Positions 1-64,000 of a DNA stretch of 64,000 bases are shown here, in pieces (within the stretch, counting starts at the first letter, position 1; every line of letters begins with the position of its first letter). This DNA is from Vicinamibacterales bacterium (GTDB taxonomy: Bacteria; Acidobacteriota; Vicinamibacteria; Vicinamibacterales; JAENWD01). The notes beneath the pieces were generated by a model that worked only from the letters and a program-made list of their open reading frames with translations, ran no database searches and was not told where the DNA came from. The position numbers and the translations under genes are program-made. The DNA lies in NCBI GenBank assembly GCA_036381155.1, contig DASVDJ010000196.1, positions 52,823 to 116,822 on the forward strand, written 5' to 3'.

Positions 1-1408
1 CCCGCATGACCGACGGGTCCGGCGTGCGGCCGGTCCAGATCCGGAACTGCTCGACGGCCTGCGCGACCAGCATGTCGAGTCCGCCGAGGGTGGCGCAGCC
101 GGCCGCGCGCGCCTCGCGCAGCAGCCGCGTCTCCGGCGGGTTGTAGACGAGGTCGTAGACCAGCTGCCCGTCCAGTTGCGCACCGGGCAGCGGTGTCTCG
201 TCGACGGCCGGGTACATGCCGGCCGACGTCGCGTTGACGAGCAGATCCCAGCTGCCCGGCGCCGGCGGCAGCGGCGCCGACGCCACGCCGACCTCCGCAG
301 CCACGGCGCGCGCGCGATCCGGGCGACGCGCGGCAATCGTCACCGACGCGCCGGCCCGGCGCAGCGCGATCGCCGCCGCGCGGGCGGCGCCACCTGCCCC
401 GAGCACCGTCGCTCGCTTCCCGGCGATCTCGACGCGTTGCGCAAGCGGGGCCAGCAGCCCGGCGACGTCGGTGTTGAAGCCCTCCCACGCGCGGCCGGCG
501 CGGCGCAGCGTGTTCACCGCCCCGACCTCGCGCGCGACGTCGTCGGGCGTGCAGTACGGCAGCACGTCGACCTTGAACGGCACCGTGACGCTGGCGCCGG
601 CGAGATCGAAGGCCTCGGCGAAGGCGAACAGGTCCGCGGCATCTGCCGCCTGCAGCGGCACGTACACCGCGTCGAGCCCGGCAGCACGGAACGCCGCGTT
701 GTGCATGGCCGGCGAGACCGAGTGCCCCGCCGGGTTCGCCGCCAGGCCGTAGAGCGCGGCGCCGGCGCTGACTTCGCCGAACCGGAACTCCTCGCGCATG
801 CGCCCGGCCGGGACCTGCCCCGGCGCCGCGCCGTCGCCGGCATAGGTCCACGCCGACGCGAAGCGATCCGGCAGCAGCCGCGTCACCAGTCCCGCGGCGC
901 CCATCGCGATCACCACGTGGCGGCGCCCGGCCGGCGGCCGCAACCCGCGCAGCGGCACGCAGTCACGGAGCGCCCGCGCCGTGACGGCCAGCTTCACCAC
1001 GGCCGCACCGGTCGCCGCCATCGCGGCATGCCGGTCCTCGAGGTCGCCGGGCACGCCGGAGAAGTCGTGGTGCGAGACGACGATCCGCTCGCCGCGGGTC
1101 TCGCCGATCCATGGGGCCCGCGTCCAGGCCTGCCACTCGACGTCCACGAAGTCAGCGGACGCGCGCCAGGCGCGTTCGAGCAGCCGGAGGCGCTCCTCCT
1201 CGGACCCGCGGAACTGCCCGCCCTCCCAGGCCGCGCGGCACGTCACGATCACCGGGCCGGTCCGGCCGGCGAGCGCGCCGTCGGGGTCGGGATCCGCCAC
1301 GGTGTCCAGACGCAGCTCGACCAGATCCGCCTCGCGGGCGGCGGCATCGCGCCGCGCGCGCAGGTCGGCAAGGGTCGGCGCCGTCACCGTGACACACAAT
1401 CGGGCCAT
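1..1408 (-). CDS. aroDE: Bifunctional 3-dehydroquinate dehydratase (type I) / shikimate 5-dehydrogenase; 3' end runs off the window
   Basis: Absent from the ORF track because no stop lies inside the window. My translation from the ATG at 1408 gives MARLCVTVTAPTLADLRARRDAAAREADLVELRLD (AroD-like). In frame further on are TVLGAGGAARAAAIALRRAGASVTIAARR (AroE Rossmann loop) and LVYDLVYNPPETRLLREARAAGCATLGGLDMLVAQAVEQFRIWTG (AroE C-terminus). Confidence 0.85.
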   Translation of the reverse strand, partial: MARLCVTVTAPTLADLRARRDAAAREADLVELRLDTVADPDPDGALAGRTGPVIVTCRAAWEGGQFRGSEEERLRLLERAWRASADFVDVEWQAWTRAPWIGETRGERIVVSHHDFSGVPGDLEDRHAAMAATGAAVVKLAVTARALRDCVPLRGLRPPAGRRHVVIAMGAAGLVTRLLPDRFASAWTYAGDGAAPGQVPAGRMREEFRFGEVSAGAALYGLAANPAGHSVSPAMHNAAFRAAGLDAVYVPLQAADAADLFAFAEAFDLAGASVTVPFKVDVLPYCTPDDVAREVGAVNTLRRAGRAWEGFNTDVAGLLAPLAQRVEIAGKRATVLGAGGAARAAAIALRRAGASVTIAARRPDRARAVAAEVGVASAPLPPAPGSWDLLVNATSAGMYPAVDETPLPGAQLDGQLVYDLVYNPPETRLLREARAAGCATLGGLDMLVAQAVEQFRIWTGRTPDPSVMR

Positions 1409-1452
1409 AAAATGAAAAAGCCTCTTGCACCTGTTCGGTGAAGAGGCTCTCC
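1409..1452 (-). terminator. Intrinsic terminator / attenuator hairpin immediately upstream of the aroDE start codon
   Basis: The minus-strand RNA reads GAGAGCCUCUUCACCGAACAGGUGCAAGAGGCUUUUUCAUUUUAUG. Arms AGCCUCUU/AAGAGGCU pair, plus inner CACC/GGUG, followed by a U-tract that runs into the ATG. Confidence 0.7.
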
Positions 1453-1482
1453 GGTTCGTCGACGCGCTGGCCGGTGCGTGCG

Positions 1483-1623
1483 CTACGCCTCTTCCCTCCT
1501 GGGCGTGCCAAACCACCACCAGCTCCGGTACGCACCGGTCCCCGCCACCGCGGCCGCGCCGATTTGCACACGGCTGCCGTACGGGGTATAGAACAGCACG
1601 GCGTCGTACCGAAAAGCAGACAT
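1483..1623 (-). CDS. 46-aa aromatic-rich leader peptide (putative attenuation leader for aroDE)
   Basis: This is the tail of track ORF 1483..2034(-), read from an internal ATG: MSAFRYDAVLFYTPYGSRVQIGAAAVAGTGAYRSWWWFGTPRREEA. 10 of 46 residues are F/Y/W. The WWWF codons lie at 1510-1521. The stop overlaps the antiterminator segment. Confidence 0.55.
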   Translation of the reverse strand: MSAFRYDAVLFYTPYGSRVQIGAAAVAGTGAYRSWWWFGTPRREEA

Positions 1624-1642
1624 ACCGCGTCGAGTGGAAAAA

Positions 1643-1671
1643 ACGCTACCAGAGCCGCCAGCGCGTGTCAA
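1643..1671 (-). promoter_or_regulatory. Sigma-70-type promoter for the leader/aroDE transcript
   Basis: Minus strand reads TTGACA (1671-1666), a 17-nt spacer, then TAGCGT (1648-1643). It lies about 20 nt upstream of the leader ATG. Confidence 0.45.
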
Positions 1672-1768
1672 CCAAGGCCGCGCGCCTCTTGTCCGCGCTG
1701 TATACTGGACCATGGCAATACCGTCCCACCCGCGCGCCGAAACGTCCAAGGGGAAAACAGTGCACGTG

Positions 1769-3601
1769 ATGGGGTTTGGCCGCGCATTTCTTACACTCTC
1801 CCTGGCCCTGCTCGCCCTGCTGCCCCTGCGCGCGGCGGCGCCGCTGATGCCGGTCTCGGAGATCAAGCCGGGCATGGTCGGCGTCGGGCGGACGGTCTTC
1901 ACCGGGTCCCGGCTCGAAGAATTCAAGGTCCACATCCTCGGCGTGCTCGAGAACGTCATGGGCCCGAGCCGCAACCTGATTCTGGCGCGGCTCGAGGGCG
2001 GGCCGCTCGAGAAGACCGGCGTCATCGCCGGCATGAGCGGCAGCCCGGTCTACGTGGACGGCCGCCTGATCGGCGCCGTGTCCTACTCGCTCGGCGCGTT
2101 CTCCCGTGAGCCGATCGCGGGGATCACGCCCATCGAGGAGATGATCGACGCCACGCGCACGACGTCCCGGCGCGCGCCCGGCACGCAGGCCAGCCTGACG
2201 CTGCCGGTCAGCACCGCCTCGCTGGCCTCCACCCTCCAGGACGTCTTCGCGCGCACGCCCCCCTTCGCGCAGTCGCCGGCCGACGTGCGGCCCGCCGCCC
2301 TGGGCCCCGGCGTCGCCCCCGATCTGGCGACGATGCTGCGGCCGATTTCGACGCCGCTCGTGATGGGCGGCTTCCGCGGCGACGTCGCGACGATGATTGC
2401 CACCGCGTTCTCGTCGAGCGGCTTCACGCCGATGGCCGCGGGCGGCGGAACCGCGCCCGACGCGCCCGAACTGGATCGGCCGCTGCAGCCCGGCGACGCG
2501 ATCGGCGTGGGTCTCATCGACGGCGACCTCTCGCTCGGCGGCACCGGGACGGTCACGGCGGTCGAGGGCGACCGCGTCTACGCGTTCGGACATCCGTTCT
2601 ACAACCTCGGTCCGACGAAGTTCCCGATGACGCGGGCGTGGATCCACACGCTGCTGCCCAGCCTGATGAACTCGTCGAAGCTCGGCAGCCTCGGCCGGGT
2701 CATCGGCACGTTCGAACAGGATCGGGCGACGGCGATTGCCGGCACGCTCGGCCCCGGCCCCTCGATGCTGCCGATCCGGCTCGTGCTCGACACGGATCGC
2801 GGTCCGCGCCGCGAGTTCCGCTTCTCGGTCGTGCGCGACCAGCTGTTCACGCCGCTGCTGACGTACCTCACCGTCGTCAACACGCTGAAGTCTTATGAGC
2901 GTGAGTTCGGGACGGCGAGCTTCGTCGTGACCGGGCGGGCGCTCGTCGCCAAGCACGGCGAGATCGCGTTCGAGGACATCTTCACCGGCGAGTCCCCGTC
3001 GGTCGGTGCCGCCAGCTACATCGCCGGGCCGATCACGTTCCTGCTGAAGAACGAGTTCGAGCCGGTCGAGATCGACGAGCTCGATCTGCGGATCGTCTCC
3101 TCGGAGGAGCCGCGCACGGCGGTGCTCGAGCGCGTGTGGCTCGACGCGCCGACGGTGCGGCCGGGACGCAGCGTGCCGGTGAAGCTCCTGATGCGGACCT
3201 CGCGCGGCGAGGACGTCCTGCACACGGTCCCGGTCGACATCCCCGTCAACGCGAGCGGCACGCTGACGCTCATCGTGGCCGACGGCGCGCGGCTGGCGCA
3301 GATCGAGCAGCGCGAGACCCGGCAGACGCAGCGCGCGCAGGACGCCGCGCAGATCGTCAAGGCCTTCAACAAAGCCCGCAAGAACAACCACCTCTACGTG
3401 CGGCTCGTCAGCTCCGAACCGGGGGCGGTCGTCAGCGGCGAGACGCTGTCGGCGCTGCCGCCTTCGGTGCTGGCGGTGCTCGACGCCGACCGCCACGGCG
3501 GCTCGATCGGCAGTCTGCGCAGTGCGACCCTGGGCGAGTGGGCGATCCCCACCGACTACGCGGTCTCGGGCGCCCGTTTCCTCTCGCTGCCGCTCCGCTG
3601 A
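1769..3601 (+). CDS. Secreted peptidase S55 (SpoIVB-like) domain protein
   Basis: Internal ATG of track ORF 1634..3601. Signal-like MGFGRAFLTLSLALLALLPLRAAAP, then PGMVGVGRTVFTGSRLEEFKVHILGV...GVIAGMSGSPVYVDGRLIGAVSY (S55-type Ser protease core). Confidence 0.8.
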   Translation: MGFGRAFLTLSLALLALLPLRAAAPLMPVSEIKPGMVGVGRTVFTGSRLEEFKVHILGVLENVMGPSRNLILARLEGGPLEKTGVIAGMSGSPVYVDGRLIGAVSYSLGAFSREPIAGITPIEEMIDATRTTSRRAPGTQASLTLPVSTASLASTLQDVFARTPPFAQSPADVRPAALGPGVAPDLATMLRPISTPLVMGGFRGDVATMIATAFSSSGFTPMAAGGGTAPDAPELDRPLQPGDAIGVGLIDGDLSLGGTGTVTAVEGDRVYAFGHPFYNLGPTKFPMTRAWIHTLLPSLMNSSKLGSLGRVIGTFEQDRATAIAGTLGPGPSMLPIRLVLDTDRGPRREFRFSVVRDQLFTPLLTYLTVVNTLKSYEREFGTASFVVTGRALVAKHGEIAFEDIFTGESPSVGAASYIAGPITFLLKNEFEPVEIDELDLRIVSSEEPRTAVLERVWLDAPTVRPGRSVPVKLLMRTSRGEDVLHTVPVDIPVNASGTLTLIVADGARLAQIEQRETRQTQRAQDAAQIVKAFNKARKNNHLYVRLVSSEPGAVVSGETLSALPPSVLAVLDADRHGGSIGSLRSATLGEWAIPTDYAVSGARFLSLPLR

Positions 3602-3643
3602 GCCGGTGGCCCGCTGGTCCGTTGTAACGACACAGAAGTTGCC

Positions 3644-5875
3644 ATGACTCGGAAAATCGCCGGGCTCGCGACGAGCCTGCTCGTGGTGTGCGTGTTCTCG
3701 TCGCCGCTGCTCGGAGCCGGCGCGCGGTTCTGGGAGGTGGCCACGCTGGCCGACTTCCTCGAAGGCGAGGTCACGAACCTCTCGATCGACCTGCACGGCC
3801 GGCTCGTGCTCGGACCGGAGCTCACCGAGCTGGCGGCGCCGACGGCGCCCGTGCTCTGGAACGCGCTCGAGGGCCGGGACGGCGCGCTCTACATGGGGAC
3901 CGGCAACGACGGCCAGGTGCTCCGCATCGCGCCGGACGGCCAGCTGTCGGTGTACTTCGACTCGGCAGAGCTCGAAGTGCACGCGCTCGCCATGGCGCCG
4001 AACGGCACGATTTACGCGGGGACGTCCCCGGACGGTCGCATCTACCGCCTGACGGGCGAGGGGCAGGCCACGCCCTTCTTCGATCCCGACGACAAGTACA
4101 TCTGGGCCCTCGCGGTCGGACCGGACGGCGCCGTCTACGCTGCCACCGGCGACAAGGGGCTCGTCTACCGGATCACGCCGGACGGCCAGGGCGAGGTGTT
4201 CTACAGCACGCGGGCGACCCACGTCCGTGCGCTGCACGTCGCGCGCGACGGCTCGCTGCTGGTCGGCACGGAGTCGCCCGGGCGCGTCTTCCGCGTGACA
4301 CCCGACGGCCAGGGATTCCTGCTGCTCGATTCCGGGCTGCAGGAGATCAGCGCGATTCGGCCCGGCCGCAACGGGGTCGTGTACGCCGCGGCGCTCACCG
4401 CCTCGAGCGCGCCCGAGCCCTCACGTCCGACCACGGCACCCGAGCAGCAGGAGCAGCGTGCGCCCGTTCCGACGGTGTCTGCCGAGATCACCTCGATGGC
4501 GGTGGTCGAGCAGCCGCCGCCGGCGCCGGAACCGTCGCGCCCCGCGCGCGAGGCGGGTCGCTCGTCCGGTCGCGGCGCGGTCTACCGGATCCAGCCGGAT
4601 GGCGACTGGGATCCGATCTGGTCCTCCGCGGAGGACACGCCGTACGACGTCGCGCTCGACACCGACGGCGCGGTGCTCGTGGCGACGGGCGGCCAGGGCA
4701 AGATCTACCGCGTCTACGGCGACCCCGCCCGGACGATGCTGCTGGCCCGCGCCGCCGCGCAGCAGGTGATGACGCTCGTGCCGGACGGTCCGCGCGGCCT
4801 GGTGGTCGCGACGGCGAACCCGGCCAAGGTGTTCCGGCTCTCGGCGCGGCCGGCGGAGACCGGGACGTACGAATCCACCGTGCGCGATGCGCAGTCGATC
4901 GCGACGTGGGGCGCGATCAGCTGGCGCGGGCTGGCGCCGGCCGGCACCGACGTGCGGCTCTACACCCGCGCCGGCAACACGCCCGCGCCCGACGAGACCT
5001 GGAGCCCCTGGTCCGAGGCCTACCGCAATCCGGACGGCGAGCAGATCACGAGCCCTCGCGCGCGGTACCTCCAGTGGAAGCTCGAGCTCGTCGGCACGCA
5101 GGGGCGCACGCCGGTCGTAACGTCCGTCACGGCGGCGTACCTCCAGCGCAACGTGCGCCCCGAGATCACCGGCATCACGATTCACCCGCCGGGTGTCGTC
5201 TTTCAGAAGCCCTACTCGAGTGGCGAGACCGAAATCGCCGGCTTCGACGCCGGGCCGCTCGACCGGCGACCGGGAGCCGGCAATCAGCAGGGCGCTGCGC
5301 TCGCGCTCGGCCGCCGCGGCTACCAGAAGGGGCTGCAGACGATCATCTGGAAGGCCCAGGACGAGAACGAGGACGACCTCTCCTACGACGTGCTCTACCG
5401 CCGTGAGGGGGAGACGAGCTGGAAGATCCTGAAGGAGAACCTGCTCGAGCCGATCTTCGTGTGGGACACGACCTCGGTGCCGAACGGCACGTACGTCGTG
5501 AAGATCGTCGCGACCGACGCGCTGGCGAACCCTCCGGGCTCGGCGCTGGTCGCGGAGCGCGAGAGCGGGCTCTTCGACATCGACAACACGCCGCCCACGA
5601 TCACGGTGCTCTCCGCCGTCCGCTCGAACAACCGCACGTCGGTCCGCTTCGTGGTCCGCGACTTCGACTCGACGATCCAGCGGGTGGAGTACGCGATCGA
5701 CGCCGACCGCTGGCGCCCGATCTACCCGAAGGACGGCATCGCGGACACGCGCGTGGAAGAGTTCGAGCTGACGCTCGAGGTCGACACCGTCGACAAGGCC
5801 ATCATCCTCCGGGCGGTCGACGCGATGAACAACGTCGCCACCGGACGGGCCGAGCCGCTGGAGCCGCAGAACTGA
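3644..5875 (+). CDS. Secreted beta-propeller repeat protein with Ig-like C-terminal region
   Basis: Signal peptide MTRKIAGLATSLLVVCVFSSPLLGAGA. Blades of about 40 aa recur (DGALYMGTGNDGQVLRI, NGTIYAGTSPDGRIYRL, DGAVYAATGDKGLVYRI, DGSLLVGTESPGRVFRV). Confidence 0.75.
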   Translation: MTRKIAGLATSLLVVCVFSSPLLGAGARFWEVATLADFLEGEVTNLSIDLHGRLVLGPELTELAAPTAPVLWNALEGRDGALYMGTGNDGQVLRIAPDGQLSVYFDSAELEVHALAMAPNGTIYAGTSPDGRIYRLTGEGQATPFFDPDDKYIWALAVGPDGAVYAATGDKGLVYRITPDGQGEVFYSTRATHVRALHVARDGSLLVGTESPGRVFRVTPDGQGFLLLDSGLQEISAIRPGRNGVVYAAALTASSAPEPSRPTTAPEQQEQRAPVPTVSAEITSMAVVEQPPPAPEPSRPAREAGRSSGRGAVYRIQPDGDWDPIWSSAEDTPYDVALDTDGAVLVATGGQGKIYRVYGDPARTMLLARAAAQQVMTLVPDGPRGLVVATANPAKVFRLSARPAETGTYESTVRDAQSIATWGAISWRGLAPAGTDVRLYTRAGNTPAPDETWSPWSEAYRNPDGEQITSPRARYLQWKLELVGTQGRTPVVTSVTAAYLQRNVRPEITGITIHPPGVVFQKPYSSGETEIAGFDAGPLDRRPGAGNQQGAALALGRRGYQKGLQTIIWKAQDENEDDLSYDVLYRREGETSWKILKENLLEPIFVWDTTSVPNGTYVVKIVATDALANPPGSALVAERESGLFDIDNTPPTITVLSAVRSNNRTSVRFVVRDFDSTIQRVEYAIDADRWRPIYPKDGIADTRVEEFELTLEVDTVDKAIILRAVDAMNNVATGRAEPLEPQN

Positions 5876-5902
5876 TCAGGACGGATCGGGTCGCGTCGGA
5901 TC

Positions 5903-5953
5903 GAATCAGGCCGCCCCGCCTTCGCCCTTCGGGCGACGGGGCAAGCCTGATTC
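5903..5953. terminator. Long GC hairpin between convergent genes (bidirectional terminator candidate)
   Basis: GAATCAGGC-CGCCCCG..TCGCCCTTCGGGCGA..CGGGGC-GCCTGATTC: nested inverted repeats between stop 5875(+) and stop 5954(-). Confidence 0.55.
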
Positions 5954-6817
5954 TCAGGCCGTGGCGGACCCGACCGGGTTGGCGGCGGGGAGCTCGCTGA
6001 TCGGAAGCTCCGGGTCCTGGATCAGCGGCGGGCTCGCCGGCGTGTGTGGCGTCTGCAGCCCGGGCAGCGTGTCGGCGATCTTGCCGCGCACGGTCGTGTG
6101 GGCGACGAGCCAGATCATGCTCACCGCCACGGGCGAGCCGCCCGACGACCGGGCAGGCAGGAAGCGCGCCTGGGAGGCCGCGTCGAGCAGCTGCAGCACC
6201 TCGGCCCGATCGAGCTCGATGGCCTGCCCGCCGTTGGTCAGCAGCTGGACGCTCTGCACGGTGCCGTCGCGCGAGACGACCGCCGCGAGCGCGAAGACCC
6301 CCTCCTCGCTGTCGAGCAGCGCGCCGACGATCGTGTCGGGATCGAAGCGCGGGAGCAGCCGCTGATCGCTGACGCGCATCGGATTCAGGTCCGATCCGGT
6401 CGGTGACGACAGCGACGCGATCAGCGCCGACATCGAGGCCGGCTGCTGCTGCAGCGTGAGCCGCATCAATCCGAAGACCGCCAGCACGACGGTGACGGTT
6501 GCCACCGTCGCCCCTGCGGCCGCCCACACCAGGTGCATGTCCTCGAACAGGCGGTTGAGCCGCCCGTGCCAGGACGTCTGCCGCTCCGCCTGAAGCCGCG
6601 CGAGCACGTGCCGCTCGAGCCGGCCCGGCTCCTCGGGCGCCCGCGAGCCCACGACCCGCAGCAAGGCGCCGAGCTCGCGCAGGCGCCGCCGCTCCTCGCG
6701 GCACGCCGCGCACGCGCGCAGATGGGACTGGACCGCCGCCTGCTGGTCCAGCGGCAGCTCGCCGTCGTGATAGGGCGCCAGCAACCGGCGCGCCTGGCGG
6801 CAGGTCAGGGTACTCAT
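5954..6817 (-). CDS. Anti-sigma factor (zf-HC2 type) with one TM segment and a periplasmic domain
   Basis: MSTLTCRQARRLLAPYHDGELPLDQQAAVQSHLRACAACREERRRL (H-x3-C-x2-C). TM segment VWAAAGATVATVTVVLAVFGLM. Its start overlaps the sigma-factor stop (ATGA). Confidence 0.85.
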   Translation of the reverse strand: MSTLTCRQARRLLAPYHDGELPLDQQAAVQSHLRACAACREERRRLRELGALLRVVGSRAPEEPGRLERHVLARLQAERQTSWHGRLNRLFEDMHLVWAAAGATVATVTVVLAVFGLMRLTLQQQPASMSALIASLSSPTGSDLNPMRVSDQRLLPRFDPDTIVGALLDSEEGVFALAAVVSRDGTVQSVQLLTNGGQAIELDRAEVLQLLDAASQARFLPARSSGGSPVAVSMIWLVAHTTVRGKIADTLPGLQTPHTPASPPLIQDPELPISELPAANPVGSATA

Positions 6818-7446
6818 GCCGGCACCTCCTGCAGCGCCTGGCGCAGCGCCTGCCGCGCGCGTGTCAGCCTCGACTTGACCGTACCGAGCGTCACACCGAG
6901 CGAATACGCGATCTCGTCGTAGCTCAGGCCGTCGATTTCCCGCAGGACGATCGCGGTGCGCTGGTCGAAGGGCAGCCGGTCGAGCGCCCGGGCCAGCCGG
7001 TCGGCCAGCTCCTTGCGGGCGAAGATCCGGTCGGGCGCGGCCCCCTCGAGTCCGGCCAGCTCGTCGCCGTGTGCCTCGAGATGCTGGTCGAGCGACACCT
7101 GGTGGCTGCGATGCCGCCGCCGCCACCAGCGCTGCCGGTTCCGGGCCTGATTGACGACGATGCGGTAGATCCAGGTGCGGAGCTGGGACTGCCCGCGGAA
7201 CTGGTGGAGGGTGCGGAAGACCCGCAGGAACACTTCCTGCGACAGGTCGAGCGCCTCGTCGCGGTCGCCGAGGAGGTTGCAGGCGAGCTGGAACACCATC
7301 CGCTGGTGCTCCGCGACGAGCTCCGCGCTGGCCTCTTCGTCGCCGGCCGCACACCGGCGGATGAGGTCAGCCTCGCGGCTGCCGAGATCGTCCCACGTCT
7401 GCGAGACGGCCGGTTTGACGAGGAGATCGTCTGCCAAGGCTCCCAT
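6814..7446 (-). CDS. ECF (group IV) sigma-70 family RNA polymerase sigma factor
   Basis: From the internal ATG: MGALADD...EHQRMVFQLACNLLGDRDEALDLSQEVFLRVFR (region 2) and LPFDQRTAIVLREIDGLSYDEIAYSLGVTLGTVKSRLTRAR (region 4). Confidence 0.9.
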   Translation of the reverse strand: MGALADDLLVKPAVSQTWDDLGSREADLIRRCAAGDEEASAELVAEHQRMVFQLACNLLGDRDEALDLSQEVFLRVFRTLHQFRGQSQLRTWIYRIVVNQARNRQRWWRRRHRSHQVSLDQHLEAHGDELAGLEGAAPDRIFARKELADRLARALDRLPFDQRTAIVLREIDGLSYDEIAYSLGVTLGTVKSRLTRARQALRQALQEVPA

Positions 7447-7450
7447 GTCG

Positions 7451-7456
7451 ACTATA
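7451..7456 (-). promoter_or_regulatory. -10 box TATAGT only 4 nt upstream of the ECF sigma ATG (leaderless-type arrangement)
   Basis: Minus strand reads GGCTGGTATAGTCGACATG. It is an AT-rich island in GC-rich surroundings. Confidence 0.4.
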
Positions 7457-7641
7457 CCAGCCCTTTCCGGGCGAGGGGCGCCCTTTTCCACCTTAGACAC
7501 CGGTTCGGCGGAAACCGGCTCATCCGGGCCCCCGAGGCGGCGGCAGCCGACAGCCCTCGGCAAGTGCCCAAGGTGCAGGCGTTTCGCCGGAGGGGCCCGG
7601 CCGCTGCGCTAGGATTACGCTGTGAAACCCGGGTGTACCGC

Positions 7642-8928
7642 GTGAAACGCTGGTGGCTGGCGATGCTCGTGGTGCTGGGGCTGGGGGCCACGGCGGCCAC
7701 CGCCTGGCTGAACGCCGCGCGCGAGCGGGCCTTCCAGCAGCTCGTCGCCGCCGGCGAGGACGCGATCGCCCGCGACGACCTCGGCGTCGCCATCGAGGCG
7801 TTCAGCGGCGCCATCGCGCTGAAGCCCGACTCGATGCTCGCCCACCTGCGACGCGGCGAGACGTACCGGCGGAGTGGCGACCTGCGTGCCGCGCTGCGCG
7901 ACCTCCGCGAGGCGGCGCGCCTCGACCCGGCCGCGACCCATCCGCTCGAACAGCTCGGAGACGTGCTGGCCGCCATGGATCGCCACGACCGGGCGGCCGA
8001 GCAGTACGCCGCGTATCTCGCGCTCGACGACCGCGCGGCCCGCGTGCTCTACAAGCAGGCGGCGGCGCTCTACCGTGCGGGCGAACCGCGCCGCGCGCTC
8101 GAGCCGCTCGAGCGCGCGCTCGCGTTGTCGCCCGGAATGAGCGAGGCGTTCTACCTGCGGGGCCTCTGTCTCCAGTCGCTCGGCGACGAGGCGGGCGCGC
8201 GGGAGGCGCTCCAGCGAGCCGTCACGCTTGCGCCAGGTACCGCACCGGCACGGGAGGCGCTGGCCGCGGTGCTCCTCGGCGCCGGACGAGCGCAGCCCGC
8301 CACCGAGCAGCTCGAGGCACTGGCCGCGCTCGAGCCCGATCGCCCCGAGCGGCTGATCGCGCTCGGGCTCGCCTACGCGTCGGCGCACCGGACGGATCTC
8401 GCCATCGTGACGCTCGGCCGCGCGGCCGAGCGCTTCCCCGACAACGTCGAGGTCTACACCGCCCTGGGACGCGTCTGGCTCGATGCCGCCGCCGCGACCG
8501 GCGATCGGATTGCGCTCGGCAAGGCGCTCGAAGCGCTGCGGACCGCGGCGCTGCGGGGCACCAGTGCTGAAGCGCTCGCGCTCTACGGCCGGGCGCTGCT
8601 GCTCGCGGGAGATCCGTCCGCGGCGGTGCGCCCGCTGCGTGATGCCGCAGGAACCCTGCCGGTCCACCCCGACACGCTCCTCTGGCTTTCGCAGGCGCTC
8701 GACGCCACGGGCCGGCGGCGCGAGGCGCGCGATGCGCTGCAGCAGCACGTCGCGCTGCTCGGCGGCGAGCGTCCGCCGCTGGCCGTCCTGCGCCGGCTGG
8801 GCGATCTGTCCGAGCGTATCGGCGACCGCACGGCCGCGCTGCGCTGGTTCCGCGAAGCGGCGGCTGTCGCACCCGACAGCGCCGCGCTGGCGGCGCGCAT
8901 CGCCCGCCTCGAAGCGCGCGCCCGCTGA
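7642..8928 (+). CDS. Membrane-anchored TPR repeat protein
   Basis: GTG start. N-terminal TM VKRWWLAMLVVLGLGATAATAW, then repeated TPR-like helices (AIEAFSGAIALKPDSMLAHLRRGETYRRSGDLRAALRDLREAARLDP and others). Confidence 0.75.
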   Translation: MKRWWLAMLVVLGLGATAATAWLNAARERAFQQLVAAGEDAIARDDLGVAIEAFSGAIALKPDSMLAHLRRGETYRRSGDLRAALRDLREAARLDPAATHPLEQLGDVLAAMDRHDRAAEQYAAYLALDDRAARVLYKQAAALYRAGEPRRALEPLERALALSPGMSEAFYLRGLCLQSLGDEAGAREALQRAVTLAPGTAPAREALAAVLLGAGRAQPATEQLEALAALEPDRPERLIALGLAYASAHRTDLAIVTLGRAAERFPDNVEVYTALGRVWLDAAAATGDRIALGKALEALRTAALRGTSAEALALYGRALLLAGDPSAAVRPLRDAAGTLPVHPDTLLWLSQALDATGRRREARDALQQHVALLGGERPPLAVLRRLGDLSERIGDRTAALRWFREAAAVAPDSAALAARIARLEARAR

Positions 8929-8971
8929 GCGCACGCTGCATCCCTGAATCCTTCTGTCAGTCAGTCGTCCG

Positions 8972-11900
8972 TCACCGCCGCGGCGCGGCGCCGGAATCGG
9001 TGACGTCGATCTGCAGCCGCCCCACCAGCTTCGCGAGTCCCTGACGCGAGAGCCCGAGCGCCTCGGCGGCGCGGCCGCGATGGCCGCCGGCCCGGGCCAG
9101 CGCGGCGCGTACCGCCTGCGCATCGGCGCGTCGCCGCGTCTCCTCCAGCGTCTCTCCGCCCATCGCGGCAGGCGCGCGCACGGCGGGCGGCAACGCCGCG
9201 GGGCCGACCACCCCACGCCGCGGCGCATGCACCGCCAGCGCCGCGAGCACGTTCTGCAGCTCGCGGACGTTTCCGGGCCATCGATAGCGCGTCAGGCACT
9301 CGACGAGCGCCCGCGACAGCGTCGCGCGGCTGTCGACGCGCTCCAGCGCACGCAACCAGAAGTGGCGCGCCAGCAGCGGAATGTCTTCCGGGCGTTCGCG
9401 CAGCGGCGGCACGTCGATGTGGACGACGTCGAGACGGTAGCGGAGGTCGGCGCGGAAGGCGCCGGAGGCGGCGGCCTCGGCGAGCGGACGGTTCGTGGCC
9501 GCGACGATCCGGACGTCCACGCGCCGCGGGCGTGTCTCCCCCAGCCGCCGGACCTCGCCCTCCTGAATCGCCCGCAGCAGCTTGGCCTGTGCGCGCGGGC
9601 TCAGCTCGCCGACTTCATCCAGGAACAGCGTGCCGCCGTCGGCTTCCTCGAACAGACCGGCACGCTCGCCGACAGCCCCGGTGAACGCGCCGCGCGCGTG
9701 GCCGAACAGCTCCGCCTCGCACAGCTCGTCGGTCAACGCCGCGCAGTTGATCGCGCAGAACGCCCGTCCGCGCCGTGGCCCGAGCCGGTGCACCTCCCGG
9801 GCCACGAGCTCCTTGCCGCTGCCGCTCTCCCCTTCGACGAGCACGGTGAACGGCACCCGCGCGGCCGCGGCGACGGCACGACGCAAGGCCTCGATGGCCG
9901 GGCTGATGCCCAGCAGCGCCGACTCGAAGCCTGGCGGCGCCGCCGGCGCGCGCAGCTCGAGCGCCAGCCGCACGTGCGGCGCCAGCGCGGTCGCGGCCGC
10001 CTCCATCCAGACGACGAGCGGCGAGGGCGGCTGGGCGTCGGGCAGGCGCCAGCCGATCGCGAGCGCGCCGATCACCTCGCCGGCCATGACCACCGGCACG
10101 GCGCAGGCCGGCTCGCCGGGCGACGGACGCACGCCCTGGCGCAGCTCCAGAGCGCGCCGCGCGATCTCGCGCAGATCCCCCTGCCCTGCCGCCGCCAAGA
10201 CCGGCAAGTCCGCCCCGGCGCCGGCCACCAGCACCGCGGAGGCCCCGAAGTGATCGCGCAGCCGGAGTGCGGCCTTCTCCAGCGCGTCCCGCGGCGCCTC
10301 GCACTCCTGGCAGATCCGCAGGAGCGCGACGATCTCGTCGAGCATGATGGCGGTCTCCTTGCGAGATGGCGGCCAGGGCGACAGCGCGGCGCCGGGTCCG
10401 AGCGCCCGCGCGCCCGTCACCGAGACGACGCGGTTGAGCTCTGAGGGGAGGGCGGCGGGGCCGGTGTCGCGCGCGGCGTCGAGCGCGAGCACGAGCCGCG
10501 CGCGGGCTCTGACGAGGCGCGGCTGTCCGCGCCGCGCCAGCGTACGCGCGCGGTCGCGTGCCGCATCGGGCAATGGCGCCCCGTGCCGGACGAGCCCTTC
10601 CATCGGCAGCAGCCGCAGGTCGTCCGCGATCGCCGGTTCCGCATCCGTGCCCTCCGGTGCGCTCCCTTCCAGGGCGGCGTGCAGGCGATCGAGCCGGCTC
10701 GTCGCGACGTCCAGACGGAGACGCGCGACGCACAAGCGGATGGCGACTGCCGAATCGCCCGCAGCCTCACGCTCGGCGGCCGCCAGATCGCGGGCCGCGC
10801 CGTCGTAGTCGCGCACGGCGAGGCGAGCCCACACGCGAGCGACGCGAACCGGCGCCGCGTCCGCCTGGGCATCGCTCTCGCCCAGCGCGTCGACCGGCCG
10901 TCCCTGCCAGCACAGACACGCGACGAGGTCGTGCAGCAGCAGGTCGTCGACCGCAGGTCTGGTCGATCCGATCGCCGCGATCGAGGCGCGAAGCGCGCGC
11001 AGCAGGCGCTCGCCCTCGCGCAGCGCCGCCTGACGGATCCACTCGCCTGCCAGCAGGCGTCCCGGCTCGACGAGCAGCGGGACCGATGGTCCGGACGCGG
11101 CCGTCAGCGCGGCGTCCCAGCACCGCGCCGAGCACGGCAGGTCACCGCGTCGCGCAGCGAGCCGGGCCGCTTCGACGAGCAGGCGGGCCTGCTCGCTGTC
11201 ACGGCCACGGCGTCCGGCCGTGCCGGCCGCGCGCCGGACCACACGCATGGCGGCGGCCGCGCGGCCTCGTGCAGCCAGCGCCCGTGCCCGCACGACGGCC
11301 TGCGCCGCCCCGGCGTCCGGTTCCGTCTCTGCGGAGCGCGCGCGCCCATCGGACGCCGACTCGAACGCGGCGTGCCGTTCGTGCACCATCGGCGGGCGCC
11401 GCGGCATCGCGGCCAGCCGCGCAACCGCGTTGACGAACGCGCCCGGCGCACCGCCATGCGCGGTACGCGCGGCCGCAGCACGCACCCAGTCGAACCGTCG
11501 TCCTGGCGGCAGTCTCACGGCTGCGGCGAGCACGTCCGGCTCGATCGGATCGACGACGAACTCCCCCTGCACCGGGCGCCGATCGCGGACGACATCCAGC
11601 AGCACGATCGCGGGGCTGTCGGCGCCGCCGAGCCGGACGAGGAGCCGCGCGAGTGCCTGCCGTTCGCTCACGGCCCACGCCGGCGTCTCGCGGAGCACGA
11701 GCAGCCGGTGTCCGCCGAGCAGCGACAGCCACGAGGTGGGTCGCCCCTCCCGGTCCAGTCCTCGCGCGTCGAGCATCGGCGCGGACACCGGCGCGAACCC
11801 GCGCAGGCGCGCCTCACGCGCGAGCCGACGCCACGACGTGCGCCACCCGCATCCGGGCGGCGCATCCACCCGCCAGACCCGCGGTCCGACGCCGAGCGGC

Positions 11901-12475
11901 TCGTCGAGACACGCGAGCAGCCGGCCCTCGATCGCCCGCGGCACCAGCTGCATGCCGAACGCCGTCGCGCGTGCAGACCACGGCGCTCGCGCTCCGGCGT
12001 CCGGACTTCTCGCGCGGCTGCCGGCATCCGGCACCGGCATGGCGGCGCCCCCGAGCGCCGGCAGCAGCTCGATCCCGCACGTGAGGCCCTCGCCCCCCAG
12101 AAACGCATCGACCACTCCGCCGACATCGATCGCCTGCCGTCCGCCGCCTTTCACCGGCACGGTCGCGTACGCATCGAACCACTCGTCGTCCGTGATCCAG
12201 CCGAAGTCGAGGGCCGACGCGAGATACGGATGCCAGAGGTGCCACAGTCTGGCGGCCTGCTCGGGCCACGCGGCCGCCGCGACCTCCGTGGCGGCACGGC
12301 GGATCACCAATGCGGTGCTGCCGGTCGCGAGGTCCTGCCAGGTGCCGTCGGCGCGCGGCGCGAAGCGCAGGGCGAGCAGCGGAACCGGCGGAGCCATGCC
12401 GCGCGGCCGTGCAAGAAGCGGGACAGCATGTGTGGCGAATCGGTGCGCGCTGCACGCCGCGGACGCAAGCCGCAT
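8972..12475 (-). CDS. Very large sigma-54-dependent transcriptional activator (bEBP): long N-terminal region + GAF + AAA+ (GAFTGA) + HTH
   Basis: C-terminal third: [19 protein letters not shown] (Walker A), [10 protein letters not shown] (GAFTGA at 9674-9691), [23 protein letters not shown], and [20 protein letters not shown]. The start is uncertain (12475 or 12397). The track ORF start at 12688 would overlap aroC. Confidence 0.85.
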
Positions 12476-12573
12476 GACCGGCGGAACTTGCGGCGCAGCT
12501 GCGGTGCCGGTGCGAGCGCGAGCGTGCCGCGCACACCCGGCCGTGCGCACCGGCCGTCGCAGAAAGTTCGTTA

Positions 12574-12579
12574 TAGAAT
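12574..12579 (+). promoter_or_regulatory. -10 box (TATAGAAT region) 8 nt upstream of the aroC ATG
   Basis: gttATAGAATgcgctgatATG; AT-rich island. The predicted TSS is at or next to the start codon. Confidence 0.35.
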
Positions 12580-12587
12580 GCGCTGAT

Positions 12588-13820
12588 ATGCTGCGCTTTC
12601 TCACCGCCGGCGAGTCGCACGGGCAGGGCCTCGTCGCGCTGCTCGAGGGCATGCCGGCGGGACTGCGCGTCGACCTCGACGCCATCACGACGCAGTTGCG
12701 TCGCCGTCAGGGCGGCTACGGCCGCGGGCGACGGATGGCCATCGAGTCGGACCGCGCGCAGATCCTCTCCGGCGTGCGCCGCGGCGTGACGACCGGCGCG
12801 CCAATCGCGCTGCTCATCCCCAACAAGGACTGGCAGAACTGGCAGAAGACGATGCACGTCGAGCCGGAGATGCCGGCGGACGCGACCGGCGCCAACCGGG
12901 CGCCAGTCACGCGGCCCCGTCCCGGTCATGCCGACCTCGCCGGCGCGATCAAGTACGGCCACGACGACATCCGCGACGTTCTCGAGCGCGCCAGCGCGCG
13001 CGAGACGGCGGCCCGCGTGGCGCTCGGCGCGCTCGCGCGCCAGCTGCTGGCGCGGTTCGGCATCGAGATTCTCAGCCACGTGACCACGATCGGCGGCGTC
13101 TCCGTCGATGATCCGCTCGCGATCAGCGTCGAGCAGGTGCGCGCGATTCCAGACGACTCGCCGTTGCATTGCGCGGACCCGGAGGCCGAGCGCCGGATGG
13201 TGGCCGCCATCGATCAGGCGCGCGAGGCGGGCGACACGCTCGGCGGCGCCTTCGAGGTCATCGTCTGCGGCGTGCCGGTCGGCCTGGGCAGTTACGTGCA
13301 ATGGGATCGCAAGCTCGACGGCCGCCTGGCGCAGGCGCTGATGTCGATCCCCGCGATCAAGGCCGTGGGCATCGGACGCGGGCCCGAGGTCGCGCGGCTG
13401 CCCGGCTCGCGGATCCACGACGAGATCGTCCCGCGGAGCGGGAGCGGGACCGGCCATCCGGCGGTCGCCCTCGACCGGCTGACGAACAATGCCGGCGGTC
13501 TCGAAGGCGGGGTCACCAACGGCGAGCAGATCCGCGTCACCGGCTACATGAAGCCGATCGCGACGCTGATGAAGCCGCTGCGCTCCGTCGATCTCACCAC
13601 GCTGGAGCCGTCCCCCGCGGCCATCGAACGCAGCGACGTCTGCGCCGTGACGGCAGCGGCGGTGGTCGGCGAGGCCATGGCCGCCCTGGTCCTGGCCGAC
13701 GCGTTCGTGGAGAAGTTCGGCGGCGATTCGGTCGACGAGATCGCGCGCGCGGTCGAGAGCACCAACGCCGCGGTGGGTGCGCGCTTCGACGCCGTCCGCG
13801 GCACGACCACCCGCGCCTGA
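12588..13820 (+). CDS. aroC: Chorismate synthase
   Basis: [26 protein letters not shown]...[12 protein letters not shown]...RPGHADLAG: canonical AroC motifs. Confidence 0.95.
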
Positions 13821-13843
13821 GCCGTGCGGCGCCGCCCGACCGC

Positions 13844-14347
13844 ATGACCCGGCCGCTCATTCCCTACGGCCATGCCGTCCTGCGCCGTCCCGCATCGCCG
13901 GTGGACGCCATCACTCCCGAGATCCAGGCGCTCATCGACGCGATGATCGAGACGATGCACGCGGCGCCGGGCGTGGGGCTGGCCGCTCCGCAGGTCGGCA
14001 TCCCGCTCCGCCTGTTCGTCATCGACCTGAGCGTGGGGCGGGATCCGGAGGCCGTGCACGTGTGCATCAACCCGTCGTTCGTCGCGCGTGAGGGCATCCA
14101 GTTCGAGGAGGAGGGCTGCCTCAGCCTTCCGGGGTTCACCGCCTCGGTCGTCCGGCCGGCGCGCGCGGTCGTGCAGGCCCTCGATCGGGACGGACGCTCG
14201 CGCGTGATCGAGGGACGCGGCCTGCTCGCACGCGCGCTGCAGCACGAGATGGATCACCTCGAAGGGTTGCTGTTCGTCGACCGGATCCGGCCGCTGCTCC
14301 GGCGCGACATCCTCCGCCGCTTCGCGGCCACGCGACAGACCGCCTGA
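13844..14347 (+). CDS. def: Peptide deformylase
   Basis: GVGLAAPQVG, EEGCLSLPG and QHEMDHLEG motifs. Confidence 0.95.
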   Translation: MTRPLIPYGHAVLRRPASPVDAITPEIQALIDAMIETMHAAPGVGLAAPQVGIPLRLFVIDLSVGRDPEAVHVCINPSFVAREGIQFEEEGCLSLPGFTASVVRPARAVVQALDRDGRSRVIEGRGLLARALQHEMDHLEGLLFVDRIRPLLRRDILRRFAATRQTA

Positions 14348-15300
14348 TGGCGAGACATGCTCCCCTGCGAATCGTGTTCTTCGGCACGCCGGCGTTCGCG
14401 GTGCCGACGCTCGAGGCGCTCATCGAGTCCCGGCACCCCGTGGTCGGCGTCGTCACGCAGCCGGACCGGCCGCGCGGGCGCGGGCAGCGCGTGACCTTCG
14501 GGCCGGTGAAGACGCTCGCGCTGACGCATGCGATTCCGGTCCTGCAGCCGGAGCGCCTCCGCGACGAGACCTTCCTGAGCGCCCTGCGCGCCTTCGACGC
14601 CGACCTCGGCGTCGTCGCGGCGTACGGCCGGATCCTCCCCGATGCCGTGCTGGCCACGCCGCGCCTCGGGATGATCAACGTCCATGCCTCGCTGCTTCCG
14701 CGGTGGCGCGGCGCGGCGCCGATTCATCGCGCGCTGCTCGCCGGAGACACGGAGACCGGCGTGACCATCATGCGGGTCGTCCGCGAGCTGGACGCCGGGC
14801 CGATGCTCGCGCAGGCGAAGACGCCGATTGCACCCGACACGACCACCGGCGAGCTCGCGGCGGTGCTCGCACGGATGGGCGCCGAGCTCCTCGTGGAGGT
14901 CGTCGATCGGCTGGCCGAAGGACCGGTCCATGAGGAGCCGCAGCCACCGGGCGGCATCACATACGCCGACCGGATCACCAAGGACGACTCCCCCATCTTC
15001 TGGTGGCGCCCGGCCAGCGAGATCTACAACCAGGTGCGCGCGCTGAATCCGTGGCCGCTCGCCTCGACGTCGCTCGACGGTGAGCGGCTGCTCGTCGTGC
15101 GCGCTGAGCAGGGCACCGAGGCGGCGCCGCCGGGGGCGTTGCCCGGGACCGTGCTCGAAGCCTCGGGCGACCGGCTCGTCGTCGCGGCCGGGCACGGCAC
15201 GATCCGGCTGGTCGAGGTCAAGCCGGAAGGGCGCCGCGCGATGCCCGTCCGCGACTTCCTCGCGGGCCACCGGATTCAACCCGGCGCGCGACTGGGATGA
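14347..15300 (+). CDS. fmt: Methionyl-tRNA formyltransferase
   Basis: LRIVFFGTPAFAVPTLEAL...VVTQPDRPRGRGQ...NVHASLLPRWRGAAPI. Confidence 0.95.
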   Translation: MARHAPLRIVFFGTPAFAVPTLEALIESRHPVVGVVTQPDRPRGRGQRVTFGPVKTLALTHAIPVLQPERLRDETFLSALRAFDADLGVVAAYGRILPDAVLATPRLGMINVHASLLPRWRGAAPIHRALLAGDTETGVTIMRVVRELDAGPMLAQAKTPIAPDTTTGELAAVLARMGAELLVEVVDRLAEGPVHEEPQPPGGITYADRITKDDSPIFWWRPASEIYNQVRALNPWPLASTSLDGERLLVVRAEQGTEAAPPGALPGTVLEASGDRLVVAAGHGTIRLVEVKPEGRRAMPVRDFLAGHRIQPGARLG

Positions 15301-16703
15301 TCGCGCCGGCACGGCGGGCTGCGCTGGCCGCCCTGACGGCACTGGAACGCGGCACCGATCTGCCGGCTGCGCTGGCGCGCACCCGCGACGACCTGGCCGA
15401 CGAGCGCGATCGCGCCCTGGCCGCCACGATTGTGACCGGGACGCTGCGCTGGCGCGCCCGGCTCGACGCGCTCGTCCGGCAGCACGCCTCCCGCCCATTG
15501 GACGCGCTCGACCCCGAGGTCCTGCAGATCCTCCGGCTCAGCATCTTCCAGCTGCTCTTCCTCGACCGCGTCCCCGCCGCCGCAGTCGTCGACGACGCGG
15601 TGAGCCTGACGCGGGCACAGCGGAAACGGAGCGCCGGCGGGTTCGTCAATGCGGTGCTCCGCGCGGTTTCCCGCAACCGTCACCGGATCGCATGGCCGGA
15701 ACCGCCGGCGCGCATCGCCGGCGACGCGGATCGGCAGGCGGCACTCGACACGCTCTCGGTGAGCGGATCTCATCCGCGGTGGCTGATCGCGCGGTGGGTC
15801 GATCGACTCGGGCTCGAGGCGGCCCGCGCCTGGGTGGCCTTCAACAACACCGAGCCGCCGATGATCCTGCGCGCGAACCGGTCGCGGACGACGCGAGAAG
15901 AACTGGCAGCGCGGCTGCTGGAATTCGGAGTCGAGACGGAGCCTGCGACATGGGCGCCCGACGGCCTCGTCGTGCGCGCCGGCAACCCGCTGCGGACGCC
16001 GCTCGCCGACTCGGGCCTCTTCCTGGTGCAGGACGAGGCCTCGCAGATCGTGCCGCTCGCCGCCGGCGTGCGGCCCGGCATGCGCGTGCTGGACGCGTGC
16101 GCGGCGCCGGGCGGCAAGACGCTCGCTCTCGACGATGCGCTGCGGGCCGGCGCCGACAGCGGCACACCGGGACTGCTGGTCGCCGCCGATTTCCGGGAAC
16201 GCCGGCTGCGCGTGCTGCGGACCCTGCTGACGCGGCATGGATCGGGTGCGCGGCTCGTCCAACACGATCTCACCCGCGGTGTGCCGTTCGGCGACGTCTT
16301 CGATCGCGTGCTCGTCGACGCGCCCTGTACCGGGCTGGGGACCCTGCGGCGGGACGTCGACATCCGGTGGAAGCGACGCGAGGAGGACATCCACCTGGCT
16401 GCAGGGCGGCAGCGTGCGATGATCGCGCAGGCCGCGCAGGCGGTCGCACCCGGAGGACGGCTGGTCTACGCCACCTGTTCGAGCGAGCCGGAGGAGAATG
16501 ACGGGATCGTCGACGAATTCCTGGCGTCCCGGCCGGATTTCGTGCGGGTCCCCCGCGAGCGTCTGGTCGAGGACGGCGTGCCCGAGGCGCTCCTGGACGG
16601 ACTCGGCATCCTGCGCACACGCCCCGATCGGCATGGGCTCGAGCCGTTCTTTGCCGCCGCGCTCGAGCGGACCCGCCGGCGGCGGCCGACGTCCCCTGTG
16701 TAG
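15297..16703 (+). CDS. rsmB: 16S rRNA (cytosine967-C5)-methyltransferase
   Basis: NusB-like N-terminus, then VLDACAAPGGKTLAL and DRVLVDAPCTGLGTLRR, YATCS. Confidence 0.9.
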   Translation: MIAPARRAALAALTALERGTDLPAALARTRDDLADERDRALAATIVTGTLRWRARLDALVRQHASRPLDALDPEVLQILRLSIFQLLFLDRVPAAAVVDDAVSLTRAQRKRSAGGFVNAVLRAVSRNRHRIAWPEPPARIAGDADRQAALDTLSVSGSHPRWLIARWVDRLGLEAARAWVAFNNTEPPMILRANRSRTTREELAARLLEFGVETEPATWAPDGLVVRAGNPLRTPLADSGLFLVQDEASQIVPLAAGVRPGMRVLDACAAPGGKTLALDDALRAGADSGTPGLLVAADFRERRLRVLRTLLTRHGSGARLVQHDLTRGVPFGDVFDRVLVDAPCTGLGTLRRDVDIRWKRREEDIHLAAGRQRAMIAQAAQAVAPGGRLVYATCSSEPEENDGIVDEFLASRPDFVRVPRERLVEDGVPEALLDGLGILRTRPDRHGLEPFFAAALERTRRRRPTSPV

Positions 16704-16718
16704 TACACTTCGAGCCTC

Positions 16719-17441
16719 ATGGTGCTTCGCTCGCGCGTCTGGAGCGCAGGCAAGGTGCTCGCCCTCGTCGTCGCGCTCGGCGCGACGTTCCTGCTGTCGG
16801 CGTTCATCGCGGTGCGGCTCGCGGTCCGGGCCCGCGAGGTGACGGTCCCCGACCTGACGAAGAGCACGGTGAACCAGGCATCGGCGCGGCTCGAGGAGCT
16901 GGGGCTGACGCTGCGGGTGGACGAGAACCGCCGCATCGATCCCGCGGTCCCGGCCGGGCGCATCCTCCAGCAGGATCCGGCGCCGGGCACGCGCGTCCGC
17001 CGGGCGCGTTCCGTGCGCGTCTGGGTCAGCCAGGGGGAACCGACGATTGTCGTGCCCTCGCTCGTGGGCCAGACGGAGCGGACCGCGCAGATGCAGCTGC
17101 AGCAGGAAGGACTCGCGGTCGCCGCCGTGGCGGAAATCCGGTCGCACGACTACGCGACCGAAGCGGTCGTGGCGCAGGATCCGGCGCCGAACACGCGAGG
17201 GGACCGCGTTGCGCTGCTGGTGAACCGCGGCGAGCGCGCGGCGACCTATGTGATGCCGGACCTCATCGGCGCCGACGGCGAGCGCGCCGCCGAGTTCCTC
17301 CGCCGTCGCGGCTTCCGGGTCGCGGTGACCGGCACGCAGCCGTATCCGGGCGTGCCGGCCGGCATCGTGTTGCGTCAGACGCCGCAGGGCGGCTTCCAGA
17401 TCGCGCCCGGCGAGGCGATCGCCCTCGAGGTGAGCCGGTGA
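16719..17441 (+). CDS. Membrane-anchored PASTA domain protein (three PASTA-like units)
   Basis: N-terminal TM, then repeated VPDLTKSTVNQASARLEELGL / VPSLVGQTERTAQMQLQQEGL / MPDLIGADGERAAEFLRRRGF units. Confidence 0.8.
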   Translation: MVLRSRVWSAGKVLALVVALGATFLLSAFIAVRLAVRAREVTVPDLTKSTVNQASARLEELGLTLRVDENRRIDPAVPAGRILQQDPAPGTRVRRARSVRVWVSQGEPTIVVPSLVGQTERTAQMQLQQEGLAVAAVAEIRSHDYATEAVVAQDPAPNTRGDRVALLVNRGERAATYVMPDLIGADGERAAEFLRRRGFRVAVTGTQPYPGVPAGIVLRQTPQGGFQIAPGEAIALEVSR

Positions 17442-18121
17442 ACGTCCAGCTGTCCGCGTCGATTCTCTCCGCCGACTTCACGCGCCTCGGCGAGGCGGTC
17501 GCCGCCACCGAACGCGGAGGGGCCGATCAGATTCACCTGGACGTCATGGACGGCCACTTCGTCCCGAACATCACGTTCGGGCCGGGTCTGGTCGCCGCCG
17601 TACGCCGCGTCACGCGCCTGCCGCTCGACGTGCACCTGATGATCGCGGATCCGGATCGCTATCTCGACGCCTTCGTGGAGGCGGGCGCGACGACGATCTC
17701 GGTCCACGCGGAGGTCCTGCCCCATCTGCACCGGACGCTGACGCGCATCCGCGAGCTCGGATGCCGCGCGGGCGTCGCGCTCAACCCCGCCACCCCGCTG
17801 TCAGCGATCGAAGAGATCGCCGGCGAGCTCGACCAGCTGCTGATCATGTCCGTCGACCCCGGCTTCGGCGGGCAGGCCTTTATTCCCGGTATCGAGTCTA
17901 AGATCGCGAGGGCGCGCGACCTGCTCGCGCGGGCCGGGAGCCGCGCCGACATCGAGGTCGATGGGGGCATCGCGCCGCACACCGTGCGGCTGGCCGTCAA
18001 CGCCGGCGCCACCATCCTGGTCGCGGGGAACGCCGTTTTCGGGACGCCGGACGCGGAATCGGCCACGCGGGCGCTCAAGGCTCTGGCAGCCGACGCGCTG
18101 CCCACCCCGCACCGTTCCTGA
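17438..18121 (+). CDS. rpe: Ribulose-phosphate 3-epimerase
   Basis: SILSADFTRLGE...HLDVMDGHFVPNITFG...MSVDPGFGGQAF. Confidence 0.95.
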   Translation: MNVQLSASILSADFTRLGEAVAATERGGADQIHLDVMDGHFVPNITFGPGLVAAVRRVTRLPLDVHLMIADPDRYLDAFVEAGATTISVHAEVLPHLHRTLTRIRELGCRAGVALNPATPLSAIEEIAGELDQLLIMSVDPGFGGQAFIPGIESKIARARDLLARAGSRADIEVDGGIAPHTVRLAVNAGATILVAGNAVFGTPDAESATRALKALAADALPTPHRS

Positions 18122-18516
18122 TGCCGGCCGGCTGCAGCCTGATCCGCGTCCGGTACGCGGAAACGGACCAGATGGGCGTCGTCTACCACGCCAACTACCT
18201 GGTGTGGTTCGAGATCGGACGCACGGACCTCCTGCGGCAGCTCGGCTGGACGTACCGGGAAATGGAGGCCGACGGCATCCAGCTGCCCGTCATCGAGGCC
18301 CACTGTTCGTACGAGCGTCCGGCACGTTACGATGACGAGATCGAGATCCGGACGACGGGGCGGCTGGTGTCCCCGGTCCGGCTGGAGTTCGACTACGAGG
18401 CCGTCCGGCGGGCGGATGGCTGTCTCACCGCGCGGGGACGGACCATGCACGCGGCCGTGACGGCTGCGGGGCGTCCGTGCCGGCTGCCGGCGCGGATTCG
18501 CGAGCTGTTCGCATGA
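18121..18516 (+). CDS. Acyl-CoA thioesterase, 4HBT/YbgC family
   Basis: VRYAETDQMGVVYHANYLVWFEIGRTDLLRQLG: hotdog-fold thioesterase signature. Confidence 0.85.
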   Translation: MPAGCSLIRVRYAETDQMGVVYHANYLVWFEIGRTDLLRQLGWTYREMEADGIQLPVIEAHCSYERPARYDDEIEIRTTGRLVSPVRLEFDYEAVRRADGCLTARGRTMHAAVTAAGRPCRLPARIRELFA

Positions 18517-19460
18517 AGGCACTTGTCACCGGCGCGGCGGGGTTCATCGGATCGCACCTGACCGCCAGGCTGCTGCGCGGCGGCGCCGAGGTCGTCGGGA
18601 TCGACTGCTTCACGGACTACTACCCCCGTCCGATGAAGGAGACGAACCTCGGTGTGAACCGCGGGCACCCGGGCTTCCGGTTCGTCGAGGCGCGCCTGCA
18701 GGATGCCGACCTGCCCGCGCTGCTCGAGGGCGTCACCCACGTGTTCCACCTGGCGGCGCAGGCGGGGGTCCGCCGGAGCTGGGGCCGTGAATTCGCGGTC
18801 TACACGTCGCACAACATCGACGCGACGCAGCGGCTCCTCGAAGCCTGTGTTGGGCGGCCGATCCGGAAACTGGTCTACGCGTCCAGCTCCTCCGTGTACG
18901 GCGACGAGGTGAGCATCCCGATGCGGGAGGATCAGCTGCCGCGTCCGGTCTCCCCGTACGGCGTGACGAAGCTCGCCGCCGAGCACCTGTGTCACCTCTA
19001 CGCGGTGAACCACGGCGTGCCGGCGACCTCACTGCGCTACTTCACCGTCTACGGACCGCGGCAGCGGCCCGACATGGCGTTCCGGCGTTTTCTCACGGCC
19101 GCCATCGCCGGTGAGCCGTTGACGGTGTACGGCGATGGCACGCAGACCCGCGACTTCACGTTCGTCGACGACGCGGTGGCCGCGACGGTCGCCGCGGCCG
19201 AGCGTGGCGTGCCGGGGCGCGCCTACAACATCGGCGGCGGCTCGCGTGTGTCGGTCAACGACGTCCTGGCGATTGTCGAGCGCCTGGCCGGCCGGCCCCT
19301 GAAAGTGCGTCGTGAGTCCGCCCAGAAGGGGGACATGCGCGACACCTACGCTGACACCACCCTCGCGAAGACGGACCTGGGGTTCGAGCCGTCGGTGACC
19401 CTCGCAGACGGTCTGGAGGCCGAGTACCGCTGGCTGGTAGAGAGTTCAGTTCCGGCATGA
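18513..19460 (+). CDS. NAD-dependent nucleotide-sugar epimerase/dehydratase
   Basis: MKALVTGAAGFIGSHL, YGVTKLAAEHL (YxxxK). The start overlaps the upstream stop (ATGA). Confidence 0.85.
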   Translation: MKALVTGAAGFIGSHLTARLLRGGAEVVGIDCFTDYYPRPMKETNLGVNRGHPGFRFVEARLQDADLPALLEGVTHVFHLAAQAGVRRSWGREFAVYTSHNIDATQRLLEACVGRPIRKLVYASSSSVYGDEVSIPMREDQLPRPVSPYGVTKLAAEHLCHLYAVNHGVPATSLRYFTVYGPRQRPDMAFRRFLTAAIAGEPLTVYGDGTQTRDFTFVDDAVAATVAAAERGVPGRAYNIGGGSRVSVNDVLAIVERLAGRPLKVRRESAQKGDMRDTYADTTLAKTDLGFEPSVTLADGLEAEYRWLVESSVPA

Positions 19461-20365
19461 ACACACGTTCGACGTCCCGTTTCCTCGCGCTGATCCTGGC
19501 ATTTGCGGCCCTGTCGCTGGCCGCCGCGTGCGCCGGCCGGGACAACGACGTGCCCACCGGCATCAGCGAGCCCGACCGGTTCCTGTTCGAGCGCGGCGCG
19601 GAGTCGCTCAAGGAGAAGCGCTGGTTCACGGCGCGCGAGTACTACCGGCGCATCCTCGACGGCTATCCGCAGAGCCAGTACCGCGAAGAGGCGAAGCTCG
19701 GGGTCGCCGACTCGTATCTCGGCGAAGGCACCATCGAGTCGCTGCTGCTGGCGGCCAACGAGTACCGGGAGTTCCTGACGTTCTATCCGACGAGCCCGCG
19801 CGCCGACTACGCGCAGTACAAGCTGGGCATGGTGCACTTCCGGCAGATGCGCGGTCCCCAGCGGGATCAGACGGAAACGCGCGCCGCCGTCCGCGAGTTC
19901 CAGACGTTCATGGAGCGGTACCCGAACAGCCAGTACCGCGAAGAGGTCGCTCAGAAACTGCGGGAGGCGCAGGATCGCCTCAGCATGTCGGAGTACCAGG
20001 TCGGGTACTTCTACTTCCGGCAGGGCTGGAATCCCGGCGCGATCGATCGGTTCCGCTCGATCCTGAAATCCGACCCCGGGTTCTCCTATCGCGACGCGGT
20101 CTACTTCCACCTCGCCGAGGCGCTGCTGAAGCTGAAGCTGGATGCCGAGGCGCTGCCGCTGTACGAGAAGCTGCTGGCCGAGTTCGAGCGGAGCGAGTAT
20201 CTCGAGGAGGCGCGGCAGCGGGTGGTCGAACTGCGGGCGGCGCTGGAGAAGTCGGGCGCCCAGCCGCCCGCCGCGGACGGTCAGCCCAAGGCCAGCAGCC
20301 GTGCTGACGGGGAGACGTCGGCCCAGGGCAGCGGGGCTGGTACGTCCGCGTCCCGGCCCGACTGA
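19457..20365 (+). CDS. bamD: Outer membrane protein assembly factor BamD (TPR lipoprotein)
   Basis: Lipobox LSLAAAC. YPQSQYREEAKLGVADSY, FLTFYPTSPRADYAQYKLG, FMERYPNSQYREE...YQVGYFYFRQG. Confidence 0.85.
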   Translation: MNTRSTSRFLALILAFAALSLAAACAGRDNDVPTGISEPDRFLFERGAESLKEKRWFTAREYYRRILDGYPQSQYREEAKLGVADSYLGEGTIESLLLAANEYREFLTFYPTSPRADYAQYKLGMVHFRQMRGPQRDQTETRAAVREFQTFMERYPNSQYREEVAQKLREAQDRLSMSEYQVGYFYFRQGWNPGAIDRFRSILKSDPGFSYRDAVYFHLAEALLKLKLDAEALPLYEKLLAEFERSEYLEEARQRVVELRAALEKSGAQPPAADGQPKASSRADGETSAQGSGAGTSASRPD

Positions 20366-20374
20366 TCACGGGGG

Positions 20375-20983
20375 CTACCCCGTTCGGCGCGCGCGACGCG
20401 CCTGCTCGAAGTCCGCGACGTTGGGTGCCGCCGGCGTCTGCTGGAACCGCCGATAGTAGTCGATCCCCGAGGCCAGCGCGGTCACCAGCACGACCCACAG
20501 CCCGATCTGGCCAAGCAGCAGAAACGGCTGCTGCCCGTCCTGCCCCAGAATCAGCAGCAGAATCGTCGTCACCTGGGACGCCATCTTGATCTTGCCGAGG
20601 CGTGAGGCGCCGAACGCCACCCCTCGTGAGGCGGCCAGGCTCCGGAGCCCCGTGATGGCGAGCTCGCGACCGATGATGACGGCCACCATCCAGGCCGGCG
20701 CGACGTCCAGCTGCACCAGCGAAATGAACGCTCCGGACGTCAGCAGCTTGTCGGCGAGCGGGTCCATCATCCGCCCGAGGGCCGTCACCTGGCCGCGGAG
20801 TCTCGCCAGGTAGCCGTCCAGCCAGTCGGTGAACGAGGCCAGGCCGAAGATGGCCGCCGCGACGACGGAACGCGGCACGCCGAGGATGAGCTGCTCCTCG
20901 AACTTCGTGAGCAGCACCACGACGAGCAGCGGAACCAGGAAAATCCGCGCCAGCGTCAGCGAATTGGGCAGATTCAGCACCAC
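20375..20983 (-). CDS. pgsA: CDP-diacylglycerol--glycerol-3-phosphate 3-phosphatidyltransferase
   Basis: NLPNSLTLARIFLVP...DWLDGYLARLRGQVTALGRMMDPLADKL (CDP-alcohol phosphatidyltransferase motif). I chose the GTG start; the upstream part of the track ORF looks non-coding. Confidence 0.85.
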   Translation of the reverse strand: MVLNLPNSLTLARIFLVPLLVVVLLTKFEEQLILGVPRSVVAAAIFGLASFTDWLDGYLARLRGQVTALGRMMDPLADKLLTSGAFISLVQLDVAPAWMVAVIIGRELAITGLRSLAASRGVAFGASRLGKIKMASQVTTILLLILGQDGQQPFLLLGQIGLWVVLVTALASGIDYYRRFQQTPAAPNVADFEQARRARRTG

Positions 20984-21071
20984 GGCGGATTGTAACGCGT
21001 GCGGGCCCGCCACGCTCGCCCGACCTGGCGACACGTGGCCAGCACCCCGTCCGGGCCGTCGGCCCATGAGC

Positions 21072-21077
21072 TATGAT
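21072..21077 (+). promoter_or_regulatory. -10 box TATGAT 11 nt upstream of the ATG of the NDP-sugar pyrophosphorylase gene
   Basis: gagcTATGATcgctggctgacATG. Confidence 0.35.
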
Positions 21078-21088
21078 CGCTGGCTGAC

Positions 21089-22147
21089 ATGAGAGCCATC
21101 CTGCTTGCCGGCGGGAAGGGCACGCGCCTGCGCCCGCTGACGCTTCATACGCCGAAGCCCATCGTCCCGATCTTCAACCGGCCGTTCCTGCACTACCAGA
21201 TCGATCTGCTGCGGCAGATTCCCGAGGTCGACGAGATCATCCTGAGCCTCAACTACCAGCCGCGACGGATCGAGGACGTCTTCGGCGACGGCTCCACGCT
21301 CGGCATCCGCATCCGCTACGTCGTCGAGCCGGCCCCGCTGGGGACCGGCGGGGCGGTGAAGTTCGCGGCGCGGGGGGTCGACGACACGGTGATCGTCTTC
21401 AACGGCGACGTCCTCACCCAGGTCGATCTGGCCGCCGTGCTCGCCCGGCACCGCGAGCGCCAGGCGCGCGCGACGATCGTCCTGACGCCCGTGGACAATC
21501 CGTCCGCCTACGGGCTCGTCGAGACCGACGCGCAGGACAACATCCTGCGGTTCCTCGAGAAGCCGAGCGCCGACGAGATCACGACCAACTACATCAACGC
21601 GGGCATCTACATCCTCGAGCCGTCGACGTTCGACCGCATCCCGGACAACACCGCGTGGTCGATCGAGCGCAGCTTCTTCCCGTCGTTCATCGAGCGCGGC
21701 GAGACGTTCGTCGCCTACCGCTACGACGGGTACTGGATCGACATCGGCACGCCGGAGAAGTACACGCAGGTGCACCGCGACATCATGGACGGGCGGTTCG
21801 CCGCGCCGCCGTTCGCGTCGAGCGGTCCGAACCACGTGCACCGCGGCGAGGACGTCCGGATCGAGGACGGCGCCATCATCGAGGGCCCGGCCTTCCTGGA
21901 CGACGGCACGGTCGTGCGGGCGGGGGCGCACATCGGCCCGTATTCCGTGCTCGGGCGGGGCTGCCACGTCGAAGCCGACGCGCGCGTTCGCGGCAGCATC
22001 GTCTGGGCGAACAGCCGGCTGGGACAGGAGTCGTCGTTTCACGACGCGATTGCGGGGCGGCACGTCCACGTCGGCCGCGGCGCCGTGGTGAGCCCGGGCG
22101 CGGTGCTCGGGGACAAGACCTCGCTGACGGATTACAGCCGGGCGTGA
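21089..22147 (+). CDS. NDP-sugar pyrophosphorylase (mannose-1-phosphate guanylyltransferase-like) with C-terminal left-handed beta-helix
   Basis: MRAILLAGGKGTRLRPLTLHTPKPIVPI; C-terminal hexapeptide-like repeats. Confidence 0.85.
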   Translation: MRAILLAGGKGTRLRPLTLHTPKPIVPIFNRPFLHYQIDLLRQIPEVDEIILSLNYQPRRIEDVFGDGSTLGIRIRYVVEPAPLGTGGAVKFAARGVDDTVIVFNGDVLTQVDLAAVLARHRERQARATIVLTPVDNPSAYGLVETDAQDNILRFLEKPSADEITTNYINAGIYILEPSTFDRIPDNTAWSIERSFFPSFIERGETFVAYRYDGYWIDIGTPEKYTQVHRDIMDGRFAAPPFASSGPNHVHRGEDVRIEDGAIIEGPAFLDDGTVVRAGAHIGPYSVLGRGCHVEADARVRGSIVWANSRLGQESSFHDAIAGRHVHVGRGAVVSPGAVLGDKTSLTDYSRA

Positions 22148-22193
22148 GCCTCGCCGGTTGCGACCTCAGCCCCTTTTCCGAGCTTCAGTGGCG

Positions 22194-23543
22194 ATGAACC
22201 CGAACATCTTCAAGGCCTACGACATCCGCGGACTCTACCCTTCCGAGCTCGACGAAAGCATCGCGCGGCAAATCGGGCGCGGCTTCGTCGCCTATCTCGG
22301 GGCCTCGCGCATCGCGGTGTCCCGTGACATGCGGCTGTCGTCGCCCGCGCTCGCCGAGGCCTTCATCGACGGCGCGCTCGAACAGGGCGCCGACGTCGTC
22401 GACTACGGGATGATGGCGACCGACATGCTCTACTACGCGGTCGCAAGCGCCGGGCTCGAAGGCGGCGCGCAGATCACCGCCTCGCACAACCCGTCGCAGT
22501 ACAACGGAATCAAGATGGTGCGGGCCGAAGCGCTCCCGCTCAGCGGAGACGCCGGTCTCGGCGAGATCCGCGACATGATCCGGCAGGGCACACTGCCCGC
22601 GCCGGCCGCCGGGCGCGGGACCCGGACACGGACCGACATCCTGCCCGCCTACGTCGAGCACGTCTTCTCGTTCATCGACCGGAGCGCCATCAAGCCGTTC
22701 ACGTGCGTGCTCGACGCCGGCAACGGGATGGCCGGCCTCGTCGCGCCGAAGCTGTTCGAGCAGCTGCCCACGCGCGTGATCCCGATGTGCATGGAGGTCG
22801 ACGGCAGCTTCCCGAACCACGAGTCGAACCCGCTCATCGAGGAGAACCGCGCACACATCGTCGAGCGCGTGGTGCAGGAGAAGGCCGACATCGGGATCGC
22901 CTGGGACGGCGACGCGGACCGCTGCTTCTTCATCGACGGCACCGGCGACTTCGTGCCGGGCGACTTCATCACGGCGCTGCTCGCCGAGGCGATCCTGCGC
23001 AAGAATCCCGGTGCCGCCATCGTGTACGACCTGCGCGCCAGCTACGCCGTGCGCGATACCGTGCTGCGCATGGGCGGCACGCCCATCATGAACCGCGTCG
23101 GCCACTCCTTCATCAAGCGGACGATGCGCGAGCACGACGGCGTGTTCGGCGGCGAGGTCACGGGCCACTACTACTTCCGCGACAACTTCTACGCGGACAA
23201 CGGGTTCATCCCGGCGCTCATGCTGCTGGAGCTGATGTCCGTCAAGGGGCAGTCGCTCGCCGAGCTGCTCGCGCCGCTCAAGGCGAAGTACTTCATCTCC
23301 GGCGAGATCAACACGAAGGTCGCCAGCATGGACGCGGTGCACGAGAAGCTGGATGGCCTGGCGCGCACCTTCGCGGACGGCAGGGTCTCGCACCTCGATG
23401 GCATCTCGGTGGAGTACGACGACTGGCACTTCAACGTCCGGCCGTCGAACACCGAGCCGCTGCTGCGGCTGAATCTGGAAGCGAAGACGCCGGAGCTGAT
23501 GGCGCAGAAGCGCGACGAGGTGCTCGCGTTCATCCGGGGGTAG
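22194..23543 (+). CDS. Phosphomannomutase/phosphoglucomutase
   Basis: IFKAYDIRGLYP, ITASHNPSQYNGIK (phosphoserine loop), GIAWDGDADR. Confidence 0.9.
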   Translation: MNPNIFKAYDIRGLYPSELDESIARQIGRGFVAYLGASRIAVSRDMRLSSPALAEAFIDGALEQGADVVDYGMMATDMLYYAVASAGLEGGAQITASHNPSQYNGIKMVRAEALPLSGDAGLGEIRDMIRQGTLPAPAAGRGTRTRTDILPAYVEHVFSFIDRSAIKPFTCVLDAGNGMAGLVAPKLFEQLPTRVIPMCMEVDGSFPNHESNPLIEENRAHIVERVVQEKADIGIAWDGDADRCFFIDGTGDFVPGDFITALLAEAILRKNPGAAIVYDLRASYAVRDTVLRMGGTPIMNRVGHSFIKRTMREHDGVFGGEVTGHYYFRDNFYADNGFIPALMLLELMSVKGQSLAELLAPLKAKYFISGEINTKVASMDAVHEKLDGLARTFADGRVSHLDGISVEYDDWHFNVRPSNTEPLLRLNLEAKTPELMAQKRDEVLAFIRG

Positions 23544-23549
23544 GCTTCC

Positions 23550-23572
23550 CCGGTGCACCAGGCGTGCACCGG
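23550..23572 (+). terminator. Hairpin after the phosphomannomutase stop
   Basis: CCGGTGCAC-CAGGC-GTGCACCGG: 9-bp stem, no clear U-tract. Confidence 0.4.
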
Positions 23573-23602
23573 CGGCGGGTGCGACGCGCGCGGGCTTGCT
23601 GC

Positions 23603-23608
23603 TATAAT
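23603..23608 (+). promoter_or_regulatory. -10 box TATAAT 16 nt upstream of tRNA-Gly
   Basis: cttgctgcTATAATtcaggagcgaacggac then the tRNA 5' end. Confidence 0.5.
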
Positions 23609-23624
23609 TCAGGAGCGAACGGAC

Positions 23625-23698
23625 GCGGGCTTAGCATAGTGGTAATGCCCTGGCTTCCCAAGCCAGCCAGACGGGTTCGATTCCCGTAGCCCGCTCCA
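23625..23698 (+). tRNA. tRNA-Gly (anticodon CCC)
   Basis: Hand-folded cloverleaf. Acceptor GCGGGCT/AGCCCGC, D-arm GCAT-AGTGGTA-ATGC, anticodon arm CTGGC-TTCCCAA-GCCAG, T-arm ACGGG-TTCGATT-CCCGT, discriminator U, encoded CCA. Confidence 0.9.
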
Positions 23699-23755
23699 CT
23701 CCCCACCTCGTCGCGCCCCGACATATCAACCGCGCCGGTCTGCGGCGCTTGCGCG

Positions 23756-24631
23756 TCAGTAGCCGGCTGAGCCGGAGCGCGGCACCGGCTGCCCGGCCGC
23801 CTCGCGGACGATGCGGACGCCCGCGCTGGCGCCGATGCGGGTGGCGCCGGCGCCGACCATCGCCTGGAAAGTCCCGAAGTCCCGGATCCCGCCGGCGGCC
23901 TTGATGCCCATGCCGGTGCCGACGACGCGCCGCATCAGCGCGACGTCCTCGACGGTCGCACCGCCCGGCCCGAAGCCTGTCGACGTCTTCACGAAGTCCG
24001 CGCCGGCCGCCTGCGCGAGGGCGCACGCCGCGACCTTCTCCTCATCGGTCAGCAGCGCCGTCTCGAGAATGACCTTGCACACCGCGCCGGCCTCGTGACA
24101 CGCCGAGACGACGGCCTCGATGTCGCGTCCGGCCGTCTGCAGGTCGCCCGACTTCAGCGCGCCGATGTTGAGGACCATGTCCACCTCGTGCGCGCCGTCG
24201 AAGATCACCCGCCGCGTCTCGTACTGCTTGACGTCGGTCGTGCTGGCGCCGAGGGGGAACCCCACGACCGCGCAGACCTTCGGCGCGGCGCCGGCCAGGA
24301 GCCGCCGTGCAAGCGGCACCCAGGAGGGGTTCACGCACACCGTCGCGAAGCCGTGCGCGACCGCCTCGCGGCAGAGGGCTTCGACGTCGGCGCGGGTGGC
24401 ATCGGGCCGCAGGAGCGTGTGATCGATCAGGGCTGCGACCGACCCGGCCGTTCCGCCGGACGCGTGCAGCCCCAGGCGGCTCGCGCCGGCCTCCAGCACG
24501 GGTCGGAGCCGGTCGGGACAGCAGTCCGCGAGCACGCCGTGGCAGCGGCACGGCCCCGGCGCCGCGCCGGGAGTCCGGGCGGCCTCCTCCAGCACGATCT
24601 CGACCAGGCGGCGTACGGCGGCGGCGTCCAT
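23756..24631 (-). CDS. deoC: Deoxyribose-phosphate aldolase with a roughly 70-aa Cys-containing N-terminal extension
   Basis: [11 protein letters not shown]...VCVNP...VVGFPLGA...VDMVLNIG...VKVILET...[10 protein letters not shown] (Schiff-base Lys context). N-terminal extension: [42 protein letters not shown]. Confidence 0.85.
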
Positions 24632-24638
24632 CACGGAT

Positions 24639-25178
24639 GTGGTACTCTGGCCGGCCGGACCGGACGTGAGCACCCCGCCTATCTTACTGTCACCGGACGC
24701 CATACAGGCGCGCGTGGCCAGCCTCGCCGCCGAGATCTCCCGCGACTTCCCCGAGGGCGTCCATCTCGTCTGCGTGCTGAAGGGCGCCTTCATCTTCCTC
24801 GCCGACCTCGTGCGGGCCCTCGACGTCGAGGCCACGCTCGACTTCATGGCGGTCTCGAGCTACGCCACGGGCACGACGACGACCGGCGAGGTTCGTGTGC
24901 TGAAGGATCTCGACATGGCGCTCGACGGGCGCGACGTGCTCATCGTCGAGGACATCGTCGACACGGGGCTGACGCTCCAGTACCTGCAGAAGATCCTGCG
25001 CGCGCGGCGGCCGCGCTCGCTGCGCACCGTGTGCCTGCTCAGCAAGCCGGCGCGGCGGCGGGTCGACGTGCCCGTCGACTACATCGGCTTCGAGATCGAG
25101 GACCGGTTCGTCGTCGGGTACGGCCTCGACTACGCGGGCCGCTACCGGCATCTGCCCTACATCGGCACGCTCGACTGA
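24639..25178 (+). CDS. hpt: Hypoxanthine phosphoribosyltransferase
   Basis: [14 protein letters not shown]...[14 protein letters not shown]...[13 protein letters not shown]. The start may instead be the GTG at 24669. Confidence 0.9.
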
Positions 25179-25185
25179 GCCGTCG

Positions 25186-26580
25186 TCAGCGCGCGGCGAC
25201 CGCCGCGCGGACCTGTGCCGCCATCGCGCGCGCCTCGCGCAGCACCTGCGCCTCGTCGAGCGTCTGCACCTGCCGGTCCCGCATGAGCACCCGGCCGTTG
25301 ACGATCGTCGTGCGGACGTCGGCGCCGCGGGTCGCGTACACGAGGTGGGAGACCGGATCGTAGAGCGGCGTCTGGCCGGGGCGGGTCATGTCCACCACGA
25401 TCAGGTCGGCCAGCTTCCCCGCTTCGATCGACCCGATGCGGTCGGCCATCCCGAGCGCACGGGCGCCGTCGATCATCGCCATCGCCAGCGCGGCGCCGGC
25501 CGGCACGACACGCGGGTCGCGCGTGTTCACCTTGTGCAGCAGGGCGGCCTGGCGCATCGCCTCGAACATGTCGAGGTCGTTGTTGCTGGCGGCGCCGTCG
25601 GTGCCGAGGCCGACGGCGAGGCCGGCCTCGAGCATGGCGGGGACCGGCGCCACGCCGCTGGCCAGCTTCATGTTGCTCTCGGGGTTGTGCGACACCCCCA
25701 CCCCGCGCCGCCGCAGCAGCGCGATCTCGCCAGCGTCGAGCCACACCGCGTGCGCGGCGAGCGTGCGGGGACCGAGCAGGCCGATCGACTCGAGGTATTC
25801 CGCCGGACGCTGCCCGGTCTGTTCCCGTACCAGCCGCACTTCGTCTTCGGTCTCCGCGAGATGGATGAGCAGCGGCGCATCGTGAGCGGCCGCGAGATCA
25901 CGGCTGGCGACGAGCGACTCGCGATCGAGCGTGTAGGCCGCATGCGGCGCCACCGCCGGGGTGATGAGCGGATCGTCCGCGAACGTCTCGAGGAAGCGCT
26001 TCGCCCGTTCCAGCGCGGCCGCCGGCGTCGGCGCGTCGGGCGCCGGGAACCGGATCACGGTCTGGCCGAGCACGCCGCGCAGTCCCGCCTCGCGCGCGGC
26101 GCGGGCGATCTCCTCCTCGAAGTAGTACATGTCGACGAAGGTCGTCGTCCCGGTGCGGATCATCTCTAGCGCCGCGAGCCTGGTGCCGGTCCGGACCATC
26201 GCCGGCGATACCGTCTTCGCCTCGGCCGGGAAGATGTAGCGCTCCAGCCACTCCATCAGGGCCAGGTCGTCCGCCAGGCCGCGGTAGAGCACCATCGGCG
26301 CATGGCCGTGGGTGTTGATCAGCCCGGGCAGGACGACCTGGCCGGACGTGTCGATGACGGTATCGGCCTGCCAGCCCGCGGTCATGGACTCGACAGGGCC
26401 GACCGCCGCAATGGTGCCGCCCCGGATGGCGACGGCTCCCGGGTCGAGGACGCGGCGTTCCGCGTCCATGGTCACGACGATGCCGCCGGTGAGGAGGAGG
26501 TCGGCGGATTGCGGCTGCCGGGCGGCGGACAGCGCGGCGGGCAGGAGCAGGATGACGAGGCTGATGCGCCGGCGGAACAT
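25186..26580 (-). CDS. Secreted amidohydrolase of the MtaD/TRZ-ATZ deaminase type
   Basis: Signal-like MFRRRISLVILLLPAALSAA, then PGLINTHGHAPM (HxH metal site) and AVWLD...SHNPESN...GTDGAASNN. Confidence 0.8.
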   Translation of the reverse strand: MFRRRISLVILLLPAALSAARQPQSADLLLTGGIVVTMDAERRVLDPGAVAIRGGTIAAVGPVESMTAGWQADTVIDTSGQVVLPGLINTHGHAPMVLYRGLADDLALMEWLERYIFPAEAKTVSPAMVRTGTRLAALEMIRTGTTTFVDMYYFEEEIARAAREAGLRGVLGQTVIRFPAPDAPTPAAALERAKRFLETFADDPLITPAVAPHAAYTLDRESLVASRDLAAAHDAPLLIHLAETEDEVRLVREQTGQRPAEYLESIGLLGPRTLAAHAVWLDAGEIALLRRRGVGVSHNPESNMKLASGVAPVPAMLEAGLAVGLGTDGAASNNDLDMFEAMRQAALLHKVNTRDPRVVPAGAALAMAMIDGARALGMADRIGSIEAGKLADLIVVDMTRPGQTPLYDPVSHLVYATRGADVRTTIVNGRVLMRDRQVQTLDEAQVLREARAMAAQVRAAVAAR

Positions 26581-26627
26581 CCGCGCATCCTACACCGGCC
26601 GGGCCGGACGGGCGGGATGCTTCGGGA

Positions 26628-26633
26628 TATAGT
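26628..26633 (+). promoter_or_regulatory. -10 box TATAGT 8 nt upstream of the upp GTG start
   Basis: cgggaTATAGTttccccccGTG. Confidence 0.35.
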
Positions 26634-26641
26634 TTCCCCCC

Positions 26642-27265
26642 GTGCCCGTTCATGTCATCGACCACCCGCTGGTGCACGACGCGCTGGCGACGTTGCGCGA
26701 CGCATCCACCCCCATCGATGCGTTCCGCAGGGCCGCGCGCCGGATCAGCCTGCTCATGGCAGCCGAAGCGCTGCGTGCGCTCCCCACGGAGTCCTTGACG
26801 GTCGAGACCCCGCTCGAGCCCGCCGAGGGGCGCCGCCTCCGCGGCGACATCGTCGTGGTGCCGGTGCTGCGGGCGGGTCTCGGCATGCTCGAGGCCGTGC
26901 TCGAGCTCGTGCCGCATGCCCGGGTCGGCTATCTCGGCCTCAGGCGTGACGAGACGACGGCGATTGCGTCGCGGTACTATGAGAATCTGCCGTCCGAGCT
27001 GGAGCACAGCTACGTGCTCATGATCGACTCGATGCTGGCGACGGGCGGCAGTGCCGTCGCGGCGCTGGATCGGCTGGCCGCGGCCGGTGCGCACGCCGTC
27101 CACCTCGCGTGCATCGTCGCCGCGCCCGAAGGGATTGCCGCCGTGCAGGGGCGGCATCCCGAGGTCCACATCTACACGCCCGTCATCGATCGCGAGCTGA
27201 ACGCCCGGAAGTTCATCCTGCCCGGCCTCGGGGACTTCGGCGACCGGCTCTATGGGACGAGCTGA
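26642..27265 (+). CDS. upp: Uracil phosphoribosyltransferase
   Basis: VIDHPLV...VPVLRAGLGM...MIDSMLATGGSA...PGLGDFGDRLYGT. Confidence 0.95.
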   Translation: MPVHVIDHPLVHDALATLRDASTPIDAFRRAARRISLLMAAEALRALPTESLTVETPLEPAEGRRLRGDIVVVPVLRAGLGMLEAVLELVPHARVGYLGLRRDETTAIASRYYENLPSELEHSYVLMIDSMLATGGSAVAALDRLAAAGAHAVHLACIVAAPEGIAAVQGRHPEVHIYTPVIDRELNARKFILPGLGDFGDRLYGTS

Positions 27266-27267
27266 CC

Positions 27268-28101
27268 ATGAGTCCACGACGCATCGCCAACCCGGCCACG
27301 ACCGCGTCCGACGAAGCCTGGCACACCGCGGTCACCTGCATCGAGCCCAACCGCATCCTCGTACGCGGCTACCCGCTCGACGAGCTGATGGGGCGCGTCA
27401 GCTTCAGCGACGCGATCTACCTGCTCTTCCAGGGCGAGCTGCCGACGCCGGCGATCAGCCGGATGATCGCCGCCATTCTCGTCTCCTCCGTCGACCACGG
27501 CGCGATGCCGCCGTCGACGCTGGTCGCGCGCAACGTCGCGACCACCGGCGCGCCGCTGCGCGCGGCGGTCGCCGCCGGCGTGCTCGCCTTCGGGTCGTAC
27601 CATGGCGGCGACGTCGAGGCGGGCATGCAGACGCTGGAGCGCGGCCTCGCGCTCGTCCGCCAGGGGCGGTCGTACCGGGACGCGGCCGAAGAGATCGTGC
27701 ACGGGCTGCTCGCCGAGGGACGGCGCGTGCCGGGATTCGGCCACCGGCTGCACACGCGCGACCCGCGCGCCGACAAGCTGCTGGCCATGGCCTACGAGCT
27801 CGATCTCGAGGGGGAACACGTCCGGTTCCTCCGCGTGATGGAGCGCGTGCTCGGCGCGGCGAAGAAGACGGAGCGCGACCCGATCCCGATCAACGTCGAC
27901 GGGGCCATCGCGGCGATCTGCGCCGATCTGGGGCTCGACTCGGAGTTCGGCAACGCCCTGTTCATCATCTCGCGGGTCCCGGGGCTCATCGCCCACGCGC
28001 ACGAGGAGCGCCTGCGCGAGCGCCCGATGCGCCAGATCGACCCGAAGGACGCGGTCTACGACGGCCCCGGGGAGCGGCGCGTCCCGGAAGGGCGCAAGTA
28101 G
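27268..28101 (+). CDS. Short citrate synthase-family protein (citryl-CoA lyase-like)
   Basis: ILVRGYPLDELMGRVSFSDAIYLLFQGELP...SSVDHG...GFGHRLHTRDPRA...VDGAIAAI...HAHEE. Confidence 0.75.
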   Translation: MSPRRIANPATTASDEAWHTAVTCIEPNRILVRGYPLDELMGRVSFSDAIYLLFQGELPTPAISRMIAAILVSSVDHGAMPPSTLVARNVATTGAPLRAAVAAGVLAFGSYHGGDVEAGMQTLERGLALVRQGRSYRDAAEEIVHGLLAEGRRVPGFGHRLHTRDPRADKLLAMAYELDLEGEHVRFLRVMERVLGAAKKTERDPIPINVDGAIAAICADLGLDSEFGNALFIISRVPGLIAHAHEERLRERPMRQIDPKDAVYDGPGERRVPEGRK

Positions 28102-28131
28102 CCCGGCCACTCCGGAGGCGGTGCGCCCCGC

Positions 28132-28161
28132 TTGCGCGCGTCTTCTCCGCTGGGCTAAGAT
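28132..28161 (+). promoter_or_regulatory. Sigma-70-type promoter for tRNA-Val
   Basis: TTGCGC (28132-28137), 18 nt spacer, TAAGAT (28156-28161). The tRNA 5' end is 17 nt downstream. Confidence 0.45.
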
Positions 28162-28178
28162 CGAAGGTCTCACCCGGG

Positions 28179-28253
28179 GCGCGCTTGGCTCAGTGGTAGA
28201 GCATCGCCTTCACACGGCGGGGGTCGGTGGTTCGAATCCACCAGCGCGCACCA
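28179..28253 (+). tRNA. tRNA-Val (anticodon CAC)
   Basis: Hand-folded. Acceptor GCGCGCT/AGCGCGC, D-arm GCTC-AGTGGTA-GAGC, anticodon arm TCGCC-TTCACAC-GGCGG, T-arm GGTGG-TTCGAAT-CCACC, encoded CCA. Confidence 0.9.
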
Positions 28254-28526
28254 CCTTCCACTCCCCCATCATCTGAATCGCGGGAACCGGCTCCGGAATG
28301 CGGACGCACGCGTTCGCTCCGTCCGCACGCGTGGCGTGAGTACGTCGCATTTGCGTCCGCTGCATCGAATCCACGCACACGCGCCGCGGCACGCCGCGAG
28401 CGACCGCGCCGATTGCCCGCGTGCACACGGGAACGATCCGCGCGCGCCCGACCGACACCGCGCTGGCAGGCAGTCTGAATCTCCTTCGCACCATTCCAAA
28501 GCCCGACCGGGCCGGAAGGAGACGAT

Positions 28527-29285
28527 ATGCCGCGACTTGCGAGTCTGATTCTGTGCTGCGCCGCCGGCGTCCTGGCCGCGTGCGACAGCGCGTCCACGCC
28601 CCTCTCCCCCACAGACATCGTCGATCGCGCCGGCGCGCCGCATCCGCAATCACCCGCGCCACCAGCTCCGGCCCCAACCGCTCCGCCCACCCCGGCACCG
28701 CCCCAGACGTCCGGGACGGCCCCGGCACCTGCCGACGACGGCGCCGTGACGATCGAGCGCGGCACGCTCGACTTCGCCGGCAGCCGCGGAGCCCTTCAAC
28801 TGCGCGGCACGCGCGGTTTCACCTTGCAGGGCGAGGTCAGCGCGACGGGCGGCATCATCGCGCCGATCCAGGACTGTCAGTCGCCGGCGTGCGTCCCGGG
28901 GGCGGCCGTCTCGCTGCACGCCCTCTTTGCCGGCACCGACCTGCGCGCGACCATCACGCTGGACGACACGACCTACACGGTCGGCTCCGCGTTGTCGCAG
29001 GCCTCCGCCATGGTCGAGTTCGTCGGCACGATCCTGGCGCCCCCCTTCACGCGGCGCGGCCAGGAACGTGTCAGCGCGCCATTCACCTTCTCCGGCCAGT
29101 TCTTCACGGGTGGTGAGCCGCCGGACGCCGAAACGGTGACGCTGAACGGCGGAGGCGTCGCGACGGTGTGGTTCCGTCAGCCTGCCGGCGCGCCGTACTG
29201 GCAGGTCGATCGCGTGCGCTATGAATTCACCCGCCAGCGGTCGAGGACGATGACCGACGCCGCGCCGATGGCTTCTCAACGCTGA
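28527..29285 (+). CDS. Lipoprotein with Pro-rich linker, function unknown
   Basis: Strong SD (ggAAGGAGacgatATG). Lipobox LAAC in MPRLASLILCCAAGVLAACD. Linker PQSPAPPAPAPTAPPTPAPPQTSGTAPAP. Confidence 0.7.
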   Translation: MPRLASLILCCAAGVLAACDSASTPLSPTDIVDRAGAPHPQSPAPPAPAPTAPPTPAPPQTSGTAPAPADDGAVTIERGTLDFAGSRGALQLRGTRGFTLQGEVSATGGIIAPIQDCQSPACVPGAAVSLHALFAGTDLRATITLDDTTYTVGSALSQASAMVEFVGTILAPPFTRRGQERVSAPFTFSGQFFTGGEPPDAETVTLNGGGVATVWFRQPAGAPYWQVDRVRYEFTRQRSRTMTDAAPMASQR

Positions 29286-30289
29286 CCGCGGAACAGCGCA
29301 TGGAGCGACGGGAACCGACCGTCCCGTTGCTCCATCGCTCCGGCCAGCCGCTGCGCGACCCGCGCAATCACGTCCTCCCAGCGTCCGGGCTCGGACTGCC
29401 TGAACAGCCGCATCGTGGGGTACCAGGGCGTGTCCTCACGCTGCTCCATCCAGCGCCAGTCGGCATCCGCCGGCAGCAGCGTCCACACGGGAACGCCAAG
29501 CGCTCCCGCCAGGTGCGCCGGCATCGAGTCGATCGTGATCAGCAGGTCCAGGCTCCGGACGGTGCGCGCGTAAGTCATGAGGTCCCATGCGGCCGGCCAG
29601 TGGCCGTCGTCGCGTCCCCAATCACGGCGGCTCGCCCCCGGCTGCATGACCACCCATCTCACACCCCGCGCCGCGAGCAGCGGCTCCAGCAGCCGACGCG
29701 GGATGGAGCGCCGCTGGTCCCAGTCGCCGGCCTGCCAGACGAGCCCGATGCGCGGCCGGGCGCCGGGCACCGGCCAGGCCGGACTCACGTGCAGATACGG
29801 CACCCGCGCCGGCAGGGTCGCGAGCGTGACGCGGAAGACGTGCAGCAGTTCCATCAGCTCGACATCGACGTCGCAGTCGACGTCCGGCGTGCCATCGTGC
29901 AGCGCGATCAATCGCCCCTGATGCGGCATGGTGGCGAGCAGCGGAACGAGCTTCGCCTGCGCCCAGACCGTCACCTCCGGGCACGACGCCGTGAGCCACG
30001 GCACGAACCGGATGCACTGCAGCGTGTCACCAAGGCCGTGATAGCAGCGCACCAATACACGCCGCCCCTCGAGCGGCGTGCCGTCCCAGATCTGCTGTTC
30101 GTGCCGCGGCAGGTGGTGAGACGGGGCGCCGGCGTGAGCCAGCAGCACGCCGTCGGCAATCTCCCACGCGCGCGCGAAGTCGGCGCGGCGCATCGCCGCC
30201 ACCCAGCCTTCGCGCGGATCCATCCGGGACACCGGCGCGGCGGACGCGGTGGCATCCAGGTTGCTGCACTCGACAGGACCTTCGTTCAT
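29276..30289 (-). CDS. Glycosyltransferase family 9 (heptosyltransferase-like) protein
   Basis: RVLVRCYHGLGDTLQCIRFVPWL and LITIDSMPAHLAGALGVPVWTLL resemble GT9 signature regions. The start is uncertain (30289 or somewhat upstream or downstream). Confidence 0.7.
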   Translation of the reverse strand: MNEGPVECSNLDATASAAPVSRMDPREGWVAAMRRADFARAWEIADGVLLAHAGAPSHHLPRHEQQIWDGTPLEGRRVLVRCYHGLGDTLQCIRFVPWLTASCPEVTVWAQAKLVPLLATMPHQGRLIALHDGTPDVDCDVDVELMELLHVFRVTLATLPARVPYLHVSPAWPVPGARPRIGLVWQAGDWDQRRSIPRRLLEPLLAARGVRWVVMQPGASRRDWGRDDGHWPAAWDLMTYARTVRSLDLLITIDSMPAHLAGALGVPVWTLLPADADWRWMEQREDTPWYPTMRLFRQSEPGRWEDVIARVAQRLAGAMEQRDGRFPSLHALFRGQR

Positions 30290-30554
30290 GAAAGGAGTCG
30301 CCGTGAAGAGACGAAGCACTTCGAAGAGCAGGGCGTCCGGGATGGAGAAGGCGGAGGGGTCCCGCCGCAACGTTCCGACGGGCTCGGCGCGCGCCACCCG
30401 TGGCGCCGTGAGCGAAGCCTCCGATCGCGCACCGCGGTCCGGCACGCGCGCCTCCGGTCGCAGCCGGAAAACGGGGAGCACGCGGTCCGGCAGTTCGCGC
30501 GCACGCTCGAGCAGCGCGGGCTCCCGGAGCCGGAAACGGAGCTGACTCGAGCGC

Positions 30555-30791
30555 CTACCGGCTGCGGCGTTCGCGCCGCCGCACGTCCGCGGCGGCGCGG
30601 CGCGCCGCCTCCTCACCCGTCGAGTCGGCCGGCCGCGGCTCATCGGGCAGCGGGTCCGTGTCATCCGGCTCAGGCAACGGCACTCCGCCGCGCACCGCCT
30701 TGTCGTACCCGCGGTTCTGCTCGGGCCGGTCCTGCGCCTCGTCCGGCAGCTCCTGCCCGCCGCGCCGTCGGCGTCCATCCTGCTCAGCCAT
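30555..30791 (-). CDS. 78-aa highly charged, probably disordered small protein
   Basis: MAEQDGRRRRGGQELPDEAQDRPEQNRGYDKAVRGGVPLPEPDDTDPLPDEPRPADSTGEEAARRAAADVRRRERRSR. The start overlaps the upstream stop (ATGGCTGA). G/C-rich third positions. Confidence 0.5.
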   Translation of the reverse strand: MAEQDGRRRRGGQELPDEAQDRPEQNRGYDKAVRGGVPLPEPDDTDPLPDEPRPADSTGEEAARRAAADVRRRERRSR

Positions 30792-31515
30792 GAATCGCCT
30801 CGTCGGAGGACACCCGCTCGATCGGCCGCAGCGCGTACTGGGTCGCCTGCGCACGGATGCGGCCGTTCCTGATGTGGAAGAAGTCGACGCCCTCGGCCTC
30901 GACGCCCGCCGTGGACGTCGCCCGCCAGTCGAGCATCGCGTAGCCGTTGCCGATGGCGACGCGATCGAAGGTGTACCGCGCGTCCGGCACCTGCTGCGCA
31001 AGCCGCAACGCCGCGCGACGCACCCCGTCCCACCCTCGCAGCAGCTCGCCGTTGTCGACGATGGTGACCGCGGGCGAGTAGTTGTGCCGGAGATCGGGCT
31101 CGACGCGATGCCCGGCGCGGTCCTGGAGATGACGTTCGAGCACGCGCAGCACGGCCGTGTCATCCGCCCGCCCCGCCCAGGCCGCGGCGAAGAGCGCGCC
31201 GGCAACCGCATCCATCAGGTAGACCGGCCGGATTCGCCCGCGCCGTACGTAGGTCACCTCTGCCGCGCCGAGCGCCAGCGCCGAAGCGGCACCCAGGAAG
31301 CGCGCGTGCGGGCGCCGGATGAGCTCGAGCCCGATCACGGCGATCACGGCGCCGAAGGTCCTGACCAGCCAGTCGTCGGCCTTCGGTCCCGTCACGGCGG
31401 TGAACGAGCGGTAATGCACGAGCGGCCAGAGGCCGGAGGCCAGGTAGTACCAGCCCTGCGCGCGACCCGGCCAGTGATCGGTGCGCGACGGAACGAGCGT
31501 CAGCGGTGCGTCCAT
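30784..31515 (-). CDS. Fusion of an N-terminal multi-TM domain with a C-terminal SnoaL/NTF2-like domain
   Basis: MDAPLTLVPSRTDHWPGRAQGWYYLASGLWPLV...VIAVIGLELI... (TM helices), then YSPAVTIVDNGELLRGWDGVRRA...GYAMLDWRATSTAG...VDFFHIRNGRI (NTF2-like). Confidence 0.65.
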   Translation of the reverse strand: MDAPLTLVPSRTDHWPGRAQGWYYLASGLWPLVHYRSFTAVTGPKADDWLVRTFGAVIAVIGLELIRRPHARFLGAASALALGAAEVTYVRRGRIRPVYLMDAVAGALFAAAWAGRADDTAVLRVLERHLQDRAGHRVEPDLRHNYSPAVTIVDNGELLRGWDGVRRAALRLAQQVPDARYTFDRVAIGNGYAMLDWRATSTAGVEAEGVDFFHIRNGRIRAQATQYALRPIERVSSDEAIHG

Positions 31516-31528
31516 CGCGTCGTGCGAT

Positions 31529-31544
31529 AGCAACCCGTGTGCCT
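31529..31544 (-). promoter_or_regulatory. Sigma-54-type -24/-12 promoter (P10)
   Basis: Minus strand AGGCACACGGGTTGCT, with GG and GC 10 nt apart. It lies 13 nt upstream of the ATG at 31515. Confidence 0.6.
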
Positions 31545-31563
31545 TCCCAGCCGCCCGTGCGCC

Positions 31564-31599
31564 GCCTGTGACGAGCGACCACACGCGCCTGTGACGAGC
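31564..31599. repeat. Two direct copies of GCCTGTGACGAGC spaced 23 bp (candidate activator sites)
   Basis: The copies are at 31564-31576 and 31587-31599, between the divergent units 31515(-) and 31748(+). Confidence 0.6.
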
Positions 31600-31747
31600 C
31601 GCCGCACGACGTATTTGATTCGCCACGCCAGCGTGTTGGATCGAGCTCGTCCGGCAACGCCGCGAAACCGCTCGTGATACCGGTGGTCACGCGCCGCACG
31701 CCTCTTGCACCGGTCCTGAGGTGACACATCCCCAGGCGAGGGACCAC

Positions 31748-34675
31748 ATGACACGCTTGCGCTTCATCACCGTCGTCCTGCTCCTCGCCCTGCCCGCTCT
31801 GGCGGCGGGACAGGAAACCACGACCGGCTCCATCGGCGGGCTGATCACCGACCCGCAGGGCCTTGCGTTGCCCGGCGTGACGGTCACCGTCACCTCCGCG
31901 CAGGGTGAGCGCTCCGTCGTCACCCAGCCGGATGGCCGTTACTTCGTGCCGTACCTCACGCCGGGCACGTACACCGTGCGCGCCGAGCTGCAGGGCTTCC
32001 GCACGATCGAACAACAGGAGGTCCAGGTCCGGCTCGGCCAGCGGGCGGTGGTCAACCTCACCCTCCAGGTCGGCGCCGTCACGGAGACCGTCCAGGTCAC
32101 GGGCGGATCGCAGGTGGTCGACACGACGAACACCACGGCCGGCACGAACCTGGACAGCGAGACGCTGTCGCGGCTGCCCGTCGGCCGCAGCTTCAGCGAC
32201 ACGCTGTACGTCGCGTCAGGCGTCAGCAGCGGCGGCGGGACCGGCCGGGCCAACCCGTCCGTGTCCGGTGCCAGCGGCCTCGAGAACCTGTACGTCGTCG
32301 ACGGCGTGAACATCACGAATCCCGGCTACGGCGCGCTGGGCTCCTACTCGATCGTCTTCGGCTCACTCGGCACGGGGGTGACGTACGACTTCGTGCAGGA
32401 GGTGCAGGTCAAGACGGCCGGGTACGAAGCCGAGTACGGCCAGTCGACCGGCGGCGTGGTCAACGTCGTCACGAAGAGCGGCACGAACGACCTGCGCGGC
32501 ACCGTGTTCGGCTACTGGCGGCCCGAGCAGCTCGAGGGGGACTTCACGCCGATCCTGACCGAGAACGCGACCCGGCCCGAGAGCGTGAACTTCACCGAGT
32601 CGCGCCTGAGCGACATCGGAGTCGAAATCGGCGGGCCGATCATGCCGGATCGCCTCTTCTTCTTCGGCGCCATCGATCCCCAGTGGGAGCGCACGTCGTT
32701 CATCGCGCCCATCGGGTTCCCGCTGCGTGAGCTCGGCGAACAGCCACGGGATCGACGGATCGTGGCGTACGCCGCCAAGGGCACGTACCAGATCGCGACC
32801 GGGCAGCGGATCGACGCATCGTTCTTCGGCGATCCGGCGAAGGGCGACATGGGCCCGCAGCGCCGCACGGCCCTGCTGCGCACCGACACGGCCGGCTTCA
32901 GCGAGATCGAGTACGGCGGGCACAACCAGGTCGTCCGTTACGACGCGGCCGTGACGCCAAGCTGGCTCGTCGAGGCCTCCTACGCGCGCGCCTTCAACAA
33001 CATCGAAGAGACGCCCTCGGTCGACTCCTGGTCGGTCGTCGACCGCACGGTGACGCCGAACGTGCGCGCGGGCGGCATCGGGTTCTTCGAGGTCGGGAAC
33101 GAGGGCACGAACCACCAGTTCCAGGTCAAGTCGACCAACATCGTCGAGGCAGCCGGCAACCATCAGATCCGGTACGGGCTGCTCTACGAGAAGGTCTTCT
33201 ACGACAACATCATCGACCGCACCGGTCCCGCGTTCACGCTGCCTGACGGCTCCACGACCGTGACCGGCGCCGAGATCGAAGTGCTGCCGGACCCGGTCTT
33301 CGGGCGCATCTACAGCGTCGCGCGCGCGAACCTCTCGAACGTGCGCGAGACCGAACAGGACTACGTCGCGTTCTTCGTGCAGGACGTCTGGCGGATCGGC
33401 ACGCACCTGACGATCCGGCCCGGGATCCGGTACGAGCAGCAGAAGCTGATCGGCAACCTGACGGACCACTCGTGGGACGGCAACTGGGCGCCCCGGATCG
33501 GCGCCGTCTACGACCCGCTGGGGACCGGCCGCATGAAGGTGTACGCGAACTACGGCCGCTTCTTCGCGCGGATTCCGAACGACCTGGCCGCCCGGGCGCT
33601 GTCGGCGGACGCCGGCGTGACCCGCGCCGACTACTTCGACGCCGGACTCACCCAGCCGGTGCCCGACGGCGTGCTGGCGGCCGGGCAGACCGAGCACTTC
33701 ACGCTCGCCGGCCTGGAGCCGTCCGTCATCGATCCGGACTCGAAGTCCACGTACCTGAACGAGTACCTCGCGGGCTTCGAGTGGGAGCCGCTCATCGGAC
33801 TCAGCGTCGGCGTCCGCTACACGCACCGCAACTTCGGCCGCGTGCTCGAGGACGTCGGCACGTTGCCGATGGTGGCGTACTTCCTGCCCGACATCCCCGG
33901 CGCCGACAGCGTGGAGTACTTCATCACGAACCCGGGTCCGGGCACGCCGGTCGCGTCGAACCTGCCGGCCTCGTTCGAAGAGGCCATCCACGACTACGAC
34001 GCCGTGGAGGTCCTCGCGAACAAGCGGTTCGGCAACAACTGGTCGCTCTCGACCTCCTATCGCTGGTCGCGGCTGGAAGGCACGTTCGAGGGCTTCTACC
34101 GGAACGACAACGACCAGTCGGATCCGTCGATCACCTCGCTGTTCGACTTCCCGACCAACGACCCGACCTACACGGCGATCGGCGTCCCGCAGTTCGGCTT
34201 CCGGGGCGACATCCGGTTCCTCGGCGCGCTGGGGGCCGGACCGCTCCCGAACGATCGCCGGCACCAGGGCAAGGTCTTCGGGGCCTACATGTTCCCGTTC
34301 GGCCTGACCGCCGGGCTCGGGATGGTCGTCAACTCGGGCCAGCCGCTGACCGCGCTCGCCGCCAACCCGGCGTATCGCAGCGACGGCGAGATTCCCGAGA
34401 CGCCGCGCGGCACCGGCATCGAGACCCAGGACGGGTTCCGGCGGCGCACGCCGACCGAGATGCAGTTCGACATGCACCTCGATTACGGCCTCCCGATTGC
34501 AGGACGGCGTCTGCGGCTGATCGCGGATGTGTTCAACCTCTTCGATCAGCAGCGGGTGACGGACTACGACAACTACACCGAGAGCACCTTCGGGGCGCTG
34601 AATCCGGACTTCGGCCGGATCATCGAGTATCAGACGCCGCGCCAGGTGCGTATCGGTGCACGCTTCGAGTTCTGA
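31748..34675 (+). CDS. TonB-dependent receptor-like outer membrane protein with N-terminal CarboxypepD_reg domain (Oar-like)
   Basis: Signal MTRLRFITVVLLLALPALAAGQ; GSIGGLITDPQGLALPGVTVTV...PDGRYFVPYLTPGTYTVRAELQGF; plug-like SRLPVGRSFSDTL; C-terminal ...RIGARFEF ending in Phe. Confidence 0.85.
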   Translation: MTRLRFITVVLLLALPALAAGQETTTGSIGGLITDPQGLALPGVTVTVTSAQGERSVVTQPDGRYFVPYLTPGTYTVRAELQGFRTIEQQEVQVRLGQRAVVNLTLQVGAVTETVQVTGGSQVVDTTNTTAGTNLDSETLSRLPVGRSFSDTLYVASGVSSGGGTGRANPSVSGASGLENLYVVDGVNITNPGYGALGSYSIVFGSLGTGVTYDFVQEVQVKTAGYEAEYGQSTGGVVNVVTKSGTNDLRGTVFGYWRPEQLEGDFTPILTENATRPESVNFTESRLSDIGVEIGGPIMPDRLFFFGAIDPQWERTSFIAPIGFPLRELGEQPRDRRIVAYAAKGTYQIATGQRIDASFFGDPAKGDMGPQRRTALLRTDTAGFSEIEYGGHNQVVRYDAAVTPSWLVEASYARAFNNIEETPSVDSWSVVDRTVTPNVRAGGIGFFEVGNEGTNHQFQVKSTNIVEAAGNHQIRYGLLYEKVFYDNIIDRTGPAFTLPDGSTTVTGAEIEVLPDPVFGRIYSVARANLSNVRETEQDYVAFFVQDVWRIGTHLTIRPGIRYEQQKLIGNLTDHSWDGNWAPRIGAVYDPLGTGRMKVYANYGRFFARIPNDLAARALSADAGVTRADYFDAGLTQPVPDGVLAAGQTEHFTLAGLEPSVIDPDSKSTYLNEYLAGFEWEPLIGLSVGVRYTHRNFGRVLEDVGTLPMVAYFLPDIPGADSVEYFITNPGPGTPVASNLPASFEEAIHDYDAVEVLANKRFGNNWSLSTSYRWSRLEGTFEGFYRNDNDQSDPSITSLFDFPTNDPTYTAIGVPQFGFRGDIRFLGALGAGPLPNDRRHQGKVFGAYMFPFGLTAGLGMVVNSGQPLTALAANPAYRSDGEIPETPRGTGIETQDGFRRRTPTEMQFDMHLDYGLPIAGRRLRLIADVFNLFDQQRVTDYDNYTESTFGALNPDFGRIIEYQTPRQVRIGARFEF

Positions 34676-34676
34676 A

Positions 34677-35126
34677 ATGCGACGACTCTGCGGATCACGG
34701 CCGGGACGCGTCGTCCCGGCCGCAGCGCTGGTCCTGGCAGCCGCCCTGTCGGCGGCTGCCGGCGCTCCCGACCCCATCACCGTCCGGCTCCTCCCGGCCA
34801 CGGTGATGGAACACAACGACGTGAAGGCCATGGTGACCGTCGAGGAACGGGCGGAGAACCGGCGCCTGGTCGTTTCGCTGGACGGGCCCGAGTTCTACTC
34901 CAGCACGCAGCGGACGCTCGACGGGAAGAAGGGACCCCGGAGCCACGAGTTCTTCTTCCGCGCCCTGCCCGCCGGCGTGTACGAGCTTCGCGTCACGGTC
35001 GAGGACGACCGGGGGCACACGGCGTCGGTTGCGCGGAACTTCCAGGTCCACGGCATGAGCCAGGAGGAAGAGGTCGTACCCACCGGCCGTCGACGGCGTC
35101 CTCCCGGGCAGCGCTTCCGGCCCTAG
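34677..35126 (+). CDS. Small secreted Ig-like protein, 1 nt after the receptor stop
   Basis: Signal MRRLCGSRPGRVVPAAALVLAAALSAAAG, then beta-rich VRLLPATVMEHNDVKAMVTV...GVYELRVTVEDDRGHTASV. Confidence 0.6.
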   Translation: MRRLCGSRPGRVVPAAALVLAAALSAAAGAPDPITVRLLPATVMEHNDVKAMVTVEERAENRRLVVSLDGPEFYSSTQRTLDGKKGPRSHEFFFRALPAGVYELRVTVEDDRGHTASVARNFQVHGMSQEEEVVPTGRRRRPPGQRFRP

Positions 35127-38100
35127 AAGCCTGGACGGACTCCGAAACTGAACAGCCAGCCGCGGTCGCGGTCGAGCGGCCGTACGGCCGCGAACTCCAG
35201 AACGGCGAAGCCCAGCGCGTTGACGCGCACCCCCGCGCCGGTACTGCGGATCCAGTCGTCACCGAAGGATGGGTTGCGGTCGCCGCTCCAGGCGAAGCCG
35301 GCGTCGAAGAACACCAGCCCCTCCACCGGAACCGGCCCGTACTCGAGCTCGCCGGTGAAGATCCCGACCAGCGGGAAGCGCACCTCGGCGTTGAGGACGG
35401 CGATGCCGTCGCCGAAGAGCCGGTCGACCTCCTGACAGGTGCTGTCCGCCGTCACCGTGCACTCGGAGACGCGGAAGGAATCCCATTCGTACCCGCGCAC
35501 GAGCGTCGGGTAGCCGAGGAACAGCGGCGTCAGGCGGGGGTCGTCGATGTCGCCGCCGAAACGTCCCAGCACGAGGCCGCGCCCGGCAAGCGTCAGCGGA
35601 CGCACGGGCATGTAGTACTGCCGGAAGTCGGCGAGGAGGCTGGTAAAGGTCAGCCCTCCGGCGGTCTGCGTCGCTTCGAGCCGGTAGCGCCGGCCGAGCA
35701 GCGGACTCGTCGGGCCGAAGATGCCGGTGTCGAAGACGAGCGCGGCGCTGGCCTCGGCCATGTTCACCGTGTCGAGCCCGGGAATGTCCTCGCGCGCCTC
35801 GCCGAGGAACTGGCCCGTCGCAAGGTCGAACGCCTGCGAGATCTGCTCGGCGCTGACGCCGATCGACCGCAGGCCACCGGTGAACTCGAACCGCTGCGCG
35901 CGACTGAACGGGTACTCCAGGACCCCTGACACCTGCCGGTAGTACTGCCGGAACTGCGTGATTTCGTCGACGACCGCGGGACGCCCGTCGATCATTTCGA
36001 GGCGCTGGGTCACGAAGCCGCTGCGGTACGAGAGCTGCTCGGCGGTGCCGCCCCACCCGAGGCGCCTCCGGCGATTCAGGTAGGCCAGCTGGCCCGAGAA
36101 GTCGCGGACGTCTCCCTGGATCTGCGCCGTCGCGCCCAGGAGGTGATCGCCGAGCAGATCGCTCCAGAGGAAGGACACGCCGCCGCCGAAATAGGTGCCG
36201 AACGCGTCGGTGCCGACCCCGACCGACGGCTGGCCGACGAACTCGAGCCCGAGGTTCGCCTGGTACGGCCGAACGGGGAACTCCTGCGGCGGCGGCAGGC
36301 CGGCCGTCGCGTTCGCCAGCACCCGCGCCACGTCGCCGTCGTCACGGCGGACCGGCGGCAGCGTCGCCGCGTCTGCACGGGTGTGCGCCGGCAGCTCCAC
36401 CGCCGCCGCATCGTCGAGGAGCATGACCTGGTAGGCGTTGCGCCAGAGCACCGAGAAGGCCACGCGCCCGCTCTTCGACGCGACGGACAGGGCCGGGCTG
36501 TTGTTCGTGATGCCGGTCGCGCCGGTCGCCAGCCGAGAGACCGGCACCACCTGCCCCGAATCGAGGCTCAACCGGAAGACGTCGCTGACGCCCTGCGGCG
36601 CGGCGATGAAGTAGAGCGTCCGGCCGTCGGGGCCCCACTGCGGGTTCATCTGCTTCGCGTCACGGAACGCCTCGGGCAGGGGCACGGGCCGGATCTCGCG
36701 CGTCCGGACATCCATGATGGCGAGCTTCAGCGGCCCGAACGTCAACGTCTTCAGGTCCGAGGAGAACCGCTCCGTCGCAAAGGCGATGTGCCGGCCGTCC
36801 GGCGACCAGGCCGGCTGCTGATCCGACAGCAGATCCCGTGTGACCCGCGTCAGCGTCTCGCTCTCGAACTCGTACAGGTACAGGTCGGTGACGCCACCCT
36901 GGATGGCGGAAAATGCCACGACCTTGCCATCGGGCGACAGCGCGGGGTGGAAGATCTCACCGAGCTCCCGGAGCCGGACATCCTCGACGGTGTCGCCGCT
37001 CTCGACGTCGACGACGGTGATGTGAGGCTGCCCGCGCTGGATGGACGAGAACGCGAACCGCCGGCCTTCGCCGTCCCACGAACCGGACGCGTTCACGAAC
37101 TGGAGGCTGTCGAGGTGCGGGTTGGTCGCGGAGCGCGACAGGCGGCGGATGATGCGGCCCGTGTCGGCCTCGGCCAGGTACAGGTCGATCGACAGGCGCG
37201 AGCGCGACGACAGGAACATCAGGCGGCGTCCATCAGGGCTCAGCGACGGGGCCACCGTGATCTCATCCTCGCTCTGGTCGGGATTGAGCGGCCGTCCCGC
37301 CTCGAGCGGCGGCCGGCGCGCCTGGATGATCCCGCCGTACGCCTCCCGGATGGCCGCATGCCACTGGTTGGAGAGCTCCTCTTCTTCGATCCCGGTCAAC
37401 CGCTCGAGGACGTCAATCGGATCGCCGGACACGGCCAGCCGGTACGCGTCTCCGACGATCCGGTCGCCCCACCGCCCGGCCAGATAGGACCAGAGCGCGT
37501 GGCCGTAGCGATACGGGAAGAACTCGGGGCGGGACAGCTGCGAGATGCGCGGCAGGTTCTCGTTCAGCATCGCGTCGCGCAGCCACATGGCGGTGTGCGG
37601 GTCGAACGGCCCGATTGAGAGGTACTCCGCCATTCCCTCGACGAACCACAGCGGCAGGTGCAGCCCGCGCGTCCGCGTGTTGGCCGCGATGTCGAACTGG
37701 AAGGCGTGCACGAGCTCGTGGCCGATCACGTGATCGGTGTCGGCCCCGCTGGCCCCGAACGGCAGGACGATGCGGCGCCGCAGCGCCTCGGTGAGCCCGC
37801 CGGTGCCCTCGCCGATCATCCCCTGGACGACGTTCGTCTGCTGGAAATGGGGGTGGCTGGCGTAGAGGATCAGCGGCTGGCGGCTCGACAGCTCGTGATC
37901 CAGCACGGCCGACAGCCGCATGTACCAGCGCTCGGCCATGCGGGCGGCATCGCGCGCCGCATCTACTTCCTTCTCGTAGTGGTAGATGTCGAAACGTTCG
38001 GTCTCCAGCACCTTGAAGTCGAACGTCTCGTAGCGGACCTTGTTGGGACCGAAGTACTGCGCGGAGGCGCCCGCGGACAATCCGAACCAGAGTGCGACCA

Positions 38101-38143
38101 GCAGGCCCGCGCGGGCCCACCAAGCGGTTCCGCCCGACCTCAT
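35123..38143 (-). CDS. Outer-membrane fusion protein: HExxH metallopeptidase-like domain + TolB/PD40-type beta-propeller + Omp85-like C-terminal barrel
   Basis: Signal peptide. HVIGHELVHAFQF (HExxH). PD40-like SPDGRRLMFLS, SPDGKVVAFSA, SPDGRHIAFAT, GPDGRTLYFIA. C-terminus ...GWLFSFGVRPGF ends in Phe. SD GGAGGGAG. Confidence 0.8.
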   Translation of the reverse strand: MRSGGTAWWARAGLLVALWFGLSAGASAQYFGPNKVRYETFDFKVLETERFDIYHYEKEVDAARDAARMAERWYMRLSAVLDHELSSRQPLILYASHPHFQQTNVVQGMIGEGTGGLTEALRRRIVLPFGASGADTDHVIGHELVHAFQFDIAANTRTRGLHLPLWFVEGMAEYLSIGPFDPHTAMWLRDAMLNENLPRISQLSRPEFFPYRYGHALWSYLAGRWGDRIVGDAYRLAVSGDPIDVLERLTGIEEEELSNQWHAAIREAYGGIIQARRPPLEAGRPLNPDQSEDEITVAPSLSPDGRRLMFLSSRSRLSIDLYLAEADTGRIIRRLSRSATNPHLDSLQFVNASGSWDGEGRRFAFSSIQRGQPHITVVDVESGDTVEDVRLRELGEIFHPALSPDGKVVAFSAIQGGVTDLYLYEFESETLTRVTRDLLSDQQPAWSPDGRHIAFATERFSSDLKTLTFGPLKLAIMDVRTREIRPVPLPEAFRDAKQMNPQWGPDGRTLYFIAAPQGVSDVFRLSLDSGQVVPVSRLATGATGITNNSPALSVASKSGRVAFSVLWRNAYQVMLLDDAAAVELPAHTRADAATLPPVRRDDGDVARVLANATAGLPPPQEFPVRPYQANLGLEFVGQPSVGVGTDAFGTYFGGGVSFLWSDLLGDHLLGATAQIQGDVRDFSGQLAYLNRRRRLGWGGTAEQLSYRSGFVTQRLEMIDGRPAVVDEITQFRQYYRQVSGVLEYPFSRAQRFEFTGGLRSIGVSAEQISQAFDLATGQFLGEAREDIPGLDTVNMAEASAALVFDTGIFGPTSPLLGRRYRLEATQTAGGLTFTSLLADFRQYYMPVRPLTLAGRGLVLGRFGGDIDDPRLTPLFLGYPTLVRGYEWDSFRVSECTVTADSTCQEVDRLFGDGIAVLNAEVRFPLVGIFTGELEYGPVPVEGLVFFDAGFAWSGDRNPSFGDDWIRSTGAGVRVNALGFAVLEFAAVRPLDRDRGWLFSFGVRPGF

Positions 38144-38177
38144 CAGAGCTCCCTCCGCGCAGTACCGGACGCAGCCG

Positions 38178-38438
38178 TCAGACGGTACGGCGGCGCCCGA
38201 CTACCATCCGGTAGATGCCGAGCAGCACCACGGCCCCGAGCAGCGACATCAGGAAGCCCGCAGCGTCATCCGGCCCGTAGAGCCCCAGCGCGCGGCCGAT
38301 GTAGCCCCCCACGACCGCCCCGACAATGCCCAGCAGGATCGTCACGATGATACCGCCGGGATCCCTGCCGGGCATCACGAGCTTCGCGATGGCGCCGACG
38401 ATGAGCCCGAAGATGATCCAGCCGATGATGCCGAACAT
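38178..38438 (-). CDS. GlsB/YeaQ/YmgE (transglycosylase-associated) family stress membrane protein
   Basis: MFGIIGWIIFGLIVGAIAKLVMPGRDPGGIIVTILLGIVGAVVGGYIG: family-typical sequence. Confidence 0.85.
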   Translation of the reverse strand: MFGIIGWIIFGLIVGAIAKLVMPGRDPGGIIVTILLGIVGAVVGGYIGRALGLYGPDDAAGFLMSLLGAVVLLGIYRMVVGRRRTV

Positions 38439-38490
38439 AGGCCCCTCCTGCTTGCCGGTCCCCCACGGACCGGACGTCCGTCAGACGCTG

Positions 38491-38506
38491 AGCAACCGCC
38501 GTGCCG
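38491..38506 (-). promoter_or_regulatory. Sigma-54-type -24/-12 promoter (P1)
   Basis: Minus strand CGGCACGGCGGTTGCT (near-consensus GGCACG-N4-TTGCT). It lies 52 nt upstream of the ATG at 38438. Confidence 0.7.
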
Positions 38507-38566
38507 CCGCACGGTGCCGTCCTGTCGACCCGGGGACGCCGCCGTTGTCGGCTTCCGCGACAGACG

Positions 38567-39085
38567 TCACGGGGCGGACAGTTGCAGCGTCAGCCAGAGC
38601 ACACCAGGCAGCGTCTCGAAATGCCCCGATCGGATCCAGGAGGTGAACACCCGGGCGTCGCCCTCGGGCGCAAGCTCGGCCAGCCAGACGAGAACCTGCC
38701 GGCCGGACAGGATGACTCCGCGCGGGAGCGGGAGCCCGAGCGTGCCAGCGAGCTGCGCCGCGGATCCTGCCAGCCCGGACGCGACCTCCGCGACGACGGT
38801 CGGCCCGGGGTCAAACGCGAGCTCCGGATGGAGGAAGAGGGGAACGGTGAAGGGGGGCAGCCAGCGCGGCTGTGCGATCGCGACGCGCACGTCGATGCGG
38901 TTCGACGCGCCGACGGCGATCCCGATCGATCGCACGTATCGCTCGTGCCGCGCCGCAACCGCCGCGGCGATCTGATTGAGCACGGCGTCCGAGAACGGCA
39001 CCCGAAGCTCGAGCTGGGCGCCAGGGAAGTCCCGGAAGGTGCTGGCCCGCCACAGCTCGAGCAATCGGGTGATCTCGGGCGTCAC
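38567..39085 (-). CDS. Hypothetical protein (172 aa)
   Basis: Ordinary amino-acid composition, overlaps the upstream gene by 4 nt (operon). No motif recognised. Confidence 0.6.
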   Translation of the reverse strand: MTPEITRLLELWRASTFRDFPGAQLELRVPFSDAVLNQIAAAVAARHERYVRSIGIAVGASNRIDVRVAIAQPRWLPPFTVPLFLHPELAFDPGPTVVAEVASGLAGSAAQLAGTLGLPLPRGVILSGRQVLVWLAELAPEGDARVFTSWIRSGHFETLPGVLWLTLQLSAP

Positions 39086-39801
39086 GCCGGTGGCGGCGGC
39101 TCCGCCCTGGACTCGCCGGTGCCGGTCACCTCGCGTGCCCGCTCGATCACGGTGTCGCGCGCCTCGCGCGCGCGTTCGACGATCCGTTCACGAGCCTCAC
39201 CAAGCAGCTCCTTCTCGGCCTCCGTGCCCGGCACGGAGAGCCCCACGGCCGCGCCGGCCGCCAGCGCGGCGACGCCGAACGGCAGCGGGTGCTCGCGCAT
39301 CATCCGGCCGATCTGACCGGAGCGTCTGGACAGCGCGTGGCCCGTGGAGCGGATGCGCCGCCTCGCCGCACCCGCCATCTCGTGGGCCGTCCCGCTCCAC
39401 GCGACGTTGCCGAAACCCGCCCAGCCGGCGTGTTCCCCTTCCGCGCCGTGGGCCTCGGCGCCTTGCGCCGGCTCATCCCAGTGCGGCTGACCGGCATGGC
39501 GGACGTTGCGCACGAGCCATCCCAGCCCGAACGCGATCAGCGCCGCAGGCAACGGGTTGCGGCGAGCCTCGCGCATGAGCGACGAGCGGCCGGTGCTCCC
39601 GTATTCGCCGTAGTCGACTTCCTCCTCCGGCCAGGATCCGGCGGATTCATGGCGTGAACGCCCGCCCGCGTTCGACGTGGCCATCCGGTAGACGAGGTAG
39701 CCGAGCGCGACGCCGATCAGTGCCGCGGCGACGGGGTGTCCGCGTGCCGCGTCCCGCGTGTGGCGGGCCAGCTCGCTGGCCCTTCCGGTTGCATCCGTCA
39801 T
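39082..39801 (-). CDS. Hydrophilic stress-type protein carrying three ElaB/YqjD-like membrane-anchor segments
   Basis: GHPVAAALIGVALGYLV, RNPLPAALIAFGLGWLV and EHPLPFGVAALAAGAAVGL are separated by charged regions. SD GGGAGAG. Confidence 0.65.
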   Translation of the reverse strand: MTDATGRASELARHTRDAARGHPVAAALIGVALGYLVYRMATSNAGGRSRHESAGSWPEEEVDYGEYGSTGRSSLMREARRNPLPAALIAFGLGWLVRNVRHAGQPHWDEPAQGAEAHGAEGEHAGWAGFGNVAWSGTAHEMAGAARRRIRSTGHALSRRSGQIGRMMREHPLPFGVAALAAGAAVGLSVPGTEAEKELLGEARERIVERAREARDTVIERAREVTGTGESRAEPPPPA

Positions 39802-39861
39802 GACACTCTCCCTGCGCGGCCGTCCTGAATCCCGGGTTGCGACAGCGCGTCACGCGCCGTC

Positions 39862-40377
39862 TCAGGTGAGCGGCCCGCCGCCGTGCAGCTCGCTCGTCGG
39901 CCTCAGAGGCTGGCCGCTGCCCAGGCCCGGTTGCTGAACGCGCGATCCGCCGTGGAACCCCGGGCCGGACGCGGTGTGCCGATCGCCGTGCGACGAGCTC
40001 TTGAGCAGGCGTCCGCCCAGCAGCCCGAGCCCGAACGCCGCGCCGATGAACAGCGCAGGCTGCCGGCGCGCGAACTGCTGCACCTGCTCGATCATCTGCT
40101 GCAGGTCCTGCTCGTCGATGCGGTGCGAGAACTGCTCGATGCGATCGGACGCCCGCTGGACGTAGTTCGCCAGACCCGAACGACCGTCCTCACGCAGCAC
40201 GTCCGTCGCGCGCCGCAGTGCCTGCGCCACCTGCCCGAGGCTTTCGGTCGCGCGATGCTTCTGCTCGGACGCCTTCGCGGCGGCCATGCCCCTGACCGCG
40301 TCGCCGAACGACCGTCGCGTGCCGCCGACGTGCTGGTCTCCACCCTCAGCGTGACCGCCGGTGTGTTGCGTCTCCAT
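39862..40377 (-). CDS. Hydrophilic stress-type protein with a single C-terminal-proximal membrane anchor
   Basis: METQHTGGHAEGGDQH...IEQFSHRIDEQDLQQMIEQVQQFARRQPALFIGAAFGLGLLGGRLLK. This is the internal ATG of track ORF 39862..41829. Confidence 0.65.
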   Translation of the reverse strand: METQHTGGHAEGGDQHVGGTRRSFGDAVRGMAAAKASEQKHRATESLGQVAQALRRATDVLREDGRSGLANYVQRASDRIEQFSHRIDEQDLQQMIEQVQQFARRQPALFIGAAFGLGLLGGRLLKSSSHGDRHTASGPGFHGGSRVQQPGLGSGQPLRPTSELHGGGPLT

Positions 40378-40404
40378 GCGCTTCTCCGTACCGGAGCGGG
40401 AGGT

Positions 40405-40420
40405 AGCGAACGGCATGCCA
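40405..40420 (-). promoter_or_regulatory. Sigma-54-type -24/-12 promoter (P2)
   Basis: Minus strand TGGCATGCCGTTCGCT (-12 is TCGC rather than TTGC). It lies 27 nt upstream of the ATG at 40377. Confidence 0.5.
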
Positions 40421-40508
40421 TGCGGGATTCGGCGGGACGCGCCGCCGCCGCACGCGGACAGAGCCGTCGCTGTCGGCCAGTCAGACACGGCGTGTAATGC
40501 GTCGCGCG

Positions 40509-41321
40509 TCACGACGCCGGCGGGACCTCGACGTGGGCCGCGTCCTGCTCCGCTCCCCCCTTGGCGGGCGTGCCGACTGCTGGAGGACGCACGTGCTGCT
40601 CGACCAGTTCGAGTGCCTGACGGTAGCCGAGCGGCGTGCCGACGTCGACGTAGGCGCGTCCGGTCCGCACACCGGTTGCGGAGCCTCCTGCCTCGATGAA
40701 CGCGTGGATCAGTGTTCCGAGGTACTCGTCGCGGCAGGACCGTTCGTGCCAGAGCCGGCGCAGCGCAAGCAGGACGTGCCCCGGCATGCCCATCGCGCCC
40801 CAGATCCACCGCGAGCGCACGAGCGGCTGCTTCACGTCGATGCGGCGCACCGCTCCGCTTCCGTCCGTCTCGACGGCATCGAACAGCTCGGGGCGCTCCG
40901 ACGGGAACAGCAGGAGTCCGAGCCGGTCGCCCGGCAGCGTGCGCAGCGCGGGAATCGGGAACCAGACCGTGTCGGGCAGCCCGACCAGCACGCGGTCGTC
41001 GTCCCGGATGAGCGGCGCCGCCCGGAACACCGCATCGCAGAGCCCCGACGGGCGCGGTTGGACCACATAACAGACGGGACGCCCGAGCGCCGACCCGCCG
41101 TAGTACTCGAGGATGTCCGACTTTCCCGGTGCGATCACGAAGCAGAGGCGGTCGGCTCCGCCGGCGGCGAGGCGCTCGACCAGGAACTCGCTCACCGCGC
41201 GCGGGCGCTCGACGCCGCTCCCGTCGCGCCGGAACCCGACCGGCAGCAGCTCCTTCGAGAAGGCGAGCGGTTGAATGCGCGTGCCCGCCCCGGCCGCCGG
41301 CACGATGCCCCATACCGCCAT
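40509..41321 (-). CDS. Sugar-phosphate nucleotidyltransferase (RmlA/GalU-like fold)
   Basis: MAVWGIVPAAGAGTRIQPLAFSKELLPV (GxGTR loop); VDVGTPLGY near the C-terminus. Confidence 0.75.
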   Translation of the reverse strand: MAVWGIVPAAGAGTRIQPLAFSKELLPVGFRRDGSGVERPRAVSEFLVERLAAGGADRLCFVIAPGKSDILEYYGGSALGRPVCYVVQPRPSGLCDAVFRAAPLIRDDDRVLVGLPDTVWFPIPALRTLPGDRLGLLLFPSERPELFDAVETDGSGAVRRIDVKQPLVRSRWIWGAMGMPGHVLLALRRLWHERSCRDEYLGTLIHAFIEAGGSATGVRTGRAYVDVGTPLGYRQALELVEQHVRPPAVGTPAKGGAEQDAAHVEVPPAS

Positions 41322-41389
41322 CACGACCTCCAGGCGCCCACGACAGACGTGTCCGCGCGCACGCGCGCGGTGTCGGACGGTGCCGCACG

Positions 41390-41405
41390 TGCAAGGGAGC
41401 TGCCG
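41390..41405 (-). promoter_or_regulatory. Sigma-54-type -24/-12 promoter (P8)
   Basis: Minus strand CGGCAGCTCCCTTGCA. It lies 68 nt upstream of the ATG at 41321; SD GGAGG. Confidence 0.6.
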
Positions 41406-41406
41406 C

Positions 41407-41422
41407 AGGAACCGGCCTTGCA
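41407..41422 (+). promoter_or_regulatory. Sigma-54-type -24/-12 promoter (P7), back-to-back with P8
   Basis: AGGAACCGGCCTTGCA. It lies 11 nt upstream of the GTG at 41434. Confidence 0.55.
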
Positions 41423-41433
41423 GCGCCAACGCC

Positions 41434-42069
41434 GTGCTCGAGCCTCTGCTGGTGCTCGTCCGCCACGGCGACGTCGAACGCGGCGGCGACGTGCTCTGGG
41501 GCCGCAGCCCCGGCGTCGCGCTCACCGCGCACGGGCGACGTGCGATCGAGGCGCTGACGCCGGCGCTGCGAGGCCTGCGCGTGTCGCGTCTCGTGACGAG
41601 CCCGTGTCAGCGGGCCGTCGAGTCCGCCGCGCTGGTCTCGGATGCGCTTGGACTCCCGGTTGCCGCCGACGCGGGCTTTGACGAGTTCGACTACGGGGAC
41701 TGGAGCGGGCGTCCGTTCACGGCGCTGGCCCGCGATTCCCGCTGGCGGGCCTTCAACGAGGGTCGGGAGGACCGGACCGCGGCGCCCGGTGGCGAATCGG
41801 TCCTCGACTTCCAAACGCGCATTCGGCACTCACTCGATCGCCAGCTCCAGCACGCGACGGGCCGGACATGCATCGTCACGCACGCGGAGGTGGTGCGCGT
41901 CATCGTGCTCGACGCGCTCGGGCGGCCCCCCGCGGCGTGGGCCGAGGTGACGATACCGACCGCCTCGCTCACGCTGCTGCGCGGACCTTCGCGTGCGCGT
42001 CGGATCGTGGCCGTCGGGATTGGCGCGCGCGACGTCGCCGCACTCGCCGATACGCTGACCCTTCGGTAG
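41434..42069 (+). CDS. Histidine phosphatase (phosphoglycerate mutase-like) family protein
   Basis: LLVLVRHGDVE (RHG catalytic motif), SPCQRAVESA, THAEVVR. The start is uncertain (GTG 41434 or GTG 41452). Confidence 0.75.
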   Translation: MLEPLLVLVRHGDVERGGDVLWGRSPGVALTAHGRRAIEALTPALRGLRVSRLVTSPCQRAVESAALVSDALGLPVAADAGFDEFDYGDWSGRPFTALARDSRWRAFNEGREDRTAAPGGESVLDFQTRIRHSLDRQLQHATGRTCIVTHAEVVRVIVLDALGRPPAAWAEVTIPTASLTLLRGPSRARRIVAVGIGARDVAALADTLTLR

Positions 42070-42101
42070 CCCGCTGTGAGCGGCGCGTGTCCGACGCGCG
42101 A

Positions 42102-42308
42102 TCAGAAGCCACGGCTGCCGCTGCGCCGGCCCGAGCCCCGCTTCCCGCGCGGCATCTCGAGCTCGATGCCCTCCGAGCCGCCTTCGGATCCGACGGCGCC
42201 CGAGCGCGCGGGCAGATCCTCGGGGGGCGGCGTCTCGGCGCGATCGGGCCACAGGGGCTCCGTCGGCGACCGTCCCTCTCGCTGCGTGCGCTCGACGTGC
42301 CTGGCCAT
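42102..42308 (-). CDS. 68-aa hydrophilic, Gly/Arg/Glu-rich small protein
   Basis: MARHVERTQREGRSPTEPLWPDRAETPPPEDLPARSGAVGSEGGSEGIELEMPRGKRGSGRRSGSRGF. SD GGAGG 5 nt upstream of the ATG. Confidence 0.5.
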   Translation of the reverse strand: MARHVERTQREGRSPTEPLWPDRAETPPPEDLPARSGAVGSEGGSEGIELEMPRGKRGSGRRSGSRGF

Positions 42309-42371
42309 CAGGCCTCCAGACGCGGACGCGCGGCGCCACGTCAGCGGCACCGCGCCGTACCGCGATGCGTG

Positions 42372-42656
42372 TCAGTAGCTGCCCTGCCGGCTGAACTGAT
42401 CCGACCCGAGCTGCTTCACCAGCTTGTTGTAGATGCCGAGCATCAGGAACACGGGCGCCCACTGGCCGACGAACAGGCTGCCGTGCTTCTGTCCCATCGC
42501 CTGCATCGTCGCGGACGCGGTGATGGCTCCCAGTGCCGCCCAGAGGAACGTGTCCGAGGGAAGCTTCGCCGTCTGCTCCTCGATGCGACGCGCAACGGGC
42601 CCTTCCGTGTGCTGCGACTCGCCGGTCCGGGACATGCCCGCGTGCAGGTTCTCCAT
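42372..42656 (-). CDS. 94-aa small membrane protein
   Basis: Hydrophilic N-terminus, then FLWAALGAITASATMQAM and WAPVFLMLGIY hydrophobic segments. SD AGGAGGAGG. Confidence 0.65.
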   Translation of the reverse strand: MENLHAGMSRTGESQHTEGPVARRIEEQTAKLPSDTFLWAALGAITASATMQAMGQKHGSLFVGQWAPVFLMLGIYNKLVKQLGSDQFSRQGSY

Positions 42657-42697
42657 GTATGCCTCCTCCTGGTCCGGAATCTCCGACGTACGGCGAG

Positions 42698-42713
42698 TGC
42701 AAGCACAGGACCA
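42698..42713 (-). promoter_or_regulatory. Sigma-54-type -24/-12 promoter (P3)
   Basis: Minus strand TGGTCCTGTGCTTGCA. It lies 41 nt upstream of the ATG at 42656. Confidence 0.6.
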
Positions 42714-42731
42714 CCAGCGGCGCGCGGCACG

Positions 42732-43607
42732 TCAGGCGTGACGGTACCGCCGCACCATGCGCAGGCAGAAGTCCGCGAACCTCGCCGGATCGCGCGGGGG
42801 ACTGGTGTGATGCGGCCGGATGCCGCACGACTCGGGTGTGAAGCAGAACGTCGCGGTCACCCGGAAGCGCGACAGCGCCGACATCTGCCGATCGAACCAT
42901 GCGTCCGCGCCGGGCCGGTGGCTGTCGGCCCAGCTCAATCCCGTGCGCAGGTATTCCACGCCGAGCTCGTCGAGCCACCGCACGGCGCAGTCGAGGCGAT
43001 GGTCCTCGAAGTGGAACCACTGGCAGATCCCCAGGTCGGGTGTATGCGCCGCGAACCGGGACAGCGCCCGTTTCGGCACCCCGTCCTCGCGAACCAGGCC
43101 CATGTAGAAGTGGCGATAGTACGAGGACCCTTCCGCCTCGCGATGGCGGGTGGTGGCCGGCCATGCCTTCGGCAGATCGAAGAGGCTGTACCAGTGAATC
43201 CGCGGCGTTCGTCCGATCACGAGCTCCGCCGTGCGCTGCAGGCCGAACTCCTGGACTTCCTCGGCGCCGAAGCTCGACGCCCCCGCCTCGGAGATCCACA
43301 CCGGCAGCGTGGTCAGCGACGCAATCGCCTCGAGCCGCGACGGCCACTCGTCAATCGTCCAGTGGTTCCAGTCGAGCGGGAAACCGTGAATCGCGACGGC
43401 GTCGACGGCCTCGAGCACGCCGTGCCCCTGCAGCAGCTGCAGGAACTGCGGGTCGATCGGCGACATCCCGCCGAGCACGATCGGCACGTCCCGCGTCTCG
43501 CTCCGGACCGCGTGGCTGGCCAGTCGCACCATGTCGCTGAAGAGCCGCCAGTCGGGATCGATCTGGAAGTCCCAGTGGGACAGGTTGTTGGGCTCGTTCC
43601 AGAGCAT
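42732..43607 (-). CDS. Clan GH-A-like glycoside hydrolase; TIM-barrel strand order appears circularly permuted
   Basis: Starts MLWNEPNNLSHW (acid/base NEP motif at residues 4-6). LPVWISEAGASS is the nucleophile-type motif. The C-terminal 95 aa (GICQWFHF...LGVEYLRTGLSWAD...RVTATFCFTP...FADFCLRMVRRY) look like barrel strands 1-3. An alternative GTG start lies at 43619. Confidence 0.7.
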   Translation of the reverse strand: MLWNEPNNLSHWDFQIDPDWRLFSDMVRLASHAVRSETRDVPIVLGGMSPIDPQFLQLLQGHGVLEAVDAVAIHGFPLDWNHWTIDEWPSRLEAIASLTTLPVWISEAGASSFGAEEVQEFGLQRTAELVIGRTPRIHWYSLFDLPKAWPATTRHREAEGSSYYRHFYMGLVREDGVPKRALSRFAAHTPDLGICQWFHFEDHRLDCAVRWLDELGVEYLRTGLSWADSHRPGADAWFDRQMSALSRFRVTATFCFTPESCGIRPHHTSPPRDPARFADFCLRMVRRYRHA

Positions 43608-43614
43608 CACCGCT

Positions 43615-44388
43615 TCAAGCACGGCCCTGCTCCGTGACGATGCGTGGCACGTCCGGCCCGGGCCCGGACGGCCGGCAGAGATACACCTCGGGCACGGGGT
43701 TGTCGACGATCTCGAACCCGGCGCTGCGCAGCATCGCCTCGGCGCAGGCACGGTTCGGCACCCACCAGTTCGTCCAGTCCTGCGCGAACTGCCGCTCGAT
43801 GAACTGCAGCCGCGGGAAGCCCGGCGTGGAGAACGGGGTGCTGTCGTGGAAATCGTAGTCCGGCTGGACCGGCGCGATCACGGCATCGCCACGAATCAGC
43901 GACTGGAACACCAGCAGGCGCCCGACGGCGTGACGCCGCAGCAGGTCCAGCGCGAGCAGCGGATGGCGGAGATGGTAGAGCACGCCCATGAAGAGCACGA
44001 GGTCGAAGGGGCCGCCGAGCTCCGCGACCTCGTAGACGGACCGCTCCTGGAACTCGACGTCCTCGTACCCGAGCCGTGCAGCCGCGAAGCGGGCCTGCCG
44101 CACGTACCGCGGGTCGGCGTCGATGCCGAGGACGTGCGCGGCGCCGCGGCGCTTCATCTCGAACGCGTAGAAGCCGGCGTTGCAGCCGACATCCAGCACA
44201 CGCCAGCCGCGCAGATCTTCGGGGAGACGGTGGGCGAAGTGCCGGAAGAATGTCGAGGGGAAATCGCCCAGATAGTGGCCGGGAGCGGTCTCCACACCGT
44301 CGAGCCGGAGATTGTGGAACCACGGGCCCAGCGCGTCGATGTGCGATCGGACCTCGTCTGGCTGCATGGATGGTGTCGCGTGCGCCAT
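43615..44388 (-). CDS. Class I SAM-dependent methyltransferase (CmoB-like architecture)
   Basis: GPWFHNLRLDG...WRVLDVGCNAGFYAFEM (motif I)...LVLFMGVLYHLRHPLLAL...NWWVPN. Confidence 0.8.
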   Translation of the reverse strand: MAHATPSMQPDEVRSHIDALGPWFHNLRLDGVETAPGHYLGDFPSTFFRHFAHRLPEDLRGWRVLDVGCNAGFYAFEMKRRGAAHVLGIDADPRYVRQARFAAARLGYEDVEFQERSVYEVAELGGPFDLVLFMGVLYHLRHPLLALDLLRRHAVGRLLVFQSLIRGDAVIAPVQPDYDFHDSTPFSTPGFPRLQFIERQFAQDWTNWWVPNRACAEAMLRSAGFEIVDNPVPEVYLCRPSGPGPDVPRIVTEQGRA

Positions 44389-44417
44389 GCGGACCTCAGC
44401 GCCTCCGCGCGCCCGGG

Positions 44418-44433
44418 TGCAATCGACGTTCCG
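44418..44433 (-). promoter_or_regulatory. Sigma-54-type -24/-12 promoter (P9)
   Basis: Minus strand CGGAACGTCGATTGCA. It lies 29 nt upstream of the ATG at 44388; SD GGAGG is in between. Confidence 0.6.
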
Positions 44434-44677
44434 CCCCGTCCGCACACGCGCGTGCGCAAGCCCGTGCGTGTGCGCGCCCGTTGTTCGCATCCCTGACAGG
44501 GCTGTTCATCTCCGATGCGACTGCCCCGCCGCGTGTGGCAGCACGTCGCGGAGTCTTCAACGGCCCGCGCGCGTTCCGCGTGCGCCGCGCGCGAGCCGGC
44601 CCGCTGCGTCATCCCGCACCCGCGACGTCCGAATCGTTGACGAATCAACAAAGATGGCGGTCGCTGCATACGTTGCG

Positions 44678-44693
44678 TGGAACATACGTTGCA
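44678..44693 (+). promoter_or_regulatory. Sigma-54-type -24/-12 promoter (P4) in front of the nine-gene glycan operon
   Basis: TGGAACATACGTTGCA. It lies 50 nt upstream of the ATG at 44744; SD GGGAGG. Confidence 0.65.
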
Positions 44694-44743
44694 GCCGCCG
44701 TGTTGCGGCACGGCTCTCAGCCGGGCGGGAGGTCGCAGCACGC

Positions 44744-45856
44744 ATGCGGATCCTGATCACGGGCGGCGCGGGATTCATCGGGTCTCACCTCGCCGATCAC
44801 CTGCTCGAGCACGGCTATGCCGTGCGCGTGCTCGACAGCCTCGTTCCGCAGGTGCATCCCGATCGGACGCGCCCCGACTATCTCCATCCGCGCGTCGAGC
44901 TCGTGCACGGCGACGTCCGCGATCCGGCTGCCGTGCGTCTGGCCCTCACCGGCGCGGACGCCGTCGTGCACTTCGCCGCACGCGTCGGCGTCGGCCAGAG
45001 CATGTACGAGATTGCGGAGTACACCGGCGTCAACAACGTCGGCACCGCCGTGCTGCTCGAGGCGTTGATCGACCGGCGGGTCCGCCGGCTCGTCGTGGCC
45101 TCGAGCATGAGCCTCTACGGCGAAGGCCTCTACCGTGAGGCGTCCGGCTCGTTCGTCACCGATGCCGGGCGCTCACCCGGACAGCTGCGCCGGGGAGACT
45201 GGGAGCCGCGCGGCGCCGACGGCCGGCCGCTCGTGCCGGTGCCGACGCCCGAGTCGAAGCCGCCGCGCCTCGCCTCCGTCTACGCGCTGTCGAAGTTCGA
45301 CCAGGAACAGCTCGCCCTGATCGTCGGGCGGACCTACGACATCCCGACCGTCGCGCTCCGGTTCTTCAACGTCTACGGCACGCGACAGGCGCTTTCGAAC
45401 CCGTACACGGGCGTGCTCGCGATCTTCGCGGCGCGGCTGCTGAACCGGCGTCCGCCGCTCATCTTCGAGGACGGCGCGCAGCAGCGCGATTTCGTCAGCG
45501 TGCACGACGTCGTGCGGGCCTGCCGCCTCGCGCTCGAGCGGCCGGCCGATGACGTCGCGGGACGTGCGTTCAACATCGGCAGCGGCGTCGCGCACAGCGT
45601 CGCGGAGGTCGCCGAGCTGCTCGCCGGCGCGCTCGGCGTGCCGCTCGCGCCGGAGCGCACCGGCCGGTACCGCGCAGGCGACATCCGCCATTGCTTCGCG
45701 GATCTCGCCGCCGCGCGGACCGGTCTGGGCTACGAGCCGCAGGTGTCGCTCGACCAGGGACTCGTGGAGCTCGCGGACTGGCTCGCGACGCAGGCGCCGG
45801 AGGATCTCGTGCCGGCGGCGAGCCTCGAGCTCGAACGCCGGGGGCTCACGGCATGA
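44744..45856 (+). CDS. NAD-dependent nucleotide-sugar epimerase/dehydratase (with internal insertion)
   Basis: MRILITGGAGFIGSHL; YALSKFDQE (YxxxK). A roughly 45-aa insertion precedes the catalytic Tyr. Confidence 0.85.
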   Translation: MRILITGGAGFIGSHLADHLLEHGYAVRVLDSLVPQVHPDRTRPDYLHPRVELVHGDVRDPAAVRLALTGADAVVHFAARVGVGQSMYEIAEYTGVNNVGTAVLLEALIDRRVRRLVVASSMSLYGEGLYREASGSFVTDAGRSPGQLRRGDWEPRGADGRPLVPVPTPESKPPRLASVYALSKFDQEQLALIVGRTYDIPTVALRFFNVYGTRQALSNPYTGVLAIFAARLLNRRPPLIFEDGAQQRDFVSVHDVVRACRLALERPADDVAGRAFNIGSGVAHSVAEVAELLAGALGVPLAPERTGRYRAGDIRHCFADLAAARTGLGYEPQVSLDQGLVELADWLATQAPEDLVPAASLELERRGLTA

Positions 45857-46950
45857 CCGTCAGGACCGACACTCACGACGCTCCGGACGCGACGTCGGCC
45901 GGCCGCGTGCTGGTCACCGGCGGTGCCGGCTTCATCGGCACCAATCTCGCCGGCCGGCTGGCCGCCTCGGGCCGGCCGGTCGTCGTGCTCGACACGCTCA
46001 GCCGCGCCGGCGTCGAGCGCAACGCGCGCTGGCTGCGCGAGACGTACGGCGACCGCATCGAGCTGGTCGTCGGCGACGTCAGGCAGCCCGCGGCGCTCGA
46101 GCGCGCGCTGGACGGTGTGTCCGAGGTCTATCACCTCGCCGCACAGGTCGCCGTGACGACGAGCCTCGACGACCCGCTGCATGATTTCGACGTCAACGCG
46201 CGCGGGACGCTGACGCTGCTCGAGGCGATCCGCCGCATGCGCTCCTTCCCCACGCTGCTGTTCACGTCGACCAACAAGGTGTACGGCGCCCTCGAGGACG
46301 TCCCGCTGGCGCGGGCCGGCCGGCGCTATCGCCCCGTCGACGAGACGCTCTGCTGCCATGGCGTCGACGAAGAGCGCCCGCTCGCCTTCCACAGCCCGTA
46401 TGGCTGCTCGAAGGGGTCCGCGGATCAGTACGTGCTGGACTACGCGCGCACGTTCGGCCTGCCGGCGGCGGTGCTGCGCATGAGCTGCATCTACGGCCCG
46501 CATCAGCACGGCAACGAAGATCAGGGCTGGGTCGCACACTTCCTGAAGCGCGCGCTGGCGGGCGAGCCGCTCGTGATCTACGGCGACGGCTGCCAGGTCC
46601 GCGACGTGCTCTACATCGACGATCTCGTCGACGCGTTCCTCGCGGCGCGCGCGGCCATCGGACGGATTGCCGGACGCGCCTTCAACATCGGCGGCGGGCC
46701 GGACCGCGCCGTGAGCCTGCTGGAGCTGATCGATCGGCTGGAGGGACTGACGCGCCGCACGGTGGCGTGCTCGATGGCGCCCTGGCGTGCCGCCGATCAG
46801 CGCTATTACGTCTCCGATTGCCGGCGCTTCGCGCGGGCCACGGGCTGGACGGCACAGGTGTCCGTGGACGAGGGGCTCACGCGTCTGGCCGGGTGGCTGC
46901 AGCCCGCCGGGACGCCGGACGCCGTGCCGCGCCGGCTCGCGGTCTCGTGA
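45853..46950 (+). CDS. NAD-dependent epimerase, CDP-paratose/tyvelose 2-epimerase-like
   Basis: VLVTGGAGFIGTNL; YGCSKGSADQYVLDYARTFGL; GNEDQGWVAHF. ATGA overlap with the upstream gene. Confidence 0.8.
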   Translation: MTVRTDTHDAPDATSAGRVLVTGGAGFIGTNLAGRLAASGRPVVVLDTLSRAGVERNARWLRETYGDRIELVVGDVRQPAALERALDGVSEVYHLAAQVAVTTSLDDPLHDFDVNARGTLTLLEAIRRMRSFPTLLFTSTNKVYGALEDVPLARAGRRYRPVDETLCCHGVDEERPLAFHSPYGCSKGSADQYVLDYARTFGLPAAVLRMSCIYGPHQHGNEDQGWVAHFLKRALAGEPLVIYGDGCQVRDVLYIDDLVDAFLAARAAIGRIAGRAFNIGGGPDRAVSLLELIDRLEGLTRRTVACSMAPWRAADQRYYVSDCRRFARATGWTAQVSVDEGLTRLAGWLQPAGTPDAVPRRLAVS

Positions 46951-46952
46951 TC

Positions 46953-48062
46953 ATGGGCACACCGACTCCGGCTCACGTCCTGATGACCGCGGATGCCGTC
47001 GGCGGCGTGTGGACCTATGCCACCACGCTTGCCGAAGGTCTTGGCGCCCGCGGCGTCCGGATTACGCTCGCCGTCCTCGGCCCGCCGCCGCGGCCGGAGC
47101 AGCTCGACGCCGTGCGAAGGCTGCCGTTCGTCGACGTGTGCCACGCCCGGTTCGCGCTGGAGTGGATGCCCGGTGCCGAGCGGGACGTCGAGCGCTCCGC
47201 TGAGTGGGTACTGCGGCTGGTCCAGGAGCGCCGGCCCGACGTCGTCCAGATCAACGGCTACGCGCTCGCGACCTATCCGTTGGGCTGTCCGACGTTCCTG
47301 GTTGCGCACTCGTGCGTGTGCTCGTGGTGGCGTGCCGTGCACGGGTGCCAGGCGCCACACGCGTGGCGCACGTATCGACAGCGCGTGGACATCGGCCTGC
47401 AGCGTGCCAGCCGGGTCGTGGCGCCGACCGCGGCGATGCTCCGCGCGCTCCGTCGGGAGTTCCGGTGGAAGGGGGACGGGCTCGTGATCCACAACGGCCT
47501 GCCACCACCCGGCGCGCCGCCGGCGTCACCCCGCGTCGGGGTGCTGGCCGCCGGCCGCGTGTGGGATGCCGCCAAGAACATCGCCGTGCTCGACACGGTG
47601 GCGCCTGACGTCGACGGCCCGGTGGCCATCGCCGGCGACGCCAGCAGTCCCGACGGCAGCCAGCGGTTGCCGCGTCACGCCGAGTGCCTGGGATCGCTGC
47701 CGAGAGACGCGGTGCTGGCCCGGATGACCGAGACTGCCGTCTACGCCCTGCCGGCCCGGTACGAGCCGTTCGGGCTCTCCGTGCTCGAGGCCGCACAGCG
47801 CGGCTGTGCGCTCGTGCTCGGCGACATCTCGACGCTGCGCGAGCTCTGGGAGGGAGCCGCGGTGTTCGTGCAGCCCGACGACCGGGTGGGGCTCACCCGC
47901 GTGCTGAACCGGCTCGTGCACGATCCCGCGGCGCGCCAGCGGCTGGCCGAGGCCGCCCGGCTGCGCGCGACGCGCTACACGCTCGCCGCGATGGTCGACG
48001 GGTACCTGCGTTTGTATCGTGCGCTCGCGCGCACCGGGGAGGCGGTTCCGTGCGCGTCGTAG
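46953..48062 (+). CDS. GT-B glycosyltransferase, GT4-like
   Basis: ADAVGGVWTY N-terminus; EPFGLSVLEAAQRGCALVLGDISTLRE (E-x7-E region). Confidence 0.8.
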   Translation: MGTPTPAHVLMTADAVGGVWTYATTLAEGLGARGVRITLAVLGPPPRPEQLDAVRRLPFVDVCHARFALEWMPGAERDVERSAEWVLRLVQERRPDVVQINGYALATYPLGCPTFLVAHSCVCSWWRAVHGCQAPHAWRTYRQRVDIGLQRASRVVAPTAAMLRALRREFRWKGDGLVIHNGLPPPGAPPASPRVGVLAAGRVWDAAKNIAVLDTVAPDVDGPVAIAGDASSPDGSQRLPRHAECLGSLPRDAVLARMTETAVYALPARYEPFGLSVLEAAQRGCALVLGDISTLRELWEGAAVFVQPDDRVGLTRVLNRLVHDPAARQRLAEAARLRATRYTLAAMVDGYLRLYRALARTGEAVPCAS

Positions 48063-49177
48063 TCCTGTGCCACTCGCTGCGGTCGGACTGGAACCACGGC
48101 AACGCGCACTTCCTGCGCGGCATCTGCCGCGACCTGCTGCGGCGCGGGCACGAGGTCGTCGTCCTCGAGCCCGCGAATGGCTGGAGCGCGCTGAACCTGA
48201 CACGGGAAGCCGGCATGGCCGGGCTCGACGCCTATCGCGCGGCGTACCCGGAACTGGAGTCGTCCGTCTACGACCCGTCGCGCTTCGATGCCGACGCCGC
48301 GCTCGACGGCGCCGATCTCGTCATCGTTCACGAGTGGACCGATCCCGCCATCGTGCACGCCGTCGGCCGGTACCGGCGCAGGGCCTGCTGCGTCCTGCTG
48401 TTCCACGACACGCATCATCGCAGCGTCTCCAGCCCGGACGAGATCGACCGGCTCGACCTGTCGGACTACGACGGCGTGCTCGCCTTTGGCGCGGCCGTCG
48501 CCGACCAGTACGTCGCCCGCCGCCTGGCGGCGAACGTCTGGGTCTGGCACGAGGCCGCCGACGTCTCGGTGTTCGCGCCGCGCGAGGGCGTGGCGCGCGA
48601 GGCCGACGTCGTCTGGATCGGCAACTGGGGCGACGACGAGCGGACGGCGGAGCTGCACGAGTTCCTGCTCGAGCCTGTACGAGCGCTCGGGCTCGGCGGC
48701 TCCGTGCACGGCGTCCGCTACCCGGCCGGCGCACGCGAGTCGGTCGCACGCGCGGGGCTCGCCTACCACGGCTGGCTGCCCAATCACGCCGTGCCGGAGG
48801 TCTTCGCGCGGCATCGCGTGACGGTGCACATCCCGCGCCGCCCCTACGCCGACGCGCTGCCCGGGATCCCGACCATCCGGGTCTTCGAGGCGCTCGCCTG
48901 CGGCATCCCGCTCGTCTGCGCGCCCTGGACCGACAGTGAGGGCCTGTTCACGCCTGGTGCCGACTATCTGGTGGCGCGCGACGGCGCCGACATGCGGGCC
49001 CACCTGCGGTCGCTGACGTCGGACGCCGCGCTGGCCGATGCGATCGCACGGCACGGGCGCCACACGGTGCTGACGAGGCACACCTGCCGCCATCGGGTCG
49101 ACGAACTGCTGGCCATCGTCTCGTCGCTGGCCGGCGCGGCGGCTGCGACGCCGCACCGCGAGGTCGAGGTGTTCTGA
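48050..49177 (+). CDS. CgeB-like glycosyltransferase paralog 1 (Glyco_trans_1_2-type C-terminus)
   Basis: GTG start after GGGGAGG. VRVVVLCHSLRSDWNHGNAHFLRGI; RVFEALACGIPLVCAPWTDSEGLFTPGADYLVA. Confidence 0.75.
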   Translation: MRVVVLCHSLRSDWNHGNAHFLRGICRDLLRRGHEVVVLEPANGWSALNLTREAGMAGLDAYRAAYPELESSVYDPSRFDADAALDGADLVIVHEWTDPAIVHAVGRYRRRACCVLLFHDTHHRSVSSPDEIDRLDLSDYDGVLAFGAAVADQYVARRLAANVWVWHEAADVSVFAPREGVAREADVVWIGNWGDDERTAELHEFLLEPVRALGLGGSVHGVRYPAGARESVARAGLAYHGWLPNHAVPEVFARHRVTVHIPRRPYADALPGIPTIRVFEALACGIPLVCAPWTDSEGLFTPGADYLVARDGADMRAHLRSLTSDAALADAIARHGRHTVLTRHTCRHRVDELLAIVSSLAGAAAATPHREVEVF

Positions 49178-50352
49178 TGCGGCCGACGCTGGCCTTCTTC
49201 GGATCGAGTCTGGTGTCCGCGTACTGGAACGGCGCCGCCACGTACTACCGCGGCATCCTCCGCGCGCTGGACACGCGCGGATGGCGCGCGACCTTCTTCG
49301 AGCCGGACGCCTTTGGACGGCAGGCCCATCGCGACATCCCCGATCCGTCGTGGGCGCGCGTCCTGGTGTACCAGCCGACACCTGACGGACTGCAGCGCGC
49401 GCTCGATGAAGCCGCGAGTGCCGACGTCCTGGTCAAGGCGAGCGGCGTCGGCGTCTTCGATGCCGAGCTCGAGGCCGCTCTGCCGGCCATGCGCCGGCCC
49501 GGGCAGATCTGCCTCTTCTGGGACGTCGACGCGCCCGCGACGCTGGAGCGGCTGGACCGGACACCGGACGACCCGCTCCGCGCCCGGATTCCGTCGTTCG
49601 ATCTCGTGCTGACGTACGGCGGCGGCCCGCCGGTGGTGGCACTGTACCGCGCGCTCGGCGCTCGCGACTGCGTGCCCATCTACAACGCCCTGGATCCGGA
49701 CACCCACCATCCGGTCCCGCCGCACGACGCCTATCGCGCCGACCTGGCGTTCCTCGGCAACCGCCTGCCCGATCGCGAGGAGCGGGTGCGCGAGTTCTTC
49801 CTCTCGGCGGCGGCCGCGCGGCCGGCCCGCTCGTTCCTGCTTGGCGGCAACGGCTGGCACCCGGACGACGTGCCTCCGAACGTGACCGTGCTCGGGCACG
49901 TGCCGACGGCCGCGCACAACACGTTCAACTGCTCGCCGCTCGCCGTGCTGAACATCAACCGCTCCAGCATGGCGCGGATCGGCTTCTCGCCGGCCACACG
50001 CGTGTTCGAGGCGGCAGGGGCCGGCGCCTGTCTCGTCACCGATGCGTTCGAGGGTGTCGAGGCGTTCCTCTCGCCCGGCGAGGAGATTCTCGTCGCGGAC
50101 AGCGGCGCCGACGTGATCGGTCTCCTCGACGCGCTCACGCCGGAGCGCGCCCGGGCCATCGGGCGCGCCGCGCGCGCCCGCGTGCTGGCCGCGCACACGT
50201 ACGAACACCGGGTCGTCCAGCTCGAACGCGTGCTGGACGCCGCACTCACCGGATCGCCTCGATGCAGCCAACGCTCCGCTTCGTCTTTCTCGGCCTCTCC
50301 GTCACGTCCTCGTGGGGAAACGGCCACGCCACGACGTACCGCGGCCTCGTAA
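49177..50352 (+). CDS. CgeB-like glycosyltransferase paralog 2
   Basis: MRPTLAFFGSSLVSAYWNGAATYYRGIL; RVFEAAGAGACLVTDAFEGVEAFLSPGEEILVA. The 3' end overlaps the next gene by 91 nt. Confidence 0.75.
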   Translation: MRPTLAFFGSSLVSAYWNGAATYYRGILRALDTRGWRATFFEPDAFGRQAHRDIPDPSWARVLVYQPTPDGLQRALDEAASADVLVKASGVGVFDAELEAALPAMRRPGQICLFWDVDAPATLERLDRTPDDPLRARIPSFDLVLTYGGGPPVVALYRALGARDCVPIYNALDPDTHHPVPPHDAYRADLAFLGNRLPDREERVREFFLSAAAARPARSFLLGGNGWHPDDVPPNVTVLGHVPTAAHNTFNCSPLAVLNINRSSMARIGFSPATRVFEAAGAGACLVTDAFEGVEAFLSPGEEILVADSGADVIGLLDALTPERARAIGRAARARVLAAHTYEHRVVQLERVLDAALTGSPRCSQRSASSFSASPSRPRGETATPRRTAAS

Positions 50353-51461
50353 CCGCCCTGGCACGGCGCGGACACGACGTGCTCTTCCTCGAGCGCGACG
50401 CGCCGTGGTACGCGCGGCACCGTGATCTGACGGAGCTGGCCGGCGCCCGCGTCGAGCTGTACGGATCGGTCGTCGATCTCCGCCGCCGGTTCACCAGGGA
50501 GATCCAGCGCGCGCACATCGTCGTGGTCGGGTCGTACGTGCCGGAAGGGCGCCGGGTCGGGCGCTGGGTGCGGGCGGCGGCGCGCGGCATCGTTGCCTTC
50601 TACGACATCGACACGCCGGTGACGCTCGCGACGCTCGAGACGGATCGCTGTGAGTACCTGTCGCGGCGCCTGCTGCCTGCCTACGACCTGTACCTGTCCT
50701 TCAGCGGCGGCCCCGCGCTCCGCCGGCTCAACCGGCTCGGCGCACGCATGGTCCGTCCGCTGTACTGCGCGGTCGATCCAGCGCAGTACCTGCCGGCCGG
50801 CGGGCCTTCCGCGTGGGACCTGGGCTATCTCGGCACGTACGCCGCGGATCGGCAGCCCGCGCTCGAGTCGCTGCTGCTCCGGGTCGCGGACGGCTGGCCC
50901 GACGGGCGCTTCGTGGTCGGCGGTCCGCTGTATCCGCCCGACATCCACTGGCCCGCGAACGTGGAGCGCACCGAGCATGTCCCGCCGGCGGATCACAGCC
51001 GCTTCTACGGCCGCCAGCGGTTCACGCTGAACCTGACGCGCGCCGACATGCGCCGGCTCGGACACTCCCCGAGCGTCCGGCTGTTCGAAGCCGCGGCGTG
51101 CGGCGCCGCCATCCTGACCGATGACTGGAGCGGGCTCGACGAGTTCTTCACGCCCGGCATCGACCTGGTCCGCGTGCGATCCGCGCGCGACGTCGTCGAG
51201 GCACTGCGTGACATGCCCGAAGAGCGGCGCGTCGCGCTCGGGTGCTCGGCGCGGGCGCGCGTGCTGGCCGCCCACACGGCCGACGACCGCGCGCGAAGGC
51301 TCGAAGAGTACGCGTTCGAGCTGCTCGAGACCCGGGCGGTCGCGTCCCGGGCGGCCGACATGTCCCGCGGGCGGCCGCGCCGACGCTCGCAGCCGCCCGC
51401 GCGACCACGAGTCGCGGCCGTGCAGCGGCAGCTCGGAATTGACGAGGACCTCACGGCATGA
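50262..51461 (+). CDS. CgeB-like glycosyltransferase paralog 3
   Basis: MQPTLRFVFLGLSVTSSWGNGHATTYRGL; RLFEAAACGAAILTDDWSGLDEFFTPGIDLVRV. Confidence 0.75.
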   Translation: MQPTLRFVFLGLSVTSSWGNGHATTYRGLVTALARRGHDVLFLERDAPWYARHRDLTELAGARVELYGSVVDLRRRFTREIQRAHIVVVGSYVPEGRRVGRWVRAAARGIVAFYDIDTPVTLATLETDRCEYLSRRLLPAYDLYLSFSGGPALRRLNRLGARMVRPLYCAVDPAQYLPAGGPSAWDLGYLGTYAADRQPALESLLLRVADGWPDGRFVVGGPLYPPDIHWPANVERTEHVPPADHSRFYGRQRFTLNLTRADMRRLGHSPSVRLFEAAACGAAILTDDWSGLDEFFTPGIDLVRVRSARDVVEALRDMPEERRVALGCSARARVLAAHTADDRARRLEEYAFELLETRAVASRAADMSRGRPRRRSQPPARPRVAAVQRQLGIDEDLTA

Positions 51462-52411
51462 TGCGCGCGGCGGTCCTCACCGGCGACGGCGGCGTGACGC
51501 TGACGCGCTGTGCCCCTCCCGAGCCCGGTCCGGGCCAGCTGCGCGTGCGGCTCGAAGGGTCGGGTGTCTGCGGCTCCAATCTGCCGGTCTGGGAAGGGCG
51601 ACCGTGGTTCGAGTATCCCCGCCCGCCCGGATCTCCGGGCCACGAGGGCTGGGGCGTCGTCGATGCCGCGGGACCGGGCACGGAGTCGACCCTGGTGGGC
51701 CGCCGGGTCGCGCTGCTCTCCGAACATGCGTTCGCGGAGTGGGATCTCGCGCCGCCGTCGGCCGTCGTGCCCGTCCCGGACGCGCTGGCCGGGCGCGCCT
51801 GTCCTGCCGAGCCGCTGGCCTGCGCAGTGAACGTCATGCACCGCGCCGCCATCCACGACGGCGACGTCGTCGTCGTGCTCGGCGTCGGGTTTCTCGGGGC
51901 GTCGCTGGTGGCGCTGGCGTCGAGCGCGGGGGCCCGGGTCGTCGCCGCGTCGCGCCGGCCGTTCGCGCGCCGGCTGGCGTCGCAGCTTGGTGCGGCGCAC
52001 GTCTGTCCGCTCGAGCACGACGCGCTCGTGAACGCCGTCGCGGCGCTGTCGGGCGGCCAGCTTGCCGACTGCGTGATCGAGGCGGCCGGCACCCAGGAGA
52101 CGCTCGATCTGGGCGGTGAGCTGACGCGCGTGCGCGGACGGCTCGTCGTCGCCGGCTATCACCAGGACGGCCCGCGCCTCGTCAACCTGCAGCTCTGGAA
52201 CTGGCGCGGGATCGACGTGGTCAACGCGCACGAACGCGACGAGGCGGTGTACGTCGAGGGGATGCGGCAGGCCCTGGCGCTCGCGGCCGACGGCGTCCTG
52301 CCGCTCGATCTGCTGATCACGCACGTCCTCCCGCTCGACGGCATCGACCAGGCATTCCACCTCATGGCGGAACGCCCGGATGGCTTCCTGAAGGCTGTTG
52401 TCGTCTGTTGA
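51458..52411 (+). CDS. Zinc-dependent MDR-family alcohol/polyol dehydrogenase
   Basis: GVCGSNLPVWEG...PGHEGWGVV (GHE zinc site)...VVVLGVGFLG (Rossmann). Confidence 0.8.
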   Translation: MMRAAVLTGDGGVTLTRCAPPEPGPGQLRVRLEGSGVCGSNLPVWEGRPWFEYPRPPGSPGHEGWGVVDAAGPGTESTLVGRRVALLSEHAFAEWDLAPPSAVVPVPDALAGRACPAEPLACAVNVMHRAAIHDGDVVVVLGVGFLGASLVALASSAGARVVAASRRPFARRLASQLGAAHVCPLEHDALVNAVAALSGGQLADCVIEAAGTQETLDLGGELTRVRGRLVVAGYHQDGPRLVNLQLWNWRGIDVVNAHERDEAVYVEGMRQALALAADGVLPLDLLITHVLPLDGIDQAFHLMAERPDGFLKAVVVC

Positions 52412-53484
52412 GTCCCATGGGGTCCGCCACCGCATCCCGCCCACGGCCGAGACTCGGGTTTCTCGGTCTCGGCTGGATCGGCCGTCACCGCCTCGAGTGC
52501 GTCGCCGCCGCCCGGACCGCGGAGATCGCGGCGCTCGCCGATGCCGACCGCCATGCGCTGTCCGATGCGCAGCGGCTCGTCCCGGGCGCCGTCTGCGCGC
52601 GCTCGCTCGAAGCGCTGCTCGGTCGGGCGGACCAGCTCGACGGCCTCGTCATCGCGACGCCCAGCGCCGGGCACGCCCCCGAGACTGCGGCCGCGCTCGA
52701 CGCCGGGCTCGCCGTCTTCTGCCAGAAGCCGCTCGGACGCACCGCGGCCGAAGCGAGTCGGGTCGTCGAGATCGCGCGGCAGCGTAATCGGCTGCTCGAC
52801 GTCGATCTCGGCTACCGGCACCTCGCGGCCACGCAGGCCGTGCGGAATTCGCTCGAGGCCGGTGAACTGGGCGACATCGTCGCCGTGGACCTCACCTTCC
52901 ACAACGCCTACGGCCCCGACAAGCCGTGGTACTACGACCGGACACTCTCGGGAGGCGGCTGTCTGATCGACCTCGGCGTCCATCTGATCGACCTGCTCCA
53001 TGTCCTCACCGGACGGCGTGCCTGGCGCGTCACCGCTGCGGCGCTCTTCGCGAGCGGCCGGCGCTGGACGCGCGATTCGGAGGCGGTCGAAGACCTCGCG
53101 ATCGCGCAGCTGGATCACGCCTCCGGCATGGCAGCACGCCTGGCCTGCTCGTGGCGTTTGCCAGCCGGATGCGACGCGGTGATCGAGTGGACGGTGCAGG
53201 GCACGACGTCCGCCGCGCGGGTGCGCAACGTCGGCGGGTCGTTCTACGACTTCACCGCCGAGCGGCTCGATCGCGGCCGGCTCCGGACGCTCGTGCAGCC
53301 GCCCGACGCGTGGGGCGGGCGGGCCCTGCTGGACTGGACCGCACGCCTTGCTGAAGGAAACCGCTTCGATCCGCGGGCAGACCGGCTTGTCGACCTCGCG
53401 GCCGCGATCGACGCGATCTACGACGCGGCCACACCGTCCGCCGGGGTCGGCCCGCCAGCCGGGTCACGCGTGGTCAGCGCCTGA
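52408..53484 (+). CDS. Gfo/Idh/MocA family oxidoreductase
   Basis: RLGFLGLGWIGRHR (N-terminal Rossmann), VFCQKPL (EKP-like motif), GGGCLIDLGVHLIDL. Confidence 0.8.
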   Translation: MSPMGSATASRPRPRLGFLGLGWIGRHRLECVAAARTAEIAALADADRHALSDAQRLVPGAVCARSLEALLGRADQLDGLVIATPSAGHAPETAAALDAGLAVFCQKPLGRTAAEASRVVEIARQRNRLLDVDLGYRHLAATQAVRNSLEAGELGDIVAVDLTFHNAYGPDKPWYYDRTLSGGGCLIDLGVHLIDLLHVLTGRRAWRVTAAALFASGRRWTRDSEAVEDLAIAQLDHASGMAARLACSWRLPAGCDAVIEWTVQGTTSAARVRNVGGSFYDFTAERLDRGRLRTLVQPPDAWGGRALLDWTARLAEGNRFDPRADRLVDLAAAIDAIYDAATPSAGVGPPAGSRVVSA

Positions 53485-54542
53485 TTCGCGCGCGCCCAGG
53501 AGAGCAGGCGTTCGAGCGCCGCCGCGCGATGCCGCGCCGTGTGCCCGGCCAGGACACGCGCCCGCGCCGCTTCCGCGATCCGGCGCCGCCGGCGGGGCGG
53601 CATGTCCAACGCTGCCAGCACCTCGTCACACCCGGCCGCCGTCACGATTTCTTCGCCGGCCGTGAAGAACTCCTCCAGACCGGGCCAGACATCGGTGACG
53701 ATCGCGGCCTCGCAGGCGGCGCCCTCGAACAGTCGGCCGGATGGACAGTGCCCCATCGCCGCCATCGGCCCGCGGGTGACGTTGATCGTCCATCGCGACG
53801 AGGCGTACAGCGCCGGATGCCGCGCGGGCGACAGGTGCGGCACGGTGCGCAGACCCGGACGCGCCGCGACGTCCGGCGGATACAGCGCGCCGGCCAGCAG
53901 CAGCCGCAGTGAGGGCCGCCGCTCGCCGGGGACCAGGAACAGCTCGCGCAGGCCCGCGAGCCGATCGGCCGCGTAGGTGCCCAGATGTGAGAGGTCGCAG
54001 CGGAGCCACCGTTCCGGGCGGCCGGGTCTGTAAGCGTCCGCGTCGACGAAGCCCGGGAGCGCCGCCGTCGCGCGCGCGCCGAGACGCCGCTCGAGCGCAG
54101 CCAGCGCCGGTCCACCGGCATAGCTCAGTACCAGATTGAACCGTCCGAGGCCGCCTGCGGGCACGTAGTCGACGCGCTCACCGGTGTCGAGCCGCGCGAG
54201 CGTCACGGGCGTGTCGAGGTCGTAGAAGACGCGCAGCGCGTCGGCCTGCTCCATCGCGGCGACGGCTGCCTCCGCATCAGGACAGTACGACGTGACGATG
54301 GCGGCATCGGTTTCCGCGAGGACCTGCAGGGCGCGACGGGGGTTCCAGGCGTCGTACAGGACAAGCGTGCCCCACGGCAGTTCGACGAGGTCGCGATGAT
54401 CGGCGTAGTACGGAACGTTCCGTTCGAAGAAGGTGACCTGATGCCCACGCTCGGCCAGCGCACGGATCAGCGCGCGCCACAGCGTCGCGTGGCCGTTGCC
54501 CCAGGAGGAGCTGACGGTCAGCCCGAAGACGGCGAGCCGCAT
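53418..54542 (-). CDS. CgeB-like glycosyltransferase paralog 4 (opposite strand)
   Basis: MRLAVFGLTVSSSWGNGHATLWRALIRAL; RLFEGAACEAAIVTDVWPGLEEFFTAGEEIVTA. Its 3' end overlaps the convergent oxidoreductase gene by 67 nt. Confidence 0.75.
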   Translation of the reverse strand: MRLAVFGLTVSSSWGNGHATLWRALIRALAERGHQVTFFERNVPYYADHRDLVELPWGTLVLYDAWNPRRALQVLAETDAAIVTSYCPDAEAAVAAMEQADALRVFYDLDTPVTLARLDTGERVDYVPAGGLGRFNLVLSYAGGPALAALERRLGARATAALPGFVDADAYRPGRPERWLRCDLSHLGTYAADRLAGLRELFLVPGERRPSLRLLLAGALYPPDVAARPGLRTVPHLSPARHPALYASSRWTINVTRGPMAAMGHCPSGRLFEGAACEAAIVTDVWPGLEEFFTAGEEIVTAAGCDEVLAALDMPPRRRRRIAEAARARVLAGHTARHRAAALERLLSWARANQALTTRDPAGGPTPADGVAAS

Positions 54543-54556
54543 GATTCGGGACAGGC

Positions 54557-54901
54557 TCAGCGGGACGCCTGCAGCGGCTCGTCCTCGTCCTCCTCGTCCT
54601 CGTCGTCGTAATCGTCTTCGTCCTCTTCGTCTTCCCAGCCGCCGTCATCCTCCTCGTCGTCGCTCTCCTCCTCCTCCTCCTCGTTCTCGTCGTCCTCCTC
54701 GTCCTCGAGGTCGTCGTCGTCCAGCTCGTCGTCGTCATCGGGGTCCGCGAGCCGCACGCGTCGGTACTCGACCGAAGCCGAATCGTCTGGCATGCCGGCG
54801 CTCCACAGGGCGCAGACACAGCGATCGCCTGCGACAGCGCCCGGAGCCGACAGCCGTGTCATCAGGTCCGCGACATCGATCGACAGTCCGTGTGGTGCCA
54901 T
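54557..54901 (-). CDS. 114-aa protein with an extreme poly-Asp/Glu C-terminal tail
   Basis: MAPHGLSIDVADLMTRLSAPGAVAGDRCVCALWSAGMPDDSASVEYRRVRLA, then DPDDDDELDDDDLEDEEDDENEEEEEESDDEEDDGGWEDEEDEDDYDDEDEEDEDE. By my count 47 of 56 tail residues are D/E. Confidence 0.6.
   Translation of the reverse strand: MAPHGLSIDVADLMTRLSAPGAVAGDRCVCALWSAGMPDDSASVEYRRVRLADPDDDDELDDDDLEDEEDDENEEEEEESDDEEDDGGWEDEEDEDDYDDEDEEDEDEPLQASR
54578..54745 (-). repeat. Low-complexity GAC/GAG/GAA codon tract encoding the acidic tail
   Basis: The plus strand shows runs of gtcctc/gtcgtc/ctcctc. Confidence 0.8.
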
Positions 54902-54927
54902 GGCTTCTCTCGAGTTGGCGCCGGGAA

Positions 54928-55806
54928 TCACGCGGCGCGGGTTTCACCGCCGAGGAGCGTCAGGACTTCGCCCGTGACGAAACTGGAGTCCGCGGGCGAG
55001 GCGAAGAACACGTACGCCGGCGCAATCTCCTCGGGCTGCGCCGGCCGTTCGAGCGGTGTCTTCTGGCCGAACGTCGCAACCTGCGCCGCGGGCTTGTCGG
55101 CCACGTTGAGCGGCGTCCAGACCGGACCCGGTGACACGCAGTTCACGCGAATGCCGCGCTCCACAAGGCTCCGGGCAAGCGACTTCGTGAAGGCGTGGAT
55201 GGCGCCCTTCGTAGCCGAGTAGTCGAGCAGCTGCGGATTGCCTTCGAGCCCCGTGATCGAGCCGGTGTTGATGATCACGCTTCCCGGACGCAAATGGGAC
55301 AGGGCGGCGCGGGCCATGTAGAAGTAGCCGTAGATGTTGGTCCGGAAGGTCCGGTCCCACTGCGCGTCGTCGATGGCCTCGGGCCGCTCCTGTCGATGCT
55401 GGTACGCGGCGTTGTTCACGAGGATGTCGAGGTGTCCGAACGCGGCGACCGTCTGCTCCACGGCGTCCCGGCAGAACGCCGACTCGCGCACGTCGCCCGC
55501 GATCCGGATGGCGCGGCGTCCTTCCCGCTCCACCGCGGCGACGGTCTCGTCCGCATCGGACTGCTCCTCGGGCAGGTGGACGATTGCGACGTCAGCCCCT
55601 TCACGGGCGAACAGCACGGCGACGGCGCGCCCGATGCCGGAATCGCCTCCCGTGATCAGGCCGACCTTGCCGTCCAGCTTTCCGGACCCGGCATAGCGCG
55701 GCGCCTCGTACCGCGGGCGGGGCTCGATTCGGCTCTCCAGCCCGGGCCGCTCCTGCGCCTGCTCGGGGAATGGCGGCTTCGGCTGCGGCGCGCCCGTCTC
55801 GGCCAT
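54928..55806 (-). CDS. SDR-family oxidoreductase of the YghA/YhxC general-stress type
   Basis: GKVGLITGGDSGIGRAVA (TGxxxGIG), NNAA, YSATKGA (YxxxK), and the long N-terminal PKPPFPEQ...PRY extension typical of this subgroup. Confidence 0.85.
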   Translation of the reverse strand: MAETGAPQPKPPFPEQAQERPGLESRIEPRPRYEAPRYAGSGKLDGKVGLITGGDSGIGRAVAVLFAREGADVAIVHLPEEQSDADETVAAVEREGRRAIRIAGDVRESAFCRDAVEQTVAAFGHLDILVNNAAYQHRQERPEAIDDAQWDRTFRTNIYGYFYMARAALSHLRPGSVIINTGSITGLEGNPQLLDYSATKGAIHAFTKSLARSLVERGIRVNCVSPGPVWTPLNVADKPAAQVATFGQKTPLERPAQPEEIAPAYVFFASPADSSFVTGEVLTLLGGETRAA

Positions 55807-55893
55807 GACACTCCTCTCTCCGCTTCAAGGGCTCTCCGGATGGCGGCCCATCGGCGTGCCGCTACCCGGTCTTCGGCCCTGCCGGCCCGGCGG

Positions 55894-55909
55894 TGCAAGA
55901 GAGTTGCCG
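55894..55909 (-). promoter_or_regulatory. Sigma-54-type -24/-12 promoter (P5)
   Basis: Minus strand CGGCAACTCTCTTGCA. It lies 87 nt upstream of the ATG at 55806. Confidence 0.6.
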
Positions 55910-56037
55910 CCTCCGTCCGACGTGTTCGCGCGATGGCCGTCATTTGGGCGTGGAGCGATTTGTACATGCCGTTCCGAAAGCCAACAGCGCCATCCAGCGC
56001 GGCCTTGCCCGGGGCCGACGAGGCGCGCGGAACGGCC

Positions 56038-56053
56038 GTTGCAACCCGGGCCG
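56038..56053 (+). promoter_or_regulatory. Sigma-54-type -24/-12 promoter (P6)
   Basis: CGGAACGGCCGTTGCA. It lies 50 nt upstream of the ATG at 56104. Confidence 0.6.
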
Positions 56054-56103
56054 TCATGCGCGCGGCCGGTCGGGCCGGTGCAGACGACCCTGGAGGGTCA
56101 ACC

Positions 56104-56316
56104 ATGCCGCATACGGGAATCAGCAATCGCGAATCGCCTGATGAAGAGCAGGAGGAGCGGAACCGGCTGAAGCGCCATCCGGACACGGCGCGTGACCGGG
56201 CCGGACACGTGATGACGGAAGAGCCCGCAGAGCGGCTCGAGCGGGAGGACGACGAGCACAGGCAGGCGCCGACGGACGAGAGCCCGCGAGGGCGCCGGAT
56301 CAGGCAGAGTCGGTAA
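56104..56316 (+). CDS. 70-aa highly charged, probably disordered small protein
   Basis: MPHTGISNRESPDEEQEERNRLKRHPDTARDRAGHVMTEEPAERLEREDDEHRQAPTDESPRGRRIRQSR. SD GGAGGG 6 nt upstream. A hairpin follows the stop directly. Confidence 0.55.
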   Translation: MPHTGISNRESPDEEQEERNRLKRHPDTARDRAGHVMTEEPAERLEREDDEHRQAPTDESPRGRRIRQSR

Positions 56317-56323
56317 GCGCAGG

Positions 56324-56363
56324 CCGTCGGGACAGGGCCGCATCGACGGCCGTGTCCCGGCGG
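56324..56363 (+). terminator. Long hairpin after the small-protein stop
   Basis: CCGTCGGGACA..GGCCG-CATCGA-CGGCC..TGTCCCGGCGG: about 16 bp in total including one G-U pair; no U-tract. Confidence 0.4.
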
Positions 56364-56388
56364 CACCGGGTTGTCGGGCGCATCAGCC

Positions 56389-56409
56389 CCGCGCCGGATC
56401 CCGGCGCGG
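56389..56409. terminator. Hairpin next to the stop of the convergent minus-strand gene
   Basis: CCGCGCCGG-ATC-CCGGCGCGG: 9-bp perfect stem. Confidence 0.4.
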
Positions 56410-56411
56410 CG

Positions 56412-56954
56412 TCAGCTCGTCTTGCGGATCTCGGTCAGCAGCGCCTGGATGATCCGCTCGTACTCCGCGTCGGCTTCGGCGAACGTCCGCTCGTACTGCG
56501 CTTCGCTGATCTTCTTCGCCTTCGTCTCTCCATCCAGGAGGAACGGCGCGTTCGTTCCCCGCGTGACGATGTCGAAGGGGTCGTCCCCCTTGCGGCGTGG
56601 ATGCAGGCCGTCGGCGCGCATGTCCTCGATGAAGAGCTTCGATTCGGGCACCGACGCGGCGGAGAGATCGAGATAGACGTCGCGGTAGTTGCGGTTGATG
56701 ATCTTCTCGTTGAGCAGAGCCGGCGCCGTGTACTTCGCGGACACCACCAGCAGCTGCACGCCGGGAATATAAAGCGCGGCCGCGAACTCCTCTTCCCCGA
56801 TCCGCGCGGCAATCGCGTCGAGCTTCTGCTTGTCGAGGAGCGAGACGAGTTCCCGGGTTGGAGCTTCGGACCTGGAGTCCTGGGCGGCGGCGGGGCCCAC
56901 CAGGAGCACCGGAGCAAGGGCGAGAGCGAGTGACAGGGCCTGGAGACGCCTCAT
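56412..56954 (-). CDS. Secreted hypothetical protein
   Basis: Signal MRRLQALSLALALAPVLLVGPAAAQ. The mature part has normal composition (LVSLLDKQKLDAIAARIGEEEF...). Confidence 0.65.
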   Translation of the reverse strand: MRRLQALSLALALAPVLLVGPAAAQDSRSEAPTRELVSLLDKQKLDAIAARIGEEEFAAALYIPGVQLLVVSAKYTAPALLNEKIINRNYRDVYLDLSAASVPESKLFIEDMRADGLHPRRKGDDPFDIVTRGTNAPFLLDGETKAKKISEAQYERTFAEADAEYERIIQALLTEIRKTS

Positions 56955-56963
56955 GCGGGAAGC

Positions 56964-56992
56964 ATTTATCACCCGCTCGGGGCGCAAGTCAA
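56964..56992 (-). promoter_or_regulatory. Sigma-70-type promoter, near-leaderless
   Basis: Minus strand TTGACT (56992-56987), 17 nt spacer, ATAAAT (56969-56964), then 9 nt to the ATG at 56954. Confidence 0.45.
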
Positions 56993-57028
56993 TCGAACCG
57001 CGCACCACTTTCCACGCCGCGGCGCGGT

Positions 57029-57460
57029 CTATCCGATGAAGAGGGCGTCGTCTTCGTCGGGGTGCGGATGACGCGGGATCGGCGAGGCCTGCCGCATCCC
57101 CTTCAGGGCGGCGATCGCCGCGCGGATGCCGCTGAAGACCGCCATCCCCTCGCGGGCGGGCGCGACGAGCGTCGCCTGGATCGCGGCCACCGATTCCTCG
57201 ATGCGCGCGCTCACGTCGGCGAACAGCCGGTCGACCCGCTCCATCTGGGCGCTCGCCAGCGTCGCGGCCTTCGCGGCCTCCTGGCCGACGGTGTGCAGGC
57301 TGGTCAGCAGCGGCTTGATCTCCCGATCGAGCTGGTCGGCCAGCCGGTCGACACGGCGGGCGAGCCGGGCGCCGTACACGACCATCCCGACCTGGATCGC
57401 CGCCATCACCGTCACGGCCAGGGCGATCACGCCGAGGAAGACGACCGCCCAGTCGCTCAC
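57029..57460 (-). CDS. DUF948-type membrane-anchored coiled-coil protein
   Basis: N-terminal TM MSDWAVVFLGVIALAVTVMAAI, then helical LARRVDRLADQLDREIKPLLTSL... Confidence 0.7.
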   Translation of the reverse strand: MSDWAVVFLGVIALAVTVMAAIQVGMVVYGARLARRVDRLADQLDREIKPLLTSLHTVGQEAAKAATLASAQMERVDRLFADVSARIEESVAAIQATLVAPAREGMAVFSGIRAAIAALKGMRQASPIPRHPHPDEDDALFIG

Positions 57461-57726
57461 GCAGTCTCCTCGCCGGCGCGGGCCTTCGCGTAGGCCTCGC
57501 GGCCCCGGTCGATGGCCTCGGCGAGCTGGTCCTTCTGCCGCTTCAGCGCTTCACGGCCGTCGCGGGCGGCCGCGCGCGCCCGCTCGCGGCTCTCGCGCGC
57601 CTTCTCCGACAGGAACTGGCGCGTCTCCTCGCCCGCCGCCGGCGCAAACAGCAGCGCCGCCGCGGCGCCGGCGATGGCGCCCGCCACGAACGCGAGCAGA
57701 ACGGACCCCGAATCGTGATTCGACAT
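57457..57726 (-). CDS. YtxH-like membrane-anchored stress protein
   Basis: MSNHDSGSVLLAFVAGAIAGAAAALLFAPAAGEETRQFL: the YtxH family signature (LFAP..G..TR). Confidence 0.75.
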   Translation of the reverse strand: MSNHDSGSVLLAFVAGAIAGAAAALLFAPAAGEETRQFLSEKARESRERARAAARDGREALKRQKDQLAEAIDRGREAYAKARAGEETA

Positions 57727-57766
57727 CGTGACGCCTCCGCGCGGCAATGACCGCCCTGCCGCTACT

Positions 57767-58807
57767 CTAGAAAAGACTCACGCGCACGCGCAAGTACTTC
57801 TGGGGATCCTTGCGGACGTCGGCCACGAGCCCGCGCAGCTCGCTGATCGCCGCGTTCAGGTTGTCGTAGAGCTGACGGTCGTTCAGCAGCTGGCCGGCCG
57901 TGCCCTCTCCCCCGTTCAGACGCCGGATCGTCTCGTCGAGCCGTGCCGTCAGCGAATCGAGCTGCTTGTAGAGCGCGTCGTCGGTCAGGAGCCGCCCCGC
58001 GGTGCCCTCGCCGCGATTGAGCCGCGCGGTGAGCGCCTCGAGGTTCCGGGTCGTCCCCGTGGCGGATTCGGCGAACGCCGGATCCTGCATCAGCCGGCCG
58101 AGGCTTCCCTCACCCCGGTTGATGCGGTCCGTCATGTCGCGCAGGTTCCGGACGGAGGCCTCGAGCGAGGTGTAGAGCGCCTCGTCGTTCAGGAGCCGTC
58201 CGGCCGTGCCCCGCCCCTGCTCCAGATTCCGGGCGACGCGCTCGGCGGCGTCGACGAACCCCTGGATCTCCTTGTACAGCTGCTCGTCGGTGAACAGCTT
58301 GCCGACCGTACCCTTGCCCGACCGGATGTCGCGCAGCAGCGCCGTCGCTTCCTGCAGTCCGCGGGTGGCGGACTCGGCGACGTCGGACAGCTGTCCCGGC
58401 GCCCGCGCCGTCTGCACGGTCCCGCCCGGCGGCACGGGCGTGCCGCCCGCCCCGACGGTGATGTCGAGCGCCCCCTCGCCGAGCAGCGAGACGGATCCGA
58501 TCGTCGCCACCGACTTGTCGGTGATCCGGCTCTGCATGTCCTCGGAGACCTCGAACCGGACTTCGACCTCGGATCCCCGGAAGGCGATCTCGCTGACGCT
58601 GCCCACCTCGAGGCCCGCCACGCGGACTGGCGCGCCCGGCTTGAGCGTCGCGACGTTGTCGAAGATCGCCCGCAGCTCGTAGCGCTGCCAGAAGAAGCCC
58701 CCTTCCCCGCTCAGAAGGAAGATGACGATGGCCGCCAGGGTCAGGGCGGTGGCGGCCAGCACCCCGATCTTCAGCTCCGCCCAGGCCAGGGATCGCGTTC
58801 GTGGCAT
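57767..58807 (-). CDS. mlaD: MlaD/MCE-family protein with repeat-containing C-terminal extension
   Basis: N-terminal TM, MCE core (LKPGAPVRVAGLEVGSVSEI), then five 34-aa repeats. Confidence 0.85.
   Translation of the reverse strand: MPRTRSLAWAELKIGVLAATALTLAAIVIFLLSGEGGFFWQRYELRAIFDNVATLKPGAPVRVAGLEVGSVSEIAFRGSEVEVRFEVSEDMQSRITDKSVATIGSVSLLGEGALDITVGAGGTPVPPGGTVQTARAPGQLSDVAESATRGLQEATALLRDIRSGKGTVGKLFTDEQLYKEIQGFVDAAERVARNLEQGRGTAGRLLNDEALYTSLEASVRNLRDMTDRINRGEGSLGRLMQDPAFAESATGTTRNLEALTARLNRGEGTAGRLLTDDALYKQLDSLTARLDETIRRLNGGEGTAGQLLNDRQLYDNLNAAISELRGLVADVRKDPQKYLRVRVSLF
57809..58318 (-). repeat. Five tandem 102-bp (34-aa) coding repeats inside mlaD
   Basis: Units start at G164, G198, G232, G266 and G300: GKGTVGKLFTDEQLY / GRGTAGRLLNDEALY / GEGSLGRLMQDPAFA / GEGTAGRLLTDDALY / GEGTAGQLLNDRQLY. 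Confidence 0.8.
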
Positions 58808-58873
58808 GGTTGACTTCCCGGTTTCCGGGGCGGCGCGCCGCCCGCGTCCTTTCTCCGGCGTCCGTCGCCGGCT

Positions 58874-59728
58874 CTACGAGAGGAACTCCTGCAGATACGG
58901 ATCCGTCGAGCGTCGCAGCTCGCCGGCCGGTCCCTCGAAGCAGATGCGCCCGTCGCGCAGCATCAGGAACTCCGCCTCCTCCGCCTTGTCCTCGTCGGCG
59001 GGGACGATGCGGACCCGGCCGTCGGCGTCCCGGACGGCCGTGTGCATCGCGATGTAGAAGGCGTCGCGGAGCTGGTGCGTGACGACGATGGAGCTGACCC
59101 CCTCGAGATCGCGCAGCTTGATGATCTCCTGATCGACCGTCGTCGACGTGATGGGATCCAGCCCGGTGGTCGGCTCGTCGTACAGCAGCACGCGCGGCTT
59201 GGCGGCCATCGCCCGGGCGATCGCCACGCGCCGGCGCTGCCCGCCCGACAGCTCCGACGGCATCTTGTCGATGTGCTCGGCGAGGCCGATGAACCCGAGG
59301 ATCTCCTCCACGCGCGCGTCGGCCTGCTCCGGCGGCCAGCGCAGCTCGTCGTACAGCTTGTAGCCGACGTTCTCCCGCACCGTCAGCGAATCGAACAGCG
59401 CCCCTTCCTGGAACACCATGCCCAGGTCGGCACGCACCCGCATCAGCTCGCGCTCGCTCAACTGGTCGACGCGCTCGCCGTTGACCCAGATCACGCCGGA
59501 ATCGGGGCGCAGCAGCCCGGTGATCAGCTTGAGGATCGTCGACTTCCCGGCGCCGCTGGCGCCCAGGATGATCTTCGTGTGCCCCTTGATCAGCGTGAAG
59601 CTGATGCTCCGCAGGATCACCTTCTCGTCGAACGCCAGCGACACCCGGTCGAAGACGACCACGGGCGCGCCGGTGGCGTCGAGAATCTCCTGGCGATCGA
59701 GCGGGACGGTGTTGTTCGAGACCGTCAT
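58874..59728 (-). CDS. mlaF: ABC transporter ATP-binding protein MlaF
   Basis: GASGAGKST (Walker A), LSGGQRRRVAIARA (signature), LLYDEPTTGLD (Walker B). Confidence 0.9.
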   Translation of the reverse strand: MTVSNNTVPLDRQEILDATGAPVVVFDRVSLAFDEKVILRSISFTLIKGHTKIILGASGAGKSTILKLITGLLRPDSGVIWVNGERVDQLSERELMRVRADLGMVFQEGALFDSLTVRENVGYKLYDELRWPPEQADARVEEILGFIGLAEHIDKMPSELSGGQRRRVAIARAMAAKPRVLLYDEPTTGLDPITSTTVDQEIIKLRDLEGVSSIVVTHQLRDAFYIAMHTAVRDADGRVRIVPADEDKAEEAEFLMLRDGRICFEGPAGELRRSTDPYLQEFLS

Positions 59729-59729
59729 G

Positions 59730-60503
59730 TCAGTACATGAGCGTGATCAGCAGCCGCGTCAGGAAGAAGTCCACGGCCAGGACCGCGACGGCGCCGACCA
59801 CCATCGCGCTCGTCGTCGATCGTCCGACGCCCTGTGTCCCGCCGGTGGTGCGCAACCCCACGTGACAGCCGATGCTCACGATGGCGAACCCGAGGAAGAA
59901 CGGCTTGATGAGCCCCATCCACGGGTCCTGGGGATAGAGGCCTTCGAGCACCGACGACCAGTACACGCTCGACGCCACGCGCAGCTGCGTCACGGCAATC
60001 AACCAGCCGCCGAGGATGCCGATGAAGTCGGCGATGACCGTCAGCACGGGCGCCATCAGCGTGCCGGCCAGGACGCGCGGCACGACCAGCTTGCGCACGG
60101 GATCGGTGCCGAGCGCGCGCAGCGCGTTCACCTGCTCCCCGACGACCATCGAGCCGAGCTCGGCGGCGATGCCCGCGCCGACGCGGCCGGTCAGCATCAG
60201 CGCGGTGAGCACCGGCCCGAGCTCCTTGACCATCGAGGCGGAGACCAGCCGGCCCACGAACGGCCGCGCGCCGAACTGATCGAGCGTGATGCCGGTCTGC
60301 AGCGCGAGCACGGCGCCGGTGAAGAGCCCCGTGAGGATCACCACCGCGAGCGAGCCGACGCCGATGAGCTCCAGCTGCAGGATGACGTCGCGGTAATAGA
60401 AAGGACTGGTCACGGCGCCGACCAGCGCCGCGCGGCACATCCGGGTGTATTCCTGCAGTTCCAGCGCCGCGGCCTTCAGCCGCTCGTTAACCCAGTTCAG
60501 CAC
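59730..60503 (-). CDS. mlaE: ABC transporter permease MlaE
   Basis: Multi-TM; [43 protein letters not shown] is the MlaE family core. Confidence 0.9.
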
Positions 60504-60506
60504 CGG

Positions 60507-62516
<2,010 letters not shown>

Positions 62517-62580
62517 GGCACGGCCGGTCCGCCCGTACGGACCGGATCCGTCAATCGTACCATGACCCGCGCCGCGGGCG

Positions 62581-63519
62581 TCAGGGCAGCCGGCTCCCTC
62601 CGGCCGCCGCCGCGTCGTAGGGGGCGTAGTAGCCCCTGCGCGAACGCACCCGCAGATCCTGCAGGTGCTCCGGCACCAGGCGCACCTCCAGCCGCCGCCA
62701 GGTGCCGTCCTTCGCCGGGTTGGTGCTCGTGAACCCGAGGCTGTACTGCGCCCGCACCTGCGCGACGATCTGCCCGAACACGTCGTCCAGCATCTTCGTC
62801 GAGGACGGGAAGAAGGCCTGGCCACCCGTGACGTCGGCCAGCTGCTGGAGCCGCAGCCGCTGCTCCGTCCGGACGTTCTGCGGCTGGTGATCCAGGAACC
62901 CGATCGCGTAGACGATGACGTCGGACGACTTGAGCATCTCGAGGACGTCGGCGAACGTCTGGGCGCTGCGCGTGTCCCCGCCGTCGCTGTAGACCACGAG
63001 GACCTTCCGCCCGTCGAGGGTGTGGACGCCGTCCAGATAGATCCCGAGCGCGTCGTAGAGCGCCGTCCACCCCGACGGCTTGCGCGTGCGGATGCGCTCG
63101 ATGAGACGCGGCAGGGACGCCACGCCGTAGCGCGACACGCGCACTTCCGTGTCGAAGTCGACGAGCGTGATGTCGTGTGCCTCGGGGAGGGCGTTCAGGA
63201 AGCGGATGGCGGCGGTGCGGGCCAGGGCGATGTCGCTCTGCATGCTGCCGCTGGTGTCGAGCAGCAGCCCGAGCCGCAGGTTGAGCGCCTCGCGGTCGGC
63301 GTCGCCGCGCAGGAAATGGGTGACGTCCTGCGGGCGCCCGTCCTCGAAGATCGCGAAATCCTCGGCCTTCAGGTCGGTGATGAAGCGCCCCTGCCGGTCC
63401 ATGACCATCACGGCCACGTTGACCAGCTCCACGCCGGCCCGGTACCGCCCGGGCTGCCCGGCAAGCCCGGACGCCGCCACGACGATGAGCGCCGCGCTCA
63501 GCAGCAGACTCCGCACCAC
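62581..63519 (-). CDS. Secreted VWA domain protein (acidobacterial VWFA-related type)
   Basis: Signal [22 protein letters not shown]; [32 protein letters not shown]; LLLDTSGSM (MIDAS DxSxS). Confidence 0.8.
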
Positions 63520-63715
63520 AGCCTCCGCGTGACCCGGCGCCCGGCCGCGCGGGCGCGCGGGCCGCCGCCCTTACGGCGGATAATAGCATCGGCGCCGCGC
63601 GCGCCGCGTCCACCGGATCCCCCGCCCGGCCGCTGTGGTCGCGGCAGGTATATAATCCGGGGTTTCAAGCGATGGTCGCCGTGTTCGCGCTCCGCCCGTC
63701 GGCGCCGGGTCGCCG

Positions 63716-64000
63716 ATGAGGTGTGTCGCCATCTGCCAGGACGAACTCGTCATCAAGGTCCTCGACGAGATCCTCCTGCCGAGCTTCGAGATCGAGTTCC
63801 TCGTGGACAGCCCGGCGCTCGCGCGCCGGCTGAGCGAGGCGGGCGTCCAGATCACCGCCGCCGATCTGCGCCGGAAGGATACCTACACCCGCGCCGACAT
63901 CTCGCCGAGCACCTGCGTGATCGTGCAGGACAGCGGCCGGCGCGGCCTGCGCCGCATCCTCGAGAACATCCGTGACGCGGGGGGCACGCTCGTCTACGTC
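63716..64000 (+). CDS. Hypothetical protein, 5' fragment (runs off the window)
   Basis: My translation from the ATG at 63716: MRCVAICQDELVIKVLDEILLPSFEIEFLVDSPALARRLSEAGVQITAADLRRKD... No stop before 64000, so it is absent from the track. TATAAT lies at 63651-63656. Confidence 0.5.
   Translation, partial: MRCVAICQDELVIKVLDEILLPSFEIEFLVDSPALARRLSEAGVQITAADLRRKDTYTRADISPSTCVIVQDSGRRGLRRILENIRDAGGTLVYV

Follow-up and report, generated by a model that had tools for sequence, protein, structure and literature searches.

CgeB of Bacillus subtilis, which acts at the spore crust and is encoded in a sporulation operon, is a 317-aa putative UDP-sugar protein glycosyltransferase for Thr112 of CgeA (PMC13577073). 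PslG is a GH39 endoglycosidase from the Pseudomonas Psl operon, and CDP-tyvelose 2-epimerase (PDB entries 1orr and 9rl0) belongs to a 3,6-dideoxyhexose route. In the early steps of mycothiol and bacillithiol synthesis (Ino1, MshA, the phosphatase MshA2, the PIG-L deacetylase MshB, and the GNAT protein MshD; BshA and BshB), a soluble retaining GT-B enzyme works on a phosphorylated or small acceptor and a phosphatase follows, as we predict for the locus described here. The mycobacterial polymethylated polysaccharides (MGLP, and MMP with ManT, MeT1/MeT3, and MmpH) share with it cytoplasmic GT4-type elongation, SAM-dependent O-methylation, and a clustered dedicated hydrolase, and the primer step of MGLP uses a histidine phosphatase, GpgP. 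To our knowledge, the MGLP and MMP pathways are known only from Actinobacteria.

Here we analyze a locus within a 64,000-nt stretch of DNA (the window) from a metagenome-assembled genome of Vicinamibacterales (Acidobacteriota). It is one instance of a widespread two-module cassette. An earlier note had called it an uncharacterized glycan/sugar-modification locus, a description that we uphold, as the literature searched contained no account of the cassette or its product.

RESULTS

Extent and distribution of the cassette

Pfam and NCBIfam searches recovered all 13 genes of the earlier note at their positions and bore out its enzyme assignments (Table 1). Its limits for the locus, 42732 to 55806, were right as to the genes but not on the left: the functional locus begins at ~40509, because the nucleotidyltransferase (NTP) and histidine phosphatase genes found there co-occur in other phyla with the genes for CgeB4, the methyltransferase (MT), and the permuted hydrolase (GHx). 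The starts of GHx, MT, CgeB1, and Gfo were refined with a syntenic relative (L001) as a guide, and that of NTP was placed at M69 of its ORF. Plus-strand neighbors overlap by 1 to 91 nt or are separated by 2 nt, consistent with a single operon.

Table 1. Genes and sigma-54-type elements of the locus (window positions)
Feature	Coordinates	Strand	Remarks
NTP, sugar-1-phosphate nucleotidyltransferase-like	40509..41321	-	Pfam NTP_transferase, E 5.5e-5
Sigma-54-type -24/-12 element GGCAGCTCCCTTGCA	41390..41404	-	69 nt upstream of NTP ATG
Sigma-54-type element GGAACCGGCCTTGCA	41408..41422	+	Upstream of histidine phosphatase
Histidine phosphatase, module B	41434..42069	+	Pfam His_Phos_1, E 9e-40
GHx, circularly permuted PslG/GH39-like clan GH-A (beta/alpha)8 glycosidase	42732..43622	-	
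MT, TIGR04290-family SAM methyltransferase	43615..44388	-	NCBIfam, 356 bits (cutoff 300)
Sigma-54-type element GGAACGTCGATTGCA	44418..44432	-	29 nt upstream of MT ATG
Sigma-54-type element tGGAACATACGTTGCA	44679..44693	+	50 nt upstream of Epi1 ATG
Epi1, extended-SDR NDP-hexose 4-epimerase-like	44744..45856	+	Pfam Epimerase, E 8e-52, two stretches
Epi2, CDP-tyvelose 2-epimerase-like SDR	45853..46950	+	PDB 1orr, E 6e-80; 9rl0, E 4e-77
GT4-family glycosyltransferase	46953..48062	+	Pfam Glyco_transf_4 and Glycos_transf_1
CgeB1	48050..49177	+	PF13524, E 1e-37; orthologs 48-64% identical
CgeB2	49177..50352	+	PF13524, E 3e-37; 91-nt overlap with CgeB3
CgeB3	50262..51461	+	PF13524, E 2e-37
MDR (zinc-ADH-like) dehydrogenase, tailoring enzyme	51458..52411	+	Pfam
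Gfo/Idh/MocA oxidoreductase, MDR partner	52408..53484	+	Pfam
CgeB4, module B glycosyltransferase	53418..54542	-	PF13524, E 8e-35
Poly-acidic protein	54557..54931	-	124 aa, pI 4.1
SDR	54928..55806	-	PRK06701 subfamily, NCBIfam, 458 bits (cutoff 413)
Sigma-54-type element GGCAACTCTCTTGCA	55894..55908	-	88 nt upstream of SDR

Module A, the core, comprises Epi1, (GH), Epi2, (MDR plus Gfo, or a B12 radical-SAM protein of family TIGR04295), GT4, CgeB1, CgeB2, and CgeB3. Module B is accessory and comprises CgeB4, NTP, MT, GHx, and the histidine phosphatase; elsewhere it adds inositol-phosphate synthase (MIPS), a PIG-L deacetylase, a second GT4 (GT4b), and a GNAT protein. The cross-phylum neighborhood comparison proposed in the earlier note found the order Epi1-Epi2-GT4-CgeB1-CgeB2-CgeB3 kept in at least 13 phyla, with 55 to 75% amino acid identity, and relatives of CgeB3 are encoded in at least 599 species representatives. 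Among the 47 loci that extend 8 kb or more beyond CgeB3 in both directions, to which all counts out of 47 refer, CgeB2 was present in 43, GT4 and CgeB1 in 40 each, Epi1 in 38, and Epi2 in 35.

Pfam searches of the locus found no transporter, flippase, Wzx/Wzy, polymerase, or PGT/initiating-transferase domain, and its proteins have no 19-residue hydrophobic stretch except in a Rossmann strand of MDR; the view that this is not a standard O-antigen/EPS cluster thus holds. GT4-type enzymes that lack a membrane segment can also glycosylate proteins or lipids lying at the surface of the membrane.

Four CgeB-like paralogs

All four CgeB-like ORFs matched PF13524 at 120 to 130 bits (cutoff, 25), with E values of 8e-35 to 1e-37, which places them in the CgeB/Glyco_trans_1_2 family as the earlier note had proposed. 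Both shared motifs that it had read were present, the N-terminal one as SDWNHGNAH, SAYWNGAAT, and (twice) SSWGNGHAT and the C-terminal one as R(V/L)FE(A/G)...F(F/L)(T/S)(P/A)G. The paralogs are not equivalent: CgeB1 to CgeB3 form an invariant core trio, and CgeB4 belongs to the separate accessory module. CgeB3 and CgeB4 are 46% identical, CgeB2 and CgeB3 are 38% identical, and CgeB1 is 27% identical to the others; in one locus (L087), CgeB2 and CgeB3 are fused in frame. An AlphaFold2 model of CgeB3 (pLDDT, 92.4), the one of the four paralogs covered by the structural comparison that had been suggested, has a GT-B fold. Its top Foldseek matches were sucrose-phosphate synthase, MshA, BshA, BH4 glucosyltransferase, ManT, and GlgM (E values of ~1e-14 to 1e-13; TM scores of 0.6 to 0.7), all soluble retaining GT4 enzymes with small or soluble acceptors. 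ManT (7qsg) was among the top five, a likeness at the level of structure.

The link that had been drawn to B. subtilis CgeB holds as common membership in a Pfam domain and no further, although the GT-B model of CgeB3 also fits NDP-sugar use. Unlike the 317-aa CgeB, the paralogs have 375 to 399 aa and a distinctive N-terminal S-x-W-G-N-G-H-A-T loop, and they lie within a sugar-nucleotide/tailoring cassette, three of them as an invariant trio and the fourth in addition; the locus has no cgeA, and we know of no sporulation in this acidobacterium. CgeB/CgeA-like glycosylation of a stress or surface protein, for example, the adjoining acidic protein, would accord with the putative modification of CgeA Thr112 by the namesake enzyme (PMC13577073) and with the cotranscription of this unusual protein with CgeB4. 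We consider it quite unlikely, since a homolog of the acidic protein was found among the compared loci only in the near-identical L001, no cgeA-type partner was found, no small ORF was kept across the cassette (the largest cluster, 8 loci, apparently consists of gene fragments), and CgeB3 structurally resembles GT4s that act on small molecules or oligosaccharides. The acidic protein is lineage specific and probably not part of the pathway, so the earlier note was right about its presence but probably not about its membership. The SDR, described there as stress type and of a subfamily that we take to be the YghA/YdaD family, is the first gene of the SDR-acidic-CgeB4 operon; homologs, several ~50% identical, adjoin the cassette in 7 of the 47 loci.

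Epimerases and tailoring enzymes of module A

Epi1 carries an insert of ~40 aa, is 56 to 69% identical across phyla, and is closest in the PDB to 6wjb and 4zrm (UDP-glucose 4-epimerase; E values of 1e-43 to 5e-41). Epi2, which the earlier note had likened to CDP-paratose-2-epimerase, aligned over its full length to 1orr and carries GxxGxxG and YxxxK. The locus nevertheless lacks genes for CDP-glucose 4,6-dehydratase, E1/E3, and paratose synthase, so the 3,6-dideoxyhexose route is absent, and in some phyla Epi2, unlike CDP-tyvelose 2-epimerase, is fused to a GH domain (of canonical order in Pontibacter).

The closest PDB entries were threonine and polyol dehydrogenases for MDR and inositol 2-dehydrogenase, 1,5-anhydrofructose reductase, and DgpA for Gfo. 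Across the 47 loci, MDR occurred in 19, Gfo in 17, and the radical-SAM protein (TIGR04295, 783 bits by NCBIfam) in 17, with both types, which take the same position, together in none; the window has no TIGR04295 gene. This alternation of inositol-type Gfo and MDR dehydrogenases with a radical-SAM enzyme, which recalls NeoA and BtrN in 2-deoxystreptamine pathways, would fit a specialized cyclitol- or aminoglycoside-like pseudo-oligosaccharide, as would the MIPS, PIG-L deacetylase, and GNAT of extended module B. Such a natural product nonetheless seems improbable: no aminotransferase, sugar-phosphate cyclase, resistance gene, or exporter is present, and a fixed order in at least 599 species and 13 phyla is unlike a secondary-metabolite cluster. 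A sugar-utilization locus, as the GH-A hydrolase and the resemblance of Gfo and MDR to glycoside 3-dehydrogenases might suggest, is very improbable, since five glycosyltransferases and two NDP-sugar epimerases predominate and no transporter, kinase, isomerase, or binding protein accompanies them.

Module B and the permuted hydrolase

NTP has weak NCBIfam matches to AglF/RmlA and a weak likeness to RmlA/GalU; its ortholog in L012 matched RmlA in the PDB (E value of 2.5e-9). NTP and CgeB4 occurred together in all 11 loci with either and were neighbors in match order (directly adjoining in L089). The pairing extends to Verrucomicrobiota, Alphaproteobacteria, Sphingomonas (module B alone), and Methylobacterium (the pair alone). 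Histidine phosphatase homologs (30 to 38% identity) adjoin MT, GHx, or CgeB4 in 7 of 47 full loci. MT, whose gene comes after that of CgeB3 in 27 of 47 loci, is probably a sugar O-methyltransferase; its closest PDB entries were CmoB and the sugar O-methyltransferase EvdMO1. MT in the window matches TIGR04290 (meth_Rta_06860), as the radical-SAM protein of other lineages matches TIGR04295 (B12_rSAM_oligo), so curators had already modeled pieces of the cassette as families. Both are hypothetical-equivalog models with no assigned function, and we found no mention of either in the literature searched.

GHx proved to be permuted, as had been proposed from its sequence. A doubled GHx query aligned contiguously over the junction with PslG, its sole solved sequence relative (residues 195 to 438 to PslG 25 to 289; E value of 1.3e-7, versus 1e-3 for a single copy), and a canonical-order paralog from Pontibacter matched it in two blocks (residues 13 to 106 to GHx 190 to 281 and 122 to 312 to GHx 2 to 201). 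GHx thus begins at strand beta-4, with beta4-beta8 first and beta1-beta3 last. Its NEP acid/base motif (residues 4 to 6, counted from the M at 43607) aligns with that of PslG, as does the putative nucleophile Glu (ISEAG versus STEWG). Unlike PslG, it has 295 aa, no extra C-terminal domain, and no hydrophobic stretch long enough for a signal peptide or membrane anchor. The family is 70 to 75% identical across phyla, and Foldseek TM scores against GH5/GH10 barrels were 0.3 to 0.5.

Like GHx, PslG is a hydrolase encoded within a biosynthetic operon. Because that operon is one for an exopolysaccharide, a cell envelope or extracellular polysaccharide (EPS, capsule, or LOS type) with export genes elsewhere in the genome has to be weighed. 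PF13524 glycosyltransferases are also reported from Acinetobacter LOS outer-core loci, and an ABC exporter adjoins the cassette in L087. Yet the locus encodes neither a membrane protein nor an initiating phosphoglycosyltransferase, flippase, or polymerase, and when the loci were clustered de novo, the one recurrent transporter family was a generic ABC ATPase. Hypervariability is the norm for glycosyltransferases of surface glycans, whereas those of the cassette keep a fixed order and 55 to 75% identity from phylum to phylum. We regard this reading as unlikely.

MIPS was found in eight loci, all of which also had MT and GHx; inside the cassette it was confined to two phyla (Verrucomicrobiota and Alphaproteobacteria), and the window has none. 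The association would also fit phosphatidylinositol and hence a membrane glycolipid, made by stepwise glycosylation of diacylglycerol, phosphatidylinositol, a hopanoid, or a carotenoid at the cytoplasmic face. PimA and PimB', which mannosylate phosphatidylinositol, were among the structural matches of CgeB3, and GT4 enzymes that bind the membrane peripherally can do without a membrane segment. We think a glycolipid an unlikely product all the same, as module A has no conserved lipid-synthesis or acyltransferase gene, and a soluble product accounts better for the methyltransferase, the endo-glycosidase, and a phosphatase acting on a soluble phosphorylated acceptor.

Sigma-54-type elements

GG-N8-TTGCA occurred nine times in the window versus 3.1 expected, a number reached in 0 of 100 shuffles; seven of the nine lie within the locus, each upstream of and aimed at a gene or ORF. 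The elements were kept only in the closest relative, L001: GGAACCGGCCTTGCA with one spacer substitution, GGCAACTCTCTTGCA with a spacer change, and GGAACGTCGATTGCA within a 100%-conserved island of the intergenic alignment. The sigma-54-type promoters of the earlier note are thus supported by motif and by conservation in this relative. Because the elements at 41390 and 41408 form a palindrome (TGCAAGG..CCTTGCA), they may be an operator to which a regulator binds and not a pair of promoters. A scan of ten large ORFs of the window turned up no sigma-54 activator (bEBP). Predicted sigma-54 control is a trait of this Vicinamibacterales lineage and not of the cassette.

DISCUSSION

We think it somewhat more likely than not that a soluble cytoplasmic pathway makes a small hetero-oligosaccharide or glycoside out of common sugar nucleotides and then tailors it; the chemical steps are proposed from family membership. 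Epi1 and Epi2 would turn common NDP-hexoses into rarer epimers, and GT4, CgeB1, CgeB2, and CgeB3 would add one sugar each, the CgeB trio probably acting as a complex (two of its members are fused in one lineage). MDR and Gfo, or the radical-SAM enzyme in other lineages, would oxidize or epimerize a ring position. In module B, the nucleotidyltransferase would activate a sugar-1-phosphate, and CgeB4 would move the activated sugar onto an acceptor bearing a phosphate, which the histidine phosphatase would then strip off, following the synthase/phosphatase logic of sucrose, glucosylglycerate, and GlcNAc-inositol synthesis. The acceptor may be an inositol phosphate, because MIPS sits in module B of Verrucomicrobiota and Alphaproteobacteria. 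O-methylation of the product would fall to the TIGR04290 enzyme, and its trimming or recycling to the permuted PslG-like glycosidase.

The cassette differs from the cytoplasmic pathways that it most resembles. Foldseek ranked MshA and BshA near the top for CgeB3, and MIPS, PIG-L, and GNAT in the extended module B of other phyla recall mycothiol synthesis. The window, however, has none of these three, and the cassette lacks a cysteine ligase, uses CgeB-type glycosyltransferases that do not match the MshA/BshA NCBIfam models, and has its own nucleotidyltransferase, methyltransferase, and glycosidase. Compared with MGLP and MMP synthesis, its methyltransferase is TIGR04290/CmoB-like, its hydrolase is a permuted GH39-like barrel, its two NDP-sugar epimerases and redox/radical-SAM tailoring have no counterpart, and it occurs in at least 13 phyla.

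The product is most likely a soluble methylated sugar compound within the cell. In this lineage, the operons would be read from sigma-54-type promoters beside general-stress-type genes, which suggests that the product is made when cells starve or dry out.

Gene content and layout of the locus

The high G+C content of the window (69-77%) makes raw lists of open reading frames (ORFs) noisy. Gene models were built by GC3 filtering, Pfam searches, and gene calls on the closest syntenic relative, L001 (GCA_964446605.1), a contig of a second MAG on which the same locus is found, its proteins being 69-97% identical. Pfam and the L001 gene calls yielded the same genes that the earlier note had listed between 42732 and 55806, but the left limit has to be moved, as the accessory module B adds a nucleotidyltransferase-like gene (NTP) and a histidine phosphatase gene further left. 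The window proteins correspond to records HEX7088280-96. The plus-strand genes from Epi1 to Gfo are tightly coupled, and no membrane-spanning segments were found in any locus protein.

Features of the locus and its surroundings (window positions)
Feature	Position	Strand	Context
Sugar-1-phosphate nucleotidyltransferase with LbH tail, then phosphoglucomutase/phosphomannomutase	21089-23543	+	~20 kb upstream
NTP, nucleotidyltransferase-like	40509-41321	-	Module B, left of the earlier boundary
Back-to-back sigma-54-type elements	41390-41422		Between divergent NTP and phosphatase genes
Histidine phosphatase	41434-42069	+	Module B, left of the earlier boundary
82-aa basic ORF	42102-42350	-	Adjoins p94; reality doubtful
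p94 (94 aa)	42372-42656	-	Between phosphatase and GHx
Promoter-like site of p94	42698-42712	-	Sigma-54-type element
GHx, permuted hydrolase	42732-43622	-	Minus-strand pair with MT
MT, methyltransferase	43615-44388	-	Minus-strand pair with GHx
Conserved island	44484-44528		Holds a palindrome
Repeated element	44667-44692		Around Epi1 promoter element
Epi1, epimerase	44744-45856	+	First gene of operon diverging from MT/GHx
Epi2, epimerase	45853-46950	+	Epi1 operon
GT4	46953-48062	+	Epi1 operon
CgeB1	48050-49177	+	Epi1 operon
CgeB2	49177-50352	+	Epi1 operon
CgeB3	50262-51461	+	Epi1 operon
MDR	51458-52411	+	Epi1 operon
Gfo	52408-53484	+	Last gene of Epi1 operon
CgeB4	53418-54542	-	SDR-acidic-CgeB4 operon, convergent to Epi1 operon
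Acidic protein, pI 4.1	54557-54931	-	SDR-acidic-CgeB4 operon
SDR	54928-55806	-	SDR-acidic-CgeB4 operon
Weak DUF948 match, YtxH-like ORF, MlaD, ABC ATPase, further ORF, then UvrB	57029-60503; 60507-62825	-	Flank
Sigma-54-type sites	Locus		Upstream of NTP, histidine phosphatase, p94, MT-GHx, Epi1 operon, SDR-acidic-CgeB4, and a small ORF at ~56.1 kb

The view that this is not a standard O-antigen or exopolysaccharide cluster, first put forward because no flippase or polymerase gene was in sight, agrees with the Pfam results. Neither the locus genes nor the scanned adjacent ORFs have a domain of a flippase, polymerase, initiating phosphoglycosyltransferase, ABC exporter, or chain-length regulator, and families for surface-polysaccharide export or polymerization are not recurrent in related loci either. 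We consider it improbable that the locus makes a surface polysaccharide and relies on export genes in another part of the genome. A role in antiphage defense was also rejected, PADLOC having returned just a generic methyltransferase match.

The flanks comprise an SDR of the PRK06701 subfamily (which we take to be the YghA/YdaD general-stress family), a YtxH-domain protein, a weak DUF948 match, and an MlaD/ABC set. This makes the earlier phrase "among stress proteins" a fair description, if a soft one. The YtxH domain match is on the L001 counterpart of the window ORF, and the ORF after the ABC ATPase probably encodes a permease; L001 shares the gene order from DUF948 to the ABC ATPase, and its contig stops at that point. 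The two sugar-phosphate genes far upstream of the locus are a possible source of NDP-hexoses for the cassette, as we call the counterpart of this locus across phyla. The small protein p94, which has no Pfam match, is hydrophilic in its N-terminal part, with a hydrophobic stretch after it (LWAALGAITASATMQAMG...VFLMLGIY); no protein of the region is better conserved in L001 (97% identity), and p94 did not turn up in other phyla.

The CgeB paralogs

CgeB1 to CgeB4 all score 120-130 bits with PF13524 (Glyco_trans_1_2; cutoff, 25; E about 1e-35 to 1e-38), which places them firmly in the family to which they had been provisionally assigned, and both shared motifs noted previously are present in the four-way alignment. 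Pairwise identity is 46% between CgeB3 and CgeB4, ~38% between CgeB2 and either of these, and ~27% between CgeB1 and the rest. Because R..R-x-F-E in the C-domain and an S..G.A loop in the N-domain do not vary among the four paralogs, all of them probably bind nucleotide sugars.

CgeB3, the one paralog of the four that was modeled, has a GT-B two-Rossmann-domain fold (AF2; pLDDT, 92.4). Its best solved-structure matches in Foldseek (E about 1e-14 to 1e-13; TM, 0.6-0.7) are soluble retaining GT4 enzymes with small or soluble acceptors, namely, sucrose-phosphate synthase, MshA, tetrahydrobiopterin glucosyltransferase, ManT (the mannosyltransferase of mycobacterial methylmannose polysaccharide), BshA, and GlgM. 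We regard a glycolipid as an unlikely product. Sequence searches of the PDB with GT4 and CgeB3 gave no meaningful relatives, the sole CgeB3 match being a de novo TIM barrel (E, 3e-4).

In Bacillus subtilis, CgeB is the putative enzyme that glycosylates the protein CgeA at Thr112 (PMC13577073). The likeness to that protein is at the Pfam level only, and it does not extend to a spore-crust protein-glycosylation partner such as cgeA: no conserved small ORF that could encode a substrate was found in 80+ loci, and the acidic neighbor protein occurs in L001 only. CgeA-style protein glycosylation is thus hard to credit here.

An in-frame CgeB2-CgeB3 fusion was verified in L087, an Illumina-assembled contig (Logan SRR22387906; 7851-10037), and gives a Rosetta-stone hint that the CgeB1-3 trio works together. 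The same locus contains an ABC exporter (ABC_membrane + ABC_tran), and a canonical-order GH lies directly downstream. Two other candidate fusions were discarded: the reading frame is not continuous in L022 and L077, nanopore-derived MAGs in which assembly frameshifts are most likely. The arrangement in P0013 differs. In the window, the CgeB2 and CgeB3 genes share 91 nt in different frames, such that the nonconserved C-terminal tail of CgeB2 is translated from DNA coding for the conserved N terminus of CgeB3.

The permuted hydrolase

The GHx family (295 aa; 70-75% identical across phyla) is labeled "beta-xylosidase" or "GH5 family" in source databases. Residues 2-147 of single-copy GHx align with residues 136-289 of PslG, the GH39 endoglycosidase of the Pseudomonas Psl operon (E, 1e-3), and a doubled GHx query crosses the C-to-N junction unbroken (query 195-438 versus PslG 25-289; E, 1.3e-7). 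The catalytic motifs correspond: WNEPN in both proteins, with the acid/base Glu after beta4, and ISEAG in GHx for STEWG in PslG, with the predicted nucleophile Glu after beta7; WNEPN and ISEAG are invariant in 26 homologs. The AF2 model (pLDDT, 85.5) is a (beta/alpha)8 barrel of alternating strands and helices. The alignments show that GHx lacks the canonical beta1-to-beta8 order, i.e., it is circularly permuted. Foldseek retrieved GH5/GH10 and other TIM barrels, with poor sequential GH5/GH10 matches (TM, 0.3-0.5), as expected for a permutation. Alignment and model together identify GHx as a circularly permuted, PslG-like glycosidase of clan GH-A/GH39 and a putative hydrolase.

A canonical-order paralog of GHx occurs inside the cassette, either free-standing between Epi1 and Epi2 or, in Hymenobacteraceae, fused to the N terminus of Epi2 (684 aa). 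Its residues 13-106 align with GHx 190-281 (43% identity) and its residues 122-312 with GHx 2-201 (34%). The coexistence of a canonical GH domain and a permuted paralog in one pathway provides a clean natural case of permutation in the clan GH-A barrel. The natural GH-Epi2 fusion is found at 2344-4398 of L033 (Pontibacter chitinilyticus), and the other Hymenobacteraceae loci (L018, L036, L053, and L067) are arranged similarly. Since the joining of a hydrolase to a supposed sugar-nucleotide epimerase is odd, the substrate of Epi2 may be a glycan and not an NDP-sugar.

Other enzymes

Epi2 aligns over its full length (residues 18-349) with CDP-tyvelose 2-epimerase 1orr (E, 6e-80) and has the SDR catalytic motifs GGAGFIG and YGCSK. 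Nearest to Epi1, which has an insert of ~40 residues, are 6wjb, presumably the UDP-GlcNAc 4-epimerase PelX, and the UDP-glucose 4-epimerase 4zrm. The TIGRFAM search that had been suggested for the methyltransferase assigned MT to TIGR04290 (356.1 bits; cutoff, 300); among solved structures, CmoB and the sugar O-methyltransferase EvdMO1 are closest to it. MDR resembles threonine/polyol dehydrogenases but is short (317 aa), without ~30 residues after position 86 that we assume to be the structural-zinc lobe. Gfo resembles inositol 2-dehydrogenase, anhydrofructose reductase, and glycoside 3-oxidases. A CDP-inositol route found no support, as NTP matches RmlA/GalU-type enzymes only and its PDB matches include no inositol-phosphate cytidylyltransferase. 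We give little weight to a cyclitol-type natural product.

Distribution of the cassette and its two modules

CgeB3 homologs number in the thousands at ~55-62% identity, and a scan that took a single genome for each GTDB species confirmed CgeB3 relatives in at least 599 of these representatives. We compared 86 fetched loci by tblastn with the window proteins and by de novo clustering of all locus ORFs; the clusters were mostly shadow ORFs, plus rSAM, NTP, MIPS (inositol-phosphate synthase), UGDH, NUDIX, and GNAT/GT4b. The cassette has a fixed order and 55-75% protein identity in at least 13 phyla, its carriers belonging to Acidobacteriota, Myxococcota, Cyanobacteriota, Bacteroidota, Rhodothermota, Gemmatimonadota, Verrucomicrobiota, and Planctomycetota and also to Armatimonadota, Abditibacteriota, Pseudomonadota, Desulfobacterota, Methylomirabilota, Fibrobacterota, and Eisenbacteria.

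These loci show a two-module architecture. The core, module A, runs Epi1-[GH]-Epi2-[MDR+Gfo or B12 radical-SAM]-GT4-CgeB1-CgeB2-CgeB3. Among the 47 loci that extend 8 kb or more to both sides of CgeB3, 43 have CgeB2, 40 each have GT4 and CgeB1, 38 have Epi1, and 35 have Epi2. The same slot holds MDR/Gfo (19/17 loci) or the radical-SAM protein (17 loci), never both. The latter matches TIGR04295 ("B12_rSAM_oligo") at 783 bits, and the exchange looks like a nonorthologous replacement of a redox step. TIGR04295 was seen in lineages without MDR/Gfo, in L005, L008, L015, L024, L030 (Sorangium), and about 12 other loci; Sorangium has a third epimerase after CgeB3.

Module B runs [inositol-phosphate synthase]-CgeB4-NTP-MT-GHx-[PIG-L-GT4b-GNAT]-[histidine phosphatase]. 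Of the 47 loci, the 11 with CgeB4 are also the 11 with NTP, and the two genes are neighbors in match order; MT was found in 27 loci, GHx in 16, and MIPS in 8, and each locus with MIPS has MT and GHx as well. In Verrucomicrobiota and Alphaproteobacteria, MIPS lies within module B. In the window, module B is split and flanks module A on both sides. Sphingomonas lenta has module B without module A (CgeB4-NTP-PIG-L deacetylase-GT4-MT-GNAT [Acetyltransf_6]; L089, 10001-15358), and Methylobacterium sp. P31 has the CgeB4-NTP pair alone (L088, 10001-11800), with NTP uncalled in the record.

Of 78 CgeB3 proteins, 41 had their nearest neighbor within their own phylum. Because cross-phylum CgeB3 pairs reach 65-76% identity, the comparisons indicate spread by horizontal transfer together with vertical descent.

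Regulation and intergenic elements

GG-N8-TTGCA occurs nine times in the 64 kb versus 3.1 expected, a count reached in none of 100 shuffles, and seven of the nine sites lie inside the locus, each 5' of and aimed at a gene or ORF. All five sites compared with L001 (Epi1, histidine phosphatase, SDR, the 94-aa protein, and the MT side) keep GG and TTGCA, with the spacer the same or substituted; in the MT/Epi1 intergenic region, both elements lie in perfectly conserved islands around a diverged middle. The sigma-54-type promoters proposed previously are thus supported by the motif itself (GG/-24, GC/-12, fixed spacing) and by its conservation in L001. They are not a general property of the cassette, as the strict motif lies upstream of Epi1 in 2 of 48 loci and the relaxed motif is consistent only in L001; because other phyla do not conserve the motif, sigma-54-type control is, judging by sequence, lineage specific. 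No Sigma54_activat domain, and hence no enhancer-binding protein, was found in the ten large window ORFs scanned, nor was a sigma-70-like promoter found; there was no Rfam match at E values up to 0.1, and terminator-like sites were not more frequent than in shuffled sequence.

The elements between the divergent NTP and phosphatase genes form a palindrome, TGCAAGG-N19-CCTTGCA, and this 41390/41408 pair may be an operator (a regulator-binding site) instead of two promoters. Two copies of CATACGTTGC lie 16 nt from each other around the Epi1 promoter element (gCATACGTTGCgtggaaCATACGTTGCa) and are fully kept in L001. The palindrome in the nearby conserved island is CCCTGACAGGG.

Proposed pathway and significance

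Homology searches and the literature within reach assign the cassette to no described pathway, so the label "uncharacterized" stands. Literature searches on TIGR04290, TIGR04295, PF13524, CgeB/CgeB-like, YkvP, and DUF3880 found nothing on the cassette (subscription literature was outside their scope); TIGR04290 and TIGR04295, by which curators modeled two cassette pieces, are hypothetical-equivalog families. The cassette would work like sucrose/glucosylglycerate-type synthase-phosphatase pairs, the early mycothiol steps, or mycobacterial MGLP/MMP synthesis, but it probably belongs to none of these soluble GT-B pathways: GT4 scores 27-30 bits versus MshA/BshA cutoffs of 274-462, the CgeB proteins do not match these models, the cysteine ligase of mycothiol and bacillithiol is absent, and the resemblance to the mycobacterial polymethylated polysaccharides is that of CgeB3 to ManT, at the fold level only, with MT and the hydrolase coming from different families.

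We read the observed parts list, architecture, fold, solubility, and motifs as a cytoplasmic pathway that, by a modest balance of probability, leads to a soluble hetero-oligosaccharide or glycoside; all of the chemistry we infer. Two epimerases would diversify common NDP-hexoses, GT4 and the CgeB1-3 trio would add the sugars, and MDR/Gfo or the radical-SAM enzyme would modify a ring position. The NTP/CgeB4/phosphatase unit would convert a phosphorylated acceptor to glycosyl-X; inositol phosphate is a possible acceptor, given that Verrucomicrobiota and Alphaproteobacteria have MIPS inside module B. MT would O-methylate the product, and the PslG-like enzyme GHx would trim or recycle it. That the locus instead serves catabolism seems to us very unlikely.

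More speculatively, and with considerable doubt, bacteria in at least 13 phyla, many soil dwellers among them, may share an unrecognized intracellular glycan, a methylated and possibly inositol-primed oligosaccharide built by a heteromeric CgeB1/2/3 machine, remodeled by the permuted GH39-like enzyme, and switched on by starvation or desiccation. Such a glycan would be analogous to the mycobacterial polymethylated polysaccharides or to compatible-solute glycosides.

Fixed gene order and 55-75% protein identity, kept across 13 or more phyla and no fewer than 599 species representatives, suggest that the product, for which we found no name, is under strong selection. Many carriers are from soil, crust, or desert (Vicinamibacterales, Gemmatimonadales, Udaeobacter, Pontibacter, Belnapia, Nafulsella, and crust cyanobacteria). 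Because of these habitats, and because the cassette of this genome lies near general-stress genes and behind sigma-54-type promoters, it is a concrete candidate for an unrecognized stress or storage carbohydrate of abundant, poorly studied soil bacteria. Cultured carriers of the core (Pontibacter, Rufibacter, Luteibacter, Sorangium, and Myxococcus) and of module B (Sphingomonas and Methylobacterium) make the proposal testable.

Follow-up and report, generated by a model that had tools for sequence, protein, structure and literature searches.

Does a small glycoside hydrolase that carries its acid/base motif on the first strand of the protein have a circularly permuted barrel and, if so, what might such an enzyme do? 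The gene that raises this question lies on the minus strand of the window, i.e., the whole stretch of 64,000 nucleotides analysed here. The initial annotation had read it, from the order of its motifs, as a (beta/alpha)8 barrel of glycosidase clan GH-A whose chain has been cut and rejoined elsewhere. Taking the evidence below as a whole, we hold with high confidence that it encodes a natural, circularly permuted GH-A barrel resembling PslG, that this form has a single origin, and that the protein is a probable retaining glycosidase or transglycosidase of the glycan made by the surrounding gene cluster.

Translation of the minus strand from 43607 to 42732 confirmed an open reading frame running from MLWNEPNN to RMVRRYRHA and a stop, with each of the motifs listed in the initial annotation present and in the order given there. 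In 77 of 80 homologous loci, the start codon stands seven codons ahead of the W in WNEPNN (consensus N-terminus M[IV][ED][AS]V[MK][LF]WNEPNN), and the NCBI model of this same protein (P0001) has 296 residues. For these two reasons, the true start is most likely the GTG at 43622 (MLEAVMLWNEPNN), 15 nt upstream of the ATG at 43607 that had been assumed earlier. With this start the coding region is 42732..43622, a complete gene of 296 codons that ends in a TGA at 42732-42734. It overlaps the stop codon of the upstream methyltransferase gene (TGA, 43615-43617) by 8 nt (GTGCTTGA), and the earlier argument that the upstream gene leaves no space for a missing N-terminal piece is borne out. The placement of Asn-Glu-Pro on the first strand also stands, but its numbering does not: the motif occupies residues 9-11 rather than 4-6, and the acid/base glutamate is residue 10 with the GTG start (residue 5 with the ATG), on the first strand of the protein in both cases. 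The 296-residue protein has neither a signal peptide nor a membrane anchor and is therefore presumably cytoplasmic.

The first line of evidence for a permutation comes from the comparison with PslG of Pseudomonas aeruginosa. Both phmmer and a profile of the family match PslG as two swapped stretches, with family positions 200-293 corresponding to PslG 25-128 and positions 3-191 to PslG 132-329, such that just 3 residues of PslG separate the two. This gives the following layout, in which b and a denote the strands and helices of the barrel in their ancestral numbering:

43044..43622, minus strand: residues 1-193, barrel units b4/a4 to b8/a8, aligning to PslG 132-329 and to columns 115-314 of normal-order relatives
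43590..43598, minus strand: acid/base motif Asn9-Glu10-Pro11 at the end of strand b4, invariant in 36 of 36 family members and aligned to the NEP of PslG and of the normal-order relatives
43287..43289, minus strand: Glu112, predicted catalytic nucleophile at the end of strand b7 in the motif W-I-S-E-A-G, invariant in the 36 aligned members
43112..43165, minus strand: residues 153-170 (AWPATTRHREAEGSSYYR), loop after b8, specific to the permuted clade
43029..43043, minus strand: residues 194-198, link TPDLG, which runs from helix a8, C-terminal in the ancestor, to the former N-terminal tail and strand b1
42735..43028, minus strand: residues 199-296, units b1/a1, b2/a2 and b3/a3, aligning to PslG 25-128 and N-terminal in normal-order enzymes

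In normal-order enzymes, the stretch from b4/a4 to b8/a8 forms the C-terminal two thirds of the barrel. The link was assigned on two grounds, namely that the LG preceding ICQWFHF is also found at the N-terminus of normal-order relatives, and that coverage of PslG stops at family position 191 and resumes at 200. At the other end, the protein terminates 3 residues past the RRY that closes helix a3. Glu112 aligns with the glutamate of the PslG motif WSTEWG and with that of the WITEVG motif of the normal-order relatives.

Reversing the permutation artificially makes the similarity collinear. In a profile search of the PDB, the family profile in its native order scored 36 bits against PslG (E=4e-8), whereas the de-permuted profile matched it in one collinear stretch (7-285 to 25-320) with 50 bits (E=2e-12). 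The homolog alignment suggested earlier as a check for non-permuted relatives did bring such proteins to light, and hhalign of the family against 13 of them covered 197 columns in native order (score 348, E=1e-50) as compared to 287 columns end to end after de-permutation (score 553, E=1.3e-82). Similarities of this size, to PslG as well as to these relatives, greatly exceed what chance would produce. The proposal of a permuted GH-A barrel, with units b4 to b8 followed by b1 to b3, is thereby upheld. The same is true of its two corollaries. The last 95 or so residues, which had been read as strands 1-3 and their helices, align to the N-terminal b1-a3 portion of PslG, which rules out an unrelated domain. 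Joining the C-terminus to the N-terminus, which was said to restore the canonical order, gives ..FADFCLRMVRRYRHA+MLEAVMLWNEPNN, whose spacing is within one residue of that in the canonical sequence ..YADFVxxxxxRYGxxFxxVELWNEPNN.

The predicted structure points in the same direction. The AlphaFold model (pLDDT 86.5, pTM 0.88) is a TIM barrel of eight strand-helix units into which every residue of the 296-residue protein falls. Its strands are E2-7, E48-53, E75-80, E108-113 and E142-145, each followed by a helix, then E197-200, E224-230 and E254-260, with a final helix H279-294. By alignment to PslG and the normal-order relatives, the order of units in the model is b4, b5, b6, b7, b8, b1, b2, b3, such that the AlphaFold prediction, one of the checks put forward initially, yields a TIM barrel with a strand order that is not the normal one from N- to C-terminus. 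In Foldseek, the permuted model matched PslG (212 columns, TMq 0.49, E 1.6e-4) along with GH10, GH2, GH128 and other TIM barrels. Since Foldseek aligns sequentially, the evidence on strand order lies in the contrast with a control, the model of a normal-order relative. This model matched PslG over 330 columns (TMq 0.75, E 5e-17), an E-value some thirteen orders of magnitude stronger than that of the permuted model, and gave 393 matches at E<=0.001, those among the matches listed being clan GH-A families.

In a TIM barrel, both the a3-b4 loop and the link from a8 to b1 lie on the face opposite the active site. Because the new ends fall in the former and the new link in the latter, the permutation would, on this reading, leave the catalytic face untouched. 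One element sets the permuted proteins apart, namely the loop after b8, whose columns from W154 to R170 are invariant or nearly so in the family alignment and which has a different sequence in the normal-order relatives. Residues 154-168 of this loop are modelled with a pLDDT below 50; being invariant yet poorly modelled, they make part of the modelled active-site face uncertain. Two phage gateway proteins (8FVH_M and 9B42_J) came up in phmmer as possible kin of the loop, but these matches are weak (E about 0.1) and were judged to be due to chance.

How does this protein compare with known glycosidases? The best match in both sequence and fold is PslG (PDB 5BX9, 4ZN2, 9G17; CAZy GH39), an endo-glycosidase of the Psl exopolysaccharide operon. 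The two have in common a clan GH-A (beta/alpha)8 barrel with the NEP acid/base on b4 and the nucleophilic glutamate on b7, and both are encoded in a glycan-biosynthesis cluster. They differ in that PslG has the normal order from b1 to b8 and a solved chain of 416 residues, of which about residues 25-329 can be aligned, at roughly 24% identity to the permuted family. PslG is further extended by a beta-sandwich domain at its C-terminus and a membrane anchor at its N-terminus; the permuted protein is a bare barrel of 296 residues, without signal or anchor. The GH39 beta-xylosidases (XynB; PDB 1PX8, 1W91, 4EKJ) resemble the de-permuted family weakly at the profile level, over the a3-b4 region (E 0.002-0.06), and several of these matches cross the artificial junction. 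They are chains of about 500 residues, whereas the permuted proteins are far shorter, end with the barrel and have no Pfam GH39 match, and the similarity is too weak for a xylosidase specificity to be inferred. The JGI name for the family is "beta-xylosidase". Among the families named initially for comparison, GH39, GH5 and GH51, the nearest relative is PslG, a divergent GH39 member, and not a typical enzyme of any of the three.

The curated libraries offer little guidance. The native protein has just a sub-threshold Pfam match (PF11790, 13 bits, residues 67-143) and no NCBIfam match; de-permutation lifts PF11790 to only 17.5 bits, and the Pfam GH39 model matches neither the native, the de-permuted nor the normal-order forms. 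The normal-order relatives are equally without a Pfam model, and the top database matches carry either no precomputed Pfam domain or PF11790 only. With sub-threshold matches or none for native, de-permuted and normal-order forms alike, these libraries cannot classify the group. Of the sequence and fold features of clan GH-A, the (beta/alpha)8 barrel, the Asn-Glu-Pro acid/base on b4 and the nucleophilic glutamate on b7 are present, and the sequential order from b1 to b8 is not. A beta-sandwich packed against the barrel is an accessory feature of GH39; no such domain is present in the permuted protein, whose coverage of the 416-residue PslG chain ends at about residue 329. As to membership in GH39, the similarity amounts to the E-values given above for PslG, native and de-permuted, and to the weak ones for the de-permuted family and the XynB group. 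GH13 and GH70 proteins appeared neither among the listed Foldseek matches nor in the other PDB, Pfam and Foldseek searches, and all specific matches were to clan GH-A.

Circular permutation of TIM barrels has been well studied through engineering, and to our knowledge GH70 is essentially the only natural case among glycosidases. The glucansucrases of this family, which belongs to clan GH-H, are the textbook example of circularly permuted (beta/alpha)8 glycoside hydrolases. They, too, are broken beside unit 3: helix a3 opens the chain and strand b3 closes it. The resemblance to the present family is limited to the natural permutation of a glycosidase TIM barrel, since GH70 enzymes are of another clan, act on alpha-glucans with Asp/Glu/Asp catalysis and are large, secreted, multidomain proteins with a U-shaped chain path; the family in the window is a small single-domain GH-A barrel with its catalytic glutamates on b4 and b7. 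The natural permutation in GH70 has been described relative to the normal-order GH13 enzymes and through the GtfB, GtfC and GtfD intermediates of GH70 (PMC4919382, PMC5216370). Our literature search found nothing relevant on a permuted GH-A, GH39 or PslG-like barrel, or on a TIGR04290 or CgeB-like cluster.

The permuted form is common. At least 8000 database proteins of about 295 residues match, and it occurs in at least 599 species genomes from more than ten phyla at 67-74% identity, with a length of 289-297 residues and conserved start and end positions; complete chromosomes of Archangium and Sorangium carry it. The normal-order relatives are 31-38% identical to it and exist as standalone proteins of 309-346 residues (e.g., P0170, P0239) or as fusions of about 600-690 residues with an SDR resembling CDP-paratose-2-epimerase (e.g., P0226, P0254). 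They have in common with the permuted form the motifs GICQWFHF, LRTGISWAD, TPPS, PPR, YADF, LWNEPNN, VLGGMSPID, VHGFP, WITE.G and YWYSL.DL, and the fused forms are found in the same type of cluster. They differ in having a normal strand order in the model, in lacking the invariant AWPATTRHREAEGSSYYRHF loop and in being more divergent among themselves, with a mean column identity of 40% as compared to 69% in the permuted family.

This cluster comprises the following genes, those beyond the methyltransferase spanning 44780..54542:

40509-41333, minus strand: sugar-phosphate nucleotidyltransferase (Pfam)
41464-42069, plus strand: histidine phosphatase (Pfam)
43615..44490, minus strand: SAM-dependent methyltransferase TIGR04290 (meth_Rta_06860), the gene upstream of the glycosidase (NCBIfam, 356 bits against a cutoff of 300)
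44780-45856 and 45853-46950, divergent from the glycosidase: two SDR epimerase/dehydratases (Pfam, NCBIfam)
46956-48062, divergent from the glycosidase: GT4 glycosyltransferase (Pfam, NCBIfam)
48059-49177, 49177-50352 and 50262-51461, divergent from the glycosidase: three CgeB-like glycosyltransferases (Pfam, NCBIfam)
51458-52411, divergent from the glycosidase: Zn-dependent alcohol dehydrogenase (Pfam, NCBIfam)
52408-53484, divergent from the glycosidase: Gfo/Idh/MocA oxidoreductase (Pfam, NCBIfam)
53418-54542, minus strand: fourth CgeB-like glycosyltransferase (Pfam, NCBIfam)

Of the genes annotated around the cluster, none was identified as coding for an exporter. The arrangement recurs, with the TIGR04290 methyltransferase directly upstream of the glycosidase in 65 of 80 loci, and with a nucleotidyltransferase (53 of 80), CgeB-like glycosyltransferases (62 of 80) and a histidine phosphatase (30 of 80) nearby. 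One locus, L083, has orthologs of the first SDR (63% identity), the second SDR (56%), the GT4 enzyme (48%), the CgeB-like enzymes (59-63%) and the methyltransferase (49%), and here the second SDR is fused to a glycosidase of normal order. In tblastn, residues 186-290 of the window protein match nt 8025-8351 of this locus, and the match to residues 2-184 follows downstream. These gene neighbourhoods are evidence that permuted and normal-order glycosidases would belong to the same type of pathway. It should be noted that an orthologous cluster is seen for the fused P0254 only, the standalone normal-order proteins P0170, P0239, P0243 and P0201 lying in unrelated contexts or on contigs that are too short.

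As to its origin, the permuted form would have arisen once, from a normal-order ancestor that already resided in the conserved cluster with the nucleotidyltransferase, the TIGR04290 methyltransferase, the two SDR epimerases, the GT4 and the CgeB-like glycosyltransferases. In some lineages the normal-order glycosidase is fused to the second epimerase; the permuted lineage has it as a separate gene, which follows the methyltransferase and comes last. The split between permuted and normal-order proteins was recovered in 191 of 200 neighbour-joining bootstraps of an unrooted, distance-based tree. Rooting with PslG as the outgroup was unstable (monophyly of the clade in 38-52% of rooted bootstraps), and rooted monophyly was not adopted. 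Neither the top 120 homologs nor the top 150 representatives include a tandem-duplicate intermediate with two glycosidase barrels; the long matches there are either fusions with an epimerase or chimeras in which a frameshift joins methyltransferase and glycosidase.

What might the protein do? The chain starts at b4 with the Asn-Glu-Pro acid/base, continues through b5, b6, b7 (with Glu112) and b8/a8, passes over a link of about 5 residues to b1, b2 and b3, and ends at helix a3. Given the conservation of the catalytic residues, it is probably active, as a retaining glycosidase or transglycosidase in which Glu10 would serve as the acid/base and Glu112 as the nucleophile. By analogy with the role of PslG for Psl, it probably trims, recycles or primes the methylated glycan of the cluster. 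The recycling of methylmannose polysaccharide by MmpH in mycobacteria was considered as an analogy. MmpH is an (alpha/alpha)6 barrel (PMC9883506), such that any likeness is at most functional and does not reflect homology, and the analogy serves as no more than a loose idea.

The reading that competes best with an active enzyme accepts the permuted fold but sees in it a subunit of the biosynthetic machinery that binds sugar or serves as a scaffold, or else a transglycosylase dedicated to that machinery. The cluster is biosynthetic and not catabolic, the protein lacks a signal peptide, the permuted clade has an invariant loop of its own, normal-order relatives are fused to an epimerase, and the cross-phylum conservation seems to us high for a degradative glycosidase. 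However, none of the 36 aligned members departs from Asn9, Glu10 and Glu112, which align with the catalytic motifs of PslG and which one would not expect a pure binding protein to keep. PslG itself, moreover, is an active hydrolase from a biosynthetic operon (PMC11912335). We regard this alternative as unlikely.

Far less probable is that the barrel is closed between chains, i.e., that b4-b8 of one chain pair with b1-b3 of another in a domain-swapped dimer or oligomer. The link between a8 and b1 is just about 5 residues long, the AlphaFold model is of a monomer only, and an obligate assembly could account for the very high conservation across phyla. Yet a short link suffices, as the N- and C-termini of normal TIM barrels are generally known to be neighbours, and AlphaFold closes the barrel in a single chain with a pTM of 0.88. 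The joined ends, furthermore, give the ancestral length of the a3-b4 loop within one residue, and nothing points specifically to swapping. Finally, the idea of an artefact or a decayed gene (a glycosidase that lost its N-terminus and carries an unrelated stretch at its C-terminus, an error of assembly, or what a frameshift left of two tandem genes), to which the partial, sub-threshold PF11790 match and some metagenome gene calls that are frameshifted chimeras with the methyltransferase (P0122, P0134, P0136, P0137) might lend colour, has practically no chance of being correct and is refuted by the occurrence of the same architecture in thousands of proteins, including those of complete chromosomes, by its conserved start and stop positions, by the homology that links the C-terminal part with b1-a3 in both PslG and the normal-order relatives, and by the hhalign comparison.

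We therefore return to a permuted, PslG-like glycosidase and to what it means. GH-A is the largest glycosidase clan, and this may be the first natural permuted (beta/alpha)8 barrel to be recognised in it, one that arose once, came to occupy more than ten bacterial phyla while kept under exceptionally tight constraint, and has a sister form of normal order acting in the same pathway. As the permutation took place, the glycosidase may have parted from its epimerase fusion partner and become re-coupled to the methyltransferase, and the permutation may have created the invariant active-site loop with a new specificity in an intracellular pathway for a methylated glycan; we put this wider account forward tentatively, as being somewhat short of an even chance. 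Because permuted and normal-order forms are both available as compact single-domain proteins, at about 35% identity and in orthologous clusters, the pair makes a good natural system for studying how a barrel copes with moved ends, how such a rearrangement becomes fixed, and whether it alters folding, assembly or specificity. The database copies, which number in the thousands, are named "hypothetical", "beta-xylosidase" or "GH5 family", and CAZyme surveys of soil phyla, among them Acidobacteriota, Gemmatimonadota, Myxococcota and Verrucomicrobiota, may count too few permuted glycosidases. Beyond the enzyme itself, the finding flags a widespread and uncharacterised sugar-modification cluster.

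The open reading frame at 42732..43607 on the minus strand translates as MLWNEPNN...FADFCLRMVRRYRHA*, and all the motifs listed in the initial annotation are found in it, in the order given there. The frame stands, but the proposed ATG start at 43607 is probably not the true one. In 77 of the 80 homologous loci, a start codon is found seven codons ahead of the W of WNEPNN, and the NCBI model of the window protein itself (P0001, from a Vicinamibacterales MAG) is 296 aa long, which favours 42732..43622 as the gene, opening with GTG (MLEAVMLWNEPNN). The acid/base Glu then becomes residue 10, on the protein's first strand. Since the upstream methyltransferase ends with the TGA at 43615-43617, nothing N-terminal of the glycosidase can be missing, and the earlier argument that there is no room for such a piece holds. 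The GTG start and this TGA stop overlap by 8 nt (window 43615-43622, GTGCTTGA), which suggests translational coupling of the two genes.

AlphaFold predicted eight strands for the window protein, with a helix after each (pLDDT 86.5, pTM 0.88). Reading the model against the alignments allowed us to name the barrel elements:

residues 2-7, b4
residues 48-53, b5
residues 75-80, b6
residues 108-113, b7
residues 142-145, b8
residues 185-193, a8
residues 197-200, b1
residues 224-230, b2
residues 254-260, b3
residues 279-294, a3

The predicted TIM barrel thus begins with b4 and ends with b3/a3, the permuted arrangement that had been proposed from the sequence. In the control, a model of P0170, one of the normal-order relatives (pLDDT 92.5, pTM 0.90), the chain starts with b1 (9-13), b2, b3, a3 (95-111) and b4 (114-117), the last of these right before WNEPNN, and the other units come after. 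In Foldseek, whose alignment is sequential, the best PDB match of both models was PslG (5BX9), the GH39 endo-glycosidase of Pseudomonas aeruginosa. The permuted model matched it with E 1.6e-4 over 212 columns (TMq 0.49; 7 matches at E<=1e-3) and the control with E 5e-17 over 330 columns (TMq 0.75; 393 matches), the control's listed matches being clan GH-A families (GH39, GH30, GH2, GH53, GH1, GH5, GH10, GH42). For these predicted structures, the contrast is the outcome expected from permutation.

A search of PDB sequences with the single sequence gave PslG as the sole match, in two stretches of swapped order. A profile of 36 permuted members (E=4e-8) aligned its positions 200-293 with PslG 25-128 and its positions 3-191 with PslG 132-329, with three PslG residues alone between the two stretches; the reading of the C-terminal part as strands 1-3 is thereby borne out. 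When 17 members had their last ~100 residues shifted to the front and the search was rerun, the match to PslG became a single collinear one (7-285 to 25-320), with a gain from 36 to 50 bits (E 4e-8 to 2e-12). This de-permuted profile also weakly matches GH39 beta-xylosidases, and several matches cross the artificial junction.

Non-permuted relatives, for which a homolog check had been proposed, do exist. A profile search of the whole library returned 2755 representatives at E<=1e-3, and many among the best 150 have the normal order, with sizes of 309-346 aa or about 590-690 aa; in these, the match to the permuted family's N-terminal part begins at about residue 113. Using hhalign against 13 of them, the native permuted family aligned over 197 columns only (E 1e-50, score 348), whereas the de-permuted family aligned end to end (287 columns, 37% identity, E 1.3e-82, score 553). 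At the junction, normal-order relatives read '..YADFVxxxxxRYGxxFxxVEL' directly before 'WNEPNN'; joining the permuted C-terminus '..FADFCLRMVRRYRHA' to the N-terminus 'MLEAVML' before 'WNEPNN' gives the same spacing to within one residue. Together with the 287-column collinear alignment, this confirms that joining the termini restores the canonical order. The 'LG' ahead of ICQWFHF in the internal link of the permuted form is also found at the N-terminus of normal-order relatives.

The glycosidase lies among sugar-related genes:

40509-41333, minus, nucleotidyltransferase
41464-42069, plus, histidine phosphatase
42372-42656, minus, putative small membrane protein (94 aa), directly downstream of the glycosidase
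42732-43622, minus, permuted glycosidase
43615-44490, minus, TIGR04290 methyltransferase (356 bits, cutoff 300)
44780-45856, plus, SDR epimerase/dehydratase 1 (SDR1)
45853-46950, plus, SDR epimerase/dehydratase 2 (SDR2)
46956-48062, plus, GT4 glycosyltransferase
48059-49177, plus, CgeB-like glycosyltransferase
49177-50352, plus, CgeB-like glycosyltransferase
50262-51461, plus, CgeB-like glycosyltransferase
51458-52411, plus, Zn-dependent alcohol dehydrogenase
52408-53484, plus, Gfo/Idh/MocA oxidoreductase
53418-54542, minus, fourth CgeB-like glycosyltransferase

All four CgeB-like proteins are PF13524. Most often, the 80 loci run glycosyltransferases, nucleotidyltransferase, methyltransferase, glycosidase. 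The methyltransferase occurs in 65 of them, almost always as the immediate upstream neighbour of the glycosidase, the nucleotidyltransferase in 53 and CgeB-like glycosyltransferases in 62. The hydrophobic C-terminal half of the 94-aa product is suggestive of a small membrane protein; Pfam gave no match, and tblastn found none in any of the 80 loci, which places the gene outside the conserved cluster. Elsewhere in the window, the minus-strand ORF 35123-38200 (1025 aa) carries an unusual set of domains: PD40/WD40-like beta-propeller repeats, a DUF6055 region and, at the C-terminus, an Omp85-superfamily domain.

The long normal-order relatives (P0215, P0226, P0234, P0252, P0253, P0254, P0256, P0265) are glycosidase barrels fused to a CDP-paratose-2-epimerase-like SDR very similar to SDR2. 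One such fusion (L083:8001-10058), whose SDR is 56% identical to SDR2, lies in an orthologous cluster (SDR1 63%, SDR2 56%, GT4 48%, CgeB-like 59-63%, methyltransferase 49% identity), and hence the permuted and normal-order forms belong to the same pathway. In tblastn against this locus, residues 186-290 of the window glycosidase matched nt 8025-8351 and residues 2-184 matched nt 8370-8903, in swapped order and 18 nt apart. Such fusions tie the glycosidase to the epimerase step in the Rosetta-stone sense.

The window protein has at least 8000 homolog matches, the best 120 all of 289-326 aa and 70-100% identical. The permuted form occurs in at least 599 species genomes (67-74% identity) from Acidobacteriota, Gemmatimonadota, Verrucomicrobiota, Nitrospirota, Planctomycetota, Desulfobacterota, Armatimonadota, Rhodothermales, Binatia, Myxococcota (complete Archangium and Sorangium chromosomes, Myxococcus, Anaeromyxobacteraceae) and Alpha-, Beta- and Gammaproteobacteria (Azospirillum, Ramlibacter, Steroidobacteraceae); divergent members (P0123, P0125, P0128, P0129, P0143) show 42-52%. 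Asn9, Glu10, Pro11 and Glu112 do not vary, and conservation is nearly complete in the loops after every strand. Since the normal order is that of PslG and the other GH-A families, the permuted state is derived. A neighbor-joining tree of de-permuted and normal-order sequences separated the two groups in 191 of 200 bootstraps, which would fit a single permutation event.

Across Acidobacteriota, Verrucomicrobiota, Myxococcota and Proteobacteria (loci L003-L082), the glycosidase is 67-74% identical, its neighbours less so (methyltransferase about 55%, nucleotidyltransferase about 60%, CgeB-like genes 35-64%), suggesting that the gene is under very strong constraint or that the cluster has spread horizontally. 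The loop AWPATTRHREAEGSSYYR after b8 (window 43112-43165, residues 153-170) is nearly invariant across phyla and missing from normal-order relatives; its residues 154-168 have pLDDT below 50. Its weak similarity to phage gateway proteins (8FVH_M, 9B42_J; E about 0.1) is probably due to chance. Several database proteins with high scores (P0122, P0134, P0136, P0137, P0164, P0230, P0233) stem from frameshifted gene calls, and in the first four the methyltransferase runs into the glycosidase. We rejected these as real fusions or evolutionary intermediates: Arg/Ala/Pro-rich off-frame stretches break up the good matches, marking assembly or calling artefacts.

There is no signal peptide, since the first residues form a barrel strand. 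The intact catalytic pair makes the protein probably a cytoplasmic retaining glycosidase or transglycosidase. It would act on the methylated glycan or glycoconjugate that the cluster produces, comparable to the processing of Psl by PslG. Among the genes annotated around 40509-54542, none was identified as an exporter, which hints at an intracellular product.

PslG is the closest solved relative (about 24% identity). In predicted fold and catalytic residues the window protein agrees with clan GH-A, but it lacks the normal strand order and the accessory beta-sandwich domain. With Pfam and NCBIfam, no model passed its threshold, whether the query was permuted, de-permuted or of normal order. That TIM barrels can be circularly permuted is already established, GH70 (clan GH-H) being the glycosidase precedent (PMC4919382, PMC5216370), though with another clan, chemistry and architecture. 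In our full-text literature search, no account turned up of a permuted barrel of GH-A, GH39 or PslG-like type, of a natural permuted GH-A family, of one that is widespread and highly conserved and has its normal-order counterpart in the same kind of cluster, or of TIGR04290; nor did we find literature on the conserved sugar cluster (40509-54542). Neither glycosidases nor barrels are mentioned in the main text of CIRPIN, a 2026 survey of permutations. We regard the circular permutation itself as practically certain, and the fuller statement, which takes in the evolutionary history and the conserved gene neighbourhood, as highly probable. The permuted and normal-order pair provides a clean natural system for barrel evolution and folding, and the permuted family exposes an annotation blind spot and points to an uncharacterised glycan pathway.
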